From an uncultured Candidatus Peribacteria bacterium (lineage in GTDB: Bacteria > Patescibacteriota > Gracilibacteria > Absconditabacterales > Absconditicoccaceae): a stretch of 64,000 nt of DNA. A model generated the notes under the pieces. That model had not been told where the DNA came from, did no database searches, and saw only the letters and a program-made list of their open reading frames with translations. Shown here piece by piece: positions 1 through 64,000 of the stretch. The stretch covers positions 487-64,486 of the forward strand of contig CAZIVH010000002.1 in the NCBI GenBank assembly GCA_964542965.1. The letters are read 5' to 3'. Numbering within the stretch: position 1 is the first letter of the stretch; each line of letters starts with the position of its first letter. A program made the translations under genes and the position numbers.

Positions 1-236
1 ATACGGTTCTTTCATTGCTCGACGGAGAAAAGATAGACTTCATCGAAGACACCGAAGATCCAATACAGCTTATCAAGAACTGTTTGAAGCCAGCGCAAAT
101 CAACAGTGTAGACCTCGAAGATAACAAAGCTATCGTCATGATGGACGAAAGCCAGAAAGCATTGGCTATCGGTAAGGGAGCTTCCAATGTAAAATTAGCG
201 ACACAATTGACGTGATATCAGATAGAGATCAGATAA
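1..236 (+). CDS. nusA: Transcription factor NusA, C-terminal fragment (5' end outside window)
   Basis: Track ORF 15-215 ends ...ALAIGKGASNVKLATQLT at TGA 213-215. Reading TGA as Gly gives LTGYQIEIR then TAA 234-236, matching the conserved NusA KH-domain tail LTGW..I. Confidence 0.8.
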
Positions 237-253
237 TCATAAATAGTTTCTCA

Positions 254-279
254 AAAAGCCTGTTTCGACGGGCTTTTTC
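254..279 (+). terminator. Rho-independent terminator after nusA
   Basis: aaaaagcc-tgtttcgac-gggcttttt: short GC stem flanked by an A-run and a T-run, 18 nt after the nusA stop. Confidence 0.45.
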
Positions 280-340
280 CTATATAAAAAAAATGGATAA
301 TAGCAATACCTATTATCCATCATTTATCGTGACCGAAAAC

Positions 341-835
341 TTATACAATGACTTCTTGCTTCGATTCCAGGTTTAATACCCTTGCACGTCCCTTGGAAAT
401 TTCCCTTGAAGGGAAACCAAACGAACATGGAGAACTTTGGACAATCTCAAGATGACTTACCACCACAACCACTTCCTTTTCGCAAGATTGAATGAATTCA
501 TCAAGCCAACGCTGATTGTATACAGAAACCTCTTTCTGTTCCTGCTCTTTCAATCGTCTTGCTTCCTTGTTAGCATCACTTCCCGACCAAAGCTCATAGT
601 GTTTCCTGAAATATACATCAATATCATTTTTGAACCAAACATCTTCCATCTCTTTTGCTGTCTGAATTGCACGGTTCGCCATAGAGGTAAGAAATACTAC
701 GTCCTTATCCCTGATCTCAGGTATCAACTTTACAGCTAATCGACGGACTGAAGTTTTACCTTCATCAGAAAGATTGAAGGGTTCAGTCATGATGTACTCA
801 CCATGACGAATAAAAATCACTCTTTTTGTTTTCAT
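341..835 (-). CDS. Histidine phosphatase (phosphoglycerate-mutase-like) family protein
   Basis: 164-aa ORF starting MKTKRVIFIRHGEY (RHG catalytic motif) with a later VVVVSHLE His motif. TAA stop, no internal TGA. Confidence 0.6.
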   Translation of the reverse strand: MKTKRVIFIRHGEYIMTEPFNLSDEGKTSVRRLAVKLIPEIRDKDVVFLTSMANRAIQTAKEMEDVWFKNDIDVYFRKHYELWSGSDANKEARRLKEQEQKEVSVYNQRWLDEFIQSCEKEVVVVVSHLEIVQSSPCSFGFPSREISKGRARVLNLESKQEVIV

Positions 836-926
836 ATGTTTGATGTTTTTTACGATACTATGATAATTACAAGAAAAGTCAATTGTATTTATTAAGGCAT
901 CATATCACCTATAGATATTCTTGCAT

Positions 927-954
927 TTGCAAATTTTCCACTCTCGAGTATACT
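927..954 (+). promoter_or_regulatory. Putative sigma70-type promoter of the 962-1726 gene
   Basis: TTGCAA (927-932), 16-nt spacer, TATACT (949-954), 7 nt before the first ATG. Confidence 0.3.
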
Positions 955-961
955 TAGGTAT

Positions 962-1726
962 ATGTATTTTACCCTACTCTATATATTCATGGGAAAAACC
1001 AATGAACACACATACAATAGAATTTTGCATCCTGATCTCTCCATAAAAGAAGATCTCGATAAATTTTGCAATGACATGAAGGATCATATAGAGGCTACCT
1101 TATCATGGCAATGGAAAGAAAAAGCATGGAAGGAAGACGAAAGAAACACTTTTTTGGATTCTCTACCGGATACGCTCAAAGCCATAGAAGATCTCAAAGA
1201 AAAAAAACTCTCTCCTCTTGATATGAAATTTCTTAGGCTGATCGAAAGATATTATTTTGTAATATCCAACAAACCGAACTTGAAAACCAAAAACCATCCT
1301 GAGCATTATGCATCATACTTATCTATAGTAAGGGACGATATAGCAAAATTTTATCTTGAATGCGCGATACAAAACATTTACGATATAGCGCATAATCCTA
1401 TTGAAAAAATAGAATGATTGCCTGAGATAATCTCTATATGCAATTTTTTTGAGCAAAAATACAAAAATAAACAGTGAGATATCAACTGGAAAGCATACCA
1501 TGATGAGTATTTCAAAAACGAATGAATAAAGCTTTCACGTATGATTGATGATATCCTCAATAAATATCCTACCCAACAAAAGTTTTCCCCCAATATACCG
1601 CTTTTGTTCAAAATTTTTGACTTTCACAACAGATATAGTCTTGAGGTACTCTTTAGCATACTCACCTATCAGCTACACTATTCAAAAGATCAAGCTACCA
1701 AGCTTATAGAAAACCATATAGAATAA
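962..1726 (+). CDS. Hypothetical protein (254 aa after reading 3 TGA as Gly)
   Basis: Track ORFs 962-1417 and 1541-1726 share a frame. The gap contains only TGA (1415, 1475, 1523) and no TAA/TAG. The start could instead be ATG 989. Confidence 0.5.
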
Positions 1727-1734
1727 TCGATATG

Positions 1735-3468
1735 CTATCTATCGAAGAACTTATCGATATCGCTTTTTGGTGTCTTGATAAAGAACGGCCTACCATGCTG
1801 ACAAACAAAAAGTCCTTGAATTGCCTGCAGTCCTTCTCTCACAAGATTCGCCATCTCCGGCAATGAGAGTCTATCTCCCGCTTTGATAGAAACTTTGCAA
1901 GCATGCGTCGCGAAAATCTTATCTAAGATATGGTCGAATGTTATTGTCTCCAGATACAGGATATGATTAAATATTTTTTCCATATCGATCTTGTAGATAG
2001 AAAATACCTGAGGGACGGAATAGATAGCAACTTTATTTTCCCCTATCCTAGAGGCATCAAAGCCCAAAGTATTTATCTGATCCAATTTTTCGTCAATATT
2101 CGGGATGTTCGCAATCTCGATAATGATGGGTTGGAGAAGAATCTCTGAAGATGGTGATTCAGAAGTATTGATTCATTTCTTTATCTTTTCGAAGAGGATC
2201 CTTTCCGCCAATGCGTGCTGATCGATATAGAACAACGAATCATTTGATTCTACAAGGATATACGAATTCCACAATTGCCCTATCACTTTATAATCGCCAA
2301 TTTCCTTATCCCACAATTGTTCTTGCTGCTCCACGGTCGTGAATGCTGCCGTTTGCGTGACTACAGGCTGTGATACGGTTGCAAAGTCGTTTACTCCAAA
2401 CATACTATTCTGCTCTACTACCGGCGTAGGCGATGAAGAAACTTCAAGCCTGGAGAACTGTTGACTGATGGTCGATACTCTCTGTTCTCCGAGCGCTTTC
2501 TGGACATTGGAATAAATCACATCATAGACCTTTCTGGAATCCGCGAATTTCACTTCAAGCTTTCTTGGATGAACGTTGACGTCCACGAAACTCGGTTTTG
2601 CATCGATCATCAAGATCGCTAACGGATATTCATTGGGCGCTATCTGCCTATAATAGGCGTCCATCAACGCTTTCTTGATTACCTTGTCCTGGACCGGCCT
2701 TTTGTTGACGTAAATCTTGATATTCTCTGCAGATCAGAAAAGCAGCTGCGCATTTCATACAACGCCATACAGCGACAATTCCTCTATCGTATGCTGCAAT
2801 TCTTTGACGTGTTGAGATCGATCTTTTTTGTAGATATCCTGCAATCTCTCCATCAGAGAATCTCTCGGCTGTAGATCAAACACTATTTTGTCATTTTTTT
2901 TGAATATAAACGTCTTATCAGGATGCATCAATGCGATATCTACGATATAGTTGTAACAATAGAAAAATTCCGTCTGCGAGGATTTGAGGAATTTGAGTCT
3001 TGCAGGCACATTATAGAACAAATCTTGGATCGTGACGATAGTGCCATGAGCAAACCCTACCGGCTGATGCTTGATGATAGGATCCATTCACAGTTTCGTT
3101 ATTTTCGTCCCTATTTCGCTGTATGCTGTCTTGGAAATCACTGTCGTCTTGCTGACCTCAGCAATACTCGCCAACGCCTCTCCACGGAACCCATAGCTAC
3201 TCAGATTGAAAAGATCTTGTTCGCCATAAATCTTGGAAGTAGCATATCTCTCGAATAATAATTCCATATCTGACAACTCTATCCCGGACCCGTTGTCCTC
3301 GACGCTGATAAGCGATTTCCCGCCATCATGAATATCTATAGTGATCTGTGTAGCTCACGCATCCAAACTATTTTCCACCAATTCTTTGAGTATCGAAGCC
3401 GGTCTTTCTACAATCTCCCCTGCCTTGAGCCTATTGATGAGATATTCCGGTAATCTACGGATAGCCAT
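1735..3468 (-). CDS. mutL: DNA mismatch repair protein MutL
   Basis: Track ORFs 1735-2085, 2173-2667, 2755-3087 and 3088-3276 plus an N-terminal piece are in one frame. N-terminus is [37 protein letters not shown]-[TGA 3355-3357]-ATQI, so TGA lies on the Gly of the GHKL motif LDAGA. All gaps checked: only TGA. TAG stop at 1735. Confidence 0.9.
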
Positions 3469-3472
3469 ACCA

Positions 3473-3655
3473 AATATAATTTTAAATTTTAAATTCTAAA
3501 TTTTTAAACCATTTTTATTAGAATTGTATACTAGTTTTTAGTATTTTGGCTTGAATTTTCAACCACATTACTCATAAATCACGATAATCTACGATAGTTC
3601 ATGAGAAGATAATTCCAGCACTATTCACCATTACCTATTCACTTTTCACTGAAAT
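3473..3655 (-). repeat. Intergenic core + heptad-arm element, copy 1 (core 3571-3621, reverse orientation)
   Basis: rc core is GTGCTGGAATTATCTTCTCATGAACTATCGTAGATTATCGTGATTTATGAG. Flanks are TATTCAC/CATTACC/TATTCAC/TTTTCAC heptads (3622-3649) and TTTAAAT/TTTAAAT/TCTAAAT (3481-3501). It fills the divergent mutL / 3656 spacer. Confidence 0.6.
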
Positions 3656-4069
3656 ATGGAATATATACAGGCTATACTCAGAAAATATCCCAATCGCATC
3701 AAATACGGACTCTTAATCCTAGATGTTTTTGCAATGGTTTTGGCGATCAAAACCTATGTGAATTACGTCTCCATCGAGACTGCTATCGAAAACGCAAGCC
3801 TACAACAACAGATCAAAAGCGATGAGCTGGCATTCACTCAAAATTTCCTCATACCGTATGAAAAATCAGAATATGCCAGTTATTTCCTTCAGCACGAAAA
3901 CAATATGCTGCTCCGCGATGAATATATCGTCAAATTCGAAGAGATGTACCAGAAGCAAGAAGTGAATACCTGAACGACTGTCGACCCTTATATGCAAGAT
4001 AATATCAATGAGGCAAATAGCCCTCAAGAATCTTGGAGGAAATTCATCCTCGAAAAGTTCAATGGATAG
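3656..4069 (+). CDS. Hypothetical membrane-anchored protein (137 aa)
   Basis: Track ORF 3656-3973 has a hydrophobic segment (LLILDVFAMVLAI). It continues through TGA 3971-3973 to TAG 4067-4069 in the same frame. Confidence 0.45.
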
Positions 4070-4152
4070 ATAATTGGAGTTGCATTACTGGTTAGGATGC
4101 GTAAACTATAGTCATTAGGAATACTTTCCTTTTACTCTATAAAAACATAATC

Positions 4153-4671
4153 ATGAAAAAAATCATTACATTTCTCGCTATCACATGACTTTCCTTGTTT
4201 ATCATCGCATGATGTTCCAGTAAAAATAGGATACAAGCTGGAGATCTTGTTTCCATAACCTATACTGCCACGTTCTCAGATTGAGAAATCTTTGATCAAA
4301 ATACCGAGAAAGCGCCCCTTATGTTCATGGTCGGCTCCCATCAAGTCATTCAATGACTGGATGATGCTGTCTTAGGCATGAAAGTGGGAAAGAGAAAAAC
4401 TGTAACGATATCTCCTGAAAACTGATATGGTCCTCTATATAACACTACTCTTGTACAAAAAGTGGGTAAGCTTATCTTTGATAAGCTAGGGATCACGCCA
4501 AAAGTAGGAAGTACGCAAAAATTGGATCAGCTTGAGGGAGTCATCAAAGGCGTAGAAACAGATGGAAGCGGCAATGAATATGTCCTCTTCGATATCAATC
4601 CTAGACAGACATGGGACACATTAACCTACAAAATCACTGTTCTCGCAAAAGAACAACCGATCGAAAAATAG
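4153..4671 (+). CDS. FKBP-type peptidyl-prolyl cis-trans isomerase, predicted lipoprotein
   Basis: ATG 4153 is in frame with track ORF 4462-4671 through five TGA. The product is MKKIITFLAIT-G-LSLFIIA-G-CSSKN... (lipobox IAGC with UGA-encoded Gly), then ...ITYTATFSDGEIFDQN...PLMFMVGSHQVIQGLDDAVLGMKVGKRKTVTISPENGYG, a typical FKBP core. Confidence 0.75.
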
Positions 4672-4692
4672 TTTTACCTGATTATCAGGGAT

Positions 4693-6894
4693 ATGCAATT
4701 ATTCAAGAGAGTCTTATTATCACTTTTTCCTGACGAAATAGTTGCACAGACAATCAACCCTGCAAGCATGTTTATTTCGTTCATCTCGACGAAAGAATTT
4801 TTTTCCGTAATCAATAGAAAAATCGTGGAAAACTATAAACTCAACCTCTTTGATGTAACACTCGACCCTTTCGAATTCAAGATCTGATTCGGAAACAAGC
4901 AAGATATCAAGCCAAAAGATATAGATACGTATTATAGCTATTGCGCGACTGCAAACCTTAATGGATATAGATTCTTTTCGCCGGCGAATATAGGCAACAA
5001 TCTTGCGTTGGTCGTAGGATTATATGTAAAGGATATCTTCAGATCCTATCCGCCAGAATATTATCTCAATTTTTTGTATACCATATTCTTGCTAAATTTT
5101 GTATTCCTCGCGAGGATAAAGGTATTTCCCTACAAAGATAGGGAGAAAAATTACAATCGGTTCGTAGAGATCATGTTCTCTTTCTATGAATTTGTCTTCC
5201 AACAGACCGGGAAAAAGATAGATCCCGCCATCATCAAATCCCTCAAAAAGGAATTGCTCAATCAGATAGAATTGTTTTTCTTATTGTTTGCTGTCTACAA
5301 AAATTTCAACACTATATTTACGAATCCTCATATCAGCGACAAAGACATCTATTCATGGCTTTTCTATGATGAACTCAAATGAGATACCAAAAGCGTCTAT
5401 GCAGAATTCATCGCCAATCACAAAGAGTACACGAGCAAGGCCACCTTCTCTGCCGTAGAGACCAAGATTATGCAATCGGTATTGCCTGCAGACATCTTAC
5501 TCAGATACCTTTTTCTGGATTCTGATATGTTCCTGATCACCAATACCGTGATTGCAAAAGTCTTTGACAAAAAGGTTCTCGATACCTTTATCACGAGTTT
5601 CCGTACCGACGAAAGCCAACTCGAGAACTTCTTGCTCTACATCACGGACTACAGGAATTTCAAAAGGAACTTCTTCTGAGGAGTGCAAAAATACATTGTC
5701 ACCACCTTTAGGGATCATGACAAAAAATCCCCGATCAAGGAAGATCTAGATGATCTCATGTCATCTATCGGCGAAGATGTAGAGAACATCGAAAGCTTCA
5801 AAATCCCAGAAAGAATCAAGAAAGAATCCAAAATGATGGAAAAAATACTGAATTTCTACATCACCTTGATAGGAGGCTCTCGGGTTTCTAGGTGAGATAG
5901 CTTTTTTTTGAGATTATTCAGGAAACCGCTGATCAATGATATCCACACCATCTATGATCAATTGGAAGAAAAAAATTATTCTCTCCTCTACTATGGCTCT
6001 CTCCTCTACCAATACGGGAAAAACGTATTTTTCTATAAGCATACTGCAGAGAATGTCAGAGCTGGGAAACAAAAATTCATTCTTCCTCAGACCACCAACA
6101 TCAAAAACATCTATTCCAATATTTCGCTCCTCAAGTCTTTCGATGATAGCGCATTGGCTACCATTCTCCAAGATATCAATCCAAAAGACGTCAGGTTGTA
6201 TATCAAGAACAAAAAACTCATAGAACTTTTCAAATGACTCATAGGAAATGAGATATCAACTATGGTGAAAAATTCAGACCTTCAATTCATAGCTTCCGCA
6301 TATCAGGAAATGTCCAAACTTTTCTCCCATAAGCATTTTCTCAAGACAATACAACAATCACTGACTGAACAAGACGTCTATCACCTCAAAGAAAATATAT
6401 ATAATCTGGATTTTCGGGTACATAAATTATTTTTAAGATCGATATCCGATCAAAAAATAACGATGAAAAACGACTATTCCGATCTCTCGCTTATGGGCAT
6501 TTTCTCTTCAGCCAGAGAAACAATTTTCTGACTCTTGATCTATCTTACCTTCATCAGAGATCTCTCACAGAACAAGAAAAACGATATCCATAGCGATCTT
6601 CTCATCAAGATCTATGTCCAGGATATCTTGCATATCGATGAATACTATCATCAGAAGCTCATTACCATCATCAATACCCTTCAAGCTGACTTCAATGAAA
6701 TCATCAAACACCGGATTGAAATAGATGACAATAAAGAGTATCTCAAGATAGGATATGACAATCGATCGGCATTCGTAATCAACAAAAGCCTTGAAGATAT
6801 CAAGAAAAATATTATCAGTGAAGACATCCTTCGATTCAAAGGATTCCTCAAGAATATAAGTTATTACAACAAGAGGTTTTTGATGCCACAATAA
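4693..6894 (+). CDS. Large hypothetical protein (733 aa)
   Basis: Seven track ORFs (4693-4887 ... 6535-6894) are all in frame 1. Every junction read by hand contains only TGA. No motif recognised. Confidence 0.6.
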
Positions 6895-6903
6895 ATGCTT
6901 CGC

Positions 6904-7030
6904 AAATTAATAATTGATAATTAATAATGAATAATGTTGGTATTGCTGAAATGGACTATTGTATCTAGCAATAGTAAATAACAAGACAAAACGGAAATCA
7001 TTCATTGTTAATCATTCATCATTCATTTAT
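6904..7030 (+). repeat. Intergenic core + heptad-arm element, copy 2 (core 6936-6985)
   Basis: Left arm AATTAAT/AATTGAT/AATTAAT/AATGAAT. Core GTTGGTATTGCTGAAATGGACTATTGTATCTAGCAATAGTAAATAAC with hairpin ACTATTG (6955-6961) / CAATAGT (6969-6975). Right arm AATCATT/CATTGTT/AATCATT/CATCATT. Confidence 0.65.
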
Positions 7031-7047
7031 ATTTTAGTAATAAAGTA

Positions 7048-7482
7048 ATGAAGTGCCCAAAGTGCCAAAGTATGGAGACCAAAGTCATCGATTCAAGAGT
7101 CATCGAAGACGGTCAAAGTATCAGAAGGAGAAGAGAATGTGAATACTGCCAACATAGATTCACTACATTCGAAAGAAAGTGATTCACCGAATTGGTCGTT
7201 GTCAAAAAAGACGGCAGCAAAGAGATGTACGATAGACAGAAGCTCAAAAAAGCTTTGCTTTTGGCTTTTGCAAAAAGAGAGATAGATAAAGAGCAGATAG
7301 AGAATCTCATCAACAATCTTGAAGCAGAACGGTCTACCGACAAGAATGAGATCACATCAAAAGAGATCGGAGATGATGTCCTCAGAGCATTGAAGAAAAT
7401 AGATCCAGTAGTGTATGTCAGATTCGCTTCTGTATACAAAAAATTTGACAGTCTCAAGGATTTCAAGAAGTTCATCGACTAA
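7048..7482 (+). CDS. nrdR: Transcriptional repressor NrdR
   Basis: [44 protein letters not shown]-[TGA][21 protein letters not shown]...: zinc ribbon plus ATP-cone, in frame with track ORF 7192-7482. Confidence 0.85.
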
Positions 7483-7501
7483 GATAATTTACGAACAAAA
7501 G

Positions 7502-7531
7502 AAAAAAATCAGGTTCACACCTGATTTTTTT
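7502..7531. terminator. Bidirectional terminator between nrdR and the convergent hydrolase gene
   Basis: aaaaaaATCAGGTtcacACCTGATttttttt: perfect 7-bp stem with an A-run and a T-run. Confidence 0.6.
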
Positions 7532-7542
7532 GTATATCGAAT

Positions 7543-8049
7543 TTATTCTACGAATTCTTTGAAATTAGTGAAGTCTATCTCTTCTCTTGTCTGAGCTAGA
7601 TCAAAAAACGTAAATTCCTGGATTTCTGGAGTGTGCGCTGCACAACAATCCTTGATGACGGTGATAGCTAATTCTCTATCGTATGCATCCTGGATAAAAC
7701 TCCTCACGCAAAGGTTAGTCAATATTCCACAGACAATGACGTGTTTTATTCACTGCAACTCCTGATCCAACGAAGTATTGTAGAATGGGCTTATTTTGTT
7801 CTTGATCATGATCGTATCCGTATCCTGTATACCGAGTTCAGGGATAATCTGAGTCTCTGGACCGAAATATTCAAGGGCATCAGGCTCCCTATGTTTTGTT
7901 CGAATGATTTTGTATCCTCTTGCCCTGCAATGATCTGCCAGATATTTTACCTTGGCTAGCATTTCTTGGATATCTCCTACATAATATTCACTCTGAGGAT
8001 CGATCCGTTCTCTCTGAAAATCTATCAACACCAAGGCTGTTTCTGTCAT
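7543..8049 (-). CDS. Isochorismatase/cysteine-hydrolase family protein (nicotinamidase-like)
   Basis: MTETALVLIDFQ... continues through TGA 7750-7752 to ...HVIVCGILTNLCVRSFIQDAY... (catalytic Cys motif). TAA stop at 7543. Confidence 0.65.
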
Positions 8050-8116
8050 CTATTGCATAACAAAATAAAGAGGTAATGGAGAGCATAGTGATTTATTTCT
8101 CATTTTCAAATAAAAG

Positions 8117-8147
8117 CAAAAAAGAGCTCGGAAATTCCGTGGCTCTT
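8117..8147 (-). terminator. Putative terminator of the 8169-8609 gene
   Basis: On the minus strand AAGAGCcacggaatttccgAGCTCTT is followed by TTTTTG. Confidence 0.4.
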
Positions 8148-8168
8148 TCATAGCTTTACTAGCTCGTG

Positions 8169-8609
8169 TTACATAGGTTGCGTTTCGTCTACTTTATCTC
8201 TCAGGAATATATTTTTCATCCCTTTGATTTGGAATTCTCCGTACTCCATGTTGAGATAATTAATGAAGTTAAGAATTTCTTCATTGTCTTCAAAAAGTTT
8301 CTTAAAGTCCTTGTAAGGGAACATTCGTTGATCCACATGTGTGCTAGATCTATGGAACGTATCCTTGAAATTGGACATACCATTACCGTTGATGGTTATG
8401 GCAATACCTGCATACTTCACACATCCTTTTTCTTCCATTCGTTGCACGATGGGATGCTCTTTTATGAACGCACACTCCTTATTGAAGATAAGGATAAAAA
8501 ACTTTTTTGATGAGACAACCTGGAGGATTCTCTCTCTTACTTCTGCATGTTGCAGATTACAGACGTCAAACACGCCTATGTTTACATTCTCTTGTTTTAC
8601 TTCTACCAT
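8169..8609 (-). CDS. Hypothetical protein (146 aa)
   Basis: Intact track ORF with a TAA stop. No motif recognised. Confidence 0.5.
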   Translation of the reverse strand: MVEVKQENVNIGVFDVCNLQHAEVRERILQVVSSKKFFILIFNKECAFIKEHPIVQRMEEKGCVKYAGIAITINGNGMSNFKDTFHRSSTHVDQRMFPYKDFKKLFEDNEEILNFINYLNMEYGEFQIKGMKNIFLRDKVDETQPM

Positions 8610-8693
8610 AAATGCTTATTATTTTTTGATTTTGTTTTATGCCAAAAAATGGCCTGTTATTATTAATTATTTGGCTTCTAAATTCAAGTCTTT

Positions 8694-9341
8694 CTATTTA
8701 CGCTTGATATATTTCACAAGTTTTATGCTTCATCGAATCACTATAGCCATCATAGCTCCTGTCACTAGTATCATCAATCACACATAGTTCCAAAATATAG
8801 TATATCGTGGCTTTTCAAAAAAAATCGTTTTGAGTGTCGGCATTACTTTATAGGTATTGACCATCTCTTTGAACGGGAAATATTCTTTTTTCCCTATAGC
8901 TAACGCATATTTTCCCTGGTTGTCTGGGTTAGATACCCTGATGGTATAAATACCTGGAGCGACTTGTTTTTCTCGGTTCGGTCACTTAAGATAGTCATCT
9001 CCAGCAAAAGGCTCAAAAAATCATGATCGATGATGGTTGCTTCCATCAAGCCTTGTATAGACTATATCATTATTTCCTTCTATGATATCAACAGCAAAAT
9101 CTGTCCTACTTGCGGGAAGATCAGGAACAAGAATATTTATATACAATGAAAATCCCGTATCTGCAATAATCGTATAGAGATCTTCTTGTCACGAAAGATT
9201 CCCATAAAATGCCTGAGATATTTCAGGATTCTGTACATTTATTCACTGCCCTACCGGTTGCTTGAAAACTAGCCTTGGCTGATGTGCAAACGTTCGTCAA
9301 AAGAACAGTACCGCTAGTATTGGCAATAGGATTTTTTTCAT
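8694..9341 (-). CDS. Hypothetical secreted/membrane protein (215 aa)
   Basis: ATG at 9341 gives MKKILLPILAVLFF-G-RTFAHQ (signal-like) and a C-terminal hydrophobic LMILVTGAMMAIVI. All 11 sequence lines checked in frame: 7 TGA, no TAA/TAG until TAG 8694. Invisible in the standard-code track. Confidence 0.55.
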
Positions 9342-9363
9342 AGAAAAAGATGAATAAATAAAA

Positions 9364-10761
9364 TTATGCTAATTCTTTGATATATTGCTGGAATAGATAA
9401 CCTTTCTCTTCGAAATTTTTCCATAGCGTATAACTTGGCGAAGCGGTAGAAAGTAGACAGATCTTCCCGTTTTTGGTATATTTGTAAGCGAATTTCACTG
9501 CTTCTTTCATATCATTAGTCTGGAACATCTTTATCCGCACGATATCTTTCCCGGCTGGCGTCTCTTCATCTTTTATCGCCTGAGCAATCCTCTTCCCTGA
9601 ATCAGGGAATAAGACTACATTTCTAATTCCATATTTACGGATACATGCGATAAGATCTTCAAAAACATATCCTCTATCCGTTCATCATAGGAATATCGTA
9701 TCTATCTTTTCGCCGAATGTCTGTATCGCTTGGATAGTGCTTTCAGGAGTCGTCGAAATTGCATCGTCTACCCACACAATGCCACCATATGTTCAGACAT
9801 TCTCCATCCTATGGGGTAATCATTTGAACGATGCCAATGTCTCCTGGAGAACTACTGGATCGATATTCATGATATCGCAAATACCCAAGACCGCAGAGAT
9901 GTTCATCATATTATGTTCTCACTGGAGTATGATGGTAGTATTCTGGAATGTCTGATTATTCATGATATAAAAAGCACCATCATGATAACTATATTCACCC
10001 GTATGGCCAAATGTATGGATGTGAAGTTCTTTTAGCTCTTGAGTTGTAAAATCATGTTTATCAAGGATTTCGTCCCTCAAAAGATTATACTGACTACCAT
10101 TGAGCAGATTGAGTTTTGCGTTTTTGTAATTTTCAAATCCATCATGTCGATCAATATGATCCGAATAGATATTTAGCAAGACACTGATGTAATTTTTCTT
10201 TGTCAATCCTTCCAGCATATAGCTTGATACCTCAAAAACAACATAGGTATCCTTTTGCGATTCAAGATTTTTGAGATCAAGATAATCAAGCACAGGATTG
10301 CCGATATTTCCAATCAATTGCACCTCTTTTTTTGCATGTTTCAAGGTTTCGTAGATAAGCGTGGATGTTGTCGATTTTCCTTTGGTACCGGATACCGCAA
10401 TAATCTTTCCCTGATAATAGTCAAAGAAAATCTGTGCCTGAGAAGTTATTTTTTCCCTGTACGGATAGATCTTGCTATGATAGAGCGATATCCCTGGAGT
10501 CTTGATGATGATATCATATTTTTTGAGATTATCGAGATAATTATCTCAAAACACCATATCGAACGTGGGATCTATAGCAAATGTTGTACTGATATGTTCG
10601 AGGTTCTGCGCCAATCATTCGATCTTCTTCGCTCCATCAAGGATGGTGATGTGTGTAGGAGGAATGCCGATCTTCAGGAGAAATTGCAGTGAAGATTTTC
10701 CCTCCCTCCCATATCAGAGAATAGCTATTTTCTTATTTTGGAATTTTTCAAAACTTATCAT
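9364..10761 (-). CDS. murD: UDP-N-acetylmuramoylalanine--glutamate ligase (MurD-type Mur ligase)
   Basis: MISFEKFQNKKIAIL-[TGA]-YGREGKS... (Rossmann GxGxxG with UGA Gly), ...GKIIAVSGTKGKSTTSTLIYETL (Mur ligase P-loop), in frame with track ORF 9919-10344 and a C-terminal domain ...LPHRMENV... Confidence 0.8.
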
Positions 10762-10828
10762 ATACCGCGATAATGATATAAGACTTTTATCGCCTTGAAC
10801 ATACTCTTTTTGCTTTTGAATGCAATTT

Positions 10829-10859
10829 AAAAAAAAACAGTGACGAAAACGCCACCTGT
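10829..10859 (-). terminator. Putative terminator downstream of the small ORF at 10867-11007
   Basis: rc ACAGGTGGCGttttCGTCACTGT followed by T9. Confidence 0.4.
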
Positions 10860-10866
10860 TTAGTTT

Positions 10867-11007
10867 TTATCGACTTCTTTGGTAATCTTTTGACATCCTC
10901 CGATGGGAGAGTAATGTAGCCTTGCTCATTAGCCAGCTAAATACTAGATACATAAGAGATAAGGACAATAATACCATCATTCCGTAGAACACATACACAT
11001 TTGCCAT
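10867..11007 (-). CDS. Small hydrophobic protein (46 aa), speculative
   Basis: MANVYVFYGMMVLLSLSLMYLVFSWLMSKATLLSHRRMSKDYQRSR; ATG to TAA with a terminator just downstream. Confidence 0.3.
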   Translation of the reverse strand: MANVYVFYGMMVLLSLSLMYLVFSWLMSKATLLSHRRMSKDYQRSR

Positions 11008-11084
11008 AATTACATTAATTAATGAATATTTACTCTTTACGCCATTACGTAGATTGCATATTTCTGATGCAACTCATTATAGAT

Positions 11085-11225
11085 CTATTGAATCTCCGGA
11101 TTATTTTTCTCCATCTGTTTCAAGGCTTTGTTCATTGCCCAAGATTCGATAAGACCATTTGCTACATAGAGAAGCATTCCTCCTCCTGTTACAGCAATAA
11201 TTCCGATAAAAAACAATGTTTCCAT
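11085..11225 (-). CDS. Small hydrophobic protein (46 aa), speculative
   Basis: METLFFIGIIAVTGGGMLLYVANGLIESWAMNKALKQMEKNNPEIQ; preceded by a TTGACA-type promoter. Confidence 0.3.
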   Translation of the reverse strand: METLFFIGIIAVTGGGMLLYVANGLIESWAMNKALKQMEKNNPEIQ

Positions 11226-11245
11226 TTTTTCTTTATTTCTTTTTT

Positions 11246-11275
11246 ATCTTATATATATTTTATATAAAATGTCAA
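11246..11275 (-). promoter_or_regulatory. Putative promoter (minus strand)
   Basis: rc TTGACA (11270-11275), about 18 nt, then TAAGAT. Same TTGACAtttwata...atatat architecture as the promoters at 56592 and 57555. Confidence 0.35.
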
Positions 11276-11359
11276 TACAATTTAAGCGTAAAGCATTATC
11301 CTTGATTTTCCTCCTCCGATGGCTATGGTGAAGATGACTTTATTTTTCCATTTTATGGA

Positions 11360-12715
11360 ATGAAAGCTTTTCAGACCTTCTATTTCACATGATATACCTT
11401 TGATCCCAAATCCCTCAAAGCATCTTTTTTTTATTCATTTGATAAGGAAGTCTCATTTACAGAAACTATAGATTTTGCCTGCCCCGGATTTCAACCTATC
11501 AATGATCTGGATCCTGAAGTTATTCATACCCTCCTTTTCCATCTTTCCTTGGCGCTCGGTATCAGCTATTATAAGCTTTATCCCACCAAAGATCTCGTCA
11601 TAGAGACCGGATCGCTCAATGAAGACCAGAGAATCTTTTGGAAAACCTTCTATACCCAATGACTCGGTGAATTTTTCTTTAGGAATCAGATTTCTCCCAA
11701 AGAACTCCTCAATTTTGTCAATGGCACTCTACCCGCCCCTCAGAAATTATTTTCCTGCAGTTCAAACACTCCTATGATCGCTTTGGGATGAGGAAAAGAT
11801 AGTATCGTAAGCGTCGAACTTATCAAAAAGCTCAATATCCCTTTCTATACCTCTACATTTGGCAAAGATTACTACCTTCACCAAGTGGTCGGCGAGAAGA
11901 TTTGAGCTCCCAGACTCCTCATGCAAAGGACCATGGATCCTCAGCTCTTTGCCATGAATGAACAAGGATATTACAATGGCCATGTACCTATCAGCGGCAT
12001 CATCGCTTTTGTTCTCACGACGGCAGCATATCTGTACGATTATCGCTATATTATCATGTCCAACGAAAAAAGCGCCAACGAAGGGAATACCTTCATGGAT
12101 GGTATAGAAATCAATCATCAACGGAGCAAAAGCTATCAATTCGAATCAGATTTTTCTTTGTATCTCAAAAGATATATCTCTCCTGATCTCGTATATTTCA
12201 GTCTCCTCAGAGGCATGTACGAACTCATGATCGCCAGGCTTTTTTCCAAATATCCGCAATATTTCACCACTTTCAGCAGCTGCAACAACAATTTCAAGAT
12301 CATAGAAAAAAATAAGACCACTGATCATCGTCGATGCGGACATTGTCCGAAATGCGCATTCGTCTATTCGACACTAAGACCATTTATCAGTGACGAAGAT
12401 ACCCAAAAAATCTTTGGCCAAGAACTCTATGACAATGCCGGACTTATCCCGCTCTACAAGGAACTGCTCGGTATCGATGGCATCAAGCCATTTGAATGCG
12501 TGGGGACGAACGAAGAGGTGACCTATGCCATGTATCTCCATTATGAAAATATCAAAACCAGATCAGAGCTCCCTCCGATCATGGAATTCTTCAAAAGAAC
12601 CGTATTGCCTACCCTCTCATCAGACGACCTTATCGCCCTCAAAGAGAAACTTTTGAGAAGATATCAAGAAGAGACTAATATACCACAGATATTCCACGCA
12701 ATTTTACCTGAATAG
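11360..12715 (+). CDS. PP-loop ATP pyrophosphatase superfamily protein, divergent from murD (possible MurL-like epimerase)
   Basis: ATG 11360 is in frame with track ORF 11921-12715. Lines 11341-11881 checked: 4 TGA, no TAA/TAG. Motif NTPMIALG-[TGA 11789-11791]-GKDSIVS matches the PP-loop SGGxDS. Later RRCGHCPKCAFVY cysteine cluster. Confidence 0.6.
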
Positions 12716-12897
12716 CGTTCATAATCGTACAAAAAAAACCTATTCTTGAGTATCTAAATACCTTATATTACATATTAAATATATTTTCATAACACTGTCA
12801 ACTTAATATAGAAGAGAAGACGGTGTTTTTTTGATTATTTATAGGCCGGGGTTATAATAGTAACGTACAATATTTCTTTACTGTTTGAACTCCAGCA

Positions 12898-15648
12898 ATG
12901 ATCAAGACACTCACGAAACACTACCACAACCTCTCAGGTCTCAAGAAATTCTTCTTTGGGATTGCCTTTCTTTTGGGAGTATTCACAACAACACTCCTGT
13001 TTTCCCAGGCAAACACCATACCATTTGAGGATGACCTTCCTACCATTTTTTCGTCATGGTTCAATTCTGGATATTATTCCAACACCCGGTTCAAATACGG
13101 AGGAAATAATTTCGTCGGCATTGTTTTTCGACAAAACAAAGAGCCGCTTTCCTTGCCGGAAGATGTACTCATCAATAGCTGAGCACAGCATATTCAATGC
13201 TATAGCCGTCTAAGAGGCATATATTACAACAACCAAAGAGGATGGAGAATCCGACCATTAGATACGGGAAATCTTGCAATTTTGAGTTGATCCGCATTAG
13301 CTTCAGGATACGATACCATGACTATGAGTGGTTGATTATACACTGATTGCATATGAATTACTTGATATACGCCTCAGTCCAATCAAGTCTATGGACAGAT
13401 CACCCATTCGCTCTATGGATTAACTTATCATATGTTTGCTTGAGTTGCTTATGACTTTACGGGAAATCACATCATCAGTTGAAGCACATTTTCTCCGACT
13501 TTGATTATCGGTACAGGAGGCATTCATCATGGATATATTTTCGATACCGATGGAGGAATCGCTGAACTCAGCATGACTGCTCCACGATGCGAATACTTTG
13601 CCATGACTCCAGTAAATACCATTTCTGAATGAGATGACGTAAATTTCACCTGTTCTGCAATAAATGTTTCCGGGTATCGTCTTCAATTCTTCCTTTCAGG
13701 ATCTAGTTCTCCTTTTGCAGAAGACTTTAGCAATCGGAATGCCACTCCTGGAATGCGAGCAACCGGGAACGCACTACCTCAAGGACAATACCGAGTGACA
13801 TGCACTCCTAGAGATGCGGTATGATGATTACTCCCTCAATGTGGTGATCAGCTATTGCTTACCGTAATAGGATCAGGCACCACTCCTTCAGGAAGTTGAT
13901 GTAATCCTGATTTCCAATGAGAGATCACTTTTGCGGCATTATCAGGAAGTATCGTATTTCAATCACCACTCTACCTGGGAACCTACTATACCAACAAAAC
14001 AGGTATCAAACTTCAATGGGCAGCTACCGAACCGAATACCATCAATATCTCATGAGATTTCATAGGATCTCCTATCACATGATCATATACAGGAACAGAT
14101 TTTTACAACCATATTGGTATGACGCCTATTACGCTTAGCTGAACCAATATGCGAAATAATTTCAACAGCACCTATACTGTCAACAATGGATCAGGAACCT
14201 GCACCTATACAGATGCTATGAAAAGGGTGTATGTAGATACTACTCCTCCTACCGCCCCTGTCGTCACCGTTCCATGAAGTGGTGCCGGTATATGCCCTAC
14301 GACAGGAATCACTATCACACGAACAGCATCTACTGACGGCTTGGGATCTCAACTCTCTCATTACAGTTATGAAATCTATACGAATAGCGGAATGACTGTA
14401 TCATGATTATTGCTTAGCGGGAATGTTCCCGCAGGGACTACTACCATAAACATTCCACAATTTACCTATTTCCCGTTAGGAACCTATTATATCAGAGTGA
14501 ATGCTGTAGATAATGTAGGATTGAGCACTTCTTCAATTACCTCAAGTTTTACTACTTCTCAGCAATACTGTGCAGGAACTACTGGTGTCGTTATCGTCAC
14601 TCCTACTCTATGGCTCAGAAACGTAAATCTTGATACTGCTTATAGATCAGATCCTATTCGAATCCTCGGATTGACTGGACCTACATTGGTAAGCGTATCC
14701 AAAGGCATGCTCTTCATCGATTCGGGATTACAGACAGGGACAAACACCAGTAACCAAACAGGGGTGGGAACAACCGGCATAATAACATCAAACGACACTC
14801 TCTATATAGAGTTGATCTCTAGCGATGAATATGACACTACCGTGACCTCTGAATTGCGTGTTGCCTGAATGACGGGAACATTCTCTGTCACAACCAAAAA
14901 AAGCAGCTGTACCCTAAGTACCGCAGAAAAGCTTATGATCCAGAATATCTATGAAGATATCAAAGATGAATACAACAATGATATGTCCAAACTCGCCGAG
15001 TTTTTGAACACCTTTAGAAATATGGTAGAAGACGAATTAGAGCTTAGCGATAGTTGCACACTGGAATATCTTCTTTCCCTCATTGAAGATGAATATGACG
15101 TAGATGGTATCGATACCAGCAAACACATCTGTCCTAACTGCAAGGAATATAGTATAGCGTATGATTATGATCAAAGAGCATACTACGCTCCCGAGATGAT
15201 GAACAGATATTACTTCATCAATCGTGAATCACTCATCAGACATCTCGATTACTATAATCCTGGAGATTGTCACGTCAACACCTACAATACTAACACTCGG
15301 TCACAATCTTCAGACCCTATGACTCACATTGCACCTAACGGCAAGATCTATCATCTCGTAGGACAATACGGTGGATTCTCCGCTACGGAATTCGCTACAC
15401 CGAAATATTTCGATTCGCTTTCGAACATCATCCAATATATCAATCTAAAAAACCCTCCAAAAACCATTTGGGATCATCATCTCGATGTAACGTTTATGCC
15501 TATCGTCTATGCAGCACCTAACGGAAAAGAATATAAGATAAGGAAAGCCACTAATCTTTGATTTTTCTCCTACAGACTCATGAAAGTACAATACTTCTCT
15601 AGCCTATCAGCATTAAAAAGCTTCATCGACAAAAATAATCCACGATAA
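12898..15648 (+). CDS. Giant cell-surface protein A (916 aa), N-terminal signal anchor, Ig/FN3-like middle, shared C-terminal module
   Basis: Track ORFs 12898-13182, 14410-14868 and 14869-15561 share frame 1. Every line from 13141 to 14401 checked: only TGA (about 25). Has a TTPPTAPVVTVP linker. C-terminal 230 aa are paralogous to protein B. Confidence 0.75.
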
Positions 15649-15686
15649 TCAATAGCTAAGATCATTATTTACCCATTAGTATCATT

Positions 15687-18600
15687 ATGATGAAATCACC
15701 ATTCCACCACATCAGACACGCACAGGAGCTCTTTGATCACTTCCATAGGAACGTGCATCATGCTTTTGTCATATTCGTGCTGGCAATGATAGGTATGTTG
15801 CGATGAGTCTCTCATATCCTTACCCCAACTTCGGCAAGCCGACAACGATGAGGATTTATCACAAGCGATTTCCGGGATCAAAATCCGACTAACGAAAACA
15901 TCACCTATGCTTTATTTGGCGATGGAACTCCAGGATCTACGGCTTATACAAGATTACGGGATTCTAGTTGTATCCCTACTAATGTGCAAATATTACCTTC
16001 GAACTTTTCATGATGAGTAGGGAATACCAATACTATATATATCCTCAATCCATGAACGTATACGATTACTACCTCTATTTCTTCAAATACTTGTTCAGCA
16101 TTGATTGGGAGAGGCGACGTATACTTAAGGCCTGCAAGTGGTAGTGTTGTTCCTGTGTCAATAGGACATTCTAATGTCATCATCGACAACATCAAAATCA
16201 ACGGAAACAATCAAACCTATACAGGTATGACTGTGGGTCATTTGCAGAACGTAACAATAAATAATATCGATATCTATCAAAGCTTATGACAAGGTTTGTA
16301 TACAAACAGTCAAATGGCTAATGTAGCATTACATAATTCTCGTATTTATAATAATACTAATTGAATTTTACTTCAAGCTAATTTATCATTAGGTCTTACT
16401 TCTAATCCTTCCTATATAACTATCAATAATTCACATATATACAACAATACTAATTGAATTCAGGCATACAATTATAAAGCAGAAAATATGAGCATCAACA
16501 ACAGTCAGATTTATAATAATGGTTACGGAATAATTTTTGGACATTATGTTTCTATGCCGTGTGTTGCTCTGACTACATCATATCCCACAACAAGAGATTA
16601 TAATAATAGCATCAATAATTCTGCTATCTATAACAATGGATATGGCATTTACACATACAATTGTTACGAGTTAGATGACTGATCTACCACAAGTTATACA
16701 TACACATATAATCTCAACAATACGTATATTTATAACAACACTTATTGAATCTGGGCATGAGTACCGCATATGCCTTACTATTGAACACTTAAGTTTTTTT
16801 CCAATAGTAACAATACGTGAGGAACAGCTATTTTAACACCATGAGCATGATCACCTATTCGAAGTGACTGAATACTAGATGACTCATCTGCTACTATAGA
16901 TTATGACTATGTAACCAATCCACAAAACGGTAGTTGATTACGATTGCTTAGTTGAAACCTACTATCACTAAGATGAGTAAGAGCATTTAATGCCGTATTG
17001 AAACCCATTAGATATATTTTTGGATTACATATCCCTAAACAAGGAACTCCCGTATGGTATAATAATAGCATACTGACAACATATGGCAGCAATCAATCTG
17101 ACTATTTCACAACAAGGTATATCGCAGAACCAGAATCCGCTTTATCTATTCCAGATCAATCTATAGTAAATCAATATTTTGGTTCTGGATCGATATACAC
17201 CCAAAATCGGTCAACCAATGGATGTTCACTCTCTGCATTCCAAGTAAAAACACTCAATCCATGAACATTCAATAATACGAACAATACCTTTGAAGATCAT
17301 ACCATATATATTCTCAGTGGCGGAGAGTATAAATCTGCTGCCACCTGAAATGCTTTTGTCTTCAATGGAAACTGCATAGCGTTGGTCGGTGCCGATGATA
17401 CAATATTCACCAAACTTGTAGCAACTAACATGTTGTATGCAAATAATAAGCGCAACATCATCCTTGATAATATCAAAATAGATTGAACTCACATAGTCGT
17501 TTGAAGCACTATGCTTCCCAACAACAGCGTCGTAACAGCAATCAAATTTGACGGGACTACCAATAACAATACCATCAACGATGTTCAAGCATACAATACC
17601 GCTGCATATGGAATCTATCTCGGACTTGGATCGCATCATAACACGCTGATGAACGTCCAAACATTCAATAACAATGAAGCAGGTATCCATCTCTATTATG
17701 CATCCAATTACAATGTCATAAACAATACTCAAAGCTACAATAATTGATCCTACGGAATACGGTTCGCTAACGGATCAAGCAGGAATACGATGAACAACTT
17801 CCAAACCTACAACAACGGAATCGGGCTTTTCTGAGACTTGACGACCCAAGAGAATATCCTCAATAGAGCTGTTATCTACAATAATAGCGATGCAGGGATC
17901 TATTTCAAAAACTCTTCCGGGAACATACTCAACGATGTAAGGATATACAACAATACCATAGGAATCAGAACACTCTATAGTTCTCCTGGAAACAAATATT
18001 ATGGAGAGCTCCAAATGTTTGCTAACGCAAACGGTAACTTTGAAGGCACCACAGGCAACGATATATCTTTTGCCCCATGAAGTTCAGCGCTTTTCTCTCT
18101 TCCAGGAACCTTGAATACCGGAGGGACTATGTCGTGTCTCTATGCGACCAACCCTACTCTTTCATGAACTACGCTCTTAAATAGTTCATGTTCAAACACC
18201 GGTCATAATATCGCTTGATTCATCTCTCCATATAATAGAAATGTAAATTACGCATTCGGATTACATATCTACAAACAAGCGCTACCAAAAAGATACGAAA
18301 CCGGAGGAGCATTGACGTCGATCCCATCACAATACGATGCCAACAAATATATCGCCGAAGTATTCGCTATCTGGGATGATGAGCCAGAAGGAGTATATTT
18401 TGATTCTACATGAGCTGCAGAGTTGAATACGCGATATAGCACGAATATCTATACTGCCGGAGTCTTGAATATTGCTATCCCTATCACCTTGACCCTTAGC
18501 CCATCAACCGCTACCGGATATCTTGTCATCAGCTGAACAAGCGTATGAACCACAGGGATGATAAGTAATGGAGATACTATACAAGTTAAGGTATTGAGCG

Positions 18601-20396
18601 CTACCGGATACAATAAAACAATTACCGGAACCTTGACGATCGGATCGATAGTAACATGATTTACCGTCACTACAAGAGGCATTAATCAGTTACCGACTAC
18701 GGGTTCGTTCGCATTCACCAATATGACAAGCATACCATTGAACACTATAACCGGTGGCTCTACTATAGTATCGGGCCTAGAAACCGGTGTCTACGCAGCC
18801 ATCAATTTCTTGCCAACCACAACAACAGGACGATTGGAAATCTACTCATGAGGTATCTTCATCAATTCATGAACAACAGGATTATTAGTCAATAACGGAA
18901 ATAGGATTCTTGCGCTCGCTCAGAGCAGTTCAGGATATGCTCAGACAGTCACAGGAAACGTTACGATATGACTAGGAGCATGATCATTCACGATTACGAC
19001 CAAATGATCGGACACCACTCCTCCTACCATACCTACCCTCACTTACCCTATGAGTTGAGAGGAAATGTTCTTTATTACCTTTGAATGGGCTGCTAGTACA
19101 GACACAGGAGCATGAATCGCATGATATGAATATCAAATAGCTGAAGACATGAACTTCCTCGATATCATCAACACTGGATTCATCGCTACAACTACGACAT
19201 GAACAGCATGATCGCCAAATACCTCATTCGACGAGACTTCATGACTCTACTACCGAAGGATCAGAGCAAAGGATAGGGATGATAACGTATCCAGCCGAAG
19301 CAACACCTGAATGTTTGAAGTCACTGCATTCGATTGACGGGAATTCGCTGAGCAAACAAACGCCAATCTAAGAACATATTATGAATCAGATGAAATCACC
19401 CTGGAAGGCATCAAAGCTGGCATTTCTGTATGGGCAAGCGTCGATAATGACGGAACCATCTACAAGAACGGAACCGACAGATGAACAGGCGTATACGTAC
19501 AGAATGACGATGAACTCTACCTCTCTGTCAGATCTAGCAATAATTATGATAGAACCATCTCTGCAACACTCAAAATAGCGAATAGGATATTGGATTTTGA
19601 CGTCACCACAAAAGATGAATCAGATGACGGATGTACGCTCACTTCAGACGATGAAGAGACCATACAGACAATCTTCGATAGTCTAGTCAACAACTATTCT
19701 TGAGACGAGGATAGATATGATGAATTCTTGACTACCATGCAGAGCATGTTGGAAGACGAGATAGATTTCACGAACGATTGCAATCTCGAATATCTTCAGA
19801 ATCTCATCGAAGAAGAGCTGGGGATCCCTACATGATGAAATACAGGATGATGAACTATTTCTACCTGATCACATATTGCGCCTAACTGCAAGGAATATGC
19901 AATTACCTACGACGCAGCTATCATGGGATACACATCTCCTAATCTCAGCATAACTACGTTCTTCGCTAACCGCGATTCGCTCACGAGATATATCGATAGC
20001 AAGAACCCTGGTGATTGTCATATCAATACCTACGGTGTCGCATCACGAGCATTCACCAACACTGATCCAAATAAGCATATTGCTCCAAACGGAAAGATCT
20101 ATTTCATCACCATGGAAGCCGGCAAATACACTTCAAGCAACTTTATCTACAGGAAATATTTCACTACACTCGCTGAATTGCGCACCTATATCGACAGGAA
20201 TAACATCACAAGCCAAGTCCGAAGTCATCAAGTAGATACGAGTTTCACTCCACAAACCTTCACTGCCCCTAATATGAAGGAATATAAGATCTACAAGACT
20301 GATAGATGATATATGTCATACAAGCTCATGAAAGTTCAGTACTTCTCTAGCTTGACGGACATCCAATCTTATATCAACAGGAATAATCCGAGATAA
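15687..20396 (+). CDS. Giant cell-surface protein B (1569 aa) with parallel beta-helix (PbH1-like) repeats and shared C-terminal module
   Basis: Track ORFs 16101-16289, 16488-16682, 16998-17264, 17511-17747, 17838-18080 and 19923-20309 share frame 0. All 79 sequence lines checked: about 53 TGA, no TAA/TAG. Repeats of the type NNSxIYNNxxxGI. N-terminal TM segment FVIFVLAMIGML. Confidence 0.8.
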
Positions 20397-20422
20397 TTTC
20401 TCATTTTCAATTTCTCATTTCT

Positions 20423-20456
20423 AAAAAAAACCTGGCTATGATCGCCGGGTTTTTTT
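20423..20456. terminator. Bidirectional terminator between surface protein B and nusB
   Basis: aaaaaaaaCCTGGCtatgatcGCCGGGttttttt. Confidence 0.55.
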
Positions 20457-20473
20457 CATATTTCTGCAATGAA

Positions 20474-21010
20474 TTAATTCACTATCTTGTGCATGATACC
20501 GTTAATAAGCTTAGGTGCTCATTCGTCTGAATAACGCTTTGCGAGCTCTATCATTTCATTGAGCAGCACTTCTTTGGGTGTATCTAATTCTTTCCATTCT
20601 GTATATCATAGCAAGAATATCGCTTGGTCCAACGGATCCATCTGTTCATAATCGAACGTCTGAATATGCTCGTCAACTTTAGCTTTCACTTCATCCATAT
20701 ATTTCGTGAAATGGATGCCAACCTTGGAAATATAATCGAAATCGATATCTTCTGCCTTCCGTTCATCGAAGAAACAGTCGACAAATTCTTTGAAATCCTC
20801 TAAGCTATAAATCTGAACATGCGTTTGGATCTTTTCCTTGAGCTTCTCTTTTTCCTTATCGTACATACCCTCGTCAGTCTTGAAGATATAATCGATAAAA
20901 AGCGACTCCGTAAGCACTTTTTCCTGTCTAAGCAGATTAACAAAAAAACAATGCTGATACAAATAGGAAAGTACTATTTTTCTCGCATTGATTCTTTGTT
21001 TGATATTCAT
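20474..21010 (-). CDS. nusB: Transcription antitermination factor NusB
   Basis: Track ORF 20606-21010 continues through TGA: ...DQAIFLL-G-YTEWKELDTPKEVLLNEMIELAKRYSDE-G-APKLINGIMHKIVN, the conserved NusB C-terminus. Confidence 0.8.
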
Positions 21011-21047
21011 GATGGGAAAATAAGGAACTAAAGATCTACTTCATTAT

Positions 21048-21115
21048 GATTGAAATATGCAAGGATTGAAATATTGAAAGATTATTTTTCCATTTCTCCA
21101 TTTTCAATTCTCCAC
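21048..21115. repeat. Heptad/octad-arm inverted repeat (ATTGAAA flavour), no core
   Basis: gattgaaatatgcaaggattgaaatattgaaagatt / tttttccatttctccattttcaattctccac. Fills most of the nusB-rpmF spacer. Confidence 0.55.
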
Positions 21116-21118
21116 ATA

Positions 21119-21349
21119 TTACGCGTCGACTACCTTGTCCTTTGTTTTGCTCTTGATGGTCAAAACCTGTTTTCCTTTGTAATATCCGCATACTGGACAT
21201 ACTCTGTGAGAAAGCTTTTTAGCTCCACAGTTCTTGCACACAGAAATCTTGTAGGTATCTACCATCCTCTGAATATTTAACCCTTCCCATGTTGAATGCC
21301 TCTGGCGTCCTTTCGCTTGGGAAATTTTCTTTTTTGGTCCGATTGTCAT
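21119..21349 (-). CDS. rpmF: 50S ribosomal protein L32
   Basis: 76-aa ORF with CKNCGAKKLSHRVCPVCGYYKG zinc ribbon typical of L32. Confidence 0.85.
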   Translation of the reverse strand: MTIGPKKKISQAKGRQRHSTWEGLNIQRMVDTYKISVCKNCGAKKLSHRVCPVCGYYKGKQVLTIKSKTKDKVVDA

Positions 21350-21353
21350 AACT

Positions 21354-21437
21354 AACGATGAATTGATAAAATGATGAGGCGATGAAACGACCTACCGATA
21401 AAGCATTTAAGCATTTATTCGTTTAGTCGTTTAATCT
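21354..21437. repeat. Heptad-arm inverted repeat (GATGAAACGAC / GTCGTTTAATC flavour)
   Basis: aacgatgaattgataaaatgatgaggcgatgaaacgac ... atttattcgtttagtcgtttaatc. Fills the rpmF-rpmA spacer. Confidence 0.5.
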
Positions 21438-21438
21438 A

Positions 21439-21711
21439 TTATTTTACATCAACTACTGTCTTGAGGTATTTTCTTCCGTCAAATCTTCCTACTTTTTTCT
21501 GTTTGAAGGTAACGGTTCCATCTACTTTTGCATGAACAGAGAAATCACTACCCAAATAGGTGTTTTTTCCACATTCATATTTAGATCCTTTCTGTCTGAT
21601 GATAATATTGCCTGCGACAGCTTTCTGTCCTCCAAAAACCTTGACTCAACGATACTTTGGCTTCGAATCCCTGAGGTTTTTTGCCGATCAACCGGCTTTT
21701 TTGTGTGCCAT
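21439..21711 (-). CDS. rpmA: 50S ribosomal protein L27
   Basis: MAHKKAG-[TGA 21688-21690]-SAKNLRDSKPKYR-[TGA]-VKVFGGQKAVAGNIIIRQKGSKYECGKN...; both TGA lie on conserved L27 glycines. Absent from the standard-code track. Confidence 0.85.
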
Positions 21712-21792
21712 TGTAAATTATAACTAACGAGTAAAATACGTAACATAATTCAGCGGGGTTGTATATATGGATTTCCCTACTGTTTTCAAGCT

Positions 21793-25611
<3,819 letters not shown>

Positions 25612-25647
25612 ACGCCGATGTTTAGTAAGAAAATAAACGACTTAACT

Positions 25648-25725
25648 ATTGGGACATGGGACTAGGTATTTGGAATGTGGAAATTTTTCTATTCCTTTGC
25701 CCCTTGTCCCTTGTTCCTTGTTCCT
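25648..25725. repeat. Heptad-arm inverted repeat (GGGACAT / CCTTGTC flavour) in the rpoB-rpoC spacer
   Basis: attgggacatgggactaggtatttggaatgtggaaa ... ctattcctttgccccttgtcccttgttccttgttcc. Contains TAGGTATTTG, which resembles the 5' end of the conserved core. Confidence 0.5.
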
Positions 25726-25730
25726 ATGTA

Positions 25731-29522
<3,792 letters not shown>

Positions 29523-29624
29523 ACGATTATCTGTGATAAGAAAATAAACAATGAATATTAATCTATGCGTTGGTATTCAAACATTTTCTTCATCCAAAAA
29601 CAAAAAAATTCAAAAACCGTAGGG

Positions 29625-29780
29625 TTACGATCTTTGAACAGTCAATTGTTTTCTGCCTTTTCTTCTCCTTCTGCTCAGCAACGCCCTTCATCCGGCTGTT
29701 TGCATTCTTTCTCTGAATCCATGTTTGGTTATTCTCTTCCTTCGAGAATATTTTCTCACCCTTCTTAATTTACTAGCCAT
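29625..29780 (-). CDS. rpmH: 50S ribosomal protein L34
   Basis: MASKLRRVRKYSRRKRITKHGFRERMQTAG-[TGA 29688-29690]-RALLSRRRRKGRKQLTVQRS. Too short for, and split in, the standard-code track. Confidence 0.85.
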
Positions 29781-29820
29781 CGTAGTATACTGTTAAATGG
29801 TAAATTCCTTTTTGGTATCA

Positions 29821-29877
29821 GGTAGAAGGTGAAAGGTAGAAGGCCTCGTCCCTTATCCCTGTTTATTTATCCCTTAT
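29821..29877. repeat. Heptad arms (GGTAGAA/GGTGAAA vs CCCTTAT) between rpmH and the S6/S18 gene
   Basis: ggtagaaggtgaaaggtagaagg cctcgt cccttatccctgtttatttatcccttatt. Confidence 0.4.
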
Positions 29878-29879
29878 TA

Positions 29880-30446
29880 TTATTTCTTATATTCCACGAA
29901 TCCGAGTTCTCTCGCTCTCAACACAACAGTCTTAAGCTTTTTCTGTGTGGATACTGGATTATTTGTATATGCCCTTGGTTTGATATCACCAAACCTTGTT
30001 ATATATTTTTTGAGCATCGCTACTGACTTTCGGTTAAGATATTTTTCATTTTTCTTGTCAGCGAAAAAAGCAACCTTTTGTCAAAGTTTCTTAGGATCCC
30101 GTGAGTCTATGATGGTTTTGAGTTCATCATTTACCTTTGCAAACTTCAAAAACTCTTCGTTCTTATCCATCTTGAAGATGTAATATCTCTTGATTGCCTT
30201 ATTATACAACAAATTCTTTTTGATTACATCCAAATCTTCGGCTTCTGCCTGAATATAATATGAATACACATATGCCTTGTCATTTCAAGACTTATTGCTC
30301 AAATTATACATTAGTTGCTGGAGTCCCATATCGTCCTGATCGACGATAGTTTTCTTGATGAGCTTTTCAAATTCAGAAACCGTTTCTTTGCGGTTAGTCT
30401 CTGATAAAGACGCATCAACCAACAACACTACATCATACTTTTGCAT
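29880..30446 (-). CDS. rpsF/rpsR: Fused 30S ribosomal proteins S6 (N-terminal) and S18 (C-terminal), 188 aa
   Basis: Hand translation: MQKYDVVLLVDASLSETNRKETVSEFEKLIKK...GLQQLMYNLSNKS-G-NDKAYVYSYYIQAEAEDLDVIKKNLLYNKAIKRYYIFKMD (S6-like). Then ...DPKKL-[TGA 30081-30083]-QKVAFFADKKNEKYLNRKSVAMLKKYITRFGDIKPRAYTNNPVSTQKKLKTVVLRARELGFVEYKK (S18-like). One frame; no ATG is available for a separate S18. Confidence 0.7.
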
Positions 30447-30473
30447 GAGTTTACTTATGTAAGGTAGTAAAAA

Positions 30474-31274
30474 TTACGATCCGATAGCCATTCTAACAAA
30501 CGCAATGACTTTCATATCAGCTGGCAAGATTTCCTTTACTTTTTTAGCGCCATCCCTGATATATTCCTGTTCCAAAAGGACAAAATCAGCCAACGTCTTT
30601 TTGATTTTTCCATCGACAATCTGAGCAATCATAGCTTCAGGCTTTCCTGCAGCCTTGAGTTCGGCTCAAAACTCTTCTTTCATCCTTGCTATTTCATTTT
30701 CATCCACTTGTTCAAAAGACACATAGGTAGGATTCATAGCAGTCACTTGCAATGCCACTTCCTTGGCCGCTTCATCATTTCCTCATTCGAAGAAAATCAA
30801 TGTAGCTACCTTATTTCCTGGATGATTGTAGATATATGCTTTTTTACTTGTTACCAACACTCCTCCAATCTTCATATTCTCTCCTGTCTTGCCCATAAAT
30901 TCTTTCACTTCATTTTCTACCTCTTCAGCTATTGCAGGATCAAGATGTTCTAAAGCAGATATTTCTTTGTCTCCCTGCGCAATCTTATTGAGTACGGAAT
31001 CAAACAACGCTTGGAAATTTTCATTTTTAGCGACAAAGTCGGTTTCACACAAAAGCTTCAGTCCAACTGTTTTACCATTGAGCTCCGTTATCTTGACAAT
31101 ACCTTCTTTGGTCTCTCTTTCTGCTCTACTTCCTGCTTTCGCGATACCCTTTTTTCTAAGCACTTCCTGTGCCTTTTCCAAATCATCTCCTGCCTCAGCC
31201 AATGCTTCTTTACAATCTTTGAGGGGAGCAAAAGTGATATCTCTTAGTTGTTTCAATAATTCTATGTTTGACAT
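30474..31274 (-). CDS. tsf: Elongation factor Ts
   Basis: MSNIELLKQLRDITFAPLKDCKEALAEAGDDLEKAQEVLRKKG (UBA-like N-terminus). Track ORF 30783-31274 is extended through 2 TGA to TAA 30474; gaps checked. Confidence 0.85.
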
Positions 31275-31277
31275 GAG

Positions 31278-31303
31278 AATAATGATAAATGATAAATGAT
31301 ATA
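31278..31303. repeat. Tandem heptad AATGATA x3 between tsf and the upstream membrane-protein gene
   Basis: aataatgataaatgataaatgatata. Confidence 0.4.
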
Positions 31304-31307
31304 TTGA

Positions 31308-31769
31308 TTATGGATTTTTCTGTTGGGGAATCTGTTGTTTCTCAGATTCTTTTTCCTCCTTGATTTCGAAGAGCGTCATAATCCATCCTCATAGAGCATA
31401 GAATATCGCTAACTTATTTTCTTCGGCTATGTTGTATTTTCCGTCTCGAGCACGCTTGATAAATATTCCTAGGAATATCACCATGATAATCACAGCAAAG
31501 ATGGGGATATATTTTATCAATGGCAAGAGCATCATTACAGACGTCGCAACGATCAGAAGAAGGAAGACCGCTCGCCATCACAACGATTGTTTGAGATGAA
31601 AGGTTTCAAAATCATTCTTTTTCTGATTATTGAGTGCGACGACAATGATACCTATAAGAAGATACATCATCACTGCTCTCTTTTTCTCCGTACTACTAGG
31701 GATATACGCCTCTGTGGAAGCTTGAGCCGCCGTCTGAACGACCGCTTCTGGCATTTTTGTTTCTTCCAT
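31308..31769 (-). CDS. Small integral membrane protein (153 aa)
   Basis: Track ORF 31578-31769 extended through 2 TGA. Several hydrophobic spans: MMYLLIGIIVVAL, AVFLLLIVATSVMMLLPL, IFAVIIMVIFLGIF. Confidence 0.5.
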
Positions 31770-31820
31770 CTACATCAAAGAGAAGATAAATTGCTTTTTG
31801 GCAATTCTATGGTATGAAAA

Positions 31821-32483
31821 TTATTTGAACATACTATTTAAGACAAAATCAACGCTCTTATGACTTCCCATATTAGCGATAATTATGCTATCTTCAGCCC
31901 GTCGTCTAGAGAAATTCGTACCTGCGATAACGATATTTTGGATTCCAGGAGTCTTTTCTATCTCGTTAATGAAATTATCCATCATCTGTCCATCAAGCAC
32001 GATGATCAATTCTGGCTTTCTGGTTAGATTCTTTACTCCTTTATAAATCTTCAATACTCTAGCAAGTTTTCTCTTGTAGACTAACTGTTCTTTTTTCGTC
32101 AATGACAAATATGCTTCGCTATCAATGAAACGAGCCATACTATTCATAGACTCTATCCTCTTCTTGAGCGTCTCGAAATTCGTCAAGAATCCGGAAGGAA
32201 GTTTGTAGTTGAGGTAATTGACTCCGTATTTTTCACCGAGCGTTTCAAGTTCATCAGCATACATCTTTTTTTCGGAAACGATCAAAATCTCTTTTCCATC
32301 AGCTTTTGCTTGTTGGATTTTCTTTTTCGCGTTCTCGATCTGCTCTATGATGATTTCGGGATTGATCACTGCTATATTGTTTACTACCCCAGCCCGATAT
32401 TTGTTGGTCTTTGGGTGAGCTTCGCTTTTGAGCGTACCAATATGAGCTTGCGCCTCAATCACATCGTTTACAGATATACTCAT
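31821..32483 (-). CDS. rpsB: 30S ribosomal protein S2
   Basis: Intact 220-aa ORF with ...AQAHIGTLKSEAHPKTNKY... and the ...IIVLDGQMMDNFINEIEKTPGIQNIVIAGTN... pattern. No TGA. Confidence 0.85.
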   Translation of the reverse strand: MSISVNDVIEAQAHIGTLKSEAHPKTNKYRAGVVNNIAVINPEIIIEQIENAKKKIQQAKADGKEILIVSEKKMYADELETLGEKYGVNYLNYKLPSGFLTNFETLKKRIESMNSMARFIDSEAYLSLTKKEQLVYKRKLARVLKIYKGVKNLTRKPELIIVLDGQMMDNFINEIEKTPGIQNIVIAGTNFSRRRAEDSIIIANMGSHKSVDFVLNSMFK

Positions 32484-32508
32484 AATGTTTACGATTTGAT
32501 AAAATAAA

Positions 32509-32595
32509 GTGAAATTTGAAATTTACAATTTGAAATTTGAAAACGTAAATACGCGATTTCAAAATTTTAAATTTCGCCTTTCAAATTCAAAATTC
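32509..32595. repeat. Heptad-arm inverted repeat (TTTGAAA flavour) filling the rplL-rpsB spacer
   Basis: gtgaaatttgaaatttacaatttgaaatttgaaaacg taaatacg cgatttcaaaattttaaatttcgcctttcaaattcaaaattc. Confidence 0.55.
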
Positions 32596-32985
32596 TTACT
32601 TAAGGGTGATAGTAGCTCCTTCAGCCTCCAATTTAGCCTTAATACCTTCAGCCTCTTCGTACTTAACTTTTTCCTTGATGACAGTAGGTGCCTTTTCTAC
32701 AAGGTCTTTAGCTTCCTTAAGTCCGAGTCCAAGAACTTCCTTAACAACCTTGATAACTCCGATCTTTTGCTGTCCGATATCTGTCAATTCGATATTGACG
32801 GAATCAGCATTTCCACCAGCAGCTCCTGCATCTGCAGCTCCACCAGCAGCTCCTGCAACTACCATAGCAGCTGCGCTTACGCCAAATTCTTCTTCTAAAG
32901 CTTTAACCAATTGGTTTAGTTCGACTGCACCCATCCCTTTGACGAGATCCATTATCTTCTGTGCATTTCCTGATAATTCTGCCAT
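32596..32985 (-). CDS. rplL: 50S ribosomal protein L7/L12
   Basis: 129 aa: ...[15 protein letters not shown]..., Ala/Gly hinge, then ...[27 protein letters not shown]... Confidence 0.9.
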
Positions 32986-33024
32986 TGTTGTATAAAATAA
33001 AGTAATAAAATACTAGATATGTTT

Positions 33025-33140
33025 GAACGATTAAACGATGAAACGCTTAAACGCTTAAACGACTAATAAGATTGGAATATTGAAAGATGTAAAAATTGAA
33101 CAATTAATTTTTCCATTCTCCATATCTCCATTCTTCCATG
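33025..33140. repeat. Two heptad/octad arrays (TTAAACGC flavour, then ATTGAAAGATG / TCCATTCTCC inverted pair) in the rplJ-rplL spacer
   Basis: gaacgattaaacgatgaaacgcttaaacgcttaaacgac; gattggaatattgaaagatgtaaaaattgaacaatt / tttttccattctccatatctccattcttccatgg. Confidence 0.55.
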
Positions 33141-33141
33141 G

Positions 33142-33765
33142 TTATTCAGCTGGTGTTTCTACCGGTGCTGCTTCTTCAGCCTTTGGCTCTTCTTTTGTTT
33201 CTTCTTTCACTTCTTCTTTTGGCTCCTCTACTTTTTCTTCCTTAACCTCAGCTACTTCACCATCTTTCTTCGCGATTTCACTAAGTGCAACAGCGAATGA
33301 TTGCAATGGATAGTTGAAGAGATAACAAAGCTTTGAGATCAATTCTTCTTTTGAAGGAACATTAGCAAGTTCATTAACATACTCTCCATCTTGCCGTTTC
33401 TTCTCGAACCGTCCTCCAATAAAAGATAATGCTGGTTTCTTATTCTCTTTCTTGAATTCCTTCAGATATTTGTTGATCACTTTGAGCGGAGCATATTCAT
33501 CGTTTTGCGCATACAACGCAAACACAGGCCCTTCCAAGGCATCGACACCGACTTCTTCAAGTCCTGCGTCTTTGAGTGCTCTCAGGAAGATTCTCTTCTT
33601 GATGATATTCATCTTTCCTTCAGCATTACTCAGCTCTATCCTCATCTTGTTCGCAAGCGTAACAGGAATAGCCGATTGTTTTACAATCACTGCATTCTTT
33701 GCATTTTCAAGATCAGTTACATATCATTTCAATAACTGTGTCTTCTTGTCTTTGGTGATAGCCAT
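33142..33765 (-). CDS. rplJ: 50S ribosomal protein L10 with acidic/Lys-rich C-terminal tail
   Basis: MAITKDKKTQLLK-[TGA]-YVTDLENAKNAVIVKQSAIPV... is in frame with track ORF 33142-33690. Confidence 0.8.
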
Positions 33766-33958
33766 TGTCCTACTATTATAAAGTATAAATTTTCTTGATG
33801 AAAACAAAAAGACCCATTTTCAAGGTCCATACAAAAAAGAATGTTTGTATCTGAACCTCGGTAGGAATTGGTATTTTATGCGTTTTAGCAACCTACTGTC
33901 TTTGGTGTTTCAGTGAGTGTTATAGAAAAATTGGGAGAGAATGCAAGAGAAAATTATC
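33766..33958 (-). promoter_or_regulatory. rplJ upstream region: putative promoter plus structured leader with a terminator-like hairpin
   Basis: On the minus strand: TTGCAT, 16 nt, TATAAC. Then hairpins AGTAGG...CCTAC and ATACAAAcattcttTTTGTAT, and GACCttgaaaatGGTC followed by TTTTTGTTTT. Could be an L10-leader-type attenuator, but unverified. Confidence 0.25.
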
Positions 33959-34756
33959 TTATTTCTTTCATATTTCAAGAAAATATCATATAAGTGCGCT
34001 CAATTCGTTATATAGATCAAGACATTGTCATTTGATCTTTATGTCTTGAATTTGATCTATTACTCTCTTTACCTGCAATGAATAGCTAAGAATAAACCAT
34101 TTTTGCTCTTCAAATCATGCATTGAATTTTTCCCAGATTGCCGGTCCATTTTCTTCCAATCATTTTATCATACCCCTCAAATTATGTATCCTATCAGATA
34201 AGGACAAAATCAAGGACTTACCTGATACCGTATCTAAATGCTTGATGTATGCAACCTTCCTCTCTTTTCGTGGTAATGATTTATCTTGCTCTGTAACATC
34301 ATCCACTAGCCCCAGAATATCTCCAGTATATTTTGATTCCAATAACATTCTTCAGCCTTCAACATCTTCTATCACATCATGCAACAATCAAGCTATTATT
34401 AACTTTTTATCATTTGTCACACGACTTATTATTTTTGCTACGGCGATTGGATGATCCGTATATGGAATATTTCCTATTTTTCTGTATTGATCTTTGTGAA
34501 ACTCCATTATATCCTTTAGTGCATTTTGAATATCTCCATCCTCTGAAACCATTTCAAAAGTCTTTTCCTCTAATTCTAGGTTTTTCTGAAAACTATCATA
34601 TGTATCTTTTATCTTCTCTGTACGATGTTTTTCGAATGCCTTTATTTGTTCTTCTGTAGGATCTCCATCATATCCTTGATCAAAATTATTCGCCATCGTC
34701 TCAAGTGTCTTTTTATCTTCTTTATTAGCGTCATATGTAGTCATGTCGTTTTTCAT
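33959..34756 (-). CDS. HD-domain protein, RelA/SpoT-type hydrolase only (small-alarmone-hydrolase/Mesh1-like)
   Basis: ...FHKDQYRKIGNIPYTDHPIAVAKIISRVTNDKKLIIA-G-LLHDVIEDVEG-G-RML...LVDDVTEQDKSLPRKERKVAYIKHLDTVSGKSLILSLSDRIHNLRGM, the classical HD_4 motifs. Every codon down to TAA 33959 was read by hand. ATG 34756 preferred over the track's TTG 34774. Confidence 0.75.
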
Positions 34757-34789
34757 TTTTACTATAGTAAACAATTAAAAATAGTATAT

Positions 34790-37700
34790 TTATTTATATT
34801 TTCAAAGCAAATCTTCTTTTTGCTGATCTGTTATATATCATTTTTGATAAGCCTCTTCTATGGATAATATAGACGCATCTCTATCAAATACATCATTTTT
34901 TATCTTATTATGTACATACTCGAAATCATATTGATATACATATAACGGTTGTCATTTTGAGGTAGCCATCTTATTTAATATCCCATCCCCTATCGACAGA
35001 TCTACATCTCATCATCAATAGAATTTCACGACATCGGGTCAATATTTATTATATAATTCAATTATTGTATTTCTAGCACCATTATGTCCCGATTCGAATA
35101 TTTCTAAAGGAACCGTTCTTCATAATCATTCTTCTCAATACTCACTAAGCATCCTGGTATTCTGACTAATCGTTCTTTTGAGCACTCCATTTATAAAACA
35201 TTCATTGAAATCTCTCATTACAAATTCAACCCTAACATTATATCAAAGTTCTTTTGCTTTTTCTATATTCTTATTTGCATTTTTATATGTTTTGAATGTT
35301 CAATCTAAAACAACTGCATATTCATTATTTGGAGATAGATCATCAATAGATGATTTACCACTTCATGCTCATCATGCCAAGAATTTCACTGTATTATTAT
35401 ATTTTCATTTATTCTGGATCAATAGATCTTCAAAATAAGTATCTGCTAAATATGACGCAGCTTCATGAGTTTTATTAGCATCTATTCAGACCTTTCATCC
35501 CACAAAATCTCTAAAATCATCAACATTCACTACATTACCCATTTTTTCTTTGTACTTTTCTATAATTTCTGCATAATTGTTTTTTGCATATTCTGTGATT
35601 TGTTCTGCTGTCATAGATTCAAAGAACACTTTTTCTTGCTTGAATTCCACTTTTATATCTATATCTTCATTTCAATCAATCCATGGATCTAATTCTGATG
35701 TATTATTCTCAGACACTGCATCCACAGTATTTTCTTCTATAGGAATATCCATTTCTTCAATTAGATTTGTTTCATTAGTAATATCACCAGTTCATTCATT
35801 ATCCTCTATTTCTCTATCAGATTCTGTCGATACATCCCCTTCCAACAAAACCATTTTAGCATATTCATACTCACTTTTAAGCGCCTCCAGTTGTGACAGC
35901 ACCTTTTCATCTCCTGTTCATTTGGCTATTTTATCTTTTTCTTCTTGTATTTTTTGATCAACTATCGTCATTCTTTCTTCTATCATCTGTGTAGGCGTCA
36001 GGTATCCATTAATCAATCACAGCCTAAAGAATATTCCTTTCTTATCCTTCGGATTTTGTATCATCTCTTGTTGTTTGATCTTCAGCTCTTCCAAGGCTAT
36101 GAGATTTTCCCTTTTCAGTGTCTCCATCTTCTGGAGCAATGTGGTTAATTGCCCTATTCTTGGATCGGTTTCTGCAATAGGGAGACGAGTATTTGCATCA
36201 ACGAATGATTGCGTATTTGAGTCAACTATAATATTGTTTTGCGACAAAAATATATTCATATCATTTAATGCATCTTGAGAATTCTTTGTAGTAAGCTCAA
36301 ATTTACCTACTTCCGTAGGCGACATATATGTCTTTATTTTACCTATACCAAGACTTCATCATTCCAAGAGTCATCCATACGCAACCGTATTGAAAAATAC
36401 CTGACAGAGATTATCGAAAGAAAAGTTTTGCTCTGTTGCATCTTTCATAGACAATAATGCATCCAAAAAATTTCATGACTCATATTGTTTATTTCATCAT
36501 GATGATGTTTCATTTCCTAATGCCGTCTGTCACACAATAGGTCATTCGCCTATTCCTGCAAAGGTATATACTCCCGTCTGTAAGATATTTAATGGGATAT
36601 CCACCAAAAAGGATTCTATGAATAGTTCTTCTATTCCGAAGACCATAACTTTTCATCATAATCATCACAATCCTCTTATTTTTTCCATAAAAGGAGCAAA
36701 CTTACTTCCTATTCAAAAGGTGGCAACCGTGGAAATATAATCGAATCACAGCCCTCATATAAAACTCGCTGTCCCTACTCGTTCATCCTTATCGTTGTAT
36801 GCTCATACACCCCTCATAAATCACACACCAAAAGGATCTACTTTATTGTTTGTGCCACTCATTTCTCATCATGCACTTTCATATAACCACTCCCCAGTAT
36901 TCCATACTTCTTGTCCTATACCATTTCACAATCTCAATCACACAGTGAATCCGGCTGAAGTAGCCCAAACATTCTTAGTAAAAATTCATGCAATAGCTGC
37001 TCACGCTATTCATCCGACCATACCCGTAAAGCTTCCAAATGCTCTCTGCCTATTATTATACAGATCATCTACAAACTGATCCCATTGATCTGAAAGATTT
37101 TCTCCAAAACTATTCCTTACAATATCATCCGGATTGGGTCATTGAGAAAAATCAAGGCTCACTTTTCATGACAAACTAGGTATCTTCCCTGTCGGTTTAG
37201 GGTTTCTCAATTGCAAAAGCTCTACATATCTCGTTTCCAATGCTATAGTCGCATCATATATCTTACCTGAATATTTATTTATTATCCTTTTATTATTTGA
37301 GTCAAATCAAGCTATAGCGCCATCTCATCACATCATCACACCATCTTCACCATGATAGAGATCAAAATTTTCTTTCAATTCTCTCTCCTTAGCATTCTCA
37401 AAGTCAGTTATCCTTTTATTTTGTTCTTCAAAATACTTATAAAAACCCATGATATCATTTATAGGTATCGATGCATCTATACCCAACTGCTTTCCTTGCT
37501 CATAAAACTTTGTGGTATATACATAGAGGTTATCTATATCTTGATTTCCTCTTCCTATAAATCTGTCGTATTTTGATTTTGCGTTAATATCTAACATAGT
37601 ATAGGATCATACTTCTTTTTCTGCTCATGACGTATTTCGTCGATTTTTTTCCGTTATTTTACCCGAAAGAATATATGGCTGAACTTTGGAAAAAATGTAT

Positions 37701-39130
37701 CCGCTATTCAATCGGCCAATAATCGTATCCTTATTAGCATTTGCAAACAATCATTTTTCACTCAAACCCTCTGCTGTCCATCATGCAAATATGTTTTCCA
37801 AAAAAACATTTATTTCTGTGCCACTCTTGCCATCTATATTATTCAACACATATAGTTTAAACGCATCCTTTCGTAAAGGATTTGAGAGATCAAGCGTTCA
37901 CGCCAATAATTTTTTTTCGGTTGCAGATCCTTTAGTCTGTAATTTTTCTACGCATCATATAACGCTTGTATAATATGCAATACTATTATCCATATTCACC
38001 AAATTCACTCATGTCATCAATCATGTATCCTTCAATTGTATCTCTCATGTAGATGATTTTTCCATTTTCAGCAACAAAGGAGATGTATATCACGGGAACA
38101 AGGTGATATATTGCAGTAATAACGACTTAAAATTGAGACATATATACGATTTATCGCTTTCTTTCACTGTTTCTGGCAGTGGTAGATACTCTCAGATATT
38201 GTCTACCTTTATTTTCGATATATCTTCTGAAGTCACTATATCAGTAAGTATTTTTATCCAATTAGGCTTTGTTTTCCCAGTAATTCAGAATTTTTCTAAA
38301 TTTTCTGTGAAATCTTGGATATTTATCTCCTTACTTATCTCATTATTAATCTTCATTCTTTCTTCCATGTCCTTTTTCTTCTCTGCAAGCTCCGTTTCAT
38401 ACACCGTTCTCTGTTCCGAAATGACCGAAATAATATCCATTTTATCTGATATGTTTGCGATATCTATATTCTTTTCCATCTGGATATCTCGTTCATCATC
38501 GATAATATTTATATACATGATTCCTGAATCAGACAATGTTATTGCTTCTCATTGTCTATTTTTGATATTGTTTGCCTCAAGAAAATCACAAAAAGCTCAT
38601 TGCCTTTTTTTATTCAAAAATTCCTGACAATTTGTTGCATTATCAATTATCGTATATGGTTCCTGTACAATCTCTCTATGCGTATCGAATATTTTTGTTG
38701 TAAACACAAGACTTTCTGTTGTTTCATCATATTCCAAAGATTCACCTGGCAATAATCCAACTCATTGTGTCTTATAGAGCTCTACCCTATCATAAATAAG
38801 TTCCTGTCATATTTTACCATCGATGATCATATCTTTATCGCCCTCCAATATCCTACACAACTGATATACCTTTATGGTATTTTCATCATATTTGGATATA
38901 TCAATCTCTTCATCAATAATATCGTGCATAATTCCTTTACTATCAAATGCATATTTTTTTTGTTCTTTTTTATCTATATTTTTTTCTAATGCTTTTATCA
39001 ATTTAGCTATCTGTCTCTCATCATTTTTCTTATCTTTTGTTATATCATCAAAATGTTTCTCTAACTCTTGCAGCGAGATCTCATTTTCATTTCATTCTGT
39101 TTTGGCGATTTTCTCTAAAATCTCTGCCAT
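34790..39130 (-). CDS. Giant protein (1446 aa, about 69 in-frame UGA) with Gly-zipper hydrophobic core, coiled-coil/acidic region and C-terminal zeta-toxin/AAA_33-like P-loop kinase
   Basis: All 73 sequence lines checked in the frame shared by track ORFs 36017-36325, 37328-37597, 38285-38536 and 38807-39001: no TAA/TAG between ATG 39130 and TAA 34790. Walker A VKFLA-G-G-A-G-SGKSSIDD (35351-35374) has three UGA glycines. Followed by AVVLD-G-TFK...GYNVRVEFVMRD...LGRTVPLEI. Central segment FGSFTGMVGGIAGAAIAGIFTKNVWATSAGFTVGLRLGNGIGQ. Confidence 0.8.
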
Positions 39131-39135
39131 GAAGC

Positions 39136-39420
39136 TTACATACTATCTAAAAGTTTATCCAGTTCTTCGTCCGTCATTTTCATTTCTTGATCTTCTTTTG
39201 ATTTGATCTTCTTGATTAGCTTAAGTCCCTTTTTGAACGTATCTTTTTCTTTCTCTGCTTTTACTGTCTCTATTGCCTCTTGCAATGCGCCTATCAGTTT
39301 ATCCATAATTTCATCCGTGATATATTTACTTTCTAGCAACGCCAAAAAACCATCCGCAAGATTCCGATGAGGCTTGAGTTTCGTGAGCACTTTGACGAGC
39401 AATTGTTTCTTTTTTTCCAT
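39136..39420 (-). CDS. Small helical protein (94 aa) translationally coupled to the giant gene
   Basis: Intact ORF MEKKKQLLVKVLTKLKPHRNLADGFLALLESKYITDEIMDKLIGALQEAIETVK...; its TAA lies 5 nt before the giant gene's ATG. Confidence 0.6.
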   Translation of the reverse strand: MEKKKQLLVKVLTKLKPHRNLADGFLALLESKYITDEIMDKLIGALQEAIETVKAEKEKDTFKKGLKLIKKIKSKEDQEMKMTDEELDKLLDSM

Positions 39421-39642
39421 AGTCAGGTAAATACATAAAATTTGCTATCATAAGTATATCCCAAACCACTTCTCAATATAAAAAAAACGTTCCAAAGAAC
39501 GCTTTTCTAGATGACATTTTCTATTTTTATGATATATTATTTATTGAGGAATATTTCATAAAAAACAACGAACATATCTCTTCTCTTGTATTTTTCATCA
39601 AAATCCATATACGAATAAGCGATTTTATCGTCTCTCAACGCT

Positions 39643-40548
39643 ATGATAGAGGCCAAGATGGCGAAAGATTTTTTGCGTACCGTATCATCGGAGTATCCAA
39701 ACTTCATGAGCCATTTTGATATTATCACTGCCGCTTGTGACTTTGCCGTCCACGCACACAAGGGACAGAAAAGAAAATATTCCGGTGAACCGTATCTTAT
39801 CCACCCCCTTAGCGTCGCTCTGCTCTGCGCCAAGAATTTCAATGATATCGATCTCTTTATTGCAGCTATTCTTCACGATTGCGTTGAAGACAACAATAAT
39901 ATCGAAATGAAACAAATCTACGAGACGTTTTGAGAAAAGATAGGCTTCATAGTAGATTCCGTCACCGACACCACTACCTATTTCTTGAATGCTCCACATA
40001 CGATATACAACGATAGGATAGAAAAAATCCTAGCATGAGGAATGCTCGACATCAGATGCATTCTTCTTAAGCTCTACGACAGGGAACACAACATCGATAC
40101 ACTCAGTGGCTTAGAACCACATAAACAGATCAGAATGAGTTTCGAAACGCAAGCGATCTATGAACCGCTCAAAAAGCTCTTCGGCGGATATCAAGACACG
40201 CCTCTAACCATCGAATCCTGTGAAAGTATTCTGTACCATTATCTTCGTGCCAATCGCATCACTACGCCGACATGACTCAAGGAAGCATTACTCAACCAAG
40301 CGTTTTTCGCTTTCGATAATGACACGTTTACCATCGTCTACAAGAACACTAACCGCATCTTCCGACAGATCGATAACAAGAAAGTTTTTGAGAAACTGGT
40401 GGAAAGCAAGAATTTCGACGAAAAGATAGAAGTTATCTCTATACAACAGGACAGCCAAGGAAAATTCCTCGCCGTTTTCAAATATAAAAGAGGGAATATT
40501 TTTGAAGATCTCGACAGCAAGTTCAGGATACATACCAACTTCTCATAA
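39643..40548 (+). CDS. RelA/SpoT-homologue hydrolase-only protein (HD domain plus ~130-aa C-terminal domain)
   Basis: ...FAVHAHKGQKRKYSGEPYLIHPLSVALLCAKNFNDIDLFIAAILHDCVEDNNN...FGEKIGFIVDSVTD...DIRCILLKLYDREHNIDTL; canonical SpoT hydrolase motifs, no synthetase domain. Track ORFs 39643-39933 and 40042-40275 joined through 3 TGA; gaps checked. Confidence 0.8.
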
Positions 40549-40589
40549 TATATTTATGATTTACCATTTTATCGTCTTATCGTTAATCT

Positions 40590-41549
40590 ATGAATAATCA
40601 GATCTACAATCTCATTTCCGATGCTACATTGAGCGACGAGCTTTCATTCTGTCTGAGGAATAGGACACTCGAACAGAAGTTTCTCTATCTCCAGAAAGGC
40701 GCAACAAAATATTACGATGTCGTCAATACCGATGCGGTCTATTATAGTGCATATCCGTATGAGCTTTTCGTAGATTTCGGGACAAAATATATTTTCTCCA
40801 AGACCAAAAAAATGGCTATCATCAGTCTCGGATGCGGGAATTCCGATATTGAATCCTACATATTCGAGCATCTAAACCACAAATATCACATCGATTACTA
40901 TGGCGTCGATTCGTCTAAGGATATGCTTGAGCTATCCATCCAAAGAATGAAAAGCATTACCAATATCGAAAAGAATTTTATCTGCGCCGATTTTTCAACC
41001 AATGAATTCAAGAGAGAATTGAGCCAACTAACCGCCAATGACGATATCAAGATCTTTACCTTCTTCAGTAATACGTTTGGGAACATAAATCCCAACAACA
41101 TCATAGATATTCTCTACAATCTTTTGAAATCGGGAGAAAAGATACGGCTTGATATCCGTTTGAGATCAGGAAAATCAACAAAAGAGAATCTGAAGGATTT
41201 TGAAAAATACTACAGCTATCTCTCCAACGAGGAGATGACCAATCTTTTCCTTGGACCCATCGAAAGCATGAACATCGATAAGGACTCAGGCGAATTTGCA
41301 CTCAAGACAACGAATATCGAGCCATTGGAAGCGATCAACTATCAATACAGTTTTGTTTTCAACAAGAAAGTCAGCGTTACCATCAAAAACGAAACAACGA
41401 CAATACTTCCTGGTGAAGAGCTTCAGATCGTAAATATCTGCACCTACGATCCTGATGGACTCATCAATTTCTTTGAAGGGCATAATTTCAAACTTATCCA
41501 AAAGTTCATCAAAGACTCCAGAGGACAATTTCTTTTTGAAAAAATTTAG
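40590..41549 (+). CDS. SAM-dependent methyltransferase, EgtD-like (histidine-N-alpha-methyltransferase family fold)
   Basis: Intact 319-aa ORF: ...YYDVVNTDAVYYSAYPYELF...IISLGCGNSDIES...YYGVDSSKDML...FFSNTFGNINP...; no TGA codon. Confidence 0.55.
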   Translation: MNNQIYNLISDATLSDELSFCLRNRTLEQKFLYLQKGATKYYDVVNTDAVYYSAYPYELFVDFGTKYIFSKTKKMAIISLGCGNSDIESYIFEHLNHKYHIDYYGVDSSKDMLELSIQRMKSITNIEKNFICADFSTNEFKRELSQLTANDDIKIFTFFSNTFGNINPNNIIDILYNLLKSGEKIRLDIRLRSGKSTKENLKDFEKYYSYLSNEEMTNLFLGPIESMNIDKDSGEFALKTTNIEPLEAINYQYSFVFNKKVSVTIKNETTTILPGEELQIVNICTYDPDGLINFFEGHNFKLIQKFIKDSRGQFLFEKI

Positions 41550-41592
41550 TATAAAAAAACCCCCTAAAACAGGAGGTAATGACATAAAAGCA

Positions 41593-42021
41593 CTAAAGTG
41601 TCTCTTCATGTTCTATTATACGATGATGTTTATCCTTGGTGCGATACTGAATTTTCGCTTGGCCCGAAGGGAAACACGTAATAGAGGTAAGTATGAAGAA
41701 TGCATTTTTTCTTCTGAGACAAACACCATTTTGCTGGAAAAACAAAGATAGTTCTTCAGCATCACGACGGTAAAGAAAACGCGAAATATCTTCCGACGAT
41801 ATCCTTTTGGTAGCATCATGCAAGACAGCAAGATCGCTTTCTTTGACTACTGCTCGATGATTTCGAGCAAATCTCTTCACATGAACATCGACTCTTTCAT
41901 TAATTTTTGAAAGATTCTTTTCATGTATCCTTTTTTGATACTCATCACCTGCAGAAACGCTTTTTTTGACAGGATCTTTTCGCTTAGTCCTTTTGAAGAA
42001 AGGGAAAAAATTGATTTTCAT
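41593..42021 (-). CDS. Hypothetical basic protein (142 aa)
   Basis: Intact ORF ending in TAG. No motif recognised. Confidence 0.45.
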   Translation of the reverse strand: MKINFFPFFKRTKRKDPVKKSVSAGDEYQKRIHEKNLSKINERVDVHVKRFARNHRAVVKESDLAVLHDATKRISSEDISRFLYRRDAEELSLFFQQNGVCLRRKNAFFILTSITCFPSGQAKIQYRTKDKHHRIIEHEETL

Positions 42022-42080
42022 AGGATTTTTGTTTTTTGGAGAGGTACATATACTCTTTTTTATATTATTGTCAATGTATT

Positions 42081-43253
42081 TTATTTTTGTCTCAATTCAT
42101 TGATCTTGGATCTGGTCTTTGGTCAGAGATACCCTCTCAAAGCAAGTGAATCCGAATCGGAAATCAGTCCGTATTGTTTTTGGAATGCATAGACAGCATC
42201 GGTTGTCGCTTTTGAATACACACCATCTATAGTTCAGCTATAGAGTCATTGCGACTGCAGAAATTTCTGGAGTATCTTAATCTCAGAACTTTGTTGTCAT
42301 TTACTATACGCTCTGTAGAACAAGAAAATTTTAGTTTGTTTAGTCTCGACAACCCCCTTTTCGTTTCCCTCAGACTTCGCTGAGGACAAGTTCCCCCTAT
42401 CAGGGGAACTCTCAGTGGGTTTGCCGTTATAGTACTGAGCTAATTCCAATAATGAAGCTATATCGCCTTTTTCATACAGATTTTTGGGAAGCAATCATTT
42501 TTCCTGTATATGGAGCTTCATCACATATCTCGTCATCTTCCCGAACTTCCCGCAATCCGGATTATTTCTCGAAACTATTTTTTTTGCCACTTGATAATTG
42601 CACAACGCCTTTTTGGTATGGATATCGAAGCTGCCATGCCGATATTGTTTATGAAGATAGCCTAGCTTATTGAGATATTTCTGCAATGTCCGTGTCCGAA
42701 TATCATTCCTTCCTTCTTCCAATTGCTGGATCCGCAGCGCTATATCGAAGAAATATTTCGGTAAATAGACTGCATTATTTTCTAGTCCCACCTTCGCATG
42801 TTTTATGGTATCGGCAGCTGTGCAATACCATCAGGTCATGGTCTTTTTCCCGAATGTCAGTGCTTTGATAAGCCCCTCTTCCCCTCTGCCCATTCGAATA
42901 TCGATACGATCTGCATTTTGCCCTTTCTCTCAAGAAAGCACTATTGCTCCTCCTCTATCCGCAATCTCTCCGACACCAACACCTGGAAAGTAAATAATCG
43001 ATCAAAACGCATATGTTTGGGGTCATGCAAGCATACCATTGAAAACTGGTTTGCCTGAGGCTCATGTATACCCCTCTCCGTTGAGCGTAACCTCATCTGC
43101 AAAACTTGATTTATAATAGAATATTTGATTGGGCATTGGAGAATAATATGCCGTCACCGTGAATAGCTTTTCCTCGCAACCGGAAAAATTGAAAGCGCTC
43201 GTGACGCTCACCCACGAAGAACAAAGAACCGTATACAATAGTCGTTTTTTCAT
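42081..43253 (-). CDS. Secreted cell-wall protein: 3D (MltA-like) domain plus two peptidoglycan-binding repeats
   Basis: Signal MKKRLLYTVLCSSWVSVTSA, then VTAYYSPMPNQ...TLNGEGYT-G-ASGKP...IADRGGAI (3D domain). LQKYLNKLGYL...FDIHTKKALCNYQ and LQKFLQSQ-G-LYS-G-TIDGVYSKATTDAVYAFQKQYGL are PG_binding_1-like. Three track ORFs joined; gaps checked; TAA 42081. Confidence 0.7.
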
Positions 43254-43430
43254 ATCTGCAATATGCTTTTTGGATTGATAATTACAAGCGTTTTTTTATA
43301 CTCTAGCCGTATTTACCACTTTCATCCTCATGCGAAAAAAACTCGAAAAGGATTTGAATAGCCGACTGATAGATTGGATTATCTGATGATCATATCTGTG
43401 AGATAATGGACAGAAATTTGCCGAAAAAAT

Positions 43431-43471
43431 AAAAAAAATCGGGCTAGAGGCATATACGCATATCCTAGCCC
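43431..43471 (-). terminator. Terminator downstream of pyk and repeat copy 3
   Basis: rc GGGCTAGG...CCTCTAGCCC followed by GATTTTTTTT. Confidence 0.45.
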
Positions 43472-43500
43472 AATACGAAAGGTTCAAGGAACGATATAGG

Positions 43501-43630
43501 AATTAATGAACAATGAATAATTAATAATGAATAATGTTGGTTGTATCTTCTTATGGACTATTGTAATTTATAATAATCCATCAAAAGACATTCCGTCATT
43601 ATTCATTTTTCATTTTTAATTATTAATTTT
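43501..43630 (+). repeat. Intergenic core + heptad-arm element, copy 3 (core 43536-43595)
   Basis: Arm AATTAAT/GAACAAT/GAATAAT/TAATAAT/GAATAAT. Core GTTGGTTGTATCTTCTTATGGACTATTGTAATTTATAATAATCCATC with a 12-bp hairpin ATGGACTATTGT / ATAATAATCCAT. Arm CATTATT/CATTTTT/CATTTTT/AATTATT abuts the pyk stop. Confidence 0.65.
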
Positions 43631-44633
43631 ATTTATATTTCTGGGCTTCGCTTATCACTTTGTTCATCACTTTGAGGCATTCGATAGGATATTTTCCCAC
43701 TGCAGTCTCTCATGAAAGCATAACATATTCAGCACCTTCACGCACCGCATAAAAAATATCGCTCACTTCCGCTCTTGTAGGCACTGGATTGGAAATCATG
43801 GATTCCAACATCTGTGTCGCTACGATCACGGGAGTGTTTTTTATCTTACACCTTTTGATAATTTCCATCTGATAAAACGGTATTGTCTCTACGGGCAACT
43901 CAGCTCAGAGATCGCCTCTAGCAACCATGACCATATCGCTCGCATCTATAATATCCTCCAAATGGTCTATCCCTTCATGATTCTCTATCTTGGCGATAAT
44001 CTTCACTCCTTTTGCCGATATGTTTTTTAGATATCCCCTCAACTGTTCGATATCTTTCTTACTTCTCGTGAAACTTACGGCTATGTGAGAAAACCTGTTT
44101 TTGATAGCAAATGCGACATCCGATAAATCCGATTCTCCTAAGGTCGGCAATTTGTAATGCACTCCTGGCGTGTTGATATGTCTTCTTGATCATACGGTGA
44201 ACGATGTCAACGCTTCTACAACTAAACTTTCTGATCATTTTTCCACAACCTTTACATCGAACAACCCAGAATCGATCTTGATGATTGTCCCTATCTTTGC
44301 GTCCTTGATCAGTGGTGCATAATCACAGAGCAAATCACGATCTCCTCTTTTGCTCTCTTTGGATACTATCCTAAATTTTTCTCAAACTTCATAAGCAATG
44401 GGCTTTTCAAGGATTCACGTCCTTACCTGCGGTCATGCCGTATCTATCAATAACTCGAATTTCCCTCCAATTTTTTTTTCTGCCTGACGGATTGTTGTGA
44501 GATCTCTTGCAACTGTTGTCTGCGTATAATGAGGAAAATTAAACCTCAATATCCTGACGCCGTTTTTGTAGCATTCGATCAATTGATCCTCCGTATTCGT
44601 CGCTGGTCCTATTGTCATTACAATACCCGTCAT
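43629..44633 (-). CDS. pyk: Pyruvate kinase, short form (334 aa; A and B domains, no C-terminal domain)
   Basis: ...LLIDTA-[TGA 44433-44435]-PQVRT-[TGA]-ILE matches DTKGPEIRTG. ...MVARGDL-G-AELP..., ...VIVATQMLESMISNPVPTRAEVSDIFYAV..., ...MLS-G-ETAVGKYP... Ends 20 aa after the GETA motif. Confidence 0.85.
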
Positions 44634-44678
44634 AGACTACATTAATAAATAAAGCTTAACATTTAGTATTCAACATTG

Positions 44679-46202
44679 TTATTTTACCGTATACATCTTT
44701 TTCTCTCCCAACAATTCCTTCGCCAATCTAATTTTACTTTCATCATTTGCATACATCGTATAGATTACTTCACCTTTTTTGACTGTATCGCCAAGTTTCT
44801 TATGAAGATATAATCCTGCCTGGAGATCCAATGGAGATCCCAATGTCCTTGCCGTAAGATTAACGACTTTCATATCGATATCCTTCACTTTCCCATTCTT
44901 CTCTGCATGAATATCATGCTGTATATCTGCCAATTCCAGTCCTTCAGATTTTACGTTAGGATTGCCATGCTGTGCTTTGATGATTTTTTGCATCATTGTT
45001 CGCGCCTTTCCTGAAACCAATTGCCCATATGCTAATTTCTCCGCCTCTTTGCCTTTTGCCTTGCCTACCATCTCTATGATTTTTGCACACAGATGTATAG
45101 CTTTTTTTTCTAGATCCATAGGTCTATCAGGATGCTGTTGCAACACCCTCAACACTTCTCTCACCTGCAAAACCGCTCCGATACCCGCACCAATAGGTTG
45201 CAATGCATCGGTAATCTCTACGGTCATTTTCATGCCGAGTTTCTTACCCACATATTCGTATTTTTGCTTAAGCCGTTTTGCGGTTTTCATATCAGGCACC
45301 TTGGCGCTTGGACCAACAGGGATATCGATCAATGAATGGTTGATGCCCATCGCATATTTTTTTGCCATGATGCTCACAATAGTCCTAGAGTAGGATTGCA
45401 TAGACAGCGGATATGCTACTTTGATGAGTTTTTCATCTGCAGGAGCGAGGTCCAATCCTCCACCCCAAACCAAACAGCAATTATTTTTCTTCACTAGCGC
45501 TTCGATCTCTTTTTTACTGAACGATATATCCATAAGCACACTTACGCATTCACCGGTAGCAGCCGGCGTCGTAATAGCTTTGGAAAATGTCTTTGGCATC
45601 TTGATGCCCAATGAGGTAAGCAACGGGATCATGATCATTGTTGTCTCATTCCCCGGCACTCCTCACATGCAATGTTTATCCGCTACTATACCTGGGAAAT
45701 GAAGCATTTCCCCCGTCTCAGCCATCGCTTTTGCCATCCGATAGAGATCCTCATCTTTGGAAGGATAAAAGAATCCCATCGCAGAGAAATACGTCGTCAA
45801 GATATCAGTGAATCTATTGTTTGAGATATCTTGCATGATTGCTTTAATCTCCTTTTGATTGAGTCTTTTGCCTGTCAATCATTTCTTGAGCGCGTCCAAC
45901 GATTCAGGCGTATTCTTGGTATATGATACTGTTACGAGTTGTCCTGGCTTGATTTCGTATTTTTCTTGGATATCCCTAAAAATACCTATTTCTCAGCGTT
46001 GCACGATTTTGGAGGTAAGATTGGCATCAAAGACAAATTCCTTGTCATCATAAATCAGCGCTACCTTGTCCATACTCGTGATGCCATGTTCCCAAGCATC
46101 TTGTTCATTGACAAGGACAACTAGATCCTCTCCTTCATGGATATCGATAATCCTTGTCCTCGCAGCAAATAAATCTTTTTTTGTCTTTTTTGTTTTGTTC
46201 AT
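44679..46202 (-). CDS. deoA: AMP phosphorylase (archaeal-type thymidine-phosphorylase family with N-terminal extension)
   Basis: Track ORFs 44679-45659, 45663-45878 and 45993-46202 share a frame; gaps checked. 507 aa with ...DKHCM-G-GVPGNETTMI... and ...CCLVWGGGLDLAPADEKLI... Confidence 0.8.
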
Positions 46203-46228
46203 ATGGGTATATTCATCAAAATAAAATA

Positions 46229-46495
46229 TTATCCAACTAGATCTTCGAGTTCTCTATCATCAAGATAGAAGATAATCAATCACACTATCAATGAAACGAT
46301 CATGCTCCATACGGGGTGATTTGGAAACAAATACATATCTGACAATCACCGTATACCTCTTCGGATAAGTACAACCGCCACTACCATCAACAGCATATAC
46401 ATATTCTTCTTGGTCTTCTTCCGTTGAGAGAAACGAAAACGCACATGCTGAATATGCTTCTTCACAACATTTTTATGCAATGACGCTGTTTTCAT
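46229..46495 (-). CDS. Small membrane protein (88 aa), speculative
   Basis: MKTASLHKNVVKKHIQHVRFRFSQRKKTKKNMYMLLMVVAVVLIRRGIR-G-LSDMYLFPNHPVWSMIVSLIV-G-LIIFYLDDRELEDLVG. Read codon by codon. Lies between RuBisCO and AMP phosphorylase. Confidence 0.35.
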
Positions 46496-46528
46496 CTTCT
46501 TATAGCATATCAAATAAATAAAGAACGG

Positions 46529-47953
46529 TTATTTCTTTCTCTTTTCAAAGAATTCAATCGCCTGAGCTAATTCTTCGTGATCCTTTGCATATTCATGGAT
46601 ATCAATCCCTTTCTGATATGCCTCGCAAGCTTGCACTAGTGCTGTCGCTCCTTTTCTGGTTCCACCCGGATGCGCATGACATCCCGCTCCCATCGTCGTA
46701 ATAAAATCAACATTTCCCATCACATCGATAAATGGTTTGAGCAAAGTAGGATTGAGCCCTCCGGAAATAATCGGCGCACATTTCTTAATCCCTCTCCATG
46801 AGTCATCTTGCAATACTGCATGATGCGCTATATCTTTTTGGATATCTTGTACGAAATTCTCATCGGCTTCAGGGATTGTTCCCCATGATTGATGAAACAT
46901 ATGTCCATCAGCTACGAGATTCAAGATATTATGTGCAGCGGTCACATCCTCTTCAGGCGATCCTGCCATTTTCCCCACACCAGCAGTACCGGTATGGATA
47001 CCTGATGTTCCTGCCAACCTTGCAAATTTAGACAGCACCAATACCGTATATCCGATAGGATTTTCCGGTCTTGTGAAAGCACCATGTCCTGCTCTATGAA
47101 AATGGATGAAAACATCAGGATATTTTCTTCTCAAGGTTTGCACTGCCATCCATCCTGCTGTTGTTCCATCGATAAGGAACGCATATGAACCCTTTTCCAT
47201 GCCGGAGTTGACGATCATTTCACATCTCTTGATCATAGTATCGTAATCAGCTGCAGAGACATTGAACGAGTGAACTTTTTTTTGGCCGGTCTCTTTGACT
47301 GCCTTATCCATAGCTTCTTTGACATTCTTCACCATCTTGTCGTACGGACAAAAATCCTGGTCAGCCTGCGGTTCATCGTTTTTGACAAAATCGCCGCCGC
47401 CTACTCGGAAATCATAGGCTACTTCAGCATATTCCGCTGAGGTAAGTCCCATCTTTGGCTTCACGATAGTTCCCAAGATAGGTCTATCGTAAACATTGAG
47501 ATATTTTCTCATATCGTCCAAGGTATAGCTTGGACCATCGTATTGTTCAAGCATAGCAGGCGGGAATCGTACATCCAGCAGTTTCAATGCTTTTATCTCT
47601 TTCATCCCGAAAATATTTCACGCGATATAGGTCATGATATTCTGTACATTCCCTCACCTATCCCGAAGTCTCCGAGGATACGCGATCCACACAATATTTT
47701 TCTCCATATCCACTTTGTATACGAGAGAATTCATCTCACGTGCAAAAGGCGTTTCCGTCTTGACGGCAAAATTCGTCCCTGTGGAAGATTCTGCAGATAC
47801 TTCACATGCTGCCTGGAGAATATTGAGATTCCCGCCTGGTAATAAGTGAAATGCACAAAGCATATATTCACCATTCTCTGGATCCTTGAGATCTAAGTTT
47901 ACATAGGCTAACTGATGTTCATTGAGCGTAGGTAAGAGTTCTTTAATGTCCAT
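46529..47953 (-). CDS. rbcL: RuBisCO large subunit, form II/III type (474 aa)
   Basis: Track ORFs 46529-47605 and 47654-47953 joined through 2 TGA: ...RDR-G-GNVQNIMTYIA-[TGA 47618-47620]-NIFGMKE... Form-II-like active-site block GGGDFVKNDEPQ. ...HFHRAGHGAF..., ...ISGGLNP... Confidence 0.9.
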
Positions 47954-48023
47954 TTTTGTTTATGTTTATAGAAGATAAAAAGGCTTTTTATAATTATATA
48001 TTCTTTATACTTTTTTGTCAAAT

Positions 48024-50354
48024 CTAGGTGATAGCATCTTCTTGGAAAGCGTTTTCTACATCTGGCAACGCTTCACTCTTATCTATAAATTCATTGAATG
48101 CTAATTGCATATCCGTCCTTTCTAGATAAGATTGGTCTGTACTTATCTCCTGCGTCAATTGATAGCTGAATTTCTCTAATGTCATAGGTTCGATTATAGG
48201 ACGCGCATAGGAATTGTTTTTGAATATAGAGAAGAACCTTGCGTAGGTCTGTAGATATCCATAAGGTTGATCAGCATTCTTCTCTTGAGCAACAATGGTT
48301 TTGTCCATATTTTCCTGAGCATCTTTTGTCATCATAGTTATATTCTCCGTATGCTTATGATCAGTCTGTCCCAACAATCATAGTGCATATCTAGCATCGT
48401 TCGTTCATGCTTTGGACAGGTTGATCATATAGTTTTTTTTCTTCTGTCCCATATCCTGGATACTTTTCCTAAAAGACTCAAGCTGGGCTATCCCATATTC
48501 TCTGAGACTAGCATCTATCAAACTCAGCATTGCGTATACCTCTGCATTGTTTGCCGAAGAAAACGTCTGATTTGGCATCGCTTCAATATCCTGTTCCATG
48601 AAAGTGAATATTTCCTGTACTGCCATATCCTTCATGATATTCCTTTTGAATCGCATTTTTTCCGTCTCCATATTGAAATTTCATGATTTTTTGACAGTTT
48701 CATTCAATGCGCTTGCGACATTTTCTTTGTATTCCTCTACATCATCAGCATTTTCCACTAATTCTTTGTAATCAAGCGATTTCGCACCTATAATGAAATC
48801 ATCGAATGCTGGCAATTGTATGTCAGGGATTTCCATTTTCCCGTTTTTAGGATCTTTGATAAAGAACGGTCCGTTGATTTTTTCTCTTTTCATGAATACT
48901 TCCTGTTCGAGCTTCCCTGTCGTTAAGTTGTAATATAGTTTCAAATTTTTCCCATTCATTTTTCCATCGATATTCAGGATAATATCCTCGCCTTTTTTTT
49001 CAACAAGATCGTTTTCTTCTGATTTTGCACGTCTAAATTGTTCTAATACATTTTCTTCTGTAGATAGATCTATATCCATATACGTTTTCAAAACATCCAA
49101 ACAACTGGTCACCGCTTGTTCTTCAACCGTCTTTTTCGTTTCTTTCATCAAATCATCTTCCGCTCATGATTTTTTGTTCTTTATCTCCATAAGTTTCTGC
49201 AATTTTTCTTTTTCTTTGTCTGTCGGATTCTTGATCTTCATCAATTCCTGTATCTGAGGATCTTCTTGTATAGATGCATCCAATGTCGGATAGAGTTTTC
49301 TCATGCTTTCGTAATATGCAAGGTCTTTTTTTTCATCGCTAACGAGTTGCATGTCCATATATTTATCGAAATACGATTGTACATCCTTATGCTGGACGAC
49401 TTCATTCTTCACTTCATCCATAGGAGATGCCGTCACTTTCTCTGTATACTCCACTACCATGTTTTTCACTTTTTCATAGAGTTCTCACCATGTCTCTTTC
49501 AAAAATTCACCCAACCCGACCGATTCATTATACTCATAATATCTTTTGACCAATGCATCATATTTTTGCTGTTCTTCCTTGGTCATTTTCTCTCTCAAAC
49601 CATTCTTTTCGATAAGTAGCATATCCTGTTCAAGTCCCATAGCCTTATAGATATCCTCTCTATTCCCATATGTTTTATTCAACGCGTTTTTTTCTTCCTG
49701 GGATTTTTTTTCATACGCTATTTGCATATTTTCATTTGTAGACCGCGCTATATTAGGATAATTAGCTTTTATCGTTTCGAAATCTTTAGCAAATTTTTCT
49801 AGCTGGATTCCGTTAGCGATCTGTTCCATTGTCGGATACGCATTCACATTATTCGATGAATTGCTGACTATATTTTTCCCTTTTTCTGCTTGCTGTATAA
49901 TATAAAATCTCAGCCCATCATCTGATACATCATTCAATTTTTTCTTATCCCCATCTTCCAATCCGTTCATATATGACGAAAACGTTTCGTATTTTGCACC
50001 AGGACCCACAAGCTCTTTTATGATTGCCTGTTTGTTTGAGCTAAAACCACTCAATGCTTTGTCCTGTAATCATCAGAGATCAATTTTTTCACCTTTTTCT
50101 ATTTTTGCGGCAACCAATTCACGCATAGCTATATTGTATTTTATATGCGTGTTTTTATCTGTTCAGTTTTTATATGCGTTCAATGCTTTATTGTATTCCT
50201 CTTTTGAGCATACTCCCAATGCTTGCGCTACATATGGCGCGACTTTTTTTCGATCATATCACATATCAGAGATCATCGTATACAATGTTTTCCCTTTTAT
50301 TTTCCCTGTTTCTATATTTCATTTATCGCTATTTTGCCCTTCTGTTCGTTCCAT
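48024..50354 (-). CDS. Large hypothetical protein (776 aa) embedded in the AMP-salvage cluster
   Basis: Track ORFs 48024-48377, 48405-48671, 48681-49151, 49164-49469 and 49485-50054 share one frame. All junctions are TGA. Frame followed upstream to ATG 50354, just after an in-frame TAA. TAG stop at 48024. Lys/Glu-rich, no motif recognised. Confidence 0.65.
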
Positions 50355-50376
50355 GATGAACAATGGTAAATAAAGA

Positions 50377-51318
50377 TTATTTTATCATTCGAGGATAATG
50401 CTTTTTTACTTCTTTTTTTATATCTTTGGGTTTAATGACACCATATTCGGTGATAATTCCGGTAATGAATTTTGCAGGAACGATATCAAATGCGTAGTTC
50501 ACGATTTCTAGTTCTTTCGGAGCATCTGGTCGGAGTTCCTTGCCAGACCTTTGTTCTATCTTGATAGTATTTTCGGCATCTACCTTGAGCAATGATCATG
50601 CGATGTACACAGGAATTTTGGAATGCCAAGCTGCTAATGCTATAGCGAAACTGCCGATTTTATTGAATACATCACCATAAAGAGAAATAGCATCCGATCC
50701 TATGATGACCATATCGATATCCACATCTGATGCGTAGAGATTGTCAACGAAAAACGGTGCAGCCCCATCAACGATCATCGTATTGGGCACTTTTGCTTTG
50801 AGCAGATCCAATGAGGTCTTTCTTCCCTGATACAAAGGCCTTGTCTCCGTATTGTATACATAGATATTTTTCTTTTCTTTGTTATGCGCTTGTACAAGGA
50901 TTTTAATCACCGATCCACTGTGGCAGTGTGTCATGATATTCATGCGTTTCTTGATAAGCTTTGCTCCAATCAATGGCCTTAACGCCTCTTCTGTCTCTAT
51001 ATCTTGAATATAGGATTTACAAGCTTTGTATAATTTTTCTTGGATAGTCTTGATGTCGCTCTTGTTTTTGAGCAATGCCTTGTATTCGAAGAGACAATCC
51101 TTGATTCCATTGAACAACATCGGCTCGGTATCCCTAGATGTTTTGAGCAACACTATGGCCTGTTTGAAAAACGTATCGAATTCCTTGAGATCTTTGAACT
51201 TTTGTCTTTTGATCTCTTTGGCAAGGATATCTATCCCTGCTTTGGCGATATTCGTCGCTCACTGGATCTTGATACTCTTGATATCTTCAGCAACCGCCTT
51301 GATAGGAGTGAGATTCAT
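50377..51318 (-). CDS. e2b2: Ribose-1,5-bisphosphate isomerase (eIF-2B alpha/beta/delta-like)
   Basis: MNLTPIKAVAEDIKSIKIQ-[TGA 51259-51261]-ATNIAKAGIDILA... (the RGA..IA motif), ...MTHCHSGSV..., ...VIIGSDAISLYGDVFNKIGSF... Track ORFs 50377-50592 and 50596-51153 joined. Confidence 0.8.
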
Positions 51319-51320
51319 CA

Positions 51321-51457
51321 TTAGAAATAAATTAAGAATTAAAAATTAATAATGAATAATGTCGGTATTGTTTTATTATCGCCTATTGTAATATACGATA
51401 CTCCATTTCAGCGAATCTTTCATTTTTCATTGTTCATTATTCATCGTTCATTAAAAG
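51321..51457 (+). repeat. Intergenic core + heptad-arm element, copy 4 (core 51361-51417); fills the whole spacer
   Basis: Arm ...TTAAGAA/TTAAAAA/TTAATAA/TGAATAA. Core GTCGGTATTGTTTTATTATCGCCTATTGTAATATACGATACTCC (hairpin TATTGTA ata TACGATA with a G.U pair). Arm TTCATTT/TTCATTG/TTCATTA/TTCATCG/TTCATTA. Confidence 0.65.
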
Positions 51458-51742
51458 TTAAATGTTTTTGTTGTAGAGCGACATAAAGAAAGATTCGAAT
51501 AGATGATATTCTTCTGGGTGGAAGTCTATCACGATAGGATCATCATCATCGATAATATAGATCTTCACTCTCTTGTAGTCATCGAATTGCTCGGTGATGA
51601 TATATTTCACCTGTTGCTCAAAAACAATGAGACATGTTTCCTTGAGCGCGTTGGATTTACCATCGCTAAAACACACTTGAACACATTCTTTGGCTGGATT
51701 CTTTACATCCACCACTCTGAATAAATCGAAATCTAAGGCCAT
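51458..51742 (-). CDS. Hypothetical protein (94 aa)
   Basis: Intact ORF, ATG to TAA. Confidence 0.45.
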   Translation of the reverse strand: MALDFDLFRVVDVKNPAKECVQVCFSDGKSNALKETCLIVFEQQVKYIITEQFDDYKRVKIYIIDDDDPIVIDFHPEEYHLFESFFMSLYNKNI

Positions 51743-51753
51743 GGATCTTTATA

Positions 51754-52737
51754 TTATGAATAAAAAGTTTTTTTTTCGCTCAATTTCTGGATATTGAATT
51801 CCTTGAGCAAATTATACATCTGTTTGATATTTTCTGCAGTCACTTCCTGATCTATATCGATAATCTCTTCTACAATATTTTTCAAGAGCGTAACGATCAC
51901 CTGTTGTGCGGGCGTATGATATTTCTGATCTCTCTTGACTCGTTTCACGAAATCGGCTTTAGACAATCGTTGCAAGGTCTCCATCTCCTGAAGCATTTTT
52001 TCCATGGAGAGCGGCTGCATAAAATTACTTTCACTCATCATCCTCTCTTTTTCCTCATATTCTTTGATTGCCTTTTGGATAGCTGTGTATTGGAGCATCT
52101 TGATCATCTCTTCATGATTCACAATCCCATTGCTTTTTCACAGATCTATAGGATCTTCCCTCTTTTTTGCCGTATCACGGAGTTCTGCCTGCCCTCATTT
52201 CGGTGAATAGATAATGGCGTGGTCATTCAAAAATTTTCTAACGATCGCATGTTTATGGAGAGCTTCTTTCTCTGCCCATTCATACTCTTCTCTCGCTCGA
52301 GCGGTGATGACGAACAACGGCAACGATCCGTAGGACAATCCTTTGAGTTGAGAGACATTCCTTTTTGTAAAAACCTCAGGCGCAAATTCTCCAGTCCCTA
52401 TATGGACCAAAATATCCTCTCCCTCATATTGCATCAATGTATAGAGATATTCGTAATTATTCGTTTTCAGATCATCTTCGGTGTAGGCTCATTCTTCCGT
52501 ATATTTTCCGTAATTGATTATTTTTTCTGTCCCATAGCAATACTTAGCAAGCTTCGCTACCGTATCGATGACATGGTTTTTCATATATTCGGAAGCATCG
52601 TGCAATACTTCCACGATATCATCATTATGGTCGCGGATATTGGTTCTCTTGCCGTATACATGTTCTTTTTCCCTATATCTTTCCATACATGCCATGAGAA
52701 ATAAAAAGCCTATTGATTTAAGTATACTCGCAATCAT
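51754..52737 (-). CDS. Hypothetical protein (up to 327 aa; start uncertain)
   Basis: Track ORFs 51754-52122, 52195-52437 and 52489-52737 share a frame and are joined by TGA only. Alternative ATG starts at 52695 and 52686. Confidence 0.5.
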
Positions 52738-52801
52738 AAAAAAACACTAAAAAAAGACGCCTTTTGAGCGTCTTTCCCTGTACAATTTGCGAAATTATGA
52801 T

Positions 52802-53362
52802 TTACTTAGCTATTTCTATCACATAATAGATCTTTTTGGCTACCATATCGTATAATTCCATTACGGGAACTTCGTTGCTATATCCCATTTCTGTCATATA
52901 TTTTTTCAATGCTGGATAGACTTTGATCACTCCTGCCATATAAGAAACCGCGCTTTTTATAGGAAATTCCGCTACCATACTCATTTTTCCCCCGATATTC
53001 TTGATCTTGATTTCTGCGCTTTGAGGGACTTTGGTGATTTCATCGCCGACAACGATAGCTCATACATCACTTCTGAGATTCTCTCCAGATATCACCGCTG
53101 GATCATCATAATAGATTCCGATACCTGTTGCAGACAAAATTCCGACTCCTGACAATGCTAGATATACTTTATCCATGGATGGTCATACTTTGCTATAATC
53201 ACCTACAAATTCCGTATACGCTATCGTATATGGTCCCACCATCTGTTCTTTTACCTCGACTTTTTTGAATCCACCGAGATACCGCCGATTGATAAGCGCC
53301 AACACGAGGATGATGACAGCCAACCATAAGATGGTTTTGATGAATCTTCTGACAAATTTCAT
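52802..53362 (-). CDS. Membrane-anchored GyrI-like small-molecule-binding domain protein
   Basis: MKFVRRFIKTILWLAVIILVLALI (TM), then ...VGPYTIAYTEFVGDYSKV-G-PSMDKVY...IGIYYDDPAVISGENLRSDV-G-AIV... Gaps checked; extends track ORF 52802-52984. Confidence 0.5.
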
Positions 53363-53370
53363 TTTTTTTA

Positions 53371-53500
53371 TTAGTGAAAAGTTAAAAGTGAATAGTGAAA
53401 AGTGTAGGATAGATATATTATGAACTATTGTATATTACGATAGTTTATGAATATACAATTCTATCGTTTTTCACTTTTAGTTTTTCATTCTTAGTTAAAT
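53371..53500 (+). repeat. Intergenic core + heptad-arm element, copy 6 (core 53404-53466)
   Basis: Arm AGTGAAA/AGTTAAA/AGTGAAT/AGTGAAA. Core GTAGGATAGATATATTATGAACTATTGTATATTACGATAGTT (10-bp hairpin AACTATTGTA tat TACGATAGTT, 53423-53445). Arm TTTTCAC/TTTTAGT/TTTTCAT overlaps the pnp stop. Confidence 0.65.
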
Positions 53501-55627
53501 TTTTACTACTGCTACTTTACCGTCATTATCGATACTCTTGATCTTGACTCTAATGGTCTGGAAGAGTTTGAAATGATTGGTAAGCGGTAAATCATATCTC
53601 TGTCAGAGATTGGAGATATGACAAAGTCCCATCTTGCCTTTTGGTAATGCGACAAAAAGTCAGTAATCTTCTATCCTCTTGATCTTTGCGTCGAATTCCT
53701 GGCCGACTTCCAGATCGGAAGCAATTTCCAAAATAATAGCCTCGACTTCTGCGATAATCTCTGCTCTTGGATGAGTGATATAGCATGTTCCATCATCTTC
53801 GAAATCGATCTTCACGTGATCATGGGTATCAATGATATCGTTGATCACTTCTCCGCCCTTTCCGATCACTTCTCTCACTTTGTCTGGTTTGATGTGGATG
53901 ATCTTGATCTTCGGTGCATATTCTCCGACTTCTTTTCTTGGTTCAGCTATCGTCTGCAACATCACGTCCATGATCTCTGCATATCCTTCGAATGCTCTAT
54001 CAATGGTCTCATGAACGATATCCATAGTCAGCCCTTTCAATTTCGTATCGAGTTGGATAGCGGTCATACCGTCTTTGGTTCCTGCAACCTTGAAATCCAT
54101 ATCTCCGGTGAAATCTTCCGTAGCCATCAAATCGTTCAAGACGATATGCTTGGTAATATTGTCTTCATCATCATGATCTGTCATCAACCCCATAGCAATA
54201 CCCGCTACCGGCTTCTTGATGGGCACTCCTGCTGCCATGAGCGACAAAGTCGATCCACAGACAGATCCCATAGAGGTAGATCCACCTGATCCTAAACATT
54301 CTGAAACCGCTCTGATGGTATAGGGGAATTCTTCCATAGAAGGAAGAACTTTTTCCAATGCTTTTTCTGCCAATCTTCCATGTCAGATTTCTCTTCTTCC
54401 TGTGCCTCTCGTTCCTTTTGCATCACCGACACTGAACGGAGGGAAATTGTAATGATGGAAATATCTCTGATGAACGCCATCATTTTCCATGTCGTCGAGG
54501 ATCAGATATTCTTTTGGTCCTCACAAAGTAACGGTAGTCAATACCTGAGTATCTCCTCTCCGGAACAATCCGCTTCCATGTACTCTTGGTAAGGTATCCA
54601 CTTCACAGTAGATAGGTCTGATATCTTTCTGATCCCTGTCGTCGATCCTTTTTCCTGTATCTAATGTGCGATGACGCAAGAAATATTTGATGACGTTGAA
54701 TACCGCCATTTTCACCTTAGTCTCTGTGAAATCTGTTTGCTCTGCATCAGCGATCTTGTCTTTGCAAAGTTCCAGCACCTCTTTTTCATATTGTGCAGAT
54801 AAGGTATTGAACGGCACTTTGGTATTGCCTGCTAATGCGTCCAATTTATCCTGAGTAAGAATATTTTTGACATATGCGATCAATTCTTCAGAAGGCTTAT
54901 TATAGGTAATCTCTTGCATCGTTGGATTGACGGTCTTGAGAAATTCTGTCTGAAAATCGCATGATGCGTCGATCGCTTTCTGACCGACTACGAACGCTTC
55001 CTTCAGAAGATCCTTGGGAACCTCATTTCCTTCCGCTTCGATCATATTGATAGAGCCTTTCTTTCCTGCGACTAACAATAAGAAGAAACTTTTTTCTGAT
55101 TCTGCTTTGGTCGGATTGATGACAAACTGTCCGTCGATATATCCTATCATCGCTGCGCCTACAGGCCCGTCAAATGGGATACCTGCTGCCATGATAGACA
55201 TAGAGGAACCGATAATAGTCGAGACTCCTAAATCCATAGTATGATCGATTGCCAATGGCGTAATCGTGATGACGACGTCATTGATCATACCCTTAGGAAA
55301 CATAGGTCTGAGCGCTCTATCGGTAAGTCTGCAGTACAAAATGTTTTGGTCGGAAGGTCTACCTTCTCTTCTTCTGTACGCTGCTCCTCCGAGTCTTCCT
55401 GCAGCTGAGAAGCTTTCTCTAAAGTCGATCATCAACGGTAAGAAATCAGAATCTGATCTTGGATTCTTCTCCATGACAGTAGAACACAATAATGCGTTGT
55501 CTTGGAATTTGATTTCTAATGAACAGTCTGCTTGGACTGCTAATTTTCCCGTCTCGAACGAGAGTTTCTTACCTTCTCGATCGAAGGATTGTGCGTGGAG
55601 CGTAAACTCCTTTTTTTTAATAGGCAT
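53495..55627 (-). CDS. pnp: Polyribonucleotide nucleotidyltransferase (PNPase, 710 aa)
   Basis: Track ORFs 53660-54373 and 54521-55627 joined: ...[24 protein letters not shown]-[TGA 54383-54385]-HGRLAEKAL... S1 domain ...[22 protein letters not shown]... TAA 53495. Gaps checked. Confidence 0.9.
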
Positions 55628-55674
55628 GAGAAAAAATAATGAGGGTAAAAAGTCGAAAGAAAATACATGTAATT

Positions 55675-55815
55675 AGACAGATTAAAATAATTAATAATGA
55701 ATAATTAATAGTGAATAATGATGGTATTTGTCTTAGTATGAACTATGGTAATGTACCATAATTTCCATCAACTTTCAACTATAAACTATCAACTATCAAC
55801 TCTTTTAATCTGTCT
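55675..55815 (+). repeat. Intergenic core + heptad-arm element, copy 5, closed by a perfect 13-bp inverted repeat; lies in the pnp 5' region
   Basis: AGACAGATTAAAA (55675-55687) pairs with TTTTAATCTGTCT (55803-55815). Arm AATAATT/AATAATG/AATAATT/AATAGTG/AATAATG. Core GATGGTATTTGTCTTAGTATGAACTATGGTAATGTACCATAATTTCC (hairpin TATGGTA atg TACCATA). Right arm AACTTTC/AACTATA/AACTATC/AACTATC. Confidence 0.7.
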
Positions 55816-55844
55816 TTCTAATTCTCAGTTTTCTTTCATCCGGA

Positions 55845-55872
55845 AATATAGCAATTCTTAGGTAAATTGCAA
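55845..55872 (-). promoter_or_regulatory. Putative pnp promoter upstream of repeat copy 5
   Basis: On the minus strand TTGCAA (55867-55872), 16 nt, TATATT (55845-50). This would place copy 5 in the pnp 5' UTR. Confidence 0.4.
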
Positions 55873-55891
55873 AAGAATCGTGTTTTAAATC

Positions 55892-55923
55892 AAAAAAAAT
55901 CAGCCCGGGGTTACCGGACTGAT
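55892..55923 (-). terminator. Terminator of the 55942-56547 gene
   Basis: rc ATCAGTCCGGtaaccCCGGGCTGAT followed by T8. Confidence 0.6.
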
Positions 55924-55941
55924 CTTGTTACGAACTTCTTG

Positions 55942-56547
55942 TTATTCTACTGTTATGGTCATGTAAGCAGAATCACTGCAACCAACATAATAATTCCTTA
56001 CTATAACACAATACACTCCTGGTTTAGTAGCAACAAAGTCTTTATTTTCTGTACCAGGAAGAGGCATAAAATTATACATCCAGGAGTACATCATTTGTTC
56101 TTCATCACCTACTACGTTGGCATGCAATACGATAGAATCTCCTTGTGAAATTGAGCCTTTATCGGCAGTGATAGTCACCTTAGGACGAGAAGCTACCACT
56201 AAATAAACATCATTTAGCATTGTAGATACATGTCCTGTAGTTACATTTTTTCCTTGTACCGTATACGGACCCATCAATGAACAATATCCTAACGATAACT
56301 GAGAACCGGTGCCCATTACTGGTTGTCCAATCGAAACAAGAACGTTTTTATCAGTAACGTCGTAGAAGAACAACTGATATTCAACTCCTCTTTCCGATCC
56401 GGATAATCGAACAGTAGAGGTTGTCCCTTCACATATAAAAGGATTATCAATCGTTACACCGAACAATACAGGAGCAATCGAATCAGAATCTTGGCCATAA
56501 CTTGCCACCATCGCGGTGATGAAGGCAAAAAAAAGAAATGTTTTCAT
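55942..56547 (-). CDS. Secreted Ig-like-domain protein, paralogue 1 (201 aa)
   Basis: Signal MKTFLFFAFITAMVASYG. Motif VRLSGSERGVEYQLFF...GQPVMGTGSQLSLG is shared with paralogue 2. No TGA codon. Confidence 0.6.
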   Translation of the reverse strand: MKTFLFFAFITAMVASYGQDSDSIAPVLFGVTIDNPFICEGTTSTVRLSGSERGVEYQLFFYDVTDKNVLVSIGQPVMGTGSQLSLGYCSLMGPYTVQGKNVTTGHVSTMLNDVYLVVASRPKVTITADKGSISQGDSIVLHANVVGDEEQMMYSWMYNFMPLPGTENKDFVATKPGVYCVIVRNYYVGCSDSAYMTITVE

Positions 56548-56591
56548 TGTTTTGTGTTTTTATTGTGTTTTTTTGTTTTTTTCGTTATCCA

Positions 56592-56620
56592 TTCTATATA
56601 TATTTTCTATTAAATGTCAA
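56592..56620 (-). promoter_or_regulatory. Promoter of paralogue 1 (33-nt block identical to 57558-57590)
   Basis: rc AAAAAGGTTGACATTTAATAGAAAATATATATA: TTGACA followed 16-18 nt later by TATAGA/TAGAAT. Confidence 0.5.
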
Positions 56621-56718
56621 CCTTTTTATATAAGAAATATATCTCGGGTCGTTTCGAGGCGACAGCCGAGAAACCTACGCTTTATTTCTAGGATTTCTCC
56701 CTTCGGTCGAAATGAAAT

Positions 56719-56749
56719 AAAAAAAATCAGTCCAGAAAACCGGACTGAT
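56719..56749 (-). terminator. Terminator of the 56766-57512 gene
   Basis: rc ATCAGTCCggttttctGGACTGAT followed by T8. The stem is nearly identical to the terminator at 55892-55923. Confidence 0.65.
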
Positions 56750-56765
56750 GTATAGAAAAGATTTT

Positions 56766-57512
56766 TTACTTCCTTTTGTACATCTTGGGAGGATATACTT
56801 TACCCGTACAAGGAGGCTTCATTTCTGTGTGGTTGCCGAAACCTAGCCTTTTACGATTCAAAATCCCATAAACAACAAGTAGGAATACCCCAGCGAACAC
56901 CATGATAGCAATCCAATTAGACGTTTCTGAGCTAGAATCACCAGATGATTCTAAACCGGGATTACCATCTTTTTCATCCATACTTACCGTAGTCTTTTTT
57001 ACGAGATAGTCACCACTCACCTGCTTAGCTATGGTAACATCACCGCTTACGTATTCTACTGGTTTCCATGTCTTTCCACCATCATTAGACGCCTCATAAG
57101 AAGAATGCGATTTCTTATAGCCACGTAATGTTTGGAAAGCCGTCTTGATATCAGATGAAGTGATCATATTTTTCATCTCATATTCTCCGCATGGATTGAA
57201 CGCTTTCACCATACAGGTGATGTTTTCACGACCTTCCGGCAAGGGGAAGCGAATTGGACTGCCTGTTCCGGCGATAGTATTGCCAACAGGTTTGAATTCC
57301 GTTTTCTCTTCATTTCCTTTCACAAAGAGCTGATAACATACATTTTCTTCTGAGCCGGAAAGATTGAGGTAAATGACGGAATCATCCTGAGCTATGCCTA
57401 CTTCCAATTCAAATGTAGTAGGTGCGGCCATAATAATTCTACGGAATGCCTGAGCCTGTGTTGCATTCACCATTCCGGCGAGAAGTGCAACAAACACAAT
57501 AATTTTTTTCAT
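56766..57512 (-). CDS. Secreted/membrane-anchored Ig-like-domain protein, paralogue 2 (248 aa)
   Basis: Signal MKKIIVFVALLAGMVNATQA. LNLSGSEENVCYQLFV...GNTIAGTGSPIRFP. C-terminal TM WIAIMVFAGVFLLVVYGIL plus a basic tail. No TGA codon. Confidence 0.6.
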   Translation of the reverse strand: MKKIIVFVALLAGMVNATQAQAFRRIIMAAPTTFELEVGIAQDDSVIYLNLSGSEENVCYQLFVKGNEEKTEFKPVGNTIAGTGSPIRFPLPEGRENITCMVKAFNPCGEYEMKNMITSSDIKTAFQTLRGYKKSHSSYEASNDGGKTWKPVEYVSGDVTIAKQVSGDYLVKKTTVSMDEKDGNPGLESSGDSSSETSNWIAIMVFAGVFLLVVYGILNRKRLGFGNHTEMKPPCTGKVYPPKMYKRK

Positions 57513-57554
57513 AATCAGATTTTATTTAGTTTGTTTTGTTTACTTTATTATATA

Positions 57555-57583
57555 TCTTATATATATTTTCTATTAAATGTCAA
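57555..57583 (-). promoter_or_regulatory. Promoter of paralogue 2 (duplicate of 56592-56620)
   Basis: The same 33-nt sequence, tatatatattttctattaaatgtcaaccttttt, at 57558-57590. Confidence 0.5.
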
Positions 57584-57670
57584 CCTTTTTTACTCCATCC
57601 CTATCTCTTCCTCTAAAATAAATGAAGGGCAAAATTCCCTCTATTTTAGAGGGCTTTAGGGAGTAATTTT

Positions 57671-58111
57671 TTAGTAATGATAACTCTTTCCCTGCTCTAT
57701 CGTTGAAATCCTATACAGTTGTTCCAACAAGGTCACTTTCGCTAAGCCGTGCGGCAAGGTAATCGCTCAGAAAGAAATCTTACTATCTATATGCTTACTT
57801 AATTCTGGTTCATTCAGCCCGTAGGGTCCGCCGATAACAAACACACAGTTTTGATTCGTAAGCAGTTTGTGTAATGCCAATGTATCCAACTGTTTTCCTT
57901 CCTTACTTAACAAAATTTTTTTATATGCTGAAAATTTTTCAAGCTTAGCGATGATATTCTCTGTATCGGCTTTGATCATCTGTTCGGTATTCCCTTTCCT
58001 CGAGGGGGTAATATTTTCTATTTTCACAGATTTTCATAAACGCTTGGTATACTCCTCGACGACAGCATTCCAGTGTTTATCGCTATCGGAGATACTTAGG
58101 ATAATAAACAT
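57671..58111 (-). CDS. rlmH: 23S rRNA (pseudouridine1915-N3)-methyltransferase RlmH
   Basis: MFIILSISDSDKHWNAVVEEYTKRL-G-KSVKIENI...CVFVIGGPYGLNEPEL...SF-G-AITLPHGLAKVTLLEQLYR: SPOUT family pattern. Extends track ORF 57767-58027. Confidence 0.8.
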
Positions 58112-58116
58112 ACTTT

Positions 58117-58260
58117 CAGTGAAAAACTAAAAACTAAAAGTGAAAAACGAATGATTGATCTTTGTATTAACTATCACCATTTTACAATAGTCAATTTCAG
58201 CAATACCTACACTATTCACTTTTCACTATTCACTATTCACTTTTCACTTTTCACTAATAC
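58117..58260 (-). repeat. Intergenic core + heptad-arm element, copy 7 (core 58150-58212, reverse orientation)
   Basis: rc core GTGTAGGTATTGCTGAAATTGACTATTGTAAAATGGTGATAGTTAATAC (near-identical to copy 2 over GGTATTGCTGAAAT.GACTATTGTA). Arms AGTGAAA/AACTAAA/AACTAAA/AGTGAAA and TATTCAC/TTTTCAC/TATTCAC/TATTCAC/TTTTCAC/TTTTCAC. The last arm overlaps the obg 3' end. Confidence 0.7.
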
Positions 58261-59741
58261 TGTATATATCTCGGCTCCAGTCACTCGTACGGACTCAACA
58301 CTTTCAAAACGTCTCCTTTCTGGATGCCCCTATTCTCGAACTCATCAAGCAAACCTTTACTACTCATCTGTTTCCGGAACCGTGCTTCAGCTTCATCATT
58401 TCCTCGCGGCAACTGCCGAACGAGTTTAGCGATTTCCTCATTATAGATTTCCCGGACATTGACATACTCTGCGTCGGTAGCAGTCAAATATTCATGCTCG
58501 ATCAAGAATGGTTTTTCTATTTCGCTGATATTGGCTATAGAATCTTTTCTCTTTTTTATCTCTCTATGCTGAATATGCTCAAAATGATAAACTTCCTGGG
58601 TATCTGTCTTTTTGATCATTTCTACTACATGATTCAATCGTTCGTCGACACCGAAATGAGTCGCTGCCGAAATCGTGAAGGTATGCTGGGTCAAAAGTTT
58701 TTTCGTAATCTTGGTTCAGATCTTGTTCTTTTTGAAAAATCATAGAATCTCCTTCCAAAGTTGTTCCTGATACTCCTTCAAAATATCCTGATCATTGACC
58801 AGATCATATTTATTGATGAGGAACATCATCCTTTTCTCGATAACAAGATTCCCTTCTTCGTAGGCATAGAACGTAATGAAGCCATCATCCTCCCTAATCT
58901 GCACTTCGAGATATTTATCTTCGCCTCAGAGTTTGGTATTAGCATATGCGACGATTTCCTCTAACAATTCTGGTATCTCGGTGATTCCTTGATCATATCT
59001 GGAGATATCGCACATCAAACAAAAGACCCTCGCTTTGAGCACATGACGGAGGAACGCATTGCCAAGTCCTTTCCCTTCCGCAGCTCCCTTGATCAATCCA
59101 GGGATATCAATGACATTGAAATTCGTCTTCTGTACAGTCACAGAACCTAAGTTAGGAACCAATGTCGTGAACGGATAATCAGCGACTTTTGCTTTGGTGT
59201 TTGAGATGGTATTGATCAACGACGTCTTGCCCACTGAGGGCGTTCAGATCAACGCGACATCAGCCAAAAGCTGGAGTTCAAGCACGATCTCTTTTTTATT
59301 TCCCGGTTCGCCGAGCAAGCAAAATGACGGATATTGATGGACCGCATCCTTGAAATGCATATTCCCCACTCCTCATTCACCGCCATACACCGCTGTTCGC
59401 TGTTCTCCATCCTGAGTGAACGCATGAAGGATCTCATCGGTCTGTTTGTCTCTTATGATAGTTCATACAGGGACAATCAATGTCAGGTTCTCAGCATTGG
59501 CACCATATTGATCCTTTGATTTTCCCGGTTCTCCCGGCAAGGCTTTGAAGTTGGATTTGTACCTATATGCTTGTAGAGTGTTTTCGTCTTTGTCCGCTTG
59601 GAAAACAACTGATCCTCCATCTCCTCCATTTCCTCCCGAAGGACCTCAAAAAGGCACGCCTGCCTCTCTTCTTCAGGTGACTGTTCCATCTCCTCATTTT
59701 CCCGATTGGACGGTAATCGTGATTTCATCATAAAAACGCAT
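58254..59741 (-). CDS. obg: GTPase Obg/CgtA (495 aa)
   Basis: [47 protein letters not shown] (Gly-rich Obg fold). ...LELQLLADVALI-[TGA 59244-59246]-TPSVGKTSLI (Walker A). Every line from 58201 to 59701 checked. Track ORF 59483-59731 is an off-frame artefact. Confidence 0.9.
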
Positions 59742-59754
59742 AACTCGCTTCGCG

Positions 59755-59830
59755 AAATTAATAATTAAAAATTAAGAATTAAGAATGTAGGTAGTATCTT
59801 ATTATGGACTACTGTAATAAAGTCTATGAG
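59755..59830 (+). repeat. Intergenic core + heptad-arm element, copy 8 (left arm plus core only)
   Basis: Arm AATTAAT/AATTAAA/AATTAAG/AATTAAG. Core GTAGGTAGTATCTTATTATGGACTACTGTAATAAAGTCTATGAG (hairpin ATGGACT...AGTCTAT). Confidence 0.6.
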
Positions 59831-59840
59831 AAAAACAATC

Positions 59841-59871
59841 AAAAAAAAGGACGCCGTAAACAACGACGTCC
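59841..59871 (-). terminator. Terminator of the PhoH-like gene
   Basis: rc GGACGtcgttgtttacggCGTCC followed by T8. Confidence 0.5.
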
Positions 59872-59891
59872 CTACTACAAATACATTAGTA

Positions 59892-61385
59892 TTACAACAC
59901 ATTAGCTGCTATCTCTGCAAGCTCACTACGTTCGCCCTTCTCAAGTTTGATATGAGCGAAAAGCGGTTGTCCTACCATTTTGAACACCACATACGATAAT
60001 CCATTGGATCGTGAATCCAAATACGGAGTATCGATCTGTCCCGCATCACCGCAAAGGATAATCTTGGTATTTTCCCCTGCACGAGTCACGATAGTCTTCA
60101 TTTCATGAGGAGTCAGATTCTGTGTCTCATCGATAATGAACACGATATTGTTCAAACTTCGTCCACGGATTGCTGCCAAAGGCTGAATCTTGAGTTTTCC
60201 TTCATCTATCAAGATGGAGACAAAATCATCCTTGATTTCCGGTTCTGCTTTCTGAGGACTCTTTTTCTTCTTTTGTTTCGCTTCAGGTTTCACATCTACA
60301 GGATTTCCCTTTTTACCTCTGTGCAAACTCTTGATCAGATCAAGATTGTCATACAACCCCTGCATAAACGGAGCTACTTTTTCTTTCAGATCGCCAGGCA
60401 ACGCACCGATATCCTTATTACTCAAGGGTACGGTTGCTGCTGCAAGGACTAACATATCGCATTTACCCTGCTTAAGTAGATGAAGACCTACCGCTATCGC
60501 GAGCAACGTCTTACCGGTGCCAGCTATGCCAAACAGGGAAATAAGTTTGATATCGTCCTGTAGCATAAGGTTGATGGCGAAAGTCTGCTCCGCATTTCTG
60601 GGAGTAATCCCAGATATTGGCTGCATTTTTTCCACACGATACATTTTTTTCATTGTGGGATTCAATCGCGCCAATACACTACGATTGTCAGTACTCAGGA
60701 TAAAGCACATGTTGGGTTGCTTATCTTCCGGAAGGAGCTTCAGATGCTCCTCTGTCAATTCTACGCCTTTCTCGATATTTTCCTTGTACAGATCGGAAAT
60801 CAATCCAGAAAGATTTTCATTTTTAACTTCTTTTTTTCCGGTGTAGAGTTCATCAACATTAGCTACCTTGTCATTTTCGTAATCTTGAGCTTCCATATTA
60901 ATCCCTTCCGCTTTCAATCGGAGGTTTATGTCCTTACTCACTAAGATTACCTTCTTGTCCTGATTTTTGTCTATCACGTGACAGACGGCACTGAGAATGC
61001 GATGATCGCCTTTTTCCTCGTGAAAAATGTCTTTTACTCGACTGTGGAGTTTTCTCGGAAAGGTTTTGATATGGATCTTACCCATATTTTCACCCAACGA
61101 AACTCCACCATTGAACAATGCAGACACCTCTTTTTTCTCTTTGCCTTTACCGCCTTTCCCGGTATTGACTTCCTGCGTGATACGGACCTTGCGAAACTCA
61201 TCAAGTTGACGATGAAATTCACGGACATTGAATCCTCTTGCATCGCTGTGCTTCTTGTAGGTATCAAGTTCCTCCAATACCGTCATCGGAATGACTACAT
61301 CATGTTCCTGGAACTTATGGATACATGTATGATCATGCATAATCACGTTCGTATCCAGAACGAATACTTTTTTTTCTTTTGCCAT
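59892..61385 (-). CDS. PIN-domain plus PhoH-like ATPase (YlaK-type), 497 aa
   Basis: Intact ORF: N-terminal VFVLDTNVIMHD (PIN); ...LFGIAGTGKTLLAIAVG (Walker A); ...VFIIDETQNLTPHE (Walker B). No TGA codon. Confidence 0.8.
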   Translation of the reverse strand: MAKEKKVFVLDTNVIMHDHTCIHKFQEHDVVIPMTVLEELDTYKKHSDARGFNVREFHRQLDEFRKVRITQEVNTGKGGKGKEKKEVSALFNGGVSLGENMGKIHIKTFPRKLHSRVKDIFHEEKGDHRILSAVCHVIDKNQDKKVILVSKDINLRLKAEGINMEAQDYENDKVANVDELYTGKKEVKNENLSGLISDLYKENIEKGVELTEEHLKLLPEDKQPNMCFILSTDNRSVLARLNPTMKKMYRVEKMQPISGITPRNAEQTFAINLMLQDDIKLISLFGIAGTGKTLLAIAVGLHLLKQGKCDMLVLAAATVPLSNKDIGALPGDLKEKVAPFMQGLYDNLDLIKSLHRGKKGNPVDVKPEAKQKKKKSPQKAEPEIKDDFVSILIDEGKLKIQPLAAIRGRSLNNIVFIIDETQNLTPHEMKTIVTRAGENTKIILCGDAGQIDTPYLDSRSNGLSYVVFKMVGQPLFAHIKLEKGERSELAEIAANVL

Positions 61386-61483
61386 ATGCGTTAGATTTTG
61401 TTTTTAATTACCATATATATTACCCACAAAAAAACAATATCATTTTCCGTTAAATAAACTTTTTGGGAAATATAAAAATACAG

Positions 61484-61511
61484 TTGATTTTTTACCTATT
61501 ATCACTATAAG
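61484..61511 (+). promoter_or_regulatory. Putative promoter for the tRNA-like leader / GIY-YIG / tRNA-Lys unit
   Basis: TTGATT (61484-61489), 16 nt, TATAAG (61506-61511). Confidence 0.35.
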
Positions 61512-61590
61512 AAGCCCCGCAACAACATGGGTGAGTAGCTCAATTGGTTAGAGCAGTCCCGCTAAAGCGGGAAAGGTTCGGGGCTTTTAT
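61512..61590 (+). pseudogene. Partial tRNA-Lys duplicate (acceptor 5' strand, D-arm, altered anticodon arm, 5' T-stem), enclosed by AAGCCCCG/CGGGGCTT and followed by TTTTAT
   Basis: 61523-61556 is identical over 34 nt to 61841-61874. AAGGTTCGGGG is also shared (61573-61583 vs 61890-61900). The anticodon arm is replaced by TCCCGC-taaa-GCGGGA. No T-loop or 3' acceptor strand. Confidence 0.6.
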
Positions 61591-61605
61591 ACATAAATAA
61601 TCCAT

Positions 61606-61869
61606 ATGTATTATGTATATATCCTGAAATGAGATAAGTACTATGTGTGAATTACGAACAATATACAAAGAAGGTTCGATGAACATAAAAGAGGTAATAG
61701 TTATTTTACAAAAAGGATAGGAAAAAATATTATATTATTATGATGGTTTCAATATTCTACGAAAAAAGAAGCTTTGGAGTTAGAAAGTAAAATTAAAAAA
61801 TCTGGTCATATCGAAAGATGGACCAAAGAAAAAACATTTACAACATGGGTGAGTAGCTCAATTGGTTAG
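61606..61869 (+). CDS. GIY-YIG nuclease superfamily protein (UPF0213/YhbQ-like, 87 aa)
   Basis: MYYVYILK-G-DKYYV-G-ITNNIQRRFDEHKRGNSYFTKRIGKNIILL-G-WFQYSTKKEALELESKIKKSGHIERWTKEK...; GIY...YVG/YIG and R..EH motifs. The last 23 nt overlap the 5' end of tRNA-Lys. Confidence 0.7.
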
Positions 61870-61920
61870 AGCAGGTCCCTCTTAAGGACAAGGTTCGGGG
61901 TTCGATTCCCCGCTCGCCTA
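61847..61920 (+). tRNA. tRNA-Lys (anticodon CUU), no encoded CCA
   Basis: Hand-folded cloverleaf: acceptor GGGTGAG/CTCGCCT (two G.U pairs), D-arm GCTC-AATTGGTTA-GAGC, anticodon arm GGTCC-CTCTTAA-GGACA, variable loop AGGTT, T-arm CGGGG-TTCGATT-CCCCG, discriminator A. Confidence 0.8.
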
Positions 61921-62031
61921 AAGGAAATTAAGATCTGATGGAAGTCGGATTTTTTTTGTTTGAAAACTTTCTCGCTTTGATTATAGTAACCTCATAAATT
62001 TACAATTCACAATTCATAATTTTTTAATTGT

Positions 62032-63858
62032 ATGCATATTATGTTACAATTCGATTCTCTCAAAACATTGGACGCATCCATCACACTCCTGCAAAAAAGA
62101 ATCAAAGATCCGCATACGCTTTTCCTCGTTGGAGGATGCGTCAGAGATCTCCTTTTGGGAATCGAAAAAAAGCCTACTGACATCGACTTCACCATGGCCG
62201 GTGATCCAAAAAAGTTAGATAAACTCATCGACAAAAAAGGCATGTCCTACTTCATGACCGAAAAATTCGGCACGATGACACTCATCAAAAAAATTGAAAA
62301 ATTGAAAAATTGAAAGATGGAAACATTGAATCCTGAAGCAATTAAGTATGAATTGACGCCACTGAGGACAGAAGGTAAATATGATGATTTCAGACACCCG
62401 GGAGAGATTGAACGAAGCAATGATCTCTTACTAGATTCCCATAGAAGAGACTTCACGATCAACTGCATCTATTATGCGAATACGAAACGGACACAAGAGC
62501 ATGAAAAACATATCGCTAAAAAATACATCCACCATTATTCTGACGACGACACGTTCGTCCAGAGATTGAACGACCAGGGATATATTCTCATCAAGGATTT
62601 GAATCTCTTGATACTCCAAGACCATAAACATATCTCCAAACTCTTCAAAGGGTGATGTTTCCATGACGATCATCTCGTAGAGATGTTGAAGTCCGTAACG
62701 ATTTTTTCTACAAAAAAGAATTGAAAATTAAAAATTGAAAATTGAAAATTACTACGTATCGTAGTTGATCCGCACAAAGGGATACAAGATAGTATCTACA
62801 AAAGATTGAGAGCAGTCGGCGATCCGGACAAAAGATTCAATGAAGATGCGTTGAGAATTGTGAGAGCGATTAGGTTTGTGAATGTACTTAATGAAAAATT
62901 GAAAAATTGAAAGATGGGAAAATTGAAAGATGGGAAAAATAGTGATAAAGTAACGTTGTTTGATTTTGAGAAAGCGACATGGAATAGCGTCAAAAAGAAT
63001 CATGAACTCGTAAAAAACGTAGCGAAAGAGAGAATCAAGGAAGAGATCATGAAAGCGTTTACGGTAGGCAATCCGTTCGGTTTCATCGCCTTGCTTGACG
63101 AAGCAAAACTGCTCGAACATTTATTCCCTGCCTTATACGCGACCAAAAATATCGAGCAACCCATCAGATATCATCCGTTTGATGTGTATGTTCACACGCT
63201 CCTCTGCTTGTTTGAATTGCAGAAAATAAATAAAGATCCTCTTGTGAGATTAGCGATGCTCTATCACGATGTCGGCAAGGTGGATCAATTCGGCGCGTAC
63301 GCTGACGGACTGAGCAAAGAAGAGATCAGAGAGATTCTCGCTGGGCCGCTGAATCACAGAAGAAGCTCACCGGAATACGCGAAGAAAGATTTCAAATCGC
63401 TCGGATTCTCCAGCAAAGAGATTACGGAAATAGCTCGATATATCGCCCATCACCACACGCCGGAAGAAATGATTTTCGCCAAAGAGGAAAATAGAGAGAA
63501 AAAAGTGAGATCTTTCCTTAGCGAAGCGGGCTACGAAAGAGCTATGAATGTCTTGGATATTGCGATGGCTGATAGATTGGGACAATATAACCCACTACAG
63601 AATAGTTCTGACATTTCCGATGTAGATGAAATCAGGAAAATCCTAAAAAAACTTCAGAAGCAAGAAGGACAATTCACGATGAAAAACCTCGCTATCGACG
63701 GAGCATATATCATGAAAGAATTAAAACTCCCTGCATGACCGACTATCGGAAAATTACTAAAAAAGACCCTTGAGTGGGTCATGACGGATATCAAAGCAAG
63801 GAATGAGAAGAAGCAGATATTAGGATTTTTGAAGATACAAATGAGACACCTGAAATAA
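62032..63858 (+). CDS. cca: CCA-adding tRNA nucleotidyltransferase with HD domain (608 aa) carrying three in-frame heptad-repeat insertions
   Basis: ...LFLVGGCVRDLLLG...PTDIDF..., ...RRDFTINCIYY..., ...LRAVGDPDKRFNEDALRIVRAIRF..., ...YHPFDVYVHTL...LYHDVGK... Track ORFs 62032-62313, 62317-62655 and 62914-63738 share frame 1. Gaps read by hand: TGA only. TAA 63856. Confidence 0.8.
62287..62330 (+). repeat. ATTGAAA-flavour repeat inside cca, site 1 (encodes KIEKLKN-G-KMETL)
   Basis: aaaaaaattgaaaaattgaaaaattgaaagatggaaacattgaa; shares ATTGAAAGATG with the spacers at 21071-21083 and 33080-33090. Confidence 0.55.
62712..62752 (+). repeat. ATTGAAA-flavour repeat inside cca, site 2 (encodes KKN-G-KLKIEN-G-KL)
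   Basis: aaaaaagaattgaaaattaaaaattgaaaattgaaaattac. Confidence 0.5.
62890..62940 (+). repeat. ATTGAAA-flavour repeat inside cca, site 3 (encodes NEKLKN-G-KMGKLKDGKN)
   Basis: aatgaaaaattgaaaaattgaaagatgggaaaattgaaagatgggaaaaat. Confidence 0.55.
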
Positions 63859-63947
63859 CTCCAAGACGTGCCCTCTTTATTTCCAAAGAGGGAGGTATCC
63901 TTTAGGATGGGAGATTTTATTTAGTCGCAAAATCCTCCACCCTTCAG

Positions 63948-63983
63948 GTTCCCCTCCTTTCAGTAAAGGAGGAACATTTTTTT
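63948..63983 (+). terminator. Rho-independent terminator downstream of cca
   Basis: GTTCCCCTCCTTTcagtAAAGGAGGAAC followed by ATTTTTTT. Confidence 0.6.
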
Positions 63984-64000
63984 ACGACAATTTCCGCACT

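Follow-up and report, generated by a model that had tools for sequence, protein, structure and literature searches.

Probable use of UGA for glycine and of CGA and CGG for tryptophan in a 64-kb window of an uncultivated Absconditabacteria (SR1) chromosome

Translation table 25, which assigns UGA to glycine but leaves arginine as the meaning of CGA and CGG, was reportedly described for SR1 and Gracilibacteria by the groups of Campbell and of Rinke in 2013. UGA has been known as a glycine codon in Absconditabacteria/SR1 since that year. Proteomics validated this reading in a BD1-5 bacterium (Hanke et al. 2014, PMC4032931). In the sections of Shulgina & Eddy (2021, eLife, PMC8629427) consulted here, UGA is given as glycine in Absconditabacteria and Gracilibacteria, and the Codetta prediction for Absconditabacteria adds CGA and CGG as tryptophan codons, with matching tRNAs; the clades with reassigned CGA/CGG have a low GC content (0.26 to 0.38). 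Liu et al. (2023, mBio, PMC10746230) describe code-11-compatible phages of Gracilibacteria and Absconditabacteria that avoid in-frame TGA.

We analyzed a window of 64,000 nucleotides (the whole stretch of DNA under study). The nearest matches of its RpoB were SR1-type MAGs (81 to 92%) and SR1 oral taxon HOT-345 (74%), with other Patescibacteria at about 44%. As judged by RpoB, the window is in Absconditabacteria/SR1, table 25 having been defined for this clade. It very probably derives from an uncultivated Absconditabacteria chromosome in which UGA is read as glycine, CGA and CGG as tryptophan, and only TAA and TAG as stops. The window shares with table 25 the glycine reading of UGA, the two stops, the RpoB grouping with SR1-type genomes and the breaking up of housekeeping genes by standard-code calling, but its CGA and CGG behave as tryptophan codons. 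The Codetta-predicted code, as far as the consulted sections describe it, involves the same three codons in the same lineage; AGA prevails among the arginine codons in both, and the window GC content (0.38) lies at the top of the range for clades with reassigned CGA/CGG.

With TAA, TAG and TGA all treated as stops, the longest open reading frame (ORF) in the window was 653 amino acids (aa). Releasing TGA gave ORFs of 1,578, 1,450, 1,297 and 1,282 aa, whereas releasing TAG or TAA instead left the maximum at 653 aa. This comparison of ORF lengths, of a kind that the initial annotation had suggested, supports TGA as a sense codon, since only its release lengthens ORFs. In a nonoverlapping gene set with TGA as sense, coding density was 92.9% of the window, and genes ended at TAA (41) or TAG (10) but never at TGA, in agreement with the earlier observation that ORF breaks are TGA and not TAA or TAG. 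In-frame TGA codons numbered about 290 and were spread over some 40 genes, those for RpoB, RpoC and ribosomal proteins among them, and alignments to orthologues retained homology and frame 3' of each TGA. The claim that every long gene is fragmented held for RpoC, RpoB and the giant genes but not for PhoH2 (497 aa) and g35 (319 aa), which contain no TGA; S2, L7/L12, g50 and g52 also lack it. Under the standard code, L34 shrank to at most 30 aa, L27 to 68 aa and the gene at 8694-9341 to 67 aa. The features are collected in Table 1.

Table 1. Genes of the window, with recoded codons and their alignment
Feature	Position	Strand	Size and codons	Basis	Alignment of codons
NusA C-terminal fragment, runs off window start	3..236	+	1 TGA (213-215)	local alignment, E. 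coli NusA	TGA opposite Gly of LSGWEL
MutL	1735..3468	-	577 aa, 5 TGA, 1 CGA	tblastn to E. coli mutL	TGA 3355-3357 opposite G of NSLDAGAT
MurD-like Mur ligase	9364..10761	-	465 aa, 8 TGA	Pfam Mur_ligase_M/C, MurD-like_N	5/8 TGA opposite Gly in E. coli MurD
PP-loop-like gene	11216..12715	+	499 aa, 5 TGA, 1 CGA, 1 CGG	TGA 11789-11791 in ALG-x-GKDS
Two giant paralogous surface-type genes	12898..20396	+	916 and 1569 aa; 19 and 53 TGA; 12 and 16 CGA/CGG	ORF calls	homologous ORFs in 3 SR1 loci; CGA/CGG opposite mostly TGG or CGA
Ribosomal protein L27	21439..21711	-	90 aa, 2 TGA	E. coli L27 alignment	2/2 TGA opposite Gly (KKAGGS, RLGVK)
RpoC	21793..25611	-	1272 aa, 12 TGA, 1 CGG (23398-23400)	60 standard-code Patescibacteria	6 TGA at Gly columns (at least 96%), 2 at Lys columns
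RpoB	25731..29522	-	1263 aa, 8 TGA, 3 CGG (28788-28790, 26124-26126, 29136-29138)	Patescibacteria alignment	TGA 27063-27065 (codon 820), G in 61/61; TGA 26433-26435 (codon 1030), G in 60/61
Ribosomal protein L34	29625..29780	-	51 aa, TGA 29688-29690	translation	TGA opposite G of E. coli KNGRQVL
EF-Ts, small membrane protein, S2, L7/L12, L10	30474..33765	-	TGA rare or absent	codon counts	CGG/CGA where relatives have TGG
Giant gene	34790..39130	-	1446 aa, 68 TGA (52% of own Gly codons)	ORF call, counts
Pyruvate kinase	43629..44633	-	334 aa, 7 TGA	E. coli PykF alignment	5/7 TGA opposite Gly, incl. DTKGPEIRT, ARGDLG, MLSGE
Form II/III RuBisCO	46529..47953	-	474 aa, 2 TGA, 2 CGA, 2 CGG	PDB 8vgs, 5mac, 9dyp	2/2 TGA opposite G
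Ribose-1,5-bisphosphate (R15P) isomerase	50377..51321	-	314 aa, 2 TGA, 2 CGA	PDB 5yfj	TGA 51259-51261 opposite G of IRGAGRIA; second TGA opposite Ala
PNPase	53495..55627	-	710 aa, 4 TGA, 1 CGA, 1 CGG	E. coli Pnp alignment	3/4 TGA opposite Gly, incl. RREIGHG at 54383-54385
Obg GTPase	58254..59741	-	495 aa, 10 TGA, 7 CGA/CGG	E. coli ObgE alignment	4/6 alignable TGA opposite Gly, incl. Walker A 59244-59246; CGA/CGG opposite TGG or CGR in L086
PIN-PhoH (PhoH2)	59892..61385	-	497 aa, 0 TGA, 5 CGA	PDB 3b85, SR1 orthologues
tRNA-Lys(CUU)	61846..61921	+		ARAGORN, Rfam
CCA-adding enzyme	62032..63858	+	608 aa, 6 TGA, 3 CGA/CGG	ORF call

To tabulate residues at TGA sites, as the initial annotation had proposed, we aligned 17 genes with their E. 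coli orthologues. Of 56 TGA sites, 32 had glycine opposite them, where the background was 3.5% (P = 5e-31); this share (about 57%) is similar to the 69% for GGN codons; Trp and Cys each stood opposite none of the 56. Among 60 to 61 standard-code Patescibacteria sequences of RpoB and RpoC, the 12 TGA codons at conserved columns fell on nine G, two K and one T (RpoC 66, RpoC 112 and RpoB 904 are the K/R/T-conserved columns), and Trp was opposite none of 17 TGA. Codon-by-codon comparison with 19 SR1-type loci paired window TGA with GGN 323 times and with TGA 150 times out of 634, and window GGA with TGA 388 times; TGG was absent from the 14 commonest partner codons of TGA, GGN being the commonest class. 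At 128 glycine columns in 20 SR1 RpoB/C, TGA made up 314 of about 1,915 glycine codons. Three independent comparisons (E. coli, Patescibacteria and SR1-type genomes) support UGA as a glycine codon, neither tryptophan nor stop. Of the glycine codons in the window, about 22% were TGA; the share was lower (about 9%) in core genes for translation and transcription and higher (about 39%) in the giant surface-type genes.

The initial annotation had placed 13 TGA codons on invariant glycines. All 13 are in-frame TGA (TCA on the plus strand for minus-strand genes) inside long ORFs bounded by TAA or TAG only, and 11 lie on glycine columns of standard-code references. The reference was E. coli for the NusA, MutL, L27, L34, PK-67, PNPase and Obg sites; codon 112 of RuBisCO and codon 21 of R15P isomerase also fall on glycine columns. 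RpoC 23164-23166 was misassigned: E. coli has Ala here (HGARKG) and 51 Patescibacteria have V, T, A or S, the conserved glycine nearby being the preceding residue. A second pyruvate kinase site (T-G, codon 73) faces Met in E. coli. The PP-loop gene had no PDB or Pfam match to serve as a reference, so glycine at 11789-11791 is indicated by an SGGxDS-like motif alone. To place the TGA codons on invariant glycines in general goes too far: a little over half of the sites align with Gly in E. coli, and the rest are variable, with a few at the K/R/T columns.

Two other readings of UGA fare badly against these data. Under table 4, UGA would be tryptophan, as in Mycoplasma/Spiroplasma and some (insect) endosymbionts, which share with the window a sense UGA and a small, AT-rich, reduced genome; the ORF breaks would be removed equally well. 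This code is highly improbable here, and the initial annotation was right to reject it, because the alignments put no TGA on Trp; moreover, TGA is not swapped with TGG in relatives, and the lineage is SR1. That UGA is still a stop, with pseudogenes, sequencing errors, selenocysteine or programmed read-through behind the in-frame codons, is barely conceivable. Nothing but the raw in-frame TGA speaks for it, whereas the number of these codons and the genes they occupy, the homology beyond them, the GGN at the same positions in relatives, the lack of genes terminating at TGA and the lack of Cys opposite TGA all argue against it.

The fit to table 25 was upheld for UGA and the ORF boundaries but failed at CGA and CGG, which occupy invariant tryptophan columns of RpoB, RpoC and RuBisCO. 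Against standard-code Patescibacteria, three of three CGG codons lay on W columns: RpoB 28788-28790 and 26124-26126 (W in 61/61 references each) and RpoC 23398-23400 (51/52). In RuBisCO (PDB 8vgs, 5mac, 9dyp), CGG 47672 and CGA 47405 aligned with W, CGA 47567 with W/W/Y and CGG 47663 with F. Across the 19 SR1-type loci, window CGG was opposite TGG at 119 of 168 positions; window CGA, at 106 positions, was opposite TGG (41), CGA (30), CGG (7) and AGA (2); and window TGG was opposite CGA/CGG 28 times. Where the window has CGG at S2 codons 30 and 195 and L10 codons 119 and 124, 9 to 13 relatives have TGG. At 74 arginine columns of SR1 RpoB/C, none of 887 arginine codons was CGA or CGG. All remaining codons had their standard meaning in the conservation analysis.

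Plain table 25, with CGA/CGG still arginine, would give the same ORF boundaries and would suit both PhoH2, whose CGA codons look like arginine, and MurD CGA-205, which is opposite the Arg of E. coli DHMDRY. It is nevertheless very improbable given the invariant tryptophan columns, the swaps with TGG but almost never with AGA or CGT, and the empty arginine columns of RpoB/C; it would also lower the tryptophan share to 0.33% of residues. On these alignments, CGA and CGG are predicted tryptophan codons here, and table 25 is incomplete. A table-25 translation would write Arg for Trp at about 120 window codons, one of them being the invariant W in the GEMEVWALEAY stretch of RpoB. We found no experimental confirmation of CGA/CGG as tryptophan in the literature for any organism.

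Codons per 1,000 in the window were 3.3 (TGG), 4.0 (CGA) and 2.3 (CGG), so that CGA plus CGG outnumber TGG about 2:1. The reassignment is far advanced in this genome, where about two thirds of tryptophan codons are CGA or CGG. Per 10,000, the window values (CGA 40, CGG 23, UGG 33) are close to those of the 'advanced' genome GCA_002791215.1 (30, 24, 35) in the consulted part of PMC8629427, where CGA/CGG are still rare in most Absconditabacteria, whereas here they exceed UGG. By analogy with published work on the clade, a tRNA-Gly whose anticodon is UCA would decode UGA, and release factor 2 would be absent; CGA and CGG would be read by tRNA(UCG) and tRNA(CCG) carrying tryptophan identity elements, and CGU and CGC would be kept as arginine by tRNA-Arg(GCG). 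CGA/CGG could be reached from TGG by one T-to-C change.

PhoH2 contradicts a uniform reading of CGA as tryptophan and looks as if it were written in the standard code. None of its 33 glycine codons is TGA, nor are any of 159 when the orthologues found in synteny in four further SR1 genomes are included. Its CGA codons stand at arginine positions (61038-40, 60918-20, 60666-68, 60159-61 and 60009-11), and RGRTLN of PDB 3b85 aligns with RG[CGA]SLN. In the five SR1 genomes, CGA/CGG account for 8 of 37 arginine codons at invariant arginine columns of PhoH2, whereas RpoB/C has none among 887 (Fisher P = 3e-12); in PhoH2 they are swapped with CGT, CGC or AGA but never with TGG. The consulted sections of Shulgina & Eddy 2021 (PMC8629427) and the other literature searched contained no mention of such an exception.

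These data would suit decoding that is ambiguous or gene dependent, mostly tryptophan but arginine in at least PhoH2, and the consulted part of PMC8629427 holds that excluding ambiguity needs experiment. We consider this unlikely: gene-specific decoding has no known mechanism, and arginine at the invariant RNA polymerase tryptophan sites (CGG) would do damage. In addition, constraint on PhoH2 may be relaxed, since the SR1 proteins have lost other 'invariant' arginines, and repeated import of PhoH2 from a standard-code pool would fit the same data. No PhoH2 on viral contigs exceeded 45% identity. PhoH2, g50 and g52 resemble code-11-compatible phage genes in lacking in-frame TGA and giving the same ORF under either code; unlike the phage genes of Liu et al. 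2023, they are chromosomal and have heavily recoded neighbors, and the synteny of PhoH2 extends over five SR1 genomes.

The only tRNA in the window or in any of 23 related SR1-type loci was tRNA-Lys(CUU). This tRNA, the sole one in the window, has no bearing on the recoding. The CCA-adding enzyme has orthologues in L086, L088, L101 and L102 at 56 to 83% identity.

The window has a GC content of 38%, and its longest ORF is 653 aa when TAA, TAG, and TGA are all taken as stops. Only TGA as a sense codon lengthened the ORFs (to 1578, 1450, 1297, and 1282 aa); the maximum stayed at 653 aa when TAG or TAA was freed instead. A nonoverlapping gene set, built greedily with TAA and TAG as stops, covered 92.9% of the window. 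The 51 larger genes (those of at least 85 aa plus three short ones) ended in TAA (41 genes) or TAG (10 genes) and never in TGA. Full-length RpoB, RpoC, PNPase, MutL, and others were obtained only when TGA was read through, with homology going on downstream. The fragmentation of genes under the standard code was as previously described: RpoC contains 12 in-frame TGA codons, RpoB contains 8, and three giant genes of surface type contain 19, 53, and 68, while the longest standard-code pieces of L34, L27, and the gene at 8694-9341 are only 30, 68, and 67 aa. The window contains approximately 290 in-frame TGA codons, including all 13 positions initially listed.

To assign a meaning to these codons, we used E. 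coli K-12 regions with orthologues of 17 window genes, and TGA, CGA, and CGG of the window were masked as X for alignment. TGA was opposite Gly at 32 of 56 aligned sites, against a background of 3.5% for non-Gly codons (Fisher P = 5e-31), and was opposite Trp or Cys at none of them. The GGN codons of the window were opposite Gly at 69% in the same alignments. We also scanned the window RpoB against one genome per GTDB species, which yielded 61 standard-code Patescibacteria loci with rpoB-rpoC and 19 recoded SR1-type relatives. In RpoB and RpoC (RpoB/C) columns at least 80% conserved among the standard-code Patescibacteria, the 12 TGA codons fell on Gly (9 codons), Lys (2 codons), and Thr (1 codon). 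Among the SR1-type relatives, 323 of 634 partners of window TGA were GGA, GGT, GGG, or GGC and 150 were TGA, with TGG outside the 14 commonest codons; in the reverse pairing, window GGA was opposite TGA 388 times. Across 20 SR1-type genomes, TGA made up 314 of approximately 1,915 Gly codons at 128 Gly-conserved RpoB/C columns. These three independent comparisons support the reading of UGA as a Gly codon, as first proposed. Code 4, in which UGA encodes Trp, was rejected, as Trp was absent both from the 56 E. coli sites and from 17 TGA sites compared with Patescibacteria RpoB/C.

The 13 listed TGAs had been described as lying on invariant glycines, and 11 of them indeed occupy Gly columns in standard-code references. 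The E. coli proteins have Gly at the TGA of NusA, MutL, L27, L34, pyruvate kinase (residue 67), PNPase, and Obg. Among the standard-code Patescibacteria, Gly is found in 61 of 61 sequences at RpoB 820 and in 60 of 61 at RpoB 1030. RuBisCO residue 112 is Gly in PDB structures 8vgs, 5mac, and 9dyp, as is residue 21 of ribose-1,5-bisphosphate (R15P) isomerase in 5yfj. The description fails for the RpoC TGA at 23164-23166, which is opposite Ala in E. coli (HGARKG) and Val, Thr, Ala, or Ser in 51 Patescibacteria. In the PP-loop-like gene g16, Gly was assigned by motif, because the gene had no PDB or Pfam match.

In the translated proteins, Arg was found at universal Trp positions, for example within an 11-residue stretch of RpoB. 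All three CGG codons in conserved RpoB/C columns (RpoB 245, RpoB 1133, and RpoC 738) were opposite Trp, which was present in 61 of 61, 61 of 61, and 51 of 52 references. In RuBisCO, CGG-94 and CGA-183 were opposite Trp in all three structures, one of which (5mac) is an archaeal enzyme; CGA-129 was opposite Trp, Trp, and Tyr, and CGG-97 was opposite Phe. In the SR1-type relatives, window CGG was opposite TGG at 119 of 168 positions, and the 106 partners of window CGA included TGG (41), CGA (30), CGG (7), and AGA (2). Window TGG was opposite CGA or CGG 28 times. AGA, AGG, CGT, and CGC exchanged among themselves and with Lys codons, and the remaining codons behaved as standard. At 74 Arg-conserved RpoB/C columns in the 20 SR1-type genomes, none of the 887 Arg codons was CGA or CGG.

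Judged by these conservation patterns, the code of the window is UGA for Gly together with CGA and CGG for Trp, as Shulgina and Eddy (2021) predicted for Absconditabacteria. Conservation shows the meanings of UGA, CGA, and CGG, and TAA and TAG are the sole stops. The initial reading of an SR1-type code with UGA as Gly is therefore supported but incomplete: translation table 25 gives the right ORF boundaries but would place the wrong residue at approximately 120 codons, since CGA and CGG lie on Trp columns and interchange with TGG. The window holds 3.3 TGG, 4.0 CGA, and 2.3 CGG per 1,000 codons. Compared with the "most advanced" assembly of Shulgina and Eddy (CGA, 30; CGG, 24; UGG, 35 per 10,000; PMC8629427), the window has 40, 23, and 33, respectively. 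It is a further genome with an advanced change of CGA/CGG to Trp, these codons making up two thirds of its Trp codons.

The best RpoB matches were metagenome-assembled genomes (MAGs) at 81 to 92% identity; an automated pipeline had labeled several of them "Candidatus Peribacteria," and another carried the label candidate division SR1. These were followed by SR1 oral taxon HOT-345 (74%), an Absconditabacterales MAG (64%), and other Patescibacteria (approximately 44%). By this similarity ranking, rather than by a tree, the window is placed in Absconditabacteria/SR1. Sequencing reads that match the lineage are present in SRR15237810/11 and ERZ27239121. Related loci were sorted by code from their identity to the query and by per-locus inspection; a crude ORF coverage ratio was dropped because it was confounded by GC content. 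Ten loci of the closest public MAGs, titled "uncultured Candidatus Peribacteria bacterium" (L006, L007, L008, L010, L015, L016, L019 to L021, and L036) have RpoB 65 to 92% identical to that of the window, and their long-ORF coverage rises much more with TGA as sense. That search also returned Patescibacteria-like records that bear the title "Gammaproteobacteria." The taxonomy labels of such public records look unreliable.

UGA as Gly was described in Absconditabacteria/SR1 in 2013, and the phenomenon is already known in the clade of the window. In the sister group, it has been confirmed by proteomics (PMC4032931). Going by the literature, UGA would be read by a tRNA-Gly(UCA) with the identity elements G1:C72, C2:G71, G3:C70, and U73, release factor 2 (prfB) would have been lost, and CGA and CGG would be read by Trp-type tRNAs (UCG and CCG). 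According to Shulgina and Eddy (2021; PMC8629427), CPR bacteria lack tRNA-Arg(ACG), read CGU and CGC with tRNA-Arg(GCG), and depend on tRNA(UCG) and tRNA(CCG) for CGA and CGG; in Absconditabacteria, both of the latter carry Trp features (G73 and no A20). Scans of the window and of 23 related SR1-type loci detected tRNA-Lys(CUU) and no other tRNA, hence no tRNA-Gly(UCA), tRNA(UCG), or tRNA(CCG), and no prfB was seen within the 64-kb window. An Rfam scan of the window returned tRNA-Lys and an L10 leader only, nothing relevant to recoding.

The change of CGA/CGG to Trp is itself known from earlier work, so far from computation alone, and the window supports it. For practical purposes, a table 11 annotation of this contig is useless. 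Table 25 would mistranslate approximately 0.6% of codons (Arg for Trp), catalytically conserved tryptophans included, and the error would carry over into any structure predictions, phylogenetic markers, or protein databases derived from genomes of this kind. The present analysis adds the corrected code for the contig, a revised reading of one of the 13 sites, and an anomaly in the PIN-PhoH gene PhoH2.

TGA use varied between genes. In the three giant genes, approximately 39% of Gly codons were TGA, compared with approximately 9% in translation proteins, RpoB/C, PNPase, and RuBisCO; S2 and L7/L12 had none. TGA looks disfavored in highly expressed genes. In a more distant relative (L036, positions 9944 to 13843 of CP060225.1; 69% RpoB identity), RpoB had no TGA among 100 Gly codons, and TGA use therefore differs strongly from one lineage of the recoded clade to another.

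PhoH2, which adjoins tRNA-Lys, differs from the remainder of the window and looks as though it were spelled in the standard code. The window copy lacks TGG, none of its 33 Gly codons is TGA, and its Arg codons are CGT (8), CGC (2), CGA (5), and AGA (4), whereas AGA dominates elsewhere in the genome. The five CGA codons are opposite Arg: PDB 3b85 has RGRTLN where the window has RG[CGA]SLN, and Arg is found at NLR(L/M)KA and IRGRS in standard-code homologues (Ignavibacteria, Bacteroidota, and others). We collected syntenic PhoH2 orthologues from four further SR1-type contigs, one of which is the complete genome RAAC1_SR1_1. Three of the four share the order CCA enzyme, tRNA-Lys, PhoH2, Obg, RlmH, and PNPase; RAAC1_SR1_1 shares only the first three genes. 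None of the 159 Gly codons in the five PhoH2 genes was TGA, versus 21% of Gly codons across 195 ORFs from SR1 loci. The nine invariant Arg columns contained CGT (20), CGA (6), CGG (2), CGC (3), AGA (4), and AGG (2), and PhoH2 CGA or CGG was opposite CGT, CGC, or AGA of another genome but never TGG. The share of CGA/CGG at invariant Arg was thus 8 of 37 in PhoH2 (five genomes), versus 0 of 887 in RpoB/C (20 genomes) (P = 3e-12). Decoding of CGA and CGG may possibly differ between genes. Under standard-code gene calls in L101 and L102 (two of the orthologue contigs), PhoH2 is whole and all its neighbors are shattered.

The PhoH2 alleles are 48 to 62% identical, compared with 81 to 95% for PNPase, 53 to 83% for the CCA enzyme, and 73 to 90% for Obg of the same genomes. 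SR1 PhoH2 is 42 to 54% identical to PhoH2 of Ignavibacteria or Bacteroidota, which is about as far as the alleles are from each other. Possibly, the locus has been overwritten repeatedly from a standard-code gene pool; phages of Gracilibacteria/Absconditabacteria that avoid TGA (PMC10746230) offer a comparison. However, viral scans gave no direct support to this or to a phage source of the SR1-type PhoH2: a single-sequence scan of IMG/VR was empty, and a profile scan found many PIN-PhoH genes on viral contigs but none above 45% identity. One "invariant" Arg is missing from each of the five SR1 PhoH2 proteins, and the L102 protein lacks a further three; constraint on the protein may therefore be relaxed. 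Alternatively, selection may keep PhoH2 translatable, or let it become active, under standard decoding forced on the cell by an invader; PhoH2 would then be an RNase/helicase defense gene proof against a code switch. That "standard-code spelling" of a chromosomal gene is being maintained in genomes that dropped the standard code seems to us unlikely on present evidence. A literature search found no paper mentioning the exception. Should the exception have a genuine biological cause, PhoH2 would be a rare handle on the ways in which genes cross, or are shielded from, a genetic-code boundary.

Coordinates of features in the window and of PhoH2 orthologues in related loci
Feature	Position	Strand	Remark
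Giant genes, 916 and 1569 aa	12898-20396	+	
L34	29625-29780	-	Recovered by hand; spurious plus-strand ORF g24 displaced in its favor
L10_leader	33796-33923	-	Rfam, 49.8 bits (gathering score, 44); upstream of rplJ-rplL
Giant gene, 1446 aa	34790-39130	-	TGA for 52% of Gly
Nucleoside-salvage type cluster	44679-51321	-	Phosphorylase, RuBisCO, and isomerase genes
Thymidine/AMP phosphorylase homologue	44679-46202	-	In the cluster
Form II/III RuBisCO	46529-47953	-	Top-scoring PDB match 8vgs, 867 bits, near-identical printed alignment
Ribose-1,5-bisphosphate isomerase	50377-51321	-	In the cluster
Candidate 98-codon ORF	51339-51635	-	8 TGA and 5 CGA
g50, signal-peptide gene	55942-56547	-	No TGA among 18 Gly codons
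g52, signal-peptide gene	56766-57512	-	No TGA among 22 Gly codons
PhoH2	59892-61385	-	
Direct repeat, first copy	61522-61556		Perfect, 35 nt
GIY-YIG nuclease gene	61606-61869		Between the repeat copies
Direct repeat, second copy	61840-61874		Over 5' end of tRNA-Lys(CUU)
PhoH2 orthologue, L086	10001-11464		
PhoH2 orthologue, L088	10001-11359		
PhoH2 orthologue, L101	10001-11497		
PhoH2 orthologue, L102	10001-11509		

The genes g50 and g52 sit between PNPase and RlmH, where no genes were called in L086 and where L101 has a different 254-aa gene. The latter was called whole under the standard code and is therefore presumably TGA free. The site looks like a variable insertion spot with code-neutral genes. 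A Bacteroidota origin of g52, hinted at by its signal peptide, was rejected, the gene being an orphan with four database hits.

A nucleoside-salvage pathway of phosphorylase, RuBisCO, and R15P isomerase has been reported for CPR bacteria, and the window carries a cluster of this type. The candidate ORF at 51339-51635 could be a gene or noncoding; its peptide would be very rich in Gly and Trp, and L086 and L101 have a weakly similar ORF (43 to 45% identity) at the corresponding location. By the Rfam match upstream of rplJ-rplL, this SR1 genome has the ribosomal autoregulatory leader. Near tRNA-Lys, the first repeat copy opens a truncated tRNA-like stretch in which ARAGORN makes no call. The position of the GIY-YIG gene between the copies, overlapping the start of the real tRNA-Lys, suggests that the tRNA was partly duplicated by an insertion.

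Follow-up and report, generated by a model that had tools for sequence, protein, structure and literature searches.

Tandem heptamer repeats, among them the cyanobacterial STRR, Xanthomonas GGGAATC and Beggiatoa TAACTGA, have been described for decades and, to our knowledge, have no accepted origin or role. The PF05635/TIGR02436 proteins have a solved structure, and we know of no function for them. These S23p-type '23S rRNA intervening-sequence (IVS) proteins' are four-helix bundles, exemplified by Xanthomonas XCC0516 (PDB 2gsc), and ORF-bearing IVSs occur in Leptospira in addition to Coxiella burnetii. rRNA IVSs with an ORF of this family have bordering stems and undergo RNase III cleavage (C. 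burnetii; Warrier et al. 2016, PMC4990558). The TAACTGA repeats of marine Beggiatoaceae, cyanobacteria and some Bacteroidetes are forward-oriented tandem heptamers just upstream of RBS-less starts, including starts within ribosomal-protein operons; they are patchy among relatives, have one fixed unit and form almost no inverted pairs (MacGregor 2015, PMC4679880). The Xanthomonas GGGAATC and Nostoc GGGGA(T/C)T heptamers each consist of a single G-rich, quadruplex-prone unit; 70–75 sites of the former are two convergent arrays capable of forming a stem-loop, and a link to a gene cassette was not reported there (Rehm et al. 2015, PMC4692102).

The seven elements described here lie in a ribosomal-protein and RNA polymerase gene block. 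As with the 23S IVSs, they are inserts within an essential, presumably transcribed unit, with a sporadic spread among close relatives and a full form that carries the same small four-helix-bundle ORF family; a stem is supported in four of the seven spacers. The genome also encodes RNase III, by which IVSs are excised, excision here being putative. Unlike the IVSs, all seven lie between protein genes and not in rRNA (the 23S gene, C5:48573-50550, has no extra insert relative to the Rfam model, up to model position 2001), their stems are tandem 7–8-nt arrays, and the block copies have no ORF. Similar to the TAACTGA repeats, tandem heptamers are found just upstream of RBS-less starts within ribosomal-protein operons and are patchy among relatives, but the units are many, include both 7-mers and 8-mers and are not TAACTGA, about a quarter of the arrays are paired, and the arrays are linked to PF05635 cassettes. 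With the Xanthomonas, Nostoc and STRR repeats they share an excess of intergenic heptamer SSRs that does not extend to other unit lengths, as is characteristic of heptanucleotide SSRs (STRR/LSSR), whereas the units here are AT-rich and diverse.

Arrays and hairpins in the gene block

The window is the whole 64,000-nt stretch of DNA that was analysed. It comes from the genome under study, G000, that of a tiny UGA-recoded bacterium in a genus with ~1-Mb genomes; G008 is its closest relative (RplL 99% identical). The block genes all lie on the minus strand and use code 25 (TGA=Gly), with the sense order rplJ, rplL, rpsB, hyp, tsf, S6-S18 fusion, rpmH, rpoB, rpoC, rpmA, rpmF, nusB. The features of the block are as follows.

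21048..21115, minus strand: rpmF–nusB spacer, octamer-armed element of the dispersed family B
21373..21433, minus strand: rpmA–rpmF spacer, octamer array and short complementary partner
25612..25646, minus strand: rpoC leader, conserved and SD-less, downstream of the variable insert
25647..25725, minus strand: rpoB–rpoC spacer hairpin with heptamer arms
29820..29881, minus strand: S6-S18–rpmH spacer, heptamer arrays with poorly complementary arms
31281..31301, minus strand: hyp–tsf spacer, solo array, sense TATCATT three times
32509..32595, minus strand: rplL–rpsB spacer hairpin with GAATTTT/GAAATTT-type heptamer arms
33026..33066, minus strand: rplJ–rplL spacer, part 1, solo octamer array, sense CGTTTAAG-type five times
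33075..33140, minus strand: rplJ–rplL spacer, part 2, family-B hairpin GGAAGAATGGAGATATGGAGAATGGAAAAATTAAT...CTTTCAATATTCC

Periodicity in the block spacers was scored with TRF and with a lag-match score against 2000 dinucleotide shuffles, and folding as whole-spacer MFE against 200 shuffles, with z on each strand. The initial annotation had described period-7/8 arrays in seven spacers, set as inverted pairs that form long hairpins. TRF and the lag-match score concur on such arrays in six of the seven, beyond dinucleotide shuffles (P ≤ 0.0045); the S6-S18–rpmH spacer is marginal, and the rpoC–rpmA, tsf–S6-S18 and rpsB–hyp spacers show no periodicity (shuffle P 0.2–0.9). The hairpins are borne out in four spacers, whose folds are more stable than those of shuffles (z −2 to −3.2, 20–29 pairs), and not in rpmF–nusB and S6-S18–rpmH, where MFE is no better than in shuffles, or in hyp–tsf, where the array is solo and unfolded.

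On the sense strand, the rpoB–rpoC hairpin has a 5′ arm AGGAACA AGGAACA AGGGACA AGGGGCA and a 3′ arm ACATTCC..TAGTCCC ATGTCCC, with ~21 pairs (z −2.0 sense, −2.6 antisense) and a period-7 score of 16 that was matched by 0 of 2000 shuffles. The rplL–rpsB hairpin reaches ~29 pairs (z −1.1 sense, −2.4 antisense; period-7 score 14, 0/2000 shuffles) and is followed by a conserved leader, TTTATTTTATCAAATCGTAAACATT-ATG, at 32484-32508. The other two folded spacers have octamer units. In rpmA–rpmF, the sense strand reads TAAACGAC TAAACGAA TAAATGCT TAAATGCT and then the complementary partner GGTCGTTTCATCG (period-8 score 13, 0/2000 shuffles; sense-strand MFE −18.0, z −3.2, ~20 pairs). In rplJ–rplL, the family-B hairpin begins right behind the rplJ stop codon (sense-strand MFE −30.4, z −3.1, ~25 pairs), and the solo octamer array precedes the rplL start by ~40 nt (period-8 score 19, 0/2000 shuffles); CGTTT-type arrays are found directly upstream of start codons at no fewer than 15 further loci. 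The solo array of hyp–tsf ends 6 nt upstream of the tsf start codon (period-7 score 14, 0/2000 shuffles).

The two spacers without folding excess differ in periodicity. The rpmF–nusB element reads, in sense, GGAGAATTGAAAATGGAGAAATGGAAAAAT, a loop AAT and then CTTTCAATATTTCAATCC; its arrays, at 21065-21083 and 21084-21103 in plus-strand coordinates, have TRF period 8, and the best arm gives P=0.0045 and the two arms jointly 0/2000 shuffles, with a whole-spacer z of +0.5/+1.3. In S6-S18–rpmH, the plus strand carries GGTAGAA 3.4 times and then TTATCCC-type units (TRF scores 34 and 44; AGGTAGA x3.4); the shuffle test gives P=0.21 for one arm and 0.047 for two, and z is −0.2/+0.3. The same GGTAGAA is the arm flavour of a PF05635 cassette at contig C24.

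Identical flavours turn up at distant places in the genome, as had been noted initially: AAACGAC at 21385 and 33057, GTGAAAA at plus-strand positions 53374 and 58119 and minus-strand position 3643, and ATTGAAAGATG at 33079, 62309, 62906 and 62922, whereas position 21071, where the last had also been placed, reads ATTGAAAGATT. A MITE- or REP-type mobile repeat would be expected as dispersed near-identical copies with defined ends and a target-site duplication or cognate transposase; family B has 11 further copies that fit a strict pattern, most with a common loop near AAAAAT(T)AAT, and orthologous sites are filled or empty by species. A second family, A, is the core-bearing palindromic heptad-repeat element of G000 (arrays, GGACTATTGTA..TACAATAGTCC, arrays), and its nhmmer profile scores 125 strand-hits genome-wide at E<1e-3, equal to ~62 loci, of which the window contains 8. 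Family A resembles the block elements in arm design, in polarity and in occupying the whole stretch between stop codon and leader, and family-A-type arms occur in the orthologous hyp–tsf and rpoB–rpoC spacers of other species. The block spacers of G000, however, have neither its core palindrome nor any match to its profile (0 in 21011-33141, even at E≤10), and the initial suggestion that the arrays are a degenerate footprint of the core-bearing family is not supported in that form. The parents of the block arms may instead be the inverted arrays that bracket PF05635/TIGR02436 genes, whose design and, in part, flavours they share.

Genome-wide census

Intergenic DNA of the genome contains 119 period-7 arrays, as opposed to 0.8 in shuffles, and 44 period-8 arrays, as opposed to 1.4, whereas periods 2–6 and 9–13 stay near shuffle level (at most 7 versus ~1); this large excess over shuffled controls bears out that part of the initial claim. 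The units include AATGAAT, AGTGAAT, ATTGAAAG, TAAACGAT, GGTAGAA and AATTACG, among others, and about three quarters of the intergenic arrays have no significant partner. Where two arrays are adjacent, the A-rich one precedes the T-rich one 46 times and follows it twice; the partner of an A-rich array lies on its right (18:0), that of a T-rich array on its left (26:4). The median distance from a stop codon to the beginning of an A-rich array is 5 nt, and from the end of a T-rich array to the start codon 11 nt; the array nearest a start codon is T-rich on the sense strand in 93 cases versus 37. This start/stop polarity replicates weakly in 11 congeneric pieces (13 vs 8, 9 vs 9). Arrays are also present within ORFs, for example in cca.

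Convergent spacers carry arrays in 8% of cases, compared with 22–27% of co-directional and 24% of divergent spacers (Fisher p=0.001 and 5e-5). Folding shows no strand preference when sense is compared with antisense (p=0.07 over all spacers, p=0.75 for the structured ones) and so lends no support to RNA-level selection. No SD signal is seen genome-wide (5% versus 4% in a control window); all genes have a T-rich tract at −25..−12 and a TTTA-type motif peaking near −22. Ordinary terminators of a distinct kind, GC stems with A/T tracts, are present at 7502, 20423 and 56719, as annotated initially.

Turnover among congeners

Congeners retain the gene order of the block, and their junctions again carry arrays, built of unrelated units. 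In the sister-genome comparison that the initial annotation had proposed, the junctions keep their periodicity and pairing while the unit sequence turns over, the outcome that counts in its favour. At rpoB–rpoC, a heptamer-armed insert with unrelated units is found in 10/10 species, read by eye; it folds at z<−2 in 8/10 and has period 7/8 at P≤0.05 in 8/10, and other periods reach P≤0.01 in 0/82 tests at congeneric junctions. Downstream of this insert, the rpoC leader, in its genus form TTAGTCATTTATTTTCTTACTAAG.ATATTAGT-ATG, is common to 9/10 congeners despite the unrelated sequence above it; the leader of G011 differs. The rplL–rpsB spacers fall into three flavour groups and fold at z<−2 in 7/13, with compensatory change at three pairs among 5 same-flavour species.

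Between G000 and G008, the rpoB–rpoC inserts differ by one heptamer unit, a visible instance of slippage that fits the initial proposal of slippage-prone spacers. The rpmF–nusB element is kept in G008, the rpmA–rpmF spacer there is 31 nt long without an array, and the S6-S18–rpmH flavour is unrelated to that of G000. At hyp–tsf, a full palindromic element occupies the orthologous spacer in G010, G001 and G013, and only a T-rich arm that of G006. The octamer array of rplJ–rplL is also found in 8 congeners, whereas the family-B hairpin beside it occurs only in G000, G010 and G004; in G001 and G013, the octamer array follows the stop codon directly. Gain, loss or replacement of whole inserts accounts for the unrelated unit sequences at orthologous spacers, and the unrelated flavours at one junction of the closest genomes are replacement, not drift.

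Arrays bracketing PF05635 genes

Five PF05635/TIGR02436 genes are present in G000. Inverted 7–8-mer arrays bracket 3/5, and the remaining two adjoin array-armed elements. All cassettes sampled from congeners (12/12, from 12 congeners) are bracketed in the same way; their flank duplex reaches z<−2 in 9/12, with a tenth at exactly −2.0, and z<−3 in 6. Every congener has such genes, 1–15 each, and cassettes from three other families are likewise bracketed by arrays. The cassette proteins are TIGR02436 and match PDB 2gsc. Two cassette flavours, GATGCAT/TCTTGCATC and CTTAGA/GTCTAAG, are also those of gene-less hairpins in other species, at rpoB–rpoC and rplL–rpsB, respectively. One orthologous site holds a full cassette in G000 and, with different arms, in G010; there, G004 has a solo arm and G013 an empty spacer of 28 nt. 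PF05635 copy number and array density correlate across genomes (Spearman 0.84 in 20 genomes, 0.73 in 8 genomes outside the genus), a figure overstated because kin genomes are not independent.

The block of G000 has no PF05635/TIGR02436 ORF, and the matches listed for 26 congeners (150 of 221) place none in theirs. For this reason, the block hairpins are inferred to descend from cassettes on the basis of shared design and flavours. Of the features that could account for spread, a reverse transcriptase was not found in the genome, and neither of the two sites read showed a target-site duplication.

Proposed mechanism and alternative explanations

We favour, at a probability of roughly 0.55, an account in which the block hairpins are gene-less, IVS-like inserts, remodelled by slippage and replacement, that sit between one gene's stop codon and the SD-less leader of the next. 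An insert consists of two tandem 7–8-nt arrays around a short loop, the first purine/A-rich, the second complementary and pyrimidine/T-rich, and is placed ahead of a conserved leader of ~25–35 nt. The same design with a PF05635 gene in place of the loop suggests that the block elements are versions of an IVS-like cassette with no ORF or with one arm only. Replication slippage alters unit number, and whole inserts come, go or are replaced. Arrays, polarity, position, turnover and the link to cassettes are observations; read-through transcription, RNase III cleavage and the means of spread are inferences. The inserts would be transcribed within the operon mRNA, where paired ones could fold into long imperfect stems of 20–29 bp. 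On the model of rRNA intervening sequences, such stems are probably cleaved by RNase III; this would render an insert harmless and could double as an intercistronic processing site. The processing or insulator stems of the initial annotation are a plausible possibility. A T-rich arm at a start codon may lengthen the U-rich upstream tract found in all genes. Points that weigh against the account are the many arrays with no partner, the two block spacers with no folding excess, the absent strand preference, the weakly replicated start/stop polarity and the missing PF05635 genes in the block. Retention between rpoB and rpoC in every species could also mean that the insert serves the host and is not simply a parasite that is tolerated.

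The alternative that comes closest is a host translation signal, a possibility we hold to be about one in several. Tandem U-rich units upstream of starts would serve as binding or standby sites for S1 or cold-shock OB-fold proteins without an SD, and the arm after the preceding stop would mask them until the upstream gene is translated, coupling the two. This would fit the missing SD signal, the T-rich tract and TTTA-type motif of all genes, the sense-strand T-richness of start-proximal arrays and their median distance of 11 nt, the array-rich divergent spacers (24%, as co-directional, with convergent at 8%), the survival of a T-rich arm alone at hyp–tsf and rplJ–rplL in several species, and the presence of genes for a protein with at least three S1 domains and for a cold-shock-domain protein. 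A role of this kind was proposed for the TAACTGA heptamers, with the remark that each CspB molecule binds one heptamer (MacGregor 2015, PMC4679880). The units at one junction are, however, wholly different between species, which leaves no common recognition motif; the truly conserved leader sits downstream of the arrays, the majority of genes have no array, the polarity is weakly replicated in congeners, and inverted array pairs around an accessory gene are left unexplained.

It is rather improbable that the arrays are functionless SSRs, produced by slippage in place, made palindromic by quasi-palindrome template switching and unrelated to PF05635 cassettes. The single-unit difference between G000 and G008, the solo state of most arrays and the arrays inside ORFs such as cca agree with this. 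Many bacteria also have more heptamers than any other class of long SSR, and a polymerase-footprint explanation has been proposed (Mrazek 2007, cited in PMC4679880). Slippage in place does not account for dispersed families, with 11 strict-pattern copies of B that mostly share a non-repeat loop and family A at ~62 loci, nor for replacement between the closest genomes, the strict 46:2 polarity, or an array density that follows PF05635 copy number with every sampled cassette bracketed. Least probable is an intrinsic-terminator or attenuator role, by which the hairpins would divide the block into transcription units, in spite of TTTATTTTATC directly after the rplL–rpsB hairpin and an A-rich 5′/T-rich 3′ polarity as in bidirectional terminators. 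The E. coli rplL–rpoB spacer carries an attenuator, which also counts in favour of this reading. A terminator role is nonetheless unlikely because arrays are depleted in convergent spacers (8% versus 22–27%), 82% of which are structured, with short, stable hairpins (17 pairs, −0.52 kcal per nt), whereas the array hairpins have 28–42 pairs at only −0.26 to −0.38 kcal per nt. Their tails are not U-rich (~3 T in 8), the rpoB–rpoC T-run lies ~12 nt past the stem, and a terminator within rpoB–rpoC or rplJ–rplL would be surprising. Nor do the block inserts fit an ordinary intrinsic terminator, a short GC-rich stem with a U-tract right behind it at the 3′ end of a transcription unit.

Beyond the favoured account of gene-less IVS-like inserts, we offer a more speculative and doubtful extension. 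Heptamer repeats and orphan IVS-protein genes might be two halves of one transposase-less cassette of operon gaps, which would ride read-through transcription and be excised by RNase III; a pentameric four-helix-bundle protein would bind the 7–8-nt units and promote copying or replacement of arms, and the gene-less rpoB–rpoC and ribosomal-protein hairpins would be relics partly co-opted for processing or coupling.

This genus shows heptamer arrays and PF05635 cassettes together at high density, with arrays in a fifth to a quarter of spacers, convergent ones excepted, and up to 15 cassettes per genome. Its orthologous sites span full cassette, solo arm and empty states, and inserts lie even between rpoB and rpoC. 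The stems as RNase III sites, binding of the protein to the units and the origin of the arms thereby become testable. For annotation, the spacers of recoded candidate-phyla genomes are not featureless, and arrays without in-frame TAA/TAG can fuse or lengthen ORF calls.

Heptamer and octamer arrays in intergenic DNA

The intergenic DNA of the genome (230 kb) holds 119 tandem arrays of period 7 and 44 of period 8, against 0.8 and 1.4 in the shuffled control that the initial annotation had proposed as a check, whereas periods 2–6 and 9–13 lie at or near what the shuffles give (7 arrays at most, about 1 in shuffles). Certain unit sequences, or flavours, recur: AATGAAT, AGTGAAT, ATTGAAAG (which pairs with CCATNTCT), TAAACGAT, GGTAGAA, AATTACG and AAATTTA. 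A unit motif shared by all arrays holds only in part, as TGAA is common (71 of 224 units, 18.6 expected) but not universal. The idea that arrays supply stop codons in all three frames is rejected, because several flavours, among them AGGAACA, ATTGAAAG and TGATGCA, contain neither TAA nor TAG; such units are readable as coding sequence and, under code 25, can join ORF calls together or lengthen them. An octamer flavour, ATTGAAAGATG, occurs three times (window 62309, 62906 and 62922, plus strand) in sequence ascribed to the CCA-adding enzyme gene.

The arrays are polar. Neighbouring arrays run A-rich then T-rich in 46 cases and the reverse in 2. Of the 224 intergenic arrays, only 48 have a strongly complementary partner no more than 110 nt away; it lies to the right of A-rich arrays (18:0) and to the left of T-rich arrays (26:4). 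The median distance from a stop codon to the start of the A-rich array after it is 5 nt, and that from the end of a T-rich array to the next start codon is 11 nt; this start/stop polarity was weak when re-tested, with cruder gene calls, in 11 congeneric pieces. Genome-wide, genes lack a Shine–Dalgarno signal and carry a T-rich, G-poor tract at −25 to −12, with a TTTA(N)-type motif peaking near −22.

Array-bearing spacers of the ribosomal/RNAP block

The window corresponds to C2:487-64486 of the assembly. The genome (1.10 Mb, 67 contigs, 38% GC) yields fragmented ORFs under the standard code and single frames for rpoC and rpoB when TGA is read as glycine; as these TGAs fall on conserved glycines, for example in the CG of the zinc finger and in SGARGS, the organism is a code-25 candidate-phyla (Gracilibacteria/Absconditabacteria-type) bacterium. 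Genes come from our own code-25 ORF caller, and the calls are approximate.

Features of the block and its flank
minus strand, sense order by Pfam: rplJ, rplL, rpsB, hypothetical, tsf, S6–S18 fusion, rpmH, rpoB, rpoC, rpmA, rpmF, nusB
29880–30446, minus: S6 and S18 as one fused ORF of 188 aa (S6 residues 3–92, S18 138–183)
33796–33923, minus: L10 leader (RF00557, 49.8 bits), upstream of rplJ
25612–25646 and 32484–32508: conserved leaders

The region of the fusion gene was read in 10 congeners, and the gene is syntenic in each. The L10 leader and a tRNA-Lys are the only Rfam matches at gathering score, with none in the block spacers. Given this position of the leader, rplJ is overcalled by the longest ORF (33142–34020); the true start of the gene is likely the GTG at 33690.

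TRF finds period-7/8 arrays in all seven spacers for which they had been claimed. Against 2,000 dinucleotide shuffles, the periodicity stands in six (score reached in 0–0.45% of shuffles) and is marginal in S6–S18/rpmH (P = 0.21 and 0.047); three spacers not named in the initial annotation show none. The long hairpins described from inverted pairs fare less evenly: four spacers out-fold their shuffles (z −2 to −3.2, 20–29 pairs), rpmF–nusB and S6–S18/rpmH do not, and the spacer between the hypothetical gene and tsf holds a lone array. Some of the positions quoted for recurring flavours were wrong by one base or a few.

Architecture is kept while sequence turns over

The comparison drew on a set of 30 genomes of the same genus; the gene order of the block is conserved. 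By eye, the rpoB–rpoC spacer carries a purine-rich and a pyrimidine-rich heptamer arm in 10 of 10 species, with unrelated units (AGGAACA, GCTAAGT, TAGTGAA, GATGCAC, TGATGCA, ATGAGAC, AGGGAGC). The insert is followed by a near base-for-base conserved leader in nine of them, the leader of one congener (G011) being different. Folding reaches z < −2 in 8 of the 10 species, and period 7/8 is significant at P ≤ 0.01 in 6 and at P ≤ 0.05 in 8; other periods reached P ≤ 0.01 in 0 of 82 tests at congeneric junctions. The rplL–rpsB spacer falls into three flavour groups, again followed by a conserved leader, and RNAalifold on five same-flavour spacers gives a weak result, only three compensatory pairs and a positive covariation term.

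The closest pair, the source genome and G008 (RplL 99% identical), differs by one heptamer unit at rpoB–rpoC, has unrelated flavours at S6–S18/rpmH, and has the rpmA–rpmF array in one genome and not in the other. Kept arms with unrelated units, together with the one-unit difference, indicate that certain junctions keep the design of their insert while its sequence is exchanged outright and changes length by slippage, which answers the sister-genome comparison proposed at the outset. Throughout the genus, leaders of 25–35 nt are conserved near base for base and all sequence upstream of them turns over; at orthologous sites, inserts invariably follow the stop codon and precede the conserved leader.

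PF05635 cassettes carry arms of the same design

The source genome has five PF05635 genes. Both proteins scanned belong to TIGR02436 ('23S rRNA intervening-sequence protein'), and the one on contig C24 matches the Xanthomonas S23p pentamer 2gsc. Inverted arrays bracket three of the five genes, forming cassettes, and the other two adjoin elements of the dispersed families A or B; GGTAGAA is the flavour both of one cassette bracket and of the S6–S18/rpmH spacer. PF05635 genes number 1–15 in each of the 30 congeners, and in 12 cassettes sampled from 12 congeners a purine-rich array lies upstream and its complement downstream in every case, with flavours that are those of gene-less block hairpins in other species. 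Bracketed cassettes occur in three further families in a class-wide sample. None of the PF05635 matches listed for the congeners falls within the block. Copy number correlates with array density (Spearman 0.84 in 20 genomes, 0.73 in 8 outside the genus), values that are overstated because kin are not independent.

Occupancy of two cassette sites (G000, source genome; others, congeners)
C24 site, G000: full cassette
C24 site, G010: full cassette, different arms
C24 site, G004: solo arm, 63-nt spacer
C24 site, G013: empty, 28-nt spacer
C24 site, G001:C5:27116-27273 (L170): unrelated GC-rich hairpin element, 158 nt
C26 site, G000 and G008: full cassette
C26 site, G010:C19:16677-16828 (L158): GC-rich hairpin element as at the G001 C24 site, 152 nt
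C26 site, G001:C17:11955-12128 (L161): GC-rich hairpin element as at the G001 C24 site, 174 nt
C26 site, G013: plain 120-nt spacer

The GC-richer elements are a second kind of spacer insert in congeners, 150–175 nt long with several CCTCCTTTG..AAGGAGG-type hairpins, and take up the very slots between stop codon and leader in which the source genome carries PF05635 cassettes. Outside the window, at C5:4972-5714, two PF05635 genes form a tandem pair; in the first, the 3′ heptamer arm (CCATCTAAATCAATCTAATCTATCTAAG) overlaps the C-terminal coding sequence of that gene, and a family-A element follows the second.

Nature of the block elements

Known 23S rRNA intervening sequences (IVSs) with this ORF family have a stem at their borders, and their excision by RNase III is not followed by religation (PMC4990558); on this analogy we interpret the elements of the block as IVS-like inserts that lack a gene and sit in operon spacers. 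The inserts would be transcribed by read-through, and the paired ones would serve as RNase III substrates and be cut; how the inserts spread is likewise an inference. The genome encodes RNase III (C5:15189-15581); its assembled 23S gene has no insert, and no reverse transcriptase was found.

A live rival, compatible with the insert reading, is a role for the host: the T-rich arm could add to the U-rich standby tract, and its partner could couple translation. MacGregor proposed a role of the same kind for TAACTGA heptamers (PMC4679880). The genome encodes a protein with at least three S1 domains and also has a cold-shock-domain gene. Folding of the sense and antisense strands (G–U against A–C), a test of selection at the RNA level, gave no difference (p = 0.07 overall, 0.75 in structured spacers). 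Termination is rejected on spacer type and hairpin energetics: arrays are rare in convergent spacers, 82% of which are structured, with short, stable hairpins, so the arrays are not this organism's terminators.

Spacers with an array, by type
co-directional: 22–27% (Fisher against convergent, p = 5e-5)
divergent: 24% (p = 0.001)
convergent: 8%

The three terminators that the initial annotation had called ordinary are real. A heptamer run (ATTTCTC ATTTTCA ATTTCTC ATTTCTA; window 20405–20434, plus strand) adjoins an ordinary terminator (~20432–20456) at the convergent junction between a giant surface-protein gene and nusB.

The suggestion that the arrays are a core-less footprint of family A is not supported. 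This palindromic family (~62 copies in the genome) runs from heptamer arrays through a core, GGACTATTGTA..TACAATAGTCC, to mirrored arrays, and its nhmmer profile finds 8 copies in the window and none in the block (21011–33141), even at E ≤ 10. Family B, a second, octamer-armed family, does have members there: the rpmF–nusB spacer and part of rplJ–rplL. Eleven further copies fit its strict pattern, most with a common loop; orientation to genes is 6 sense to 2 antisense, or 7 to 2 with the rplJ–rplL copy, on few copies.

Heptamer simple sequence repeats, convergent heptamer pairs (PMC4692102) and ORF-bearing IVSs are each known. Our literature search found no paper linking the three and no description of such elements in code-25 candidate-phyla bacteria. 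The sole proposal found for the period of 7–8 is the polymerase-footprint idea of Mrazek (2007), as cited in PMC4679880. The finding makes two old puzzles testable, the heptamer repeats and the PF05635/TIGR02436 'IVS proteins'.

A CRISPR array outside the window (C32:1-4000) has the repeat ATCTACAATAGTAGAAATTAAATATATCTGTTAGAC, the reverse complement of which ends in a Cas12a-type handle, AATTTCTACTATTGTAGAT. This repeat and the family-A core palindrome have the 9-mer ACTATTGTA in common, a match that may be due to chance.

Follow-up and report, generated by a model that had tools for sequence, protein, structure and literature searches.

The window analysed here is a 64,000-nucleotide stretch of a draft metagenome-assembled genome (67 contigs, 1.10 Mb, 90.8% complete) from an uncultured Candidatus Peribacteria bacterium that GTDB places in the Absconditabacterales. 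On its minus strand, positions 29880-30446 form one frame of 188 codons plus TAA when read with table 25 (ATG at 30444-30446, TAA at 29882-29880); under table 11 this frame is interrupted solely by two TGA codons, which are residues 54 and 122 of the 188-residue protein (P0001). A preliminary description of this DNA, which gave no strand, had proposed a single 188-residue frame with an S6-like half followed by an S18-like half, and the analysis agrees on both counts: Pfam Ribosomal_S6 (PF01250) matches residues 3-92 over its full model (1-90; E 1.5e-10, 41.5 bits for a cut-off of 27) and Ribosomal_S18 (PF01084) matches residues 138-183 (E 5.7e-9, 36.4 bits for a cut-off of 21), so that both domains of this fused rpsF-rpsR gene lie above their gathering scores. 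The bS6 domain spans residues 1-96 (30159..30446) and the bS18 domain residues 123-188 (29883..30080); between them come a linker of 25 residues (97-121; 30084..30158) and the junction codon, a TGA at 30081..30083 that encodes Gly122. The other TGA, at 30285..30287, is Gly54 within the S6 domain, and a standard glycine codon stands at the same column in four relatives (L024, L026, L027 and L029). The junction reads ...DPKKL-TGA-QKVAFF, as already described, and the stretch across it in the fused protein is ...DPKKLGQKVAFF....

The gene belongs to the string tsf-[S6-S18]-rpmH-rpoB, all on the minus strand. The upstream neighbour, tsf (EF-Ts; 30474..31274; Pfam EF_TS, E 3.1e-48), is separated from it by 27 nt only; downstream lie rpmH (L34; 29625..29780; Pfam Ribosomal_L34, E 4.6e-13) and, after it, rpoB (25731-29603). 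The canonical operon is rpsF-ssb(priB)-rpsR(-rplI), with an rpsF leader that binds S6:S18 (PMC4647458). Here, in contrast, ssb (contig C30) and rplI (contig C6) are both away from the fused gene, in keeping with the earlier remark that neither lies between or after the two halves; the upstream spacer is short, and an Rfam scan of 29500-31500 matched no family, the S6:S18-binding leader included. Across the order, rpoB comes after rpsF/rpsR-rpmH in nearly all of the 141 genomes that we sampled; the S6/S18-rpoB linkage is thus order-wide and differs from the canonical rplJL-rpoBC arrangement. Within the same ribosomal gene string, between rpsB and tsf, a 153-aa ORF (31308-31769, minus strand) has no Pfam match and is judged, by the look of its sequence, to be a probable membrane protein.

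Both halves are divergent members of their families. The NCBIfam equivalogs score under their cut-offs (38.9 against 42.9 for S6, TIGR00166; 29.8 against 38.75 for S18, TIGR00165) because the lineage has diverged. Solved bS6 chains in the PDB align to residues 1-96 and bS18 chains to residues 122-186, so that the second TGA falls exactly between the two regions of homology. About 50 PDB bS18 sequences match, the best with E 3.8e-5 over residues 122-186; residues 12-75 of Bacillus subtilis bS18 align to this same region, and the S18 half starts at the counterpart of residue 2 of a free S18. Ten residues are invariant in 33 fused sequences (K140, R151, F152, K156, P157, R158, Q168, K169, R177 and R179), the last of which, by alignment to the Escherichia coli sequence, we take to be R63 of E. 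coli S18. R63 is named as an rRNA-contact residue in E. coli S18 (PMC4647458). A six-frame search of the 1.10-Mb genome returned one S6 locus and one S18 locus, both here; the separate rpsR gene that would have spoken for unfused proteins was thus looked for genome-wide and not found, the only further signals for a second rpsR or rpsF being weak, sub-threshold S18 matches (E 0.05 and 0.18). The complete, single-contig fusion carriers G141, G089 and G090 gave no match to a second rpsR or to prfB either. Because it is the sole S6 homologue in the genome, we infer that the fused protein functions as S6 in the 30S subunit.

An AlphaFold2 model built on the 33 aligned fused sequences reached a mean pLDDT of 89.4 and a pTM of 0.84, with no segment below 50. 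Such a pTM for a two-domain chain means that the halves are placed confidently against each other, and the predicted chain forms one compact unit. In Foldseek comparisons the modelled S6 half superposed on bS6 chains (e.g. 9i5x_b, 9fy1_f and 3j9w_AF) with a TM score, normalised to the target, of 0.86-0.89 and an rmsd of 1.6-1.8 Å, which confirms the S6 alpha/beta fold at the level of the model. The linker, homologous to the tail of unfused S6, is predicted to form a helix at 102-115, and the softest stretch of the chain is 116-130 (pLDDT 72-78).

Whether the frame is open depends on the meaning of UGA, on which several observations bear: (i), among the tRNAs of the genome is one of 74 nt with anticodon UCA, whose pairs G1-C72, C2-G71 and G3-C70 and discriminator U73 are the glycine identity set. 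(ii), of the class-I release factors the genome has RF1 alone (444 bits, cut-off 400); RF2 was not detected in the assembled genome, where the only match to the prfB model was the RF1 gene itself (257 bits, cut-off 370). (iii), the neighbouring rpoB carries 8-9 in-frame TGA codons, and those at RpoB positions 707, 736 and 946 align with glycines invariant in five relatives from other families, none of which has a TGA in rpoB. Together, these observations indicate that UGA is read as glycine in this genome, with no assembled factor expected to terminate there. They match what is described for genetic code 25 of SR1/Gracilibacteria, in which UGA is glycine (Campbell et al. 2013, as cited in PMC9297842), and database relatives carry the name Candidatus Absconditabacterales. 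While the code itself is identical, the new point is a UGA glycine codon at the junction of a gene fusion.

The preliminary description had suggested comparing related rpsF/rpsR loci, and the comparison recovered the same architecture well beyond the window. In all 30 genomes of the genus, the window's own counted, residues 1-188 are matched collinearly, with 55-98% identity; in G005 the match is cut by a contig end. Within the order, sampled as one family of 141 genomes and 43 genera, a single fused ORF occurs in about 95 genomes from 18 genera, down to 33% identity; 47 of these loci were inspected directly, codon by codon. S6 and S18 have a gene each in 25 of the order's genera and in other families of the class; 336 genomes from other families gave no match to the fusion at E<=1e-12. 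Substitutions across the fused relatives (33-98% identity) keep the frame and the core residues. Many relatives (e.g. G022, G023, G155, G144, G066 and G089) have a fused gene without any TGA, so that these versions can be read through with the standard code as well. Closed, single-contig genomes with the fusion are G141, G089, G090 and G070. The pattern is that of a Rosetta-stone fusion, with separate genes in relatives and one uninterrupted, conserved ORF here. We regard it as a genuine fusion in nature, conserved and recurrent, between two ribosomal proteins that are neighbours, and the locus in the window very probably encodes one genuine chain made of a bS6 core, an S6 tail serving as linker, a UGA-encoded glycine and bS18. 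The covalent fusion put forward in the preliminary description is in this respect well supported by the single copies of both domains, the 18 genera, the TGA-free versions and the exchange of TGA for GGN at the junction.

The origin of the fusion can be approached through the layouts of the two genes. In layout C, rpsF-ssb-rpsR, ssb lies between the genes (9 loci, by tblastn), and the canonical order is thus kept in basal Absconditabacterales; in layout B, found in about 20 genomes, rpsF and rpsR are adjacent but separate, with a TAA or TAG stop for S6 and a spacer of 20-160 nt; layout A is the fusion. An RpoB tree (66 rows, IQ-TREE LG+C20, quick search, rooted on the five genomes from other families) places layout C in basal branches and layout B in a derived clade. 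Layout A occupies a 21-row clade that includes the window's genus (support 100) and is also found in g26/g32/g37, in G124 and, apart from these, in g34+g48. The layouts on this tree show a succession in which ssb left rpsF-ssb-rpsR, the two genes became adjacent and fusion followed. Forcing all 30 fused rows into one clade cost 102 log-likelihood units and was rejected by an AU test (p 2.5e-5), so that at least two fusion events are required within the Absconditabacterales; the 25 fused rows that include the window and leave out g34+g48 could form one clade at no cost (p 0.53). The junctions are of two types, in agreement with at least two events: ...KK[LFY]-G-QKV..., of fixed length, in the window's clade, and longer acidic linkers ending ...VRKGYFNK... 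in the fusions of g34/g48.

G055 is the nearest relative in which the two genes are unfused. Its S6 ends ...FAESFQPKKI-TAA, a 32-nt spacer follows, and S18 begins MKKKNIFQDAENLQY. This S6 end is homologous to ...IIDSRDPKKL-TGA of the fused gene, whose product continues as ...SRDPKKL-G-QKVAFFADKKNEKY: a whole S6 with its tail, one codon, and S18 from residue 2. The alignment identifies the linker as the old C-terminal tail of S6 and shows a single glycine codon in place of the stop, spacer and start of the unfused pair. A single transition turns TAA into TGA, and the junction TGA may derive from the S6 stop codon. Four unfused relatives (G156, G092, G067 and G130; loci L062, L067, L073 and L130) have rpsF and rpsR in the same frame; one stop codon, TAA or TAG, parts the two, along with a spacer that is open over 10-22 codons, and these genes are one point mutation short of fusion.

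The surroundings of S18 in the ribosome have also changed in this order. bS21 (PF01165) was not found in the 90.8%-complete assembly, and its absence has been reported for the group (PMC9297842). The source assembly yielded no 16S rRNA, 28 tRNA genes only being detected; in the relatives examined, CCUCC is absent from every 16S 3' tail, whichever of the three layouts the genome has, and the anti-Shine-Dalgarno cores are degenerate (CCUCU, CCUUU, CUUUCC, CCACCC and CCAUUC; L146-L150; in G044, G041, G089, G141 and G047), which is consistent with PMC10783764. From these two losses we conclude that the platform and mRNA-exit region is remodelled order-wide. Loss of the anti-Shine-Dalgarno core was considered as a cause of the fusion and rejected: CCUCC is missing under all three layouts, with no correlation with fusion. 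Being order-wide, this loss is at most permissive, and the remodelled platform may have been permissive for tying down the N-terminus of S18.

A broader proposal can be built on these observations, namely that the reassignment of UGA to glycine eased the fusion, a change of the S6 stop from TAA to TGA being enough to give a glycine codon, and that recurrent fusion then amounted to an adaptive re-engineering of the 30S platform, in which the loss of bS21 and of the anti-Shine-Dalgarno core would free the S18 N-terminus from the role it usually has. The TGA found at most junctions, aligned with the TAA of G055, and the four same-frame unfused relatives are consistent with a code change that eased fusion; taken as a whole, we nevertheless hold this proposal to be unlikely.

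The junction codon also bears on whether the locus makes one protein or two, through occasional termination at UGA, internal initiation of S18 or cleavage of a precursor in the linker. Among 34 relatives of the clade, this codon is TGA in 22, GGA in five, GGT in three, GGG in two, and AAT and TTA in one each; since 12 of the 34 thus have GGN, AAT or TTA, it is a sense position rather than a programmed stop. The 22 TGA codons do lie exactly where unfused relatives have the S6 stop. The preliminary description had allowed that, if UGA were now and then read as stop, free S6 and the fusion might be made side by side in programmed fashion. That part of it did not survive: the only release factor found is RF1, which does not read UGA, the glycine-type tRNA(UCA) is there to decode it, and TGA is absent altogether from several of the genes. 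The locus also departs from a programmed readthrough or dual-product gene in that RF2 was not found and the junction is not conserved as TGA. An independent S18 start was likewise rejected. Across 23 members of the genus, residues 91-150 contain no conserved ATG, GTG or TTG save Met codons inside the domain cores; no more than 10 of the 23 have GTG at codon 125, which is GTT in the window, and the next ATG past the junction, M144, is within the S18 core, as expected from the earlier remark that S18 has no plausible start of its own. Cleavage would find a suitable place in the loop 116-130, where the model is least confident, and the conserved KK-L-G-QK motif could be a processing site. Conservation of the frame, the interchangeable junction codon and the lack of a conserved start together argue against a programmed stop and an internal start, and one gene giving two proteins by any of the three routes seems to us quite improbable. 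That the frame reflects a sequencing, assembly or gene-calling error, or a pseudogene with functional genes elsewhere, is a thought invited by the draft, 67-contig state of the source genome but vanishingly improbable, and effectively refuted by conservation across relatives: neither chance nor assembly error would place the same collinear ORF in about 95 independent assemblies, closed genomes among them, with frame and core residues kept across 33-98% identity and no other S6 or S18 in the assembled genome, and the junction gave no sign of the assembly error that the preliminary description had raised.

We return to the probable single S6-S18 chain. S6 and S18 are the textbook pair of ribosomal proteins that must join before rRNA binding. 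Dimerisation comes first, and the heterodimer then binds the S15-16S complex (PMC4647458, where Held 1974, Agalarov & Williamson 2000 and Recht & Williamson 2001 are cited); the preliminary description, too, had taken as established a heterodimer that binds the 16S central domain cooperatively. Compared with the canonical bS6:bS18 heterodimer (e.g. the S15-S6-S18-rRNA complex, PDB 1g1x), both domains are recognisable here and the S18 core is invariant; however, they are part of one polypeptide, S18 has neither its own start codon nor a free N-terminus, and the C-terminal tail of S6 has become an internal linker. We propose that a single chain is made in which the bS6 core and the pre-existing S6 tail are followed by a glycine, inserted by tRNA-Gly(UCA), and by bS18 from its second residue. 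This chain would fold as the S6:S18 unit that other bacteria build from two chains, and the pre-formed unit would then bind 16S rRNA at its central domain, already primed by S15. The fusion would hard-wire both 1:1 stoichiometry and dimer formation, and would guarantee the 1:1 ratio where the usual leader-based feedback of the operon is lost; stoichiometry may thus be set by the fusion instead of by translational feedback.

The fusion carries several implications. It indicates that the 30S platform tolerates a tether from the S6 C-terminus to the S18 N-terminus in 18 genera and with at least two origins. Studies of how ribosomes assemble, and of how they may be engineered, could use the fused protein as a model supplied by nature, and the layouts document a stepwise collapse of the rpsF-ssb-rpsR operon into a fused gene in reduced genomes. 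Other co-functioning polypeptides encoded in one ORF, with separate genes in relatives, are known from Rosetta-stone and ubiquitin fusions. The eukaryotic ubiquitin-ribosomal-protein fusions (eS31, eL40) undergo cleavage, and their ubiquitin half is no ribosomal component; here, in contrast, both halves are structural ribosomal proteins and direct neighbours.

In the literature that we searched, we found neither a description of an S6-S18 fusion nor an earlier case in which two ribosomal proteins of bacteria are fused; the sole related remark in PMC9297842 is that bS6 is 'large' in CPR. Public databases have recorded the protein under names assigned automatically. JGI calls these proteins 'ribosomal protein S18/ribosomal protein S6', NCBI has '30S ribosomal protein S6' or 'S18' of Candidatus Absconditabacterales, and UniRef names K1YI79 'bS6'. 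Where pipelines label the fused protein S6 or S18, the other half can seem missing, which matters for marker-gene sets and when the completeness of candidate-phyla genomes is estimated.

About 17 fused clusters were recovered from a set of 1.84 billion representative proteins. Three of them (P0169, P0172 and P0201; L143-L145) come from organisms without sense TGA; they are unrelated singletons, each on one or two contigs, with both Pfam domains present, and may be independent fusions outside the order, or artefacts. P0169 is found on two Logan contigs, after mutL, and P0201 on a 34-kb JGI contig. P0172, whose source looks gammaproteobacterial, is followed by rplI-dnaB with priB missing; it may be an artefact, its contig being covered only 2x and containing further split genes. 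The S6 half is also matched, over residues ~22-74, by two long proteins, P0113 (2733 aa) in 12 separate stretches and P0196 (755 aa) in 5, which could reflect a repeated S6-like module or a compositional match.

Follow-up and report, generated by a model that had tools for sequence, protein, structure and literature searches.

A putative effector operon joining a zeta-type kinase and an HD hydrolase in UGA=Gly candidate-phyla bacteria

Modules of the toxSAS type are reportedly neutralised by small alarmone hydrolase (SAH) antitoxins (Jimmy et al. 2020). These are described, in the sections of Kurata et al. 2021 drawn on here (10.1101/2021.04.30.441581), as enzymatic antidotes, and they share their fold with the HD protein treated below. 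The zeta toxin ng_zeta1 of Neisseria gonorrhoeae (PDB 6eph; Rocker et al. 2018, PMC5923241) has the functional residues Asp56, Lys115, Arg175 and Arg181, and the zeta-kinase is listed among the effector domains of polymorphic toxins (PMC12419801). Polyvalent proteins are a class proposed, in the part of Iyer et al. 2017 used here (PMC5512222), to be injected into recipient cells.

The locus described here lies in a window of 64,000 nucleotides (the whole stretch of DNA analysed) and comprises three genes, encoding a small helical protein, a giant protein and an HD hydrolase (Table 1). All three frames are on the minus strand and open under translation table 25 only. The first-pass annotation had described co-directional, tightly spaced genes directly upstream of rplJ and an uninterrupted giant frame once UGA is read as Gly, and each point was confirmed: the gaps are 5 nt and 33 nt, the giant frame holds no TAA or TAG, and the L10 leader lies between the HD gene and rplJ. 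The mechanical frame of the HD gene starts with TTG at 34774, as against the ATG adopted here. The Walker A glycines of the giant correspond to the codons TGA TGA GCA TGA and appear as W in a public code-4 translation of the same gene (P0001), which is direct support for reading UGA as Gly and not Trp. The GC3 of the module (0.20-0.29, against 0.41 in rpoB) is atypical. The promoter is a candidate only, since promoter-like matches in the region are no commoner than in shuffled sequence. The flanks contain no mobile-element genes, and no secretion-system genes were found in or near the operon. A second HD_4 gene, which the first-pass annotation did not include, is located just upstream on the opposite strand, and a peptidoglycan-binding-domain protein is also encoded in the window.

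Table 1. Features of the operon and its borders (window coordinates).
Feature	Coordinates	Strand	Basis or remark
Candidate operon promoter	39447..39476	-	TTGAGA-18-TATGAT, best sigma-70-like match 5' of small gene
Small helical gene	39136..39420	-	ATG start, 94 aa, 0 TGA; first in operon
Giant gene	34790..39130	-	1446 aa; 4341 nt with stop; 68 in-frame TGA, 0 TAA/TAG
Giant residues 1-695, lineage-variable N-terminal body	37046..39130	-	No recognisable domain
Giant residues 696-960, Gly-rich hydrophobic block, GxxxG-type zipper	36251..37045	-	17.7% Gly, 13 GxxxG
Giant residues 961-1165, charged helical stretch and acidic linker	35636..36250	-	Composition, 32% D+E in linker
Giant residues 1166-1446 and stop, predicted ng_zeta1-type zeta-toxin kinase	34790..35635	-	Pfam, profile, structure match
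HD gene	33959..34756 (from ATG)	-	265 aa, 7 TGA
HD residues 1-85, family-specific N-terminal helical hairpin	34502..34756	-	Motif TLxTMxxNFxxGYDxDP
HD residues 86-265 and stop, predicted RelH/Mesh1-type small alarmone hydrolase core	33959..34501	-	
Ribosomal protein L10 leader	33796..33923	-	Rfam RF00557, 49.8 bits (gathering 44), full-length; downstream operon boundary, outside module
rplJ	33142-33765		Downstream; L10 leader separates it from HD gene

The ~280 terminal residues of the giant form the kinase domain, which contains the motifs VKFLAGGAGSGKSS, VVLDGTF, GYNVRVEFV and LGRTVP quoted in the first-pass annotation. Its label of zeta-toxin/AAA_33-like kinase held in the first part (Pfam Zeta_toxin, 45.5 bits, cutoff 22.3) and failed in the second, AAA_33 giving no Pfam match in the domain. 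The profile matched ng_zeta1 with E=7e-17 over ~200 residues, whereas E was 0.08 against the classical zeta and 0.16 against AvrRxo1, and in the profile alignment the catalytic Asp precedes the P-loop, as in ng_zeta1. The structural model of the family member P0003, a relative 32% identical (mean pLDDT 54.8, low overall, ~70-88 in the core), best matches 6epg, 6epi and 6eph (E~1e-9), that is, the ng_zeta1 toxin and not an ordinary housekeeping kinase. The key residues are D1204, R1207, K1259, D1276, R1306, R1319 and R1338, and the four functional residues of ng_zeta1 align in order to D1204, K1259, R1319 and R1338; these four (catalytic Asp, P-loop Lys and the two phosphate-binding Arg) do not vary among the kinase domains of the giants, which are 50-82% identical across all seven. 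Sequence and model together support its assignment to the zeta-toxin family, specifically as an ng_zeta1-like kinase.

The N-terminal body, previously noted as lacking any recognised motif or signal peptide, gave no Pfam, NCBIfam, PHROG, PADLOC or PDB match and no tblastn match against phages and plasmids, and could not be aligned to the bodies of the other giants. The whole giant has no signal peptide and no known trafficking domain. The Gly-zipper-like block proposed earlier is real in composition, with hydropathy peaks at 699-717 (1.5), 790-808, 828-846 and 911-929; only the first of them reaches transmembrane-like hydropathy. The other giants all contain comparable hydrophobic stretches rich in Gly and Ala, and from its sequence the block is possibly a membrane-insertion module. 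The acidic linker was found as annotated; residues ~1020-1165 are common to the L026 giant and ~1106-1165 to the L024 giant. Beside the kinase no other recognisable polyvalent domain was identified in the window's own giant. An ART-PolyVal-like region adjoins the kinase in the L018 giant, and an HEMHH motif also occurs among the bodies of the giants.

The downstream protein, annotated at first as a SpoT-type HD hydrolase, matched Pfam HD_4 (48.6 bits, cutoff 27.2) and the hydrolase part of spoT_relA (E=6e-20), and the best Foldseek match of its AF2 model (mean pLDDT 88.8) was RelH (7qoc, E=4.5e-9, TM 0.83) followed by Mesh1. The hairpin (helices 10-29 and 35-68, pLDDT up to 94 by AF2) is conserved in the seven aligned partners and has no counterpart in RelH, Mesh1 or the HD proteins of Peribacteria. 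The H..HD..ED..D..N motifs are intact in the window, and the catalytic motifs are kept in six of the seven partners; the exception is the L028 partner, where Tyr replaces the first metal-binding His, a hint that hydrolysis may not be essential. These matches support a RelH/Mesh1-type small alarmone hydrolase with an additional 85-aa hairpin. No export signal was identified in it.

Six other UGA=Gly lineages also carry the trio, in genomic settings of at least three kinds. The order small-giant-HD is shared by the window, L015/16/17/30/31, L018-20, L024/25, L028 and L029 (the last found through its kinase and not through the HD query), with a giant-HD spacer of 31-36 nt; in L026/27 a cut giant, represented by its kinase end, precedes the HD gene. 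The HD gene is syntenic with the giant gene in every relative examined, as the first-pass reading implied, and kinase-HD coupling is well supported. Of nine loci with this kinase clade in other phyla, none has an HD_4 neighbour. Flanks vary by lineage (rplJ, fusA/holA, hrcA/AbiEii), and in three species the locus occupies a syntenic site among core genes, not a defence island. Homologues of the small protein (37-51% identical, conserved N-terminal KKQLLxKxLxKLxPxRxLAxGxLAL) hold the same position in L018, L024, L028 and L029, and an unrelated 123-aa protein occupies it in L015. The small protein had no Pfam, PHROG, PADLOC or PDB match and is a candidate chaperone, adaptor or binding partner; since its sequence is retained when bodies are exchanged, a role with the kinase, or in an export step that is likewise constant, is more likely than one with the body.

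The giants are chromosomal, of 1066-2454 aa, with bodies of 780-2170 aa. The HD protein is ~70% identical across the trio lineages. Between the window and L024/L028 identity is 90% for RpoB, 94% for RplL, 78-82% for the kinase and 68-70% for HD, and the bodies of the same giants align no better than shuffled sequence. This swap of bodies between close species is read as the signature of an arms race.

Kinase relatives outside the lineage (3373 clusters) were found mostly within proteins of 700-5980 aa with LPD22, LPD38, ART-PolyVal, ddrB-ParB or RadC; the nearest are polyvalent proteins of mobile elements, a link absent from the first-pass annotation. In Peribacteria (P0018 and P0023) the same HD subfamily is fused to a Zeta_toxin-family kinase, within a defence island of restriction-modification genes, PDDEXK, DUF4238 and DUF4062. 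The kinase of the fusion has the classical topology and not the rewired one of ng_zeta1, so the fusion supports a link between the families and not the exact pair.

A toxin with its antidote is the best reading of the operon. In full it would be a lineage-specific effector operon, chromosomally fixed in UGA=Gly bacteria of the Absconditabacteria/Gracilibacteria type, with a zeta-kinase toxin for a recipient cell and an HD antidote for the producer; we give this a probability of about one half. In the giant, a quickly replaced body with a Gly-rich hydrophobic module at its centre would be followed by a constant C-terminal kinase from the ng_zeta1 branch of zeta toxins. By analogy with ng_zeta1, this kinase would transfer phosphate from ATP to a hydroxyl group on a nucleotide-activated metabolite, most likely UDP-MurNAc or UDP-GlcNAc, and the dead-end product would starve cell-wall synthesis in the receiving cell, presumably a host or prey bacterium. 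No signal peptide, known trafficking domain or secretion-system gene was found that would directly support delivery to another cell or the contact dependence proposed in the first-pass annotation. The co-transcribed HD phosphohydrolase would protect the producer through hydrolysis of the product, docking on the kinase by its N-terminal hairpin, or both, and the small helical protein would be a conserved accessory. Precedents for an enzymatic antidote with this fold are the SAH antitoxins of toxSAS and the crystal structures of Mesh1 with NADPH and with PAPS, each a ligand bearing a ribose phosphomonoester. Against it, the phosphate to be cleaved sits on ribose 2' or 3' in the substrates known for the SAH/Mesh1 fold and on hexose C4' in the product of ng_zeta1, which leaves enzymatic reversal chemically unproven. 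If the reading is right, the operon encodes a weapon that poisons cell-wall precursors and carries an enzymatic antidote.

Defence sensors typically join a hypervariable region to a constant effector domain, and the giants have this build. The operon could be an intracellular toxin-antitoxin or abortive infection system, where the variable body senses phages or other invaders, the kinase, once triggered, poisons the producer's own cell-wall precursors and HD, with or without the small protein, restrains it in uninfected cells. Zeta toxins, ng_zeta1 among them, are classical toxins of this kind (PMC5923241), and the Peribacteria fusion, besides its place in a defence island, resembles a single-chain zeta system from E. 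coli mentioned in that work. The lack of secretion signals also fits, and the peptidoglycan-binding-domain protein of the window suggests that the organism is walled, in which case the producer may itself contain the target. This reading is nevertheless unlikely: PADLOC gave no match, the site among core genes is not a defence island, the bodies carry effector-like or membrane-active-looking modules (ART-PolyVal-like, HEMHH, Gly-zipper) and not known sensor folds, and the nearest kinase relatives reside in injected polyvalent proteins.

Somewhat less probable still is a housekeeping pair, in which the kinase and the HD hydrolase run a regulated cycle on a nucleotide or a nucleotide-sugar, to build the envelope or to signal in these reduced genomes, and the giant acts as a scaffold at the membrane or as a surface protein, no toxin being involved. 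Its presence in every lineage examined, adjoining core genes, the catalytic residues retained in both enzymes, the existence of kinase-phosphohydrolase fusions and the adjacent HD_4 paralogue agree with such a pair, as do the many giant membrane proteins reported from the related Vampirococcus, thought to serve host attachment (PMC8080830). However, the sole characterised member of the kinase clade is a lethal toxin, other members occur in conflict-type polyvalent proteins, wholesale non-homologous replacement of the body at 90% RpoB identity is unexpected for a scaffold, and the GC3 of the module is atypical.

The least probable are a domesticated remnant of a polyvalent protein from a conjugative element or prophage, suggested by the kinase clade, the ART-PolyVal module and the same GC3 but opposed by the absence of phage or plasmid similarity, viral-contig matches (to the clade-specific pattern) and flanking mobile-element genes and by the 41-69% of module Gly codons that are TGA, which indicate long evolution inside a UGA=Gly lineage, and an HD co-effector delivered with the giant and stripping the target of (p)ppGpp or (p)ppApp, which would leave the target growing and hence open to the cell-wall poison, in line with alarmone hydrolysis by RelH-type SAHs (going by what the best structural matches are called) and with zeta toxin expression promoting (p)ppGpp synthesis and inducing dormancy, as reported in the part of PMC6356619 used here, but at odds with an HD protein without an export signal.

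As a putative effector operon with an antidote, the locus can be set against five known systems; no report of a zeta-type kinase paired with an HD hydrolase was found. The closest to the kinase in both sequence and structure is ng_epsilon1/ng_zeta1, sharing the rewired topology, the P-loop Lys and both phosphate-binding Arg. Lys59 of ng_zeta1 is conservatively replaced by Arg, and the equivalent of Asn75, which sets its UDP-MurNAc preference, is uncertain. That toxin is a 401-aa stand-alone protein with a C-terminal OB domain, paired with a small protein antitoxin whose gene precedes it on a plasmid, whereas here the domain ends a giant chromosomal protein, the HD partner is encoded downstream and no epsilon-like protein is recognisable. 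The giant multidomain polyvalent proteins hold the closest outside relatives of the kinase, and the extreme mosaicism of orthologous giants resembles that described for Helicobacter in the sections of PMC5512222 considered; unlike them, the locus has no mobile-element context and its kinase is always C-terminal and constant, and those sections make no mention of a dedicated HD hydrolase and small helical gene.

Like polymorphic toxin systems (Zhang et al. 2012), the locus encodes a large protein that ends, beyond a flexible linker, in a toxin-family domain; a small gene precedes it, and the next gene downstream is conserved and a candidate for protection. The variation is reversed, kinase and partner being constant and the N-terminal body variable, and no known trafficking domain or secretion-system linkage was found; the reading as a classical polymorphic toxin was rejected. 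For the mode of HD action the closest precedent is toxSAS, in the sections of Kurata et al. cited above, where a RelA/SpoT-type HD hydrolase beside a nucleotide-modifying toxin reverses its effect enzymatically. The toxSAS toxin is a RelA/SpoT-fold pyrophosphokinase, whereas the P-loop zeta-type kinase here would add a single phosphate, and the HD protein exceeds the toxSAS antitoxins by its hairpin. RelH of Corynebacterium glutamicum and Mesh1 (PDB 7qoc, 5vxa, 9chy) match the HD core in fold and in catalytic motifs; they are housekeeping enzymes of ~180 aa, whereas proteins of the present subfamily begin with the helical hairpin and are obligately linked in the genome with a zeta-type kinase.

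With UGA read as sense, positions 33959-39420 of the window comprise three co-directional genes of the minus strand, coding for a small helical protein, a giant protein and an HD hydrolase. The window makes sense only under translation table 25, its longest ORF being 650 aa if UGA is read as stop. On the table-25 ORFs the gaps of 5 nt and 33 nt described by the first-pass annotation were confirmed, and the giant frame is uninterrupted with UGA as Gly, as had been proposed. UGA is taken as glycine here because the invariant glycines of the Walker A loop in the giant's kinase are TGA-coded (TGA TGA GCA TGA); the public code-4 translation of the gene (P0001) reads LAWWAWSGKSS at this place. The operon ends at the HD gene, since a ribosomal protein L10 leader separates it from rplJ; this leader (RF00557) was found in a UGA=Gly candidate-phyla genome. 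Upstream of the operon, a divergent intergenic region of 222 nt holds the best promoter-like match, a candidate promoter. The operon stands out in composition: the kinase domain has a GC3 of 0.20, the giant's body 0.29 and the HD gene 0.28, vs 0.41 for rpoB, and TGA accounts for 69%, 48% and 41% of their Gly codons, respectively, vs 19% in the window's other genes. Such a share of TGA (41-69%) argues against a recent import of the trio, and this codon load would leave the putative toxin gene untranslatable in standard-code bacteria. A single tRNA and no rRNA were identified in the window.

Features of the window and of the giant proteins of related loci (nucleotide positions for the window, residues for the giants)
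Feature	Sequence	Position	Strand	Remarks
Two adjacent large proteins	window	12898-15648 and 15687-20396	(+)	predicted 916 and 1569 aa
rpsF-rpsR-like fusion	window	29880-30446	(-)	188 aa, Ribosomal_S6 (3-92) and Ribosomal_S18 (138-183)
Ribosomal protein L10 leader	window	33796-33923	(-)	Rfam RF00557, 49.8 bits, full-length
HD gene	window	ATG 34756 to stop 33959	(-)	265 aa, 7 TGA (table-25 ORF)
Giant gene	window	34790-39130	(-)	1446 aa, 68 in-frame TGA, zero TAA/TAG (table-25 ORF)
Small protein gene	window	39136-39420	(-)	94 aa, no TGA (table-25 ORF)
Second RelA/SpoT-type HD_4 gene	window	39643-40548	(+)	301 aa, 80 bits, ~120-aa C-terminal extension
Methyltransf_33 (EgtD-like) gene	window	40590-41549	(+)	after second HD_4 gene
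AMP-salvage RuBisCO-type genes	window	44679-46202, 46529-47953, 50377-51321	(-)	
Protein of unknown function	window	48024-50354		776 aa, between RuBisCO-pathway genes
(L/M)E.G(I/F)CG module	L015 giant	1263-1335		~80 aa
(L/M)E.G(I/F)CG module	L018 giant	1290-1362		~80 aa
(L/M)E.G(I/F)CG module	L028 giant	880-956		~80 aa
(L/M)E.G(I/F)CG module	L024 giant	1676-1750		weak second copy at 1910-1955

The C-terminal domain of the giant (residues 1166-1446) is predicted to be active and to belong to the ng_zeta1 branch of the zeta toxin family. The zeta-toxin-like kinase noticed in the first pass holds: Pfam Zeta_toxin (PF06414) scores 45.5 bits on the C-terminal fragment and 38.7 on the whole giant (gathering cutoff 22.3), and a four-member family profile run against PDB sequences matches ng_zeta1 of Neisseria gonorrhoeae at E=7e-17 over ~200 residues, with classical zeta at E=0.08 and AvrRxo1 at E=0.16. 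The assignment to AAA_33 made at the same time was rejected, this family giving no match in the Pfam scan. The Zeta_toxin match lies at residues ~1269-1369 and covers model positions 94-184 only, the second half, because the N-terminal half of the kinase is rewired. In ng_zeta1 two sequence blocks are swapped with respect to classical zeta toxins, so that the catalytic Asp56 precedes the P-loop Lys115; UDP-MurNAc is contacted by Lys59 and Asn75, phosphates are bound by Arg175 and Arg181, and the phosphorylation of UDP-sugars at the C4'-OH is lethal (Rocker et al., PMC5923241). In the profile-PDB alignment D1204 of the giant (in VNVDDFRDF) corresponds to Asp56, ahead of the P-loop; K1259 of the P-loop GGAGSGKSS to K115, invariant in the kinase domains of all giants; R1319 (VLKRT) and R1338 (LGRTVP) to Arg175 and Arg181, both invariant; and R1207 to Lys59, a conservative change. 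These five residues (D1204, R1207, K1259, R1319 and R1338) are invariant throughout the UGA=Gly clade, where a 6-residue deletion around Asn75 makes the equivalent of that residue ambiguous. The AlphaFold model of P0003, a relative 32% identical to the window's kinase, is of low confidence (overall pLDDT 54.8, core ~70-88) and matches ng_zeta1 (6epg/6epi/6eph) at E~1e-9, with AvrRxo1 and PezT/zeta at ~1e-3.

The downstream gene encodes a SpoT-type HD hydrolase, as first annotated, with 48.6 bits to HD_4 (PF13328, gathering cutoff 27.2), a match to the hydrolase part of NCBIfam spoT_relA at E=6e-20 and a small alarmone hydrolase (SAH) fold in its model. The motifs H...HD..ED...D..N are kept (HP at 102, LLHDVIEDV at 124-132, SDRIHNLR at 187-194) and are invariant or nearly invariant across 41 homologues; in the partner at L028, a relative's locus, Tyr replaces the first, metal-binding His. 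The AF2 model was built from P0005, the same protein with W at TGA codons, on a 41-sequence alignment (mean pLDDT 88.8, pTM 0.81), and in Foldseek its first matches are RelH of Corynebacterium (7qoc, E=4.5e-9, TM 0.83) and a Leptospira SAH, followed by Mesh1, including NADPH and PAPS complexes. Residues 1-85 fold into a helical hairpin bearing the conserved motif TLxTMxxNFxxGYDxDP, present in all aligned partner HD proteins, and this hairpin may bind the kinase. A second HD_4 gene diverges from the operon just upstream of it, so that two SAH-like genes are found within 6 kb; no RelA/SpoT synthetase domain was identified in any scanned protein of the window.

The proposed neighbourhood of the HD and giant genes is conserved in relatives. 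The search with the HD protein yielded 13 full-length clusters with the hairpin, and the five that were looked up all have a giant gene directly upstream, preceded in the same 5 loci by the small gene wherever the contig reaches that far. The look-up from a kinase match (L029) gave the same order (small protein of 90 aa, giant of 1066 aa and HD protein of 264 aa). By their distinct giants seven lineages were recognised: the window (1446 aa), L028 (1289), L024 (2454), L018 (1644), the L015 type (2002-2034), L029 (1066) and L026, whose giant is incomplete in length as it is cut by the contig end. The flanks are rplJ in the window, L024 and L028; fusA/argS and holA in L015; and hrcA/enolase and AbiEii in L018. 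Given this variation, the link between kinase and HD protein is not merely inherited gene order. Two proteins of Peribacteria (P0018 and P0023) join the same HD subfamily to a kinase that Pfam assigns to Zeta_toxin and that has the classical topology, and the P0018 locus is a defence island. In Candidatus Peribacteria MFXW01000005.1 (8001-9350) the fusion is a 449-aa protein with an N-terminal RelH-like HD_4 and a C-terminal Zeta_toxin-family kinase; as it sits among restriction-modification, PDDEXK, DUF4238 and DUF4062 genes, it may serve in defence as toxin and antidote in a single chain. In its sister proteins the same HD domain is combined with Sel1 repeats or a zinc-ribbon-like tail.

At nine of nine loci of other phyla carrying this kinase clade the HD neighbour is absent; these loci came from a P-loop peptide pattern, which misses the UGA=Gly clade because its P-loop is TGA-coded. 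The only additional loci recovered with a G-free DNA pattern (DDFR[DE]F-35 aa-NNT[VI]KFLA) were two L015-type contigs in metagenomes, and viral contigs gave zero matches. L002, considered as a cassette on a different N-terminus, was rejected, being a fragment of an L015-type giant with a TGA-to-TAA difference, and is therefore not counted as an independent example.

Other elements of the window were also identified. The pair formed by the second HD_4 gene and Methyltransf_33 occupies the corresponding position in L001 and L028; in L024 its place is taken by an HTH and SocA_Panacea (antitoxin-domain) gene (1-660), ~1.7 kb upstream of the trio. The S6/S18 ORF looks like an rpsF-rpsR gene fusion, and a 188-aa gene with both domains is present in L024 as well. 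The three salvage-type genes appear to belong to the AMP-salvage RuBisCO pathway typical of candidate-phyla bacteria; they encode a PYNP-type (AMP) phosphorylase, a RuBisCO large subunit (298 bits) and an IF-2B-family isomerase. The 916- and 1569-aa proteins are probably surface proteins; by eye they share a C-terminal module of ~200 aa (HIAPN.KEY...YFSSL...NNPR), and the larger one contains right-handed beta-helix/NosD repeats.

Only the last ~285 residues are common to all the giants, 50-82% identical. Between the window and L024/L028 identities are 90% for RpoB, 94% for RplL, 72% for RplJ, 78-82% for the kinase domain, 68-70% for the HD protein and 47-51% for the small protein, and the bodies of 1000-2170 residues align no better than shuffled sequence. 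A region of ~550 aa is common to the giants of L018 and L028 and missing from that of the window, as is the ~80-aa module ending in GICG/GFCG of L015, L018, L024 and L028. This module lies directly before the kinase in L018 and ~50-420 residues upstream in the other three; no family of Pfam matches it at E<=0.01, and it might be involved in processing or act as a pre-toxin module. The body of the window's giant gave nothing in Pfam, NCBIfam, PHROGs, PADLOC, PDB sequences, phages or plasmids, and the small protein nothing in PHROGs, PADLOC or PDB sequences. The Gly-zipper-like hydrophobic block reported earlier was found at residues 696-960 (17.7% Gly, 13 GxxxG); of its four segments of moderate hydrophobicity only one approaches transmembrane hydropathy; a comparable Gly/Ala-rich hydrophobic stretch exists in every other giant.

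The exhaustive search with the kinase profile returned 3373 clusters (775 at E<=1e-30), and the best 150 of these are mostly proteins of 700-5980 aa with the domain internal. Ten large ones were scanned with Pfam: P0077 and P0078 are themselves members of the UGA=Gly clade; of the remaining eight, five contain LPD22, LPD38, ART-PolyVal, ddrB-ParB or RadC, one DnaJ only and two the kinase only. The domains of these five are hallmarks of polyvalent proteins, and top matches of the profile carry them together with a kinase of the same clade as the giant's. The paper of Iyer et al. (PMC5512222) describes zeta-like kinases in polyvalent proteins and proposes that these are injected alongside DNA, weakening the cell wall. 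The giant of L018 has an ART-PolyVal-like region beside the kinase (27.4 bits, just under the cutoff of 31.2), and an HEMHH motif was seen by eye in that of L024. From the shared kinase clade and the L018 region, the UGA=Gly giants look like chromosomally fixed relatives of polyvalent proteins.

The best-supported part of the interpretation is that the ng_zeta1-type kinase and the RelH-type HD hydrolase are functionally coupled in some way, which is very likely. Toxin plus antidote would be the most economical mechanism, because the only characterised member of the kinase clade kills through UDP-sugar phosphorylation and this HD fold is known from antidotes of toxSAS modules, whose nucleotide-modifying toxins are neutralised by small alarmone hydrolases (10.1101/2021.04.30.441581). 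The fused form of Peribacteria recalls single-chain zeta systems.

Delivery to another cell is favoured, as the bodies are swapped, the hydrophobic block looks membrane-active and the kin are the polyvalent proteins proposed to be injected. A serious rival is an intracellular role of the trio in defence or as a toxin-antitoxin system, since neither a secretion signal nor secretion machinery was identified: the Pfam and NCBIfam scans revealed no secretion or trafficking domain in the window's giant or in four related giants, and the annotated neighbours comprise ribosomal and metabolic genes, the HD_4 gene, the methyltransferase and a peptidoglycan-binding protein, with no secretion system among them. 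A housekeeping cycle of the kinase and the HD protein is a less likely possibility.

The HD protein may act by reversing the kinase product; however, the known substrates of the SAH/Mesh1 fold carry the phosphate on ribose and the products of ng_zeta1 on hexose, and the L028 partner lacks one metal-binding His. The HD protein may instead bind the kinase through its hairpin. The full reading, a giant host-attack effector with a swapped delivery and recognition body, a fixed ng_zeta1-type warhead and HD phosphohydrolase immunity, is tentative (probability of about 0.3). UGA=Gly candidate-phyla episymbionts or predators would attack their hosts with a giant whose body, exchanged wholesale between sister species, would serve for delivery and host recognition; the unchanged kinase would poison nucleotide-sugar pools, and the attacker would protect itself with a RelH/Mesh1-fold phosphohydrolase taking the toxic phosphate off.

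Zeta-kinase domains are already known in polyvalent (PMC5512222) and polymorphic (PMC12419801) effectors, and SAH antidotes are known too. A limited library of literature contained no report of the pairing of a zeta-type kinase with an HD hydrolase, of an obligate trio in UGA=Gly bacteria, of a hairpin-bearing HD subfamily or of the reversed polarity of variation. If true, the trio would provide the first example of a P-loop-kinase toxin countered by an HD-hydrolase antidote and a new toxin-antidote chemistry, with a zeta-type kinase set against an alarmone-hydrolase-fold phosphatase; the SAH fold is so far known as antidote only against RelA/SpoT-type toxins, and the Mesh1/SAH fold would act on a broader range of substrates. 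It would also offer a candidate for the poorly understood means by which episymbionts of the Absconditabacteria/Gracilibacteria type damage their hosts, the replaced bodies could mark host specificity, and a zeta-kinase module of mobile-element polyvalent proteins would have become fixed in an altered-code cellular lineage.

Compared with known systems, the epsilon/zeta (PezAT) type II module consists of two genes, a small upstream antitoxin of epsilon/PezA type and a stand-alone toxin, whereas here the toxin domain terminates a protein of 1446 aa and the 94-aa protein has no Pfam family and no similarity to any PDB chain, ng_epsilon1 included. RelH, the Leptospira SAH and Mesh1 lack the N-terminal 85-residue hairpin of the window's HD protein. 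Polyvalent proteins share the kinase clade. They join several unrelated enzymatic domains per polypeptide; in the window's giant the kinase alone is recognisable, and the giants of L018 and L024 have the ART-PolyVal-like region and the HEMHH motif, respectively. Polyvalent proteins are encoded on phage, prophage or conjugative elements; here tblastn against 50,697 phage and 72,556 plasmid records gave no match, and the trio is flanked by core genes at a site syntenic in three species. Polymorphic toxin systems, the pattern suggested at first, have a constant N-terminal trafficking region and variable C-terminal toxin tips and immunity genes. This pattern was not found: no trafficking domain was recognised in the window's giant or the four related giants scanned, and the arrangement is the reverse, with the kinase (50-82%) and the HD protein (~70%) constant and the bodies unalignable.

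What the first reader, a model, noticed from the sequence alone, without database searches (positions are those of the whole stretch)
51321..51457. Family of ~130-180-bp intergenic elements: conserved ~45-nt core with a covarying hairpin, flanked by locus-specific heptad-repeat arms (8 copies in 64 kb)
Copies are at 3473-3655(-), 6904-7030(+), 43501-43630(+), 51321-51457(+), 53371-53500(+), 55675-55815(+), 58117-58260(-) and 59755-59830(+).

Each has the following parts:
1. An arm of 4-6 tandem 7-mers ending in ..RTG. The flavours are AATAATG/AATTAAT or GTGAAAA/GTGAATA.
2. A core: G-T-N-G-G-T-A-T-T-G, then N8-10, then T-A-T-G-R-A-C-T-A-T-T-G-T-A-A-T.
3. A partner strand that pairs back onto ACTATTGTA, with compensatory changes. 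Examples: TATTGTA/TACGATA, TATGGTA/TACCATA, ACTATTG/CAATAGT, ATGGACTATTGT/ATAATAATCCAT, ATGGACT/AGTCTAT.
4. Usually a second heptad arm of roughly complementary flavour.

Several copies occupy the entire spacer from one gene's stop to the next gene's start (e2b2, pnp, rlmH/obg). Orientation relative to the flanking genes is mixed: 3 are co-oriented with the downstream gene and 5 are antisense. That argues for a DNA-level or strand-symmetric role, or for a mobile element.

Six of the eight cores also contain an SD-like GG(A/T), 11-15 nt, then ATG-(GAC/AAC)-TAT-(TGT)..., a mini-ORF (MDYCN/MNYCI) of 5-8 codons. I cannot match this to any RNA family, REP/BIME, MITE or protein-binding site that I know.
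Basis: seen in the sequence. Interest (0 to 1): 0.75.

Follow-up and report, generated by a model that had tools for sequence, protein, structure and literature searches.

The report
Palindromic heptad-repeat spacers between genes
Eight spacers between genes in this UGA-recoded SR1 (candidate phyla radiation) bacterium carry the same nested DNA palindrome flanked by 7-base tandem repeats; it is a new variant of bacterial intergenic palindromic repeats, not a structured RNA gene, and it seems tied to how genes without ribosome-binding sites are spaced.

Summary
All eight copies exist at the stated coordinates. They are the only matches in the window to a covariance model, and all lie in the 12.9% of the window that is intergenic.

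- The element is a quasi-palindrome that scores almost equally on both strands, so "mixed orientation" has no meaning.
- The apical hairpin is a conserved palindrome without statistical covariation.
- The "mini-ORF" ATG is present in only 10 of 24 instances.

Relatives with 70-96% PNPase identity carry the family, often in the same spacers. Distant CPR genomes and RAAC1-SR1 do not. One ortholog pair is 88% identical where third codon positions are 44-51% identical.

Arms change by whole heptads (21-nt and 7-nt indels). Cores and arms reassort between loci. Short forms lack the apex.

Seven-base periodicity is a habit of the whole clade (42 of 49 periodic spacers; outgroups 1 of 35). It has a polarity. 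Arrays after stop codons are purine-rich and carry ATG/GTG. Arrays 5-30 nt before start codons are U-rich and free of start codons. None of 43 genes has a Shine-Dalgarno motif.

Best reading: a REPIN/MITE-like nested palindrome family built on heptamer repeats and used as operon spacer and leader. The mechanism is inferred.

The parts
51321..51457 (.). Copy c4 (the focal copy). It fills the spacer from the stop of a 94-aa gene (51458-51742, minus strand) to the start of the e2b2/IF-2B-family gene (50377-51321, minus strand).
   Evidence: CM scores 82.7 bits (+) and 63.1 bits (-). 88% identical to its ortholog in L016, where third codon positions are 44-51% identical.
51330..51361 (-). c4 arm next to the e2b2 start. 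On the gene's strand it reads CATTATTCATTATTAATTTTTAATTCTTAATT. It is U-rich, has no ATG/GTG, and ends 8 nt before the start codon (51321).
   Evidence: Sequence. The same arm lies upstream of the e2b2 homologue in L004, L005, L006, L010 and L016. Motif polarity; array polarity.
51362..51377 (.). c4 GG box plus linker (TCGGTATTG TTTTATT). The GG is invariant across the family.
   Evidence: Alignment A2, invariant column G14.
51378..51406 (.). c4 apical palindrome: ATCGCCTATTGTA-ATA-TACGATACTCCAT.
51420..51454 (-). c4 arm next to the upstream stop codon. On the gene's strand it reads (AATGAAN)n, is purine-rich and has an ATG in every unit.
3473..3655 (.). Copy c1, the most diverged. It lies in the divergent spacer between mutL (1735-3468, minus strand) and a 137-aa gene (3656-4069, plus strand). 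Apical region at 3571-3605.
   Evidence: (49.9 bits).
6904..7030 (.). Copy c2, in the 3' untranslated region after a 733-aa gene. Apical palindrome at 6954-6975. It shares the derived linker GGTATTGCTGAAAT with c7.
43501..43630 (.). Copy c3. It starts right after the pyruvate kinase stop (43629) and is followed on the gene's strand by an intrinsic-terminator-like hairpin at 43431-43471. This makes it a 3'-UTR copy with no downstream gene.
   Evidence: (81.3 and 70.7 bits).
53371..53500 (.). Copy c5. It fills the spacer between the pnp stop (53495) and the start of a GyrI-like 186-aa gene (53362). Heptads are GTGAAAA/TTTTCAC; apical palindrome at 53420-53448.
   Evidence: Fold z-scores -6.6 (+) and -4.6 (-). 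The ortholog in L005 differs by a 7-nt indel.
55675..55815 (-). Copy c6, nested inside the conserved stem of the pnp leader. Outer stem: 55803-55815 pairs with 55675-55687 (AGACAGATTAAAA / TTTTAATCTGTCT). On the mRNA strand the arms pair only through G-U (GUUGAUA with UAUUAAU).
   Evidence: (z -6.8 on the sense strand, -2.0 on the antisense). The L005 ortholog differs by one 21-nt (3-heptad) indel.
55845..55872 (-). pnp promoter-like site, TTGCAA-16-TATATT, upstream of the leader stem. It is context, not part of the repeat.
   Evidence: Conserved in all relatives.
58117..58260 (.). Copy c7. It fills the obg stop to rlmH start spacer; the first heptad overlaps the obg stop codon. Apical palindrome at 58166-58195.
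   Evidence: The start-proximal arm is identical over 30 nt to that of L018.
59755..59830 (-). Copy c8, a half element (apical hairpin plus the start-proximal arm only). It lies between the phoH terminator (59841-59873) and the obg start (59741).
   Evidence: (25.1 bits).

Best explanation
The eight loci belong to a lineage-restricted family of nested, quasi-palindromic DNA repeats. These repeats make up untranslated spacers of operons in an SR1/Absconditabacteria lineage that reads UGA as a sense codon and lacks Shine-Dalgarno sites.

**Shown**
- Each element has three nested layers: outer complementary arrays of 7-nt tandem repeats; an inner GG...CC clamp with TATTTGTCTTATTAT/ATAATAAGACAAATA; and an optional apical 13-bp palindrome, GGACTATTGTA-loop-TACAATAGTCC.
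- Arms grow and shrink by whole heptads.
- Cores and arms are exchanged between loci.
- Some copies stay in the same spacer across genomes whose synonymous sites are saturated.
- The arm after the upstream stop codon is purine-rich and full of ATG/GTG. The arm 5-30 nt before the downstream start is U-rich and free of start codons.

**Inferred**
- The family spreads and is homogenised by DNA-level processes: 7-nt replication slippage, templated correction within the palindrome, and copying or gene conversion between loci by an unknown enzyme.
- It is co-transcribed with its neighbours.
- Selection keeps the U-rich arm as the leader of the downstream gene.
- In many copies the two arms zip into a long hairpin that juxtaposes stop and start and masks the leader. 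That hairpin would then act in translational coupling, mRNA processing or stabilisation.
For: **The family is real and palindromic**
-.

**Modularity**
- Short forms made of arms + TTGG + AT loop + CCAA, without the apex, occur in metagenome loci.
- c2 and c7 share a derived linker but have different arms. c5 and c7 share arms but not the linker.
- c6 sits inside a pnp-leader stem that is short and simple in L016, L006 and L012, and is extended by other heptads in seven other relatives.

**Slippage**
- Single 21-nt and 7-nt indels separate orthologs.

**Constraint**
- c4 is 88% identical to its L016 ortholog, against 44-51% at third codon positions.
- The c7 arm is identical to L018 over 30 of 30 nt.

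**Restricted to one clade**
- CM hits occur in 10 related loci and in the metagenome loci. There are none in six distant CPR outgroup loci, in RAAC1-SR1, or in L014.

**Periodicity**
- At a score of at least 20, lag 7 accounts for 42 of 49 periodic spacers among 159 spacers of relatives. One of 35 outgroup spacers qualifies.

**Polarity**
- 26 of 34 arrays lying within 30 nt upstream of a start are pyrimidine-rich, and 4 of 34 contain ATG/GTG.
- 20 of 28 arrays lying within 30 nt downstream of a stop are purine-rich, and 18 of 28 contain ATG/GTG.
- The motif ATTATTCATTATTAATT faces a co-oriented start within 30 nt in 24 of about 44 occurrences, and faces a gene end in about 11.

**Expression signals**
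- 0 of 43 genes has an SD motif.
- Canonical sigma-70-type promoters and intrinsic terminators exist elsewhere in the window, so the elements are not standing in for those signals.

**Hairpin formation**
- Own arms rank 1st to 3rd of 17 as pairing partners in most elements.
- Fold z-scores for c5, c6 and c7 are -3.9 to -6.8 on the better strand.
Against: - There is no strand rule for folding. Among periodic spacers between co-directional genes, the sense strand folds better in 13, the antisense in 9, and they are similar in 13. c5 and its L005 ortholog fold better as antisense.
- c4 is highly conserved yet folds no better than shuffles on the sense strand (z = +0.3). Its conservation is therefore of sequence, not of structure.
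- c2 and c3 lie in 3' UTRs with no downstream gene. c1 lies in a divergent spacer.
- The apical hairpin shows no covariation.
- Orthologous loci are counted several times in the polarity statistics; there are perhaps a dozen independent loci.
- The polarity could simply reflect which insertions are tolerated (no upstream AUG before a start codon) rather than a positive function.
- No transcript data were available, and no enzyme for spreading was identified.
Confidence: 0.42

Rival explanations
1. A purely selfish, non-autonomous mobile element of the REPIN or MITE type. An unidentified transposase (a RAYT-like Y1 enzyme or another) moves it into spacers and hairpin tips. It has no host function. 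The polarity only reflects which insertions are tolerated.
For: - It is a dispersed multi-copy palindrome found only in spacers.
- Presence varies at orthologous spacers. For pnp to the 186-aa gene: a core element in the window and L005; different octad arms in L004 and L001; only a small GC hairpin in L011, L016 and L018. For the 507-aa gene to pyruvate kinase: an element in L008, none in the window.
- It is nested inside the conserved pnp-leader stem.
- Modules are shared between non-homologous loci.
- The flavour at one spacer disagrees with protein relatedness.
- It occurs in every kind of spacer: co-directional 35 of 112, divergent 6 of 27, convergent 4 of 20.
- Its architecture resembles REP doublets that form hairpins (PMC3116915).
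Against: - Paralogs are only about 55-75% identical, while some orthologs are 87-92% identical, including locus-specific features. This points to old, individually constrained copies rather than recent bursts.
- No target-site duplication or sharp termini are visible.
- The GTAG tag of RAYT-mobilised REPs is present in only 3 of the 8 window copies.
- No transposase was found among the window proteins scanned.
- The pattern is absent from viral contigs.
Confidence: 0.25
2. A double-stranded DNA site for a lineage-specific protein. The 13-bp inverted repeat with a 3-7 bp spacer would be an operator for a dimer, and the heptad arrays would act like iterons for cooperative binding, for example by a nucleoid-associated protein or a global regulator.
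For: - Sequence is conserved rather than pairing: there is no covariation, and c4 is conserved yet folds poorly.
- Scores are almost equal on the two strands.
- There is no strand preference in folding.
Against: - The heptad sequence differs widely between elements (GGGACAT, AAAGCTT, TTTAGAA, GATTGCG and others), so no single binding specificity fits the arms.
- In c6, L019 and L004 the arms are complementary only through G-U on one strand. That has no meaning for duplex DNA.
- Arm polarity follows the direction of the genes.
- No candidate protein was identified.
Confidence: 0.12
3. A neutral by-product of a clade-specific mutational habit (7-nt slippage plus template switching that perfects quasi-palindromes), with neither mobility nor function.
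For: - Heptamers are the commonest long simple repeats in many bacteria and have been attributed to polymerase slippage (Mrazek 2007, as summarised in PMC4679880).
- Each spacer can carry its own heptad.
- Octamer and heptamer arrays even expand in frame inside the CCA-enzyme gene.
Against: - The same roughly 75-bp palindrome recurs at many unrelated loci.
- An ortholog pair is 88% identical where synonymous sites are saturated.
- The arrays have a strong polarity relative to stop and start codons.
Confidence: 0.1
4. A structured cis-regulatory RNA or small RNA gene with a covarying hairpin and a translated 5-8 codon mini-ORF. This is the RNA-centred part of the first reader's description.
For: - The hairpin is well paired (81.7% of cells).
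- There is one compensated variant, TATGGTA/TACCATA, in c6 and its ortholog.
Against: - Covariation is no better than in shuffles, and RNAalifold finds no consensus structure.
- There is no Rfam match.
- The ATG is present in only 10 of 24 instances.
- This genome does not use SD sites.
- The apex is missing in short variants.
Confidence: 0.04

Closest known systems
Paired (convergent) heptameric simple-sequence repeats in Xanthomonas (GGGAATC), and the related Nostoc GGGGAYT repeats (Rehm et al. 2015, PMC4692102)
   Same: - Tandem 7-nt units in spacers.
- About 70-75 cases per genome in which two arrays lie close together on opposite strands and can form stem-loops.
- The kind of repeat (single or paired) is kept between related species while the number of units changes.
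- Located within 50 bp of starts and stops.
   Different: - There, a single G-rich unit per genome is credited with G-quadruplex formation.
- Here, many different A/T-rich units occur in one genome, there is no G4 potential, and a conserved roughly 75-bp palindrome lies between the arrays.
TAACTGA heptamer direct repeats upstream of start codons in Beggiatoaceae, Cyanobacteria and Bacteroidetes (MacGregor 2015, PMC4679880), and cyanobacterial STRR heptamers
   Same: - Heptamer arrays lie a few nucleotides upstream of start codons, in spacers that lack canonical ribosome-binding sites.
- A role in translation initiation has been proposed.
- Here, 0 of 43 genes has an SD motif and arrays end 5-30 nt before starts.
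   Different: - TAACTGA repeats are one fixed unit and almost never inverted (169 direct sets, one indirect).
- Here the units vary, usually come as complementary pairs, and flank a conserved core.
[quoted passage not shown]
   Same: - A dispersed, extragenic inverted doublet of about 100 nt, predicted to form a hairpin in ssDNA or mRNA.
- Mostly found between co-directional or convergent genes.
- Probably transcribed.
- Non-coding.
   Different: - The halves are not themselves GC-rich 20-40 bp palindromes.
- The GTAG tag is not conserved (GTNGG, with N = T, C or A).
- The element is AT-rich and has tandem-repeat arms.
- No RAYT gene is known for it.
MITEs that are co-transcribed and fold into long hairpins, such as Neisseria Correia elements (my own knowledge; reviews PMC3184786 and PMC2229807 were listed but not read)
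   Same: - Size of 100-150 bp, inverted ends, location next to genes.
- Presence or absence varies between relatives.
- Potential RNase III substrates.
   Different: - No defined terminal inverted repeats or target-site duplication were found.
- The ends are fuzzy heptad arrays.
- Several copies are conserved by descent across deep divergence.
The pnp leader stem-loop of E. coli, cut by RNase III for PNPase autoregulation (my own knowledge)
   Same: All relatives have a promoter followed by a conserved long stem in the pnp 5' untranslated region. Copy c6 extends that stem.
   Different: This applies to only one of the eight copies, and cleavage was not tested.

Membership tests
REP / REPIN (RAYT-associated) | Dispersed extragenic palindromic repeat present in many copies | tested here: met
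   8 of 8 copies are intergenic in a window that is 12.9% intergenic. There are further copies in relatives.
REP / REPIN (RAYT-associated) | Conserved unpaired GTAG (or CGTC) tag at one end of each REP (PMC3733652) | tested here: not met
   The corresponding position reads GTNGG. GTAG occurs in c5, c7 and c8 only; the others read GTTGG, GTCGG, GATGG or GCTGG.
REP / REPIN (RAYT-associated) | Two REPs, each a 20-40 bp palindrome, in inverted orientation forming a larger hairpin | tested here: inconclusive
   The overall inverted doublet and hairpin are present, but the half-sites are not palindromes themselves.
REP / REPIN (RAYT-associated) | A linked RAYT (Y1 transposase) gene in the same genome | not testable with these tools
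   Only 64 kb plus roughly 20-kb loci of relatives were available. None of the window proteins scanned against Pfam is a transposase.
MITE | Defined terminal inverted repeats and a target-site duplication | tested here: inconclusive
   The inverted arms are there, but the ends fade into heptad arrays. No consistent flanking direct repeat is visible in 28 instances.
MITE | Filled and empty sites at orthologous positions | tested here: met
   In the 507-aa to pyruvate kinase spacer: 45 nt without an element in the window, 169 nt with an element in L008. The pnp to 186-aa spacer varies among relatives.
MITE | An autonomous parent element with the same ends | not tested
   None was seen in about 0.5 Mb of related loci, but no dedicated search was possible.
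Heptameric long simple-sequence repeats (LSSR/STRR class) | At least 3 tandem 7-nt units, enriched in spacers, with the number of units varying between relatives | tested here: met
   TRF arrays. Lag 7 dominates, with 30 of 32 at the strict threshold. Indels of 21 nt and 7 nt separate orthologs.
Rfam structured RNA family | A match at the gathering score, or statistically supported covariation | tested here: not met
   At gathering score only a tRNA and the L10 leader match. With the E-value threshold, no match over an element is better than E 3-4. Covariation is no better than in shuffles.
Intrinsic terminator | Short GC-rich stem followed by a U tract | tested here: not met
   The elements are AT-rich (GC 0.24-0.33) and have no U tract. 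Canonical terminators lie beside c3 and c8.
Leader peptide / small ORF | Conserved start codon, reading frame and ribosome-binding site | tested here: not met
   ATG is present in 10 of 24 instances. No SD motif is used anywhere in the window.

The most novel reading that the evidence does not exclude
A subclade of SR1 bacteria, which lack Shine-Dalgarno sites and read UGA as glycine, builds many of its intercistronic spacers from a 'leader / anti-leader zipper'. A U-rich heptad array without start codons serves as the ribosome landing site of the downstream gene. A complementary purine-rich array begins at the upstream stop codon. A conserved palindromic clamp holds them together. A terminating ribosome would unzip the base of the hairpin and so hand over to, or unmask, the next start. 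This would be translational coupling across 130 nt, tunable in steps of 7 nt by slippage. The module is copied between loci.
Probability: 0.15. Interest if true: 0.8.

Novelty: new variant of a known kind. Interest (0 to 1): 0.55.

Why it matters
- How candidate-phyla-radiation bacteria with tiny genomes organise gene expression is little known. In this window no gene has a Shine-Dalgarno site, and about a quarter of the longer spacers in this clade are periodic heptad arrays, with a strict purine-to-pyrimidine polarity between stop and start.
- If the arrays and their palindromic clamp act in translation initiation or coupling, they would be a compact, slippage-tunable control device. They would also give a function to bacterial heptamer repeats, which are still unexplained.
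- If they are selfish, they are a new REPIN-like family in a phylum where none is described. They would be a handy marker for strain typing and for checking genome bins.
- In either case, gene callers and RNA-motif scans on such genomes should expect them.

Tried and rejected
- **Rfam.** At gathering and at E-value thresholds there is nothing on the elements.
- **RNAalifold** on 24 instances predicted no pairs.
- **Promoter reading of the core.** I tried TTGGTA-16-TATTGT on one strand, TACAAT/CATAAT as -10 boxes on the other, and a sigma-54-like GG-N10 spacing. Spacings are wrong or variable. The consensus scan finds fewer promoter-like sites than in shuffles (53 against 60.9). The real promoters in the window are clean TTGACA-17-TATAAT types located elsewhere. 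Rejected.
- **Terminator reading.** The elements are AT-rich and lack a U tract, and canonical terminators lie next to c3 and c8. Rejected.
- **Uptake-signal-like motif.** No short exact word is highly repeated. The most repeated 12-mers are simply the arms of this family, at 4 loci. Rejected.
- **Strand of action from G-U asymmetry.** No rule emerges: 13, 9 and 13.
- **Source contig.** It could not be retrieved by exact protein look-up.
- **L001 against L002** for slippage polymorphism: the two loci are identical, so uninformative.
- **Viral contigs:** no match.
- **Literature search** for repeats in Absconditabacteria or Gracilibacteria: nothing relevant.
- **Automated extraction of arms** from long spacers was too noisy. 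I replaced it with a hand-curated set.
- **Hidden longer ORF across c4** under code 25: it is not conserved in L016, judged by reading the sequences.
Full report
**Setting**

With TGA as a stop codon the window breaks into short ORFs. With only TAA and TAG as stops it gives full-length genes, including 1272- and 1290-aa RNA polymerase subunits and a 710-aa PNPase. UGA is therefore a sense codon (code 25 or 4).

The best relatives of a PhoH-like protein include the RAAC1 SR1 genome. PNPase relatives with 70-96% identity are MAGs labelled SR1, Absconditabacterales or 'Peribacteria'.

Yes.
- All eight copies are present and align.
- The core word is enriched: 21 matches against 4.9 expected, and 0 of 100 shuffles reach 21.
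- A covariance model built from 24 instances and run without filters over the window returns these eight loci and nothing else convincing.
- All eight lie in intergenic DNA, which is 12.9% of the window.
- The arms are the most repeated 12-mers in the window.

*Orientation.* The element as a whole is an imperfect palindrome. On either strand it reads: heptads, ATG-NNGG, TATTTGTC, TTATTAT, GGACTATTGTA, a loop of 3-7 nt, and then the complement of all of these. Profile and covariance-model scores are nearly equal on both strands. The reported "mixed orientation" is therefore an artefact of whichever half is less decayed.

*Covariation.* On 24 instances the 13-bp apical stem is 81.7% paired, against 25-52% when the partner is slid. 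But changes on both sides (3 pairs, 5 cells) are no more frequent than in shuffles (438 of 500 do as well). At the most variable pair there are 8 broken cells against 2 compensated ones. RNAalifold predicts nothing. This is a conserved palindrome, not a covarying helix.

*Mini-ORF.* Its ATG is present in only 10 of 24 instances. No gene in the window has a Shine-Dalgarno motif (0 of 43).

**Anatomy is modular and nested**

- Metagenome loci found with the arm plus GG-box pattern often lack the ACTATTGTA apex. They consist of arms, TTGG, an A/T loop and CCAA.
- c8, and copies in L005 and L006, are half elements.
- c2 and c7 share a derived linker (GGTATTGCTGAAAT) but have different arms. c5 and c7 share arms but not the linker.
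- c6 lies inside a stem (AGACAGATTAAAA...TTTTAATCTGTCT) that follows a conserved TTGCAA-16-TATATT promoter upstream of pnp in every relative. That stem is short and simple in L016, L006 and L012. It is extended by unrelated heptads in L001/L007, L015, L018, L011, L009 and L013, and by a core-bearing element in the window and L005.

**Arms**

- Seven-base periodicity is a habit of the clade. Among 159 spacers of 60-400 nt in relatives, 32 are strongly periodic, and 30 of those have lag 7. At a looser threshold 42 of 49 have lag 7. Only 1 of 35 outgroup spacers qualifies.
- Many spacers carry heptad or octad hairpins without the core, for example rpoB-rpoC at 25651-25724.
- Own arms pair far better than foreign arms.
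- Orthologs differ by whole units: a single 21-nt indel in c6 against L005, and a 7-nt indel in c5 against L005.
- Within one arm a substitution can be spread over all units. In L004 and L005 the stop-proximal arm reads GATGAAT five times, while the partner arm is unchanged. This is concerted evolution within an arm.

**Evolutionary behaviour is mixed**

*Persistence and constraint.*
- The obg-rlmH and x-e2b2 spacers carry an element in most relatives.
- c4 is 88% identical to its L016 ortholog, while third codon positions of the flanking genes are 44-51% identical. The two share locus-specific features.
- The c7 arm next to rlmH is identical to L018 over 30 nt.

*Turnover.*
- The pnp to 186-aa spacer holds a core element in the window and L005, octad arms in L004 and L001, a different long hairpin in L006, L007 and L009, and only a small GC hairpin in L011, L016 and L018.
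- The flavour at one spacer disagrees with protein relatedness.
- Some copies are closest to paralogs in the same genome.

*Distribution.*
- CM hits are confined to part of the clade. There are none in L006, L007, L009, L011, L013, L014 or L017, in six distant CPR outgroup loci, or in RAAC1-SR1.

**Relation to gene expression**

- The genome has ordinary sigma-70-type promoters (TTGACA-17-TATAAT at 48021) and intrinsic terminators. Two of the terminators lie beside c3 and c8, so the elements are additional to these signals.
- c4, c5 and c7 fill the stop-to-start spacer. c2 and c3 are 3'-UTR copies. c6 and c8 are in 5' regions. c1 is in a divergent spacer.
- Folding gives no strand rule: sense better in 13 spacers, antisense better in 9, similar in 13. 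Fold z-scores on the two strands:

| Copy | Strand | z-score |
|---|---|---|
| c6 | sense | -6.8 |
| c6 | antisense | -2.0 |
| c5 | plus (antisense to the genes) | -6.6 |
| c5 | minus (sense) | -4.6 |
| c4 | sense | +0.3 |
| c4 | antisense | -1.7 |

- There is, however, a clear polarity in composition:

| Arrays | Number | Composition | Contain ATG/GTG |
|---|---|---|---|
| Within 30 nt upstream of a start | 34 | 26 pyrimidine-rich | 4 |
| Within 30 nt downstream of a stop | 28 | 20 purine-rich | 18 |

- The conserved arm motif ATTATTCATTATTAATT faces a co-oriented start codon within 30 nt in 24 of about 44 occurrences, and a further 6 within 100 nt. About 11 face a gene end.
- Orthologous loci are counted repeatedly in these figures, so the number of independent observations is nearer a dozen.

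**Interpretation**

The safest statement is that this is a lineage-restricted family of nested palindromic intergenic repeats built on heptamer simple-sequence repeats.

I favour the view that it has become the spacer and leader of operon genes in an organism without SD sites. The U-rich arm without start codons would be the constrained leader. The purine-rich arm and the clamp could fold back on it.

That the hairpin acts in coupling, processing or stabilisation is inference. The selfish REPIN/MITE-like reading remains a strong rival, and the two are not exclusive.

**Comparison with what is known**

- Heptamers are the commonest long simple repeats in bacteria and have been attributed to polymerase slippage (Mrazek 2007, as summarised in PMC4679880).
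- TAACTGA heptamers lie just upstream of start codons in SD-poor spacers of Beggiatoaceae, with a proposed translational role.
- Xanthomonas GGGAATC arrays occur as 70-75 convergent pairs per genome. Their type is kept and the number of units varies between species.
- REPINs are inverted REP doublets that form hairpins and are moved by RAYT transposases. REPs carry GTAG or CGTC tags.
- The present family shares features with each of these but fits none. It has many different A/T-rich units, a conserved 75-bp palindrome between the arrays, no conserved GTAG tag and no known transposase.
- My literature searches found no description of such elements in SR1 or Gracilibacteria.

Noticed in passing
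whole window (e.g. 21793-25611, 25731-29603, 34790-39130): UGA is read as a sense codon. With TGA as a stop the RNA polymerase genes and many others fragment; with TAA/TAG only they are full length. One 1446-aa ORF holds 68 in-frame TGA codons.
   Followed up: partly
upstream 20 nt of all 43 confident genes in the window: No gene has a Shine-Dalgarno-like motif (GGAG, GAGG, AGGA or GGGG) between -20 and -4. Leaders are A-rich after promoters and U-rich heptad arrays inside operons.
   Followed up: partly
62289-62330, 62719-62750, 62892-62940 (inside the CCA-adding/poly(A) polymerase-family gene 62032-63858): There are three in-frame insertions of AAATTGAA-type tandem octamers and heptamers. 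They encode K/L/N/G-rich loops (for example KLKNGKMGKLKDGKN) in which some of the Gly codons are TGA. They are present or absent among orthologs (window and L005 against L004, L016 and L001).
   Followed up: yes
25651-25724 (rpoB-rpoC spacer), 29820-29879, 33026-33139, 21048-21110, 20397-20422, 31277-31305, 32510-32542, 61997-62021: These are further heptad or octad arrays, mostly complementary pairs forming hairpins but without the ACTATTGTA core. The rpoB-rpoC one uses GGGACAT/TCCCTTG units and keeps a GGTATTTGG box.
   Followed up: partly
55845-55872 and 55675-55815; L001, L006, L007, L009, L011-L013, L015, L016, L018 upstream of pnp: A promoter-like site and a long leader stem upstream of pnp are conserved in all relatives. 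This recalls the RNase III-cleaved pnp leader of E. coli (my own knowledge). Its apex is a hotspot for different heptad expansions.
   Followed up: partly
61529-61556 versus 61847-61874: The first 28 nt of tRNA-Lys(CUU) are duplicated about 320 nt upstream, in a tRNA-like fragment that ARAGORN does not call. A similar fragment lies next to the tRNA in L005, L004 and L001. It may be a scar of an integration at the tRNA, or an odd tRNA.
   Followed up: no
56591-56620 and 57554-57583: Two nearly identical promoter and leader segments (TTGACATTTAATAGAAAATATATATA) precede two genes for signal-peptide-like 201-aa and 248-aa proteins. Some relatives lack these genes between rlmH and pnp (L006, L009, L011, L013, L015 and L016 have rlmH directly followed by pnp).
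   Followed up: no
L005:7753-7897, L005:1946-2092, L001:6380-6509; L004:8724-9263: Relatives carry other families of spacer repeats. One is a GC-rich multi-hairpin element (CCTCCTTTCGTAAAGGAGG...). Another is a GTCATTCCCGCGAAAGCGGGAATC-type repeat. In L005 the first of these takes the place of the c7-type element in the obg-rlmH spacer.
   Followed up: no
59892-61385 (phoH-like), 51754-52737, 48024-50363: Divergence from close relatives is very uneven along the syntenic block. The PhoH-like protein is 53% identical to L005, and the 327-aa and 779-aa proteins 25-35%, while neighbouring Obg, PNPase and RuBisCO-like proteins are 86-95% identical. These genes have either been replaced or evolve fast.
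   Followed up: no
43629-51321: A gene cluster typical of the CPR nucleoside-salvage route: an e2b2/IF-2B-family isomerase, a RuBisCO large-subunit homologue (46529-47953), a nucleoside/AMP phosphorylase-like protein (44679-46202) and pyruvate kinase.
   Followed up: no
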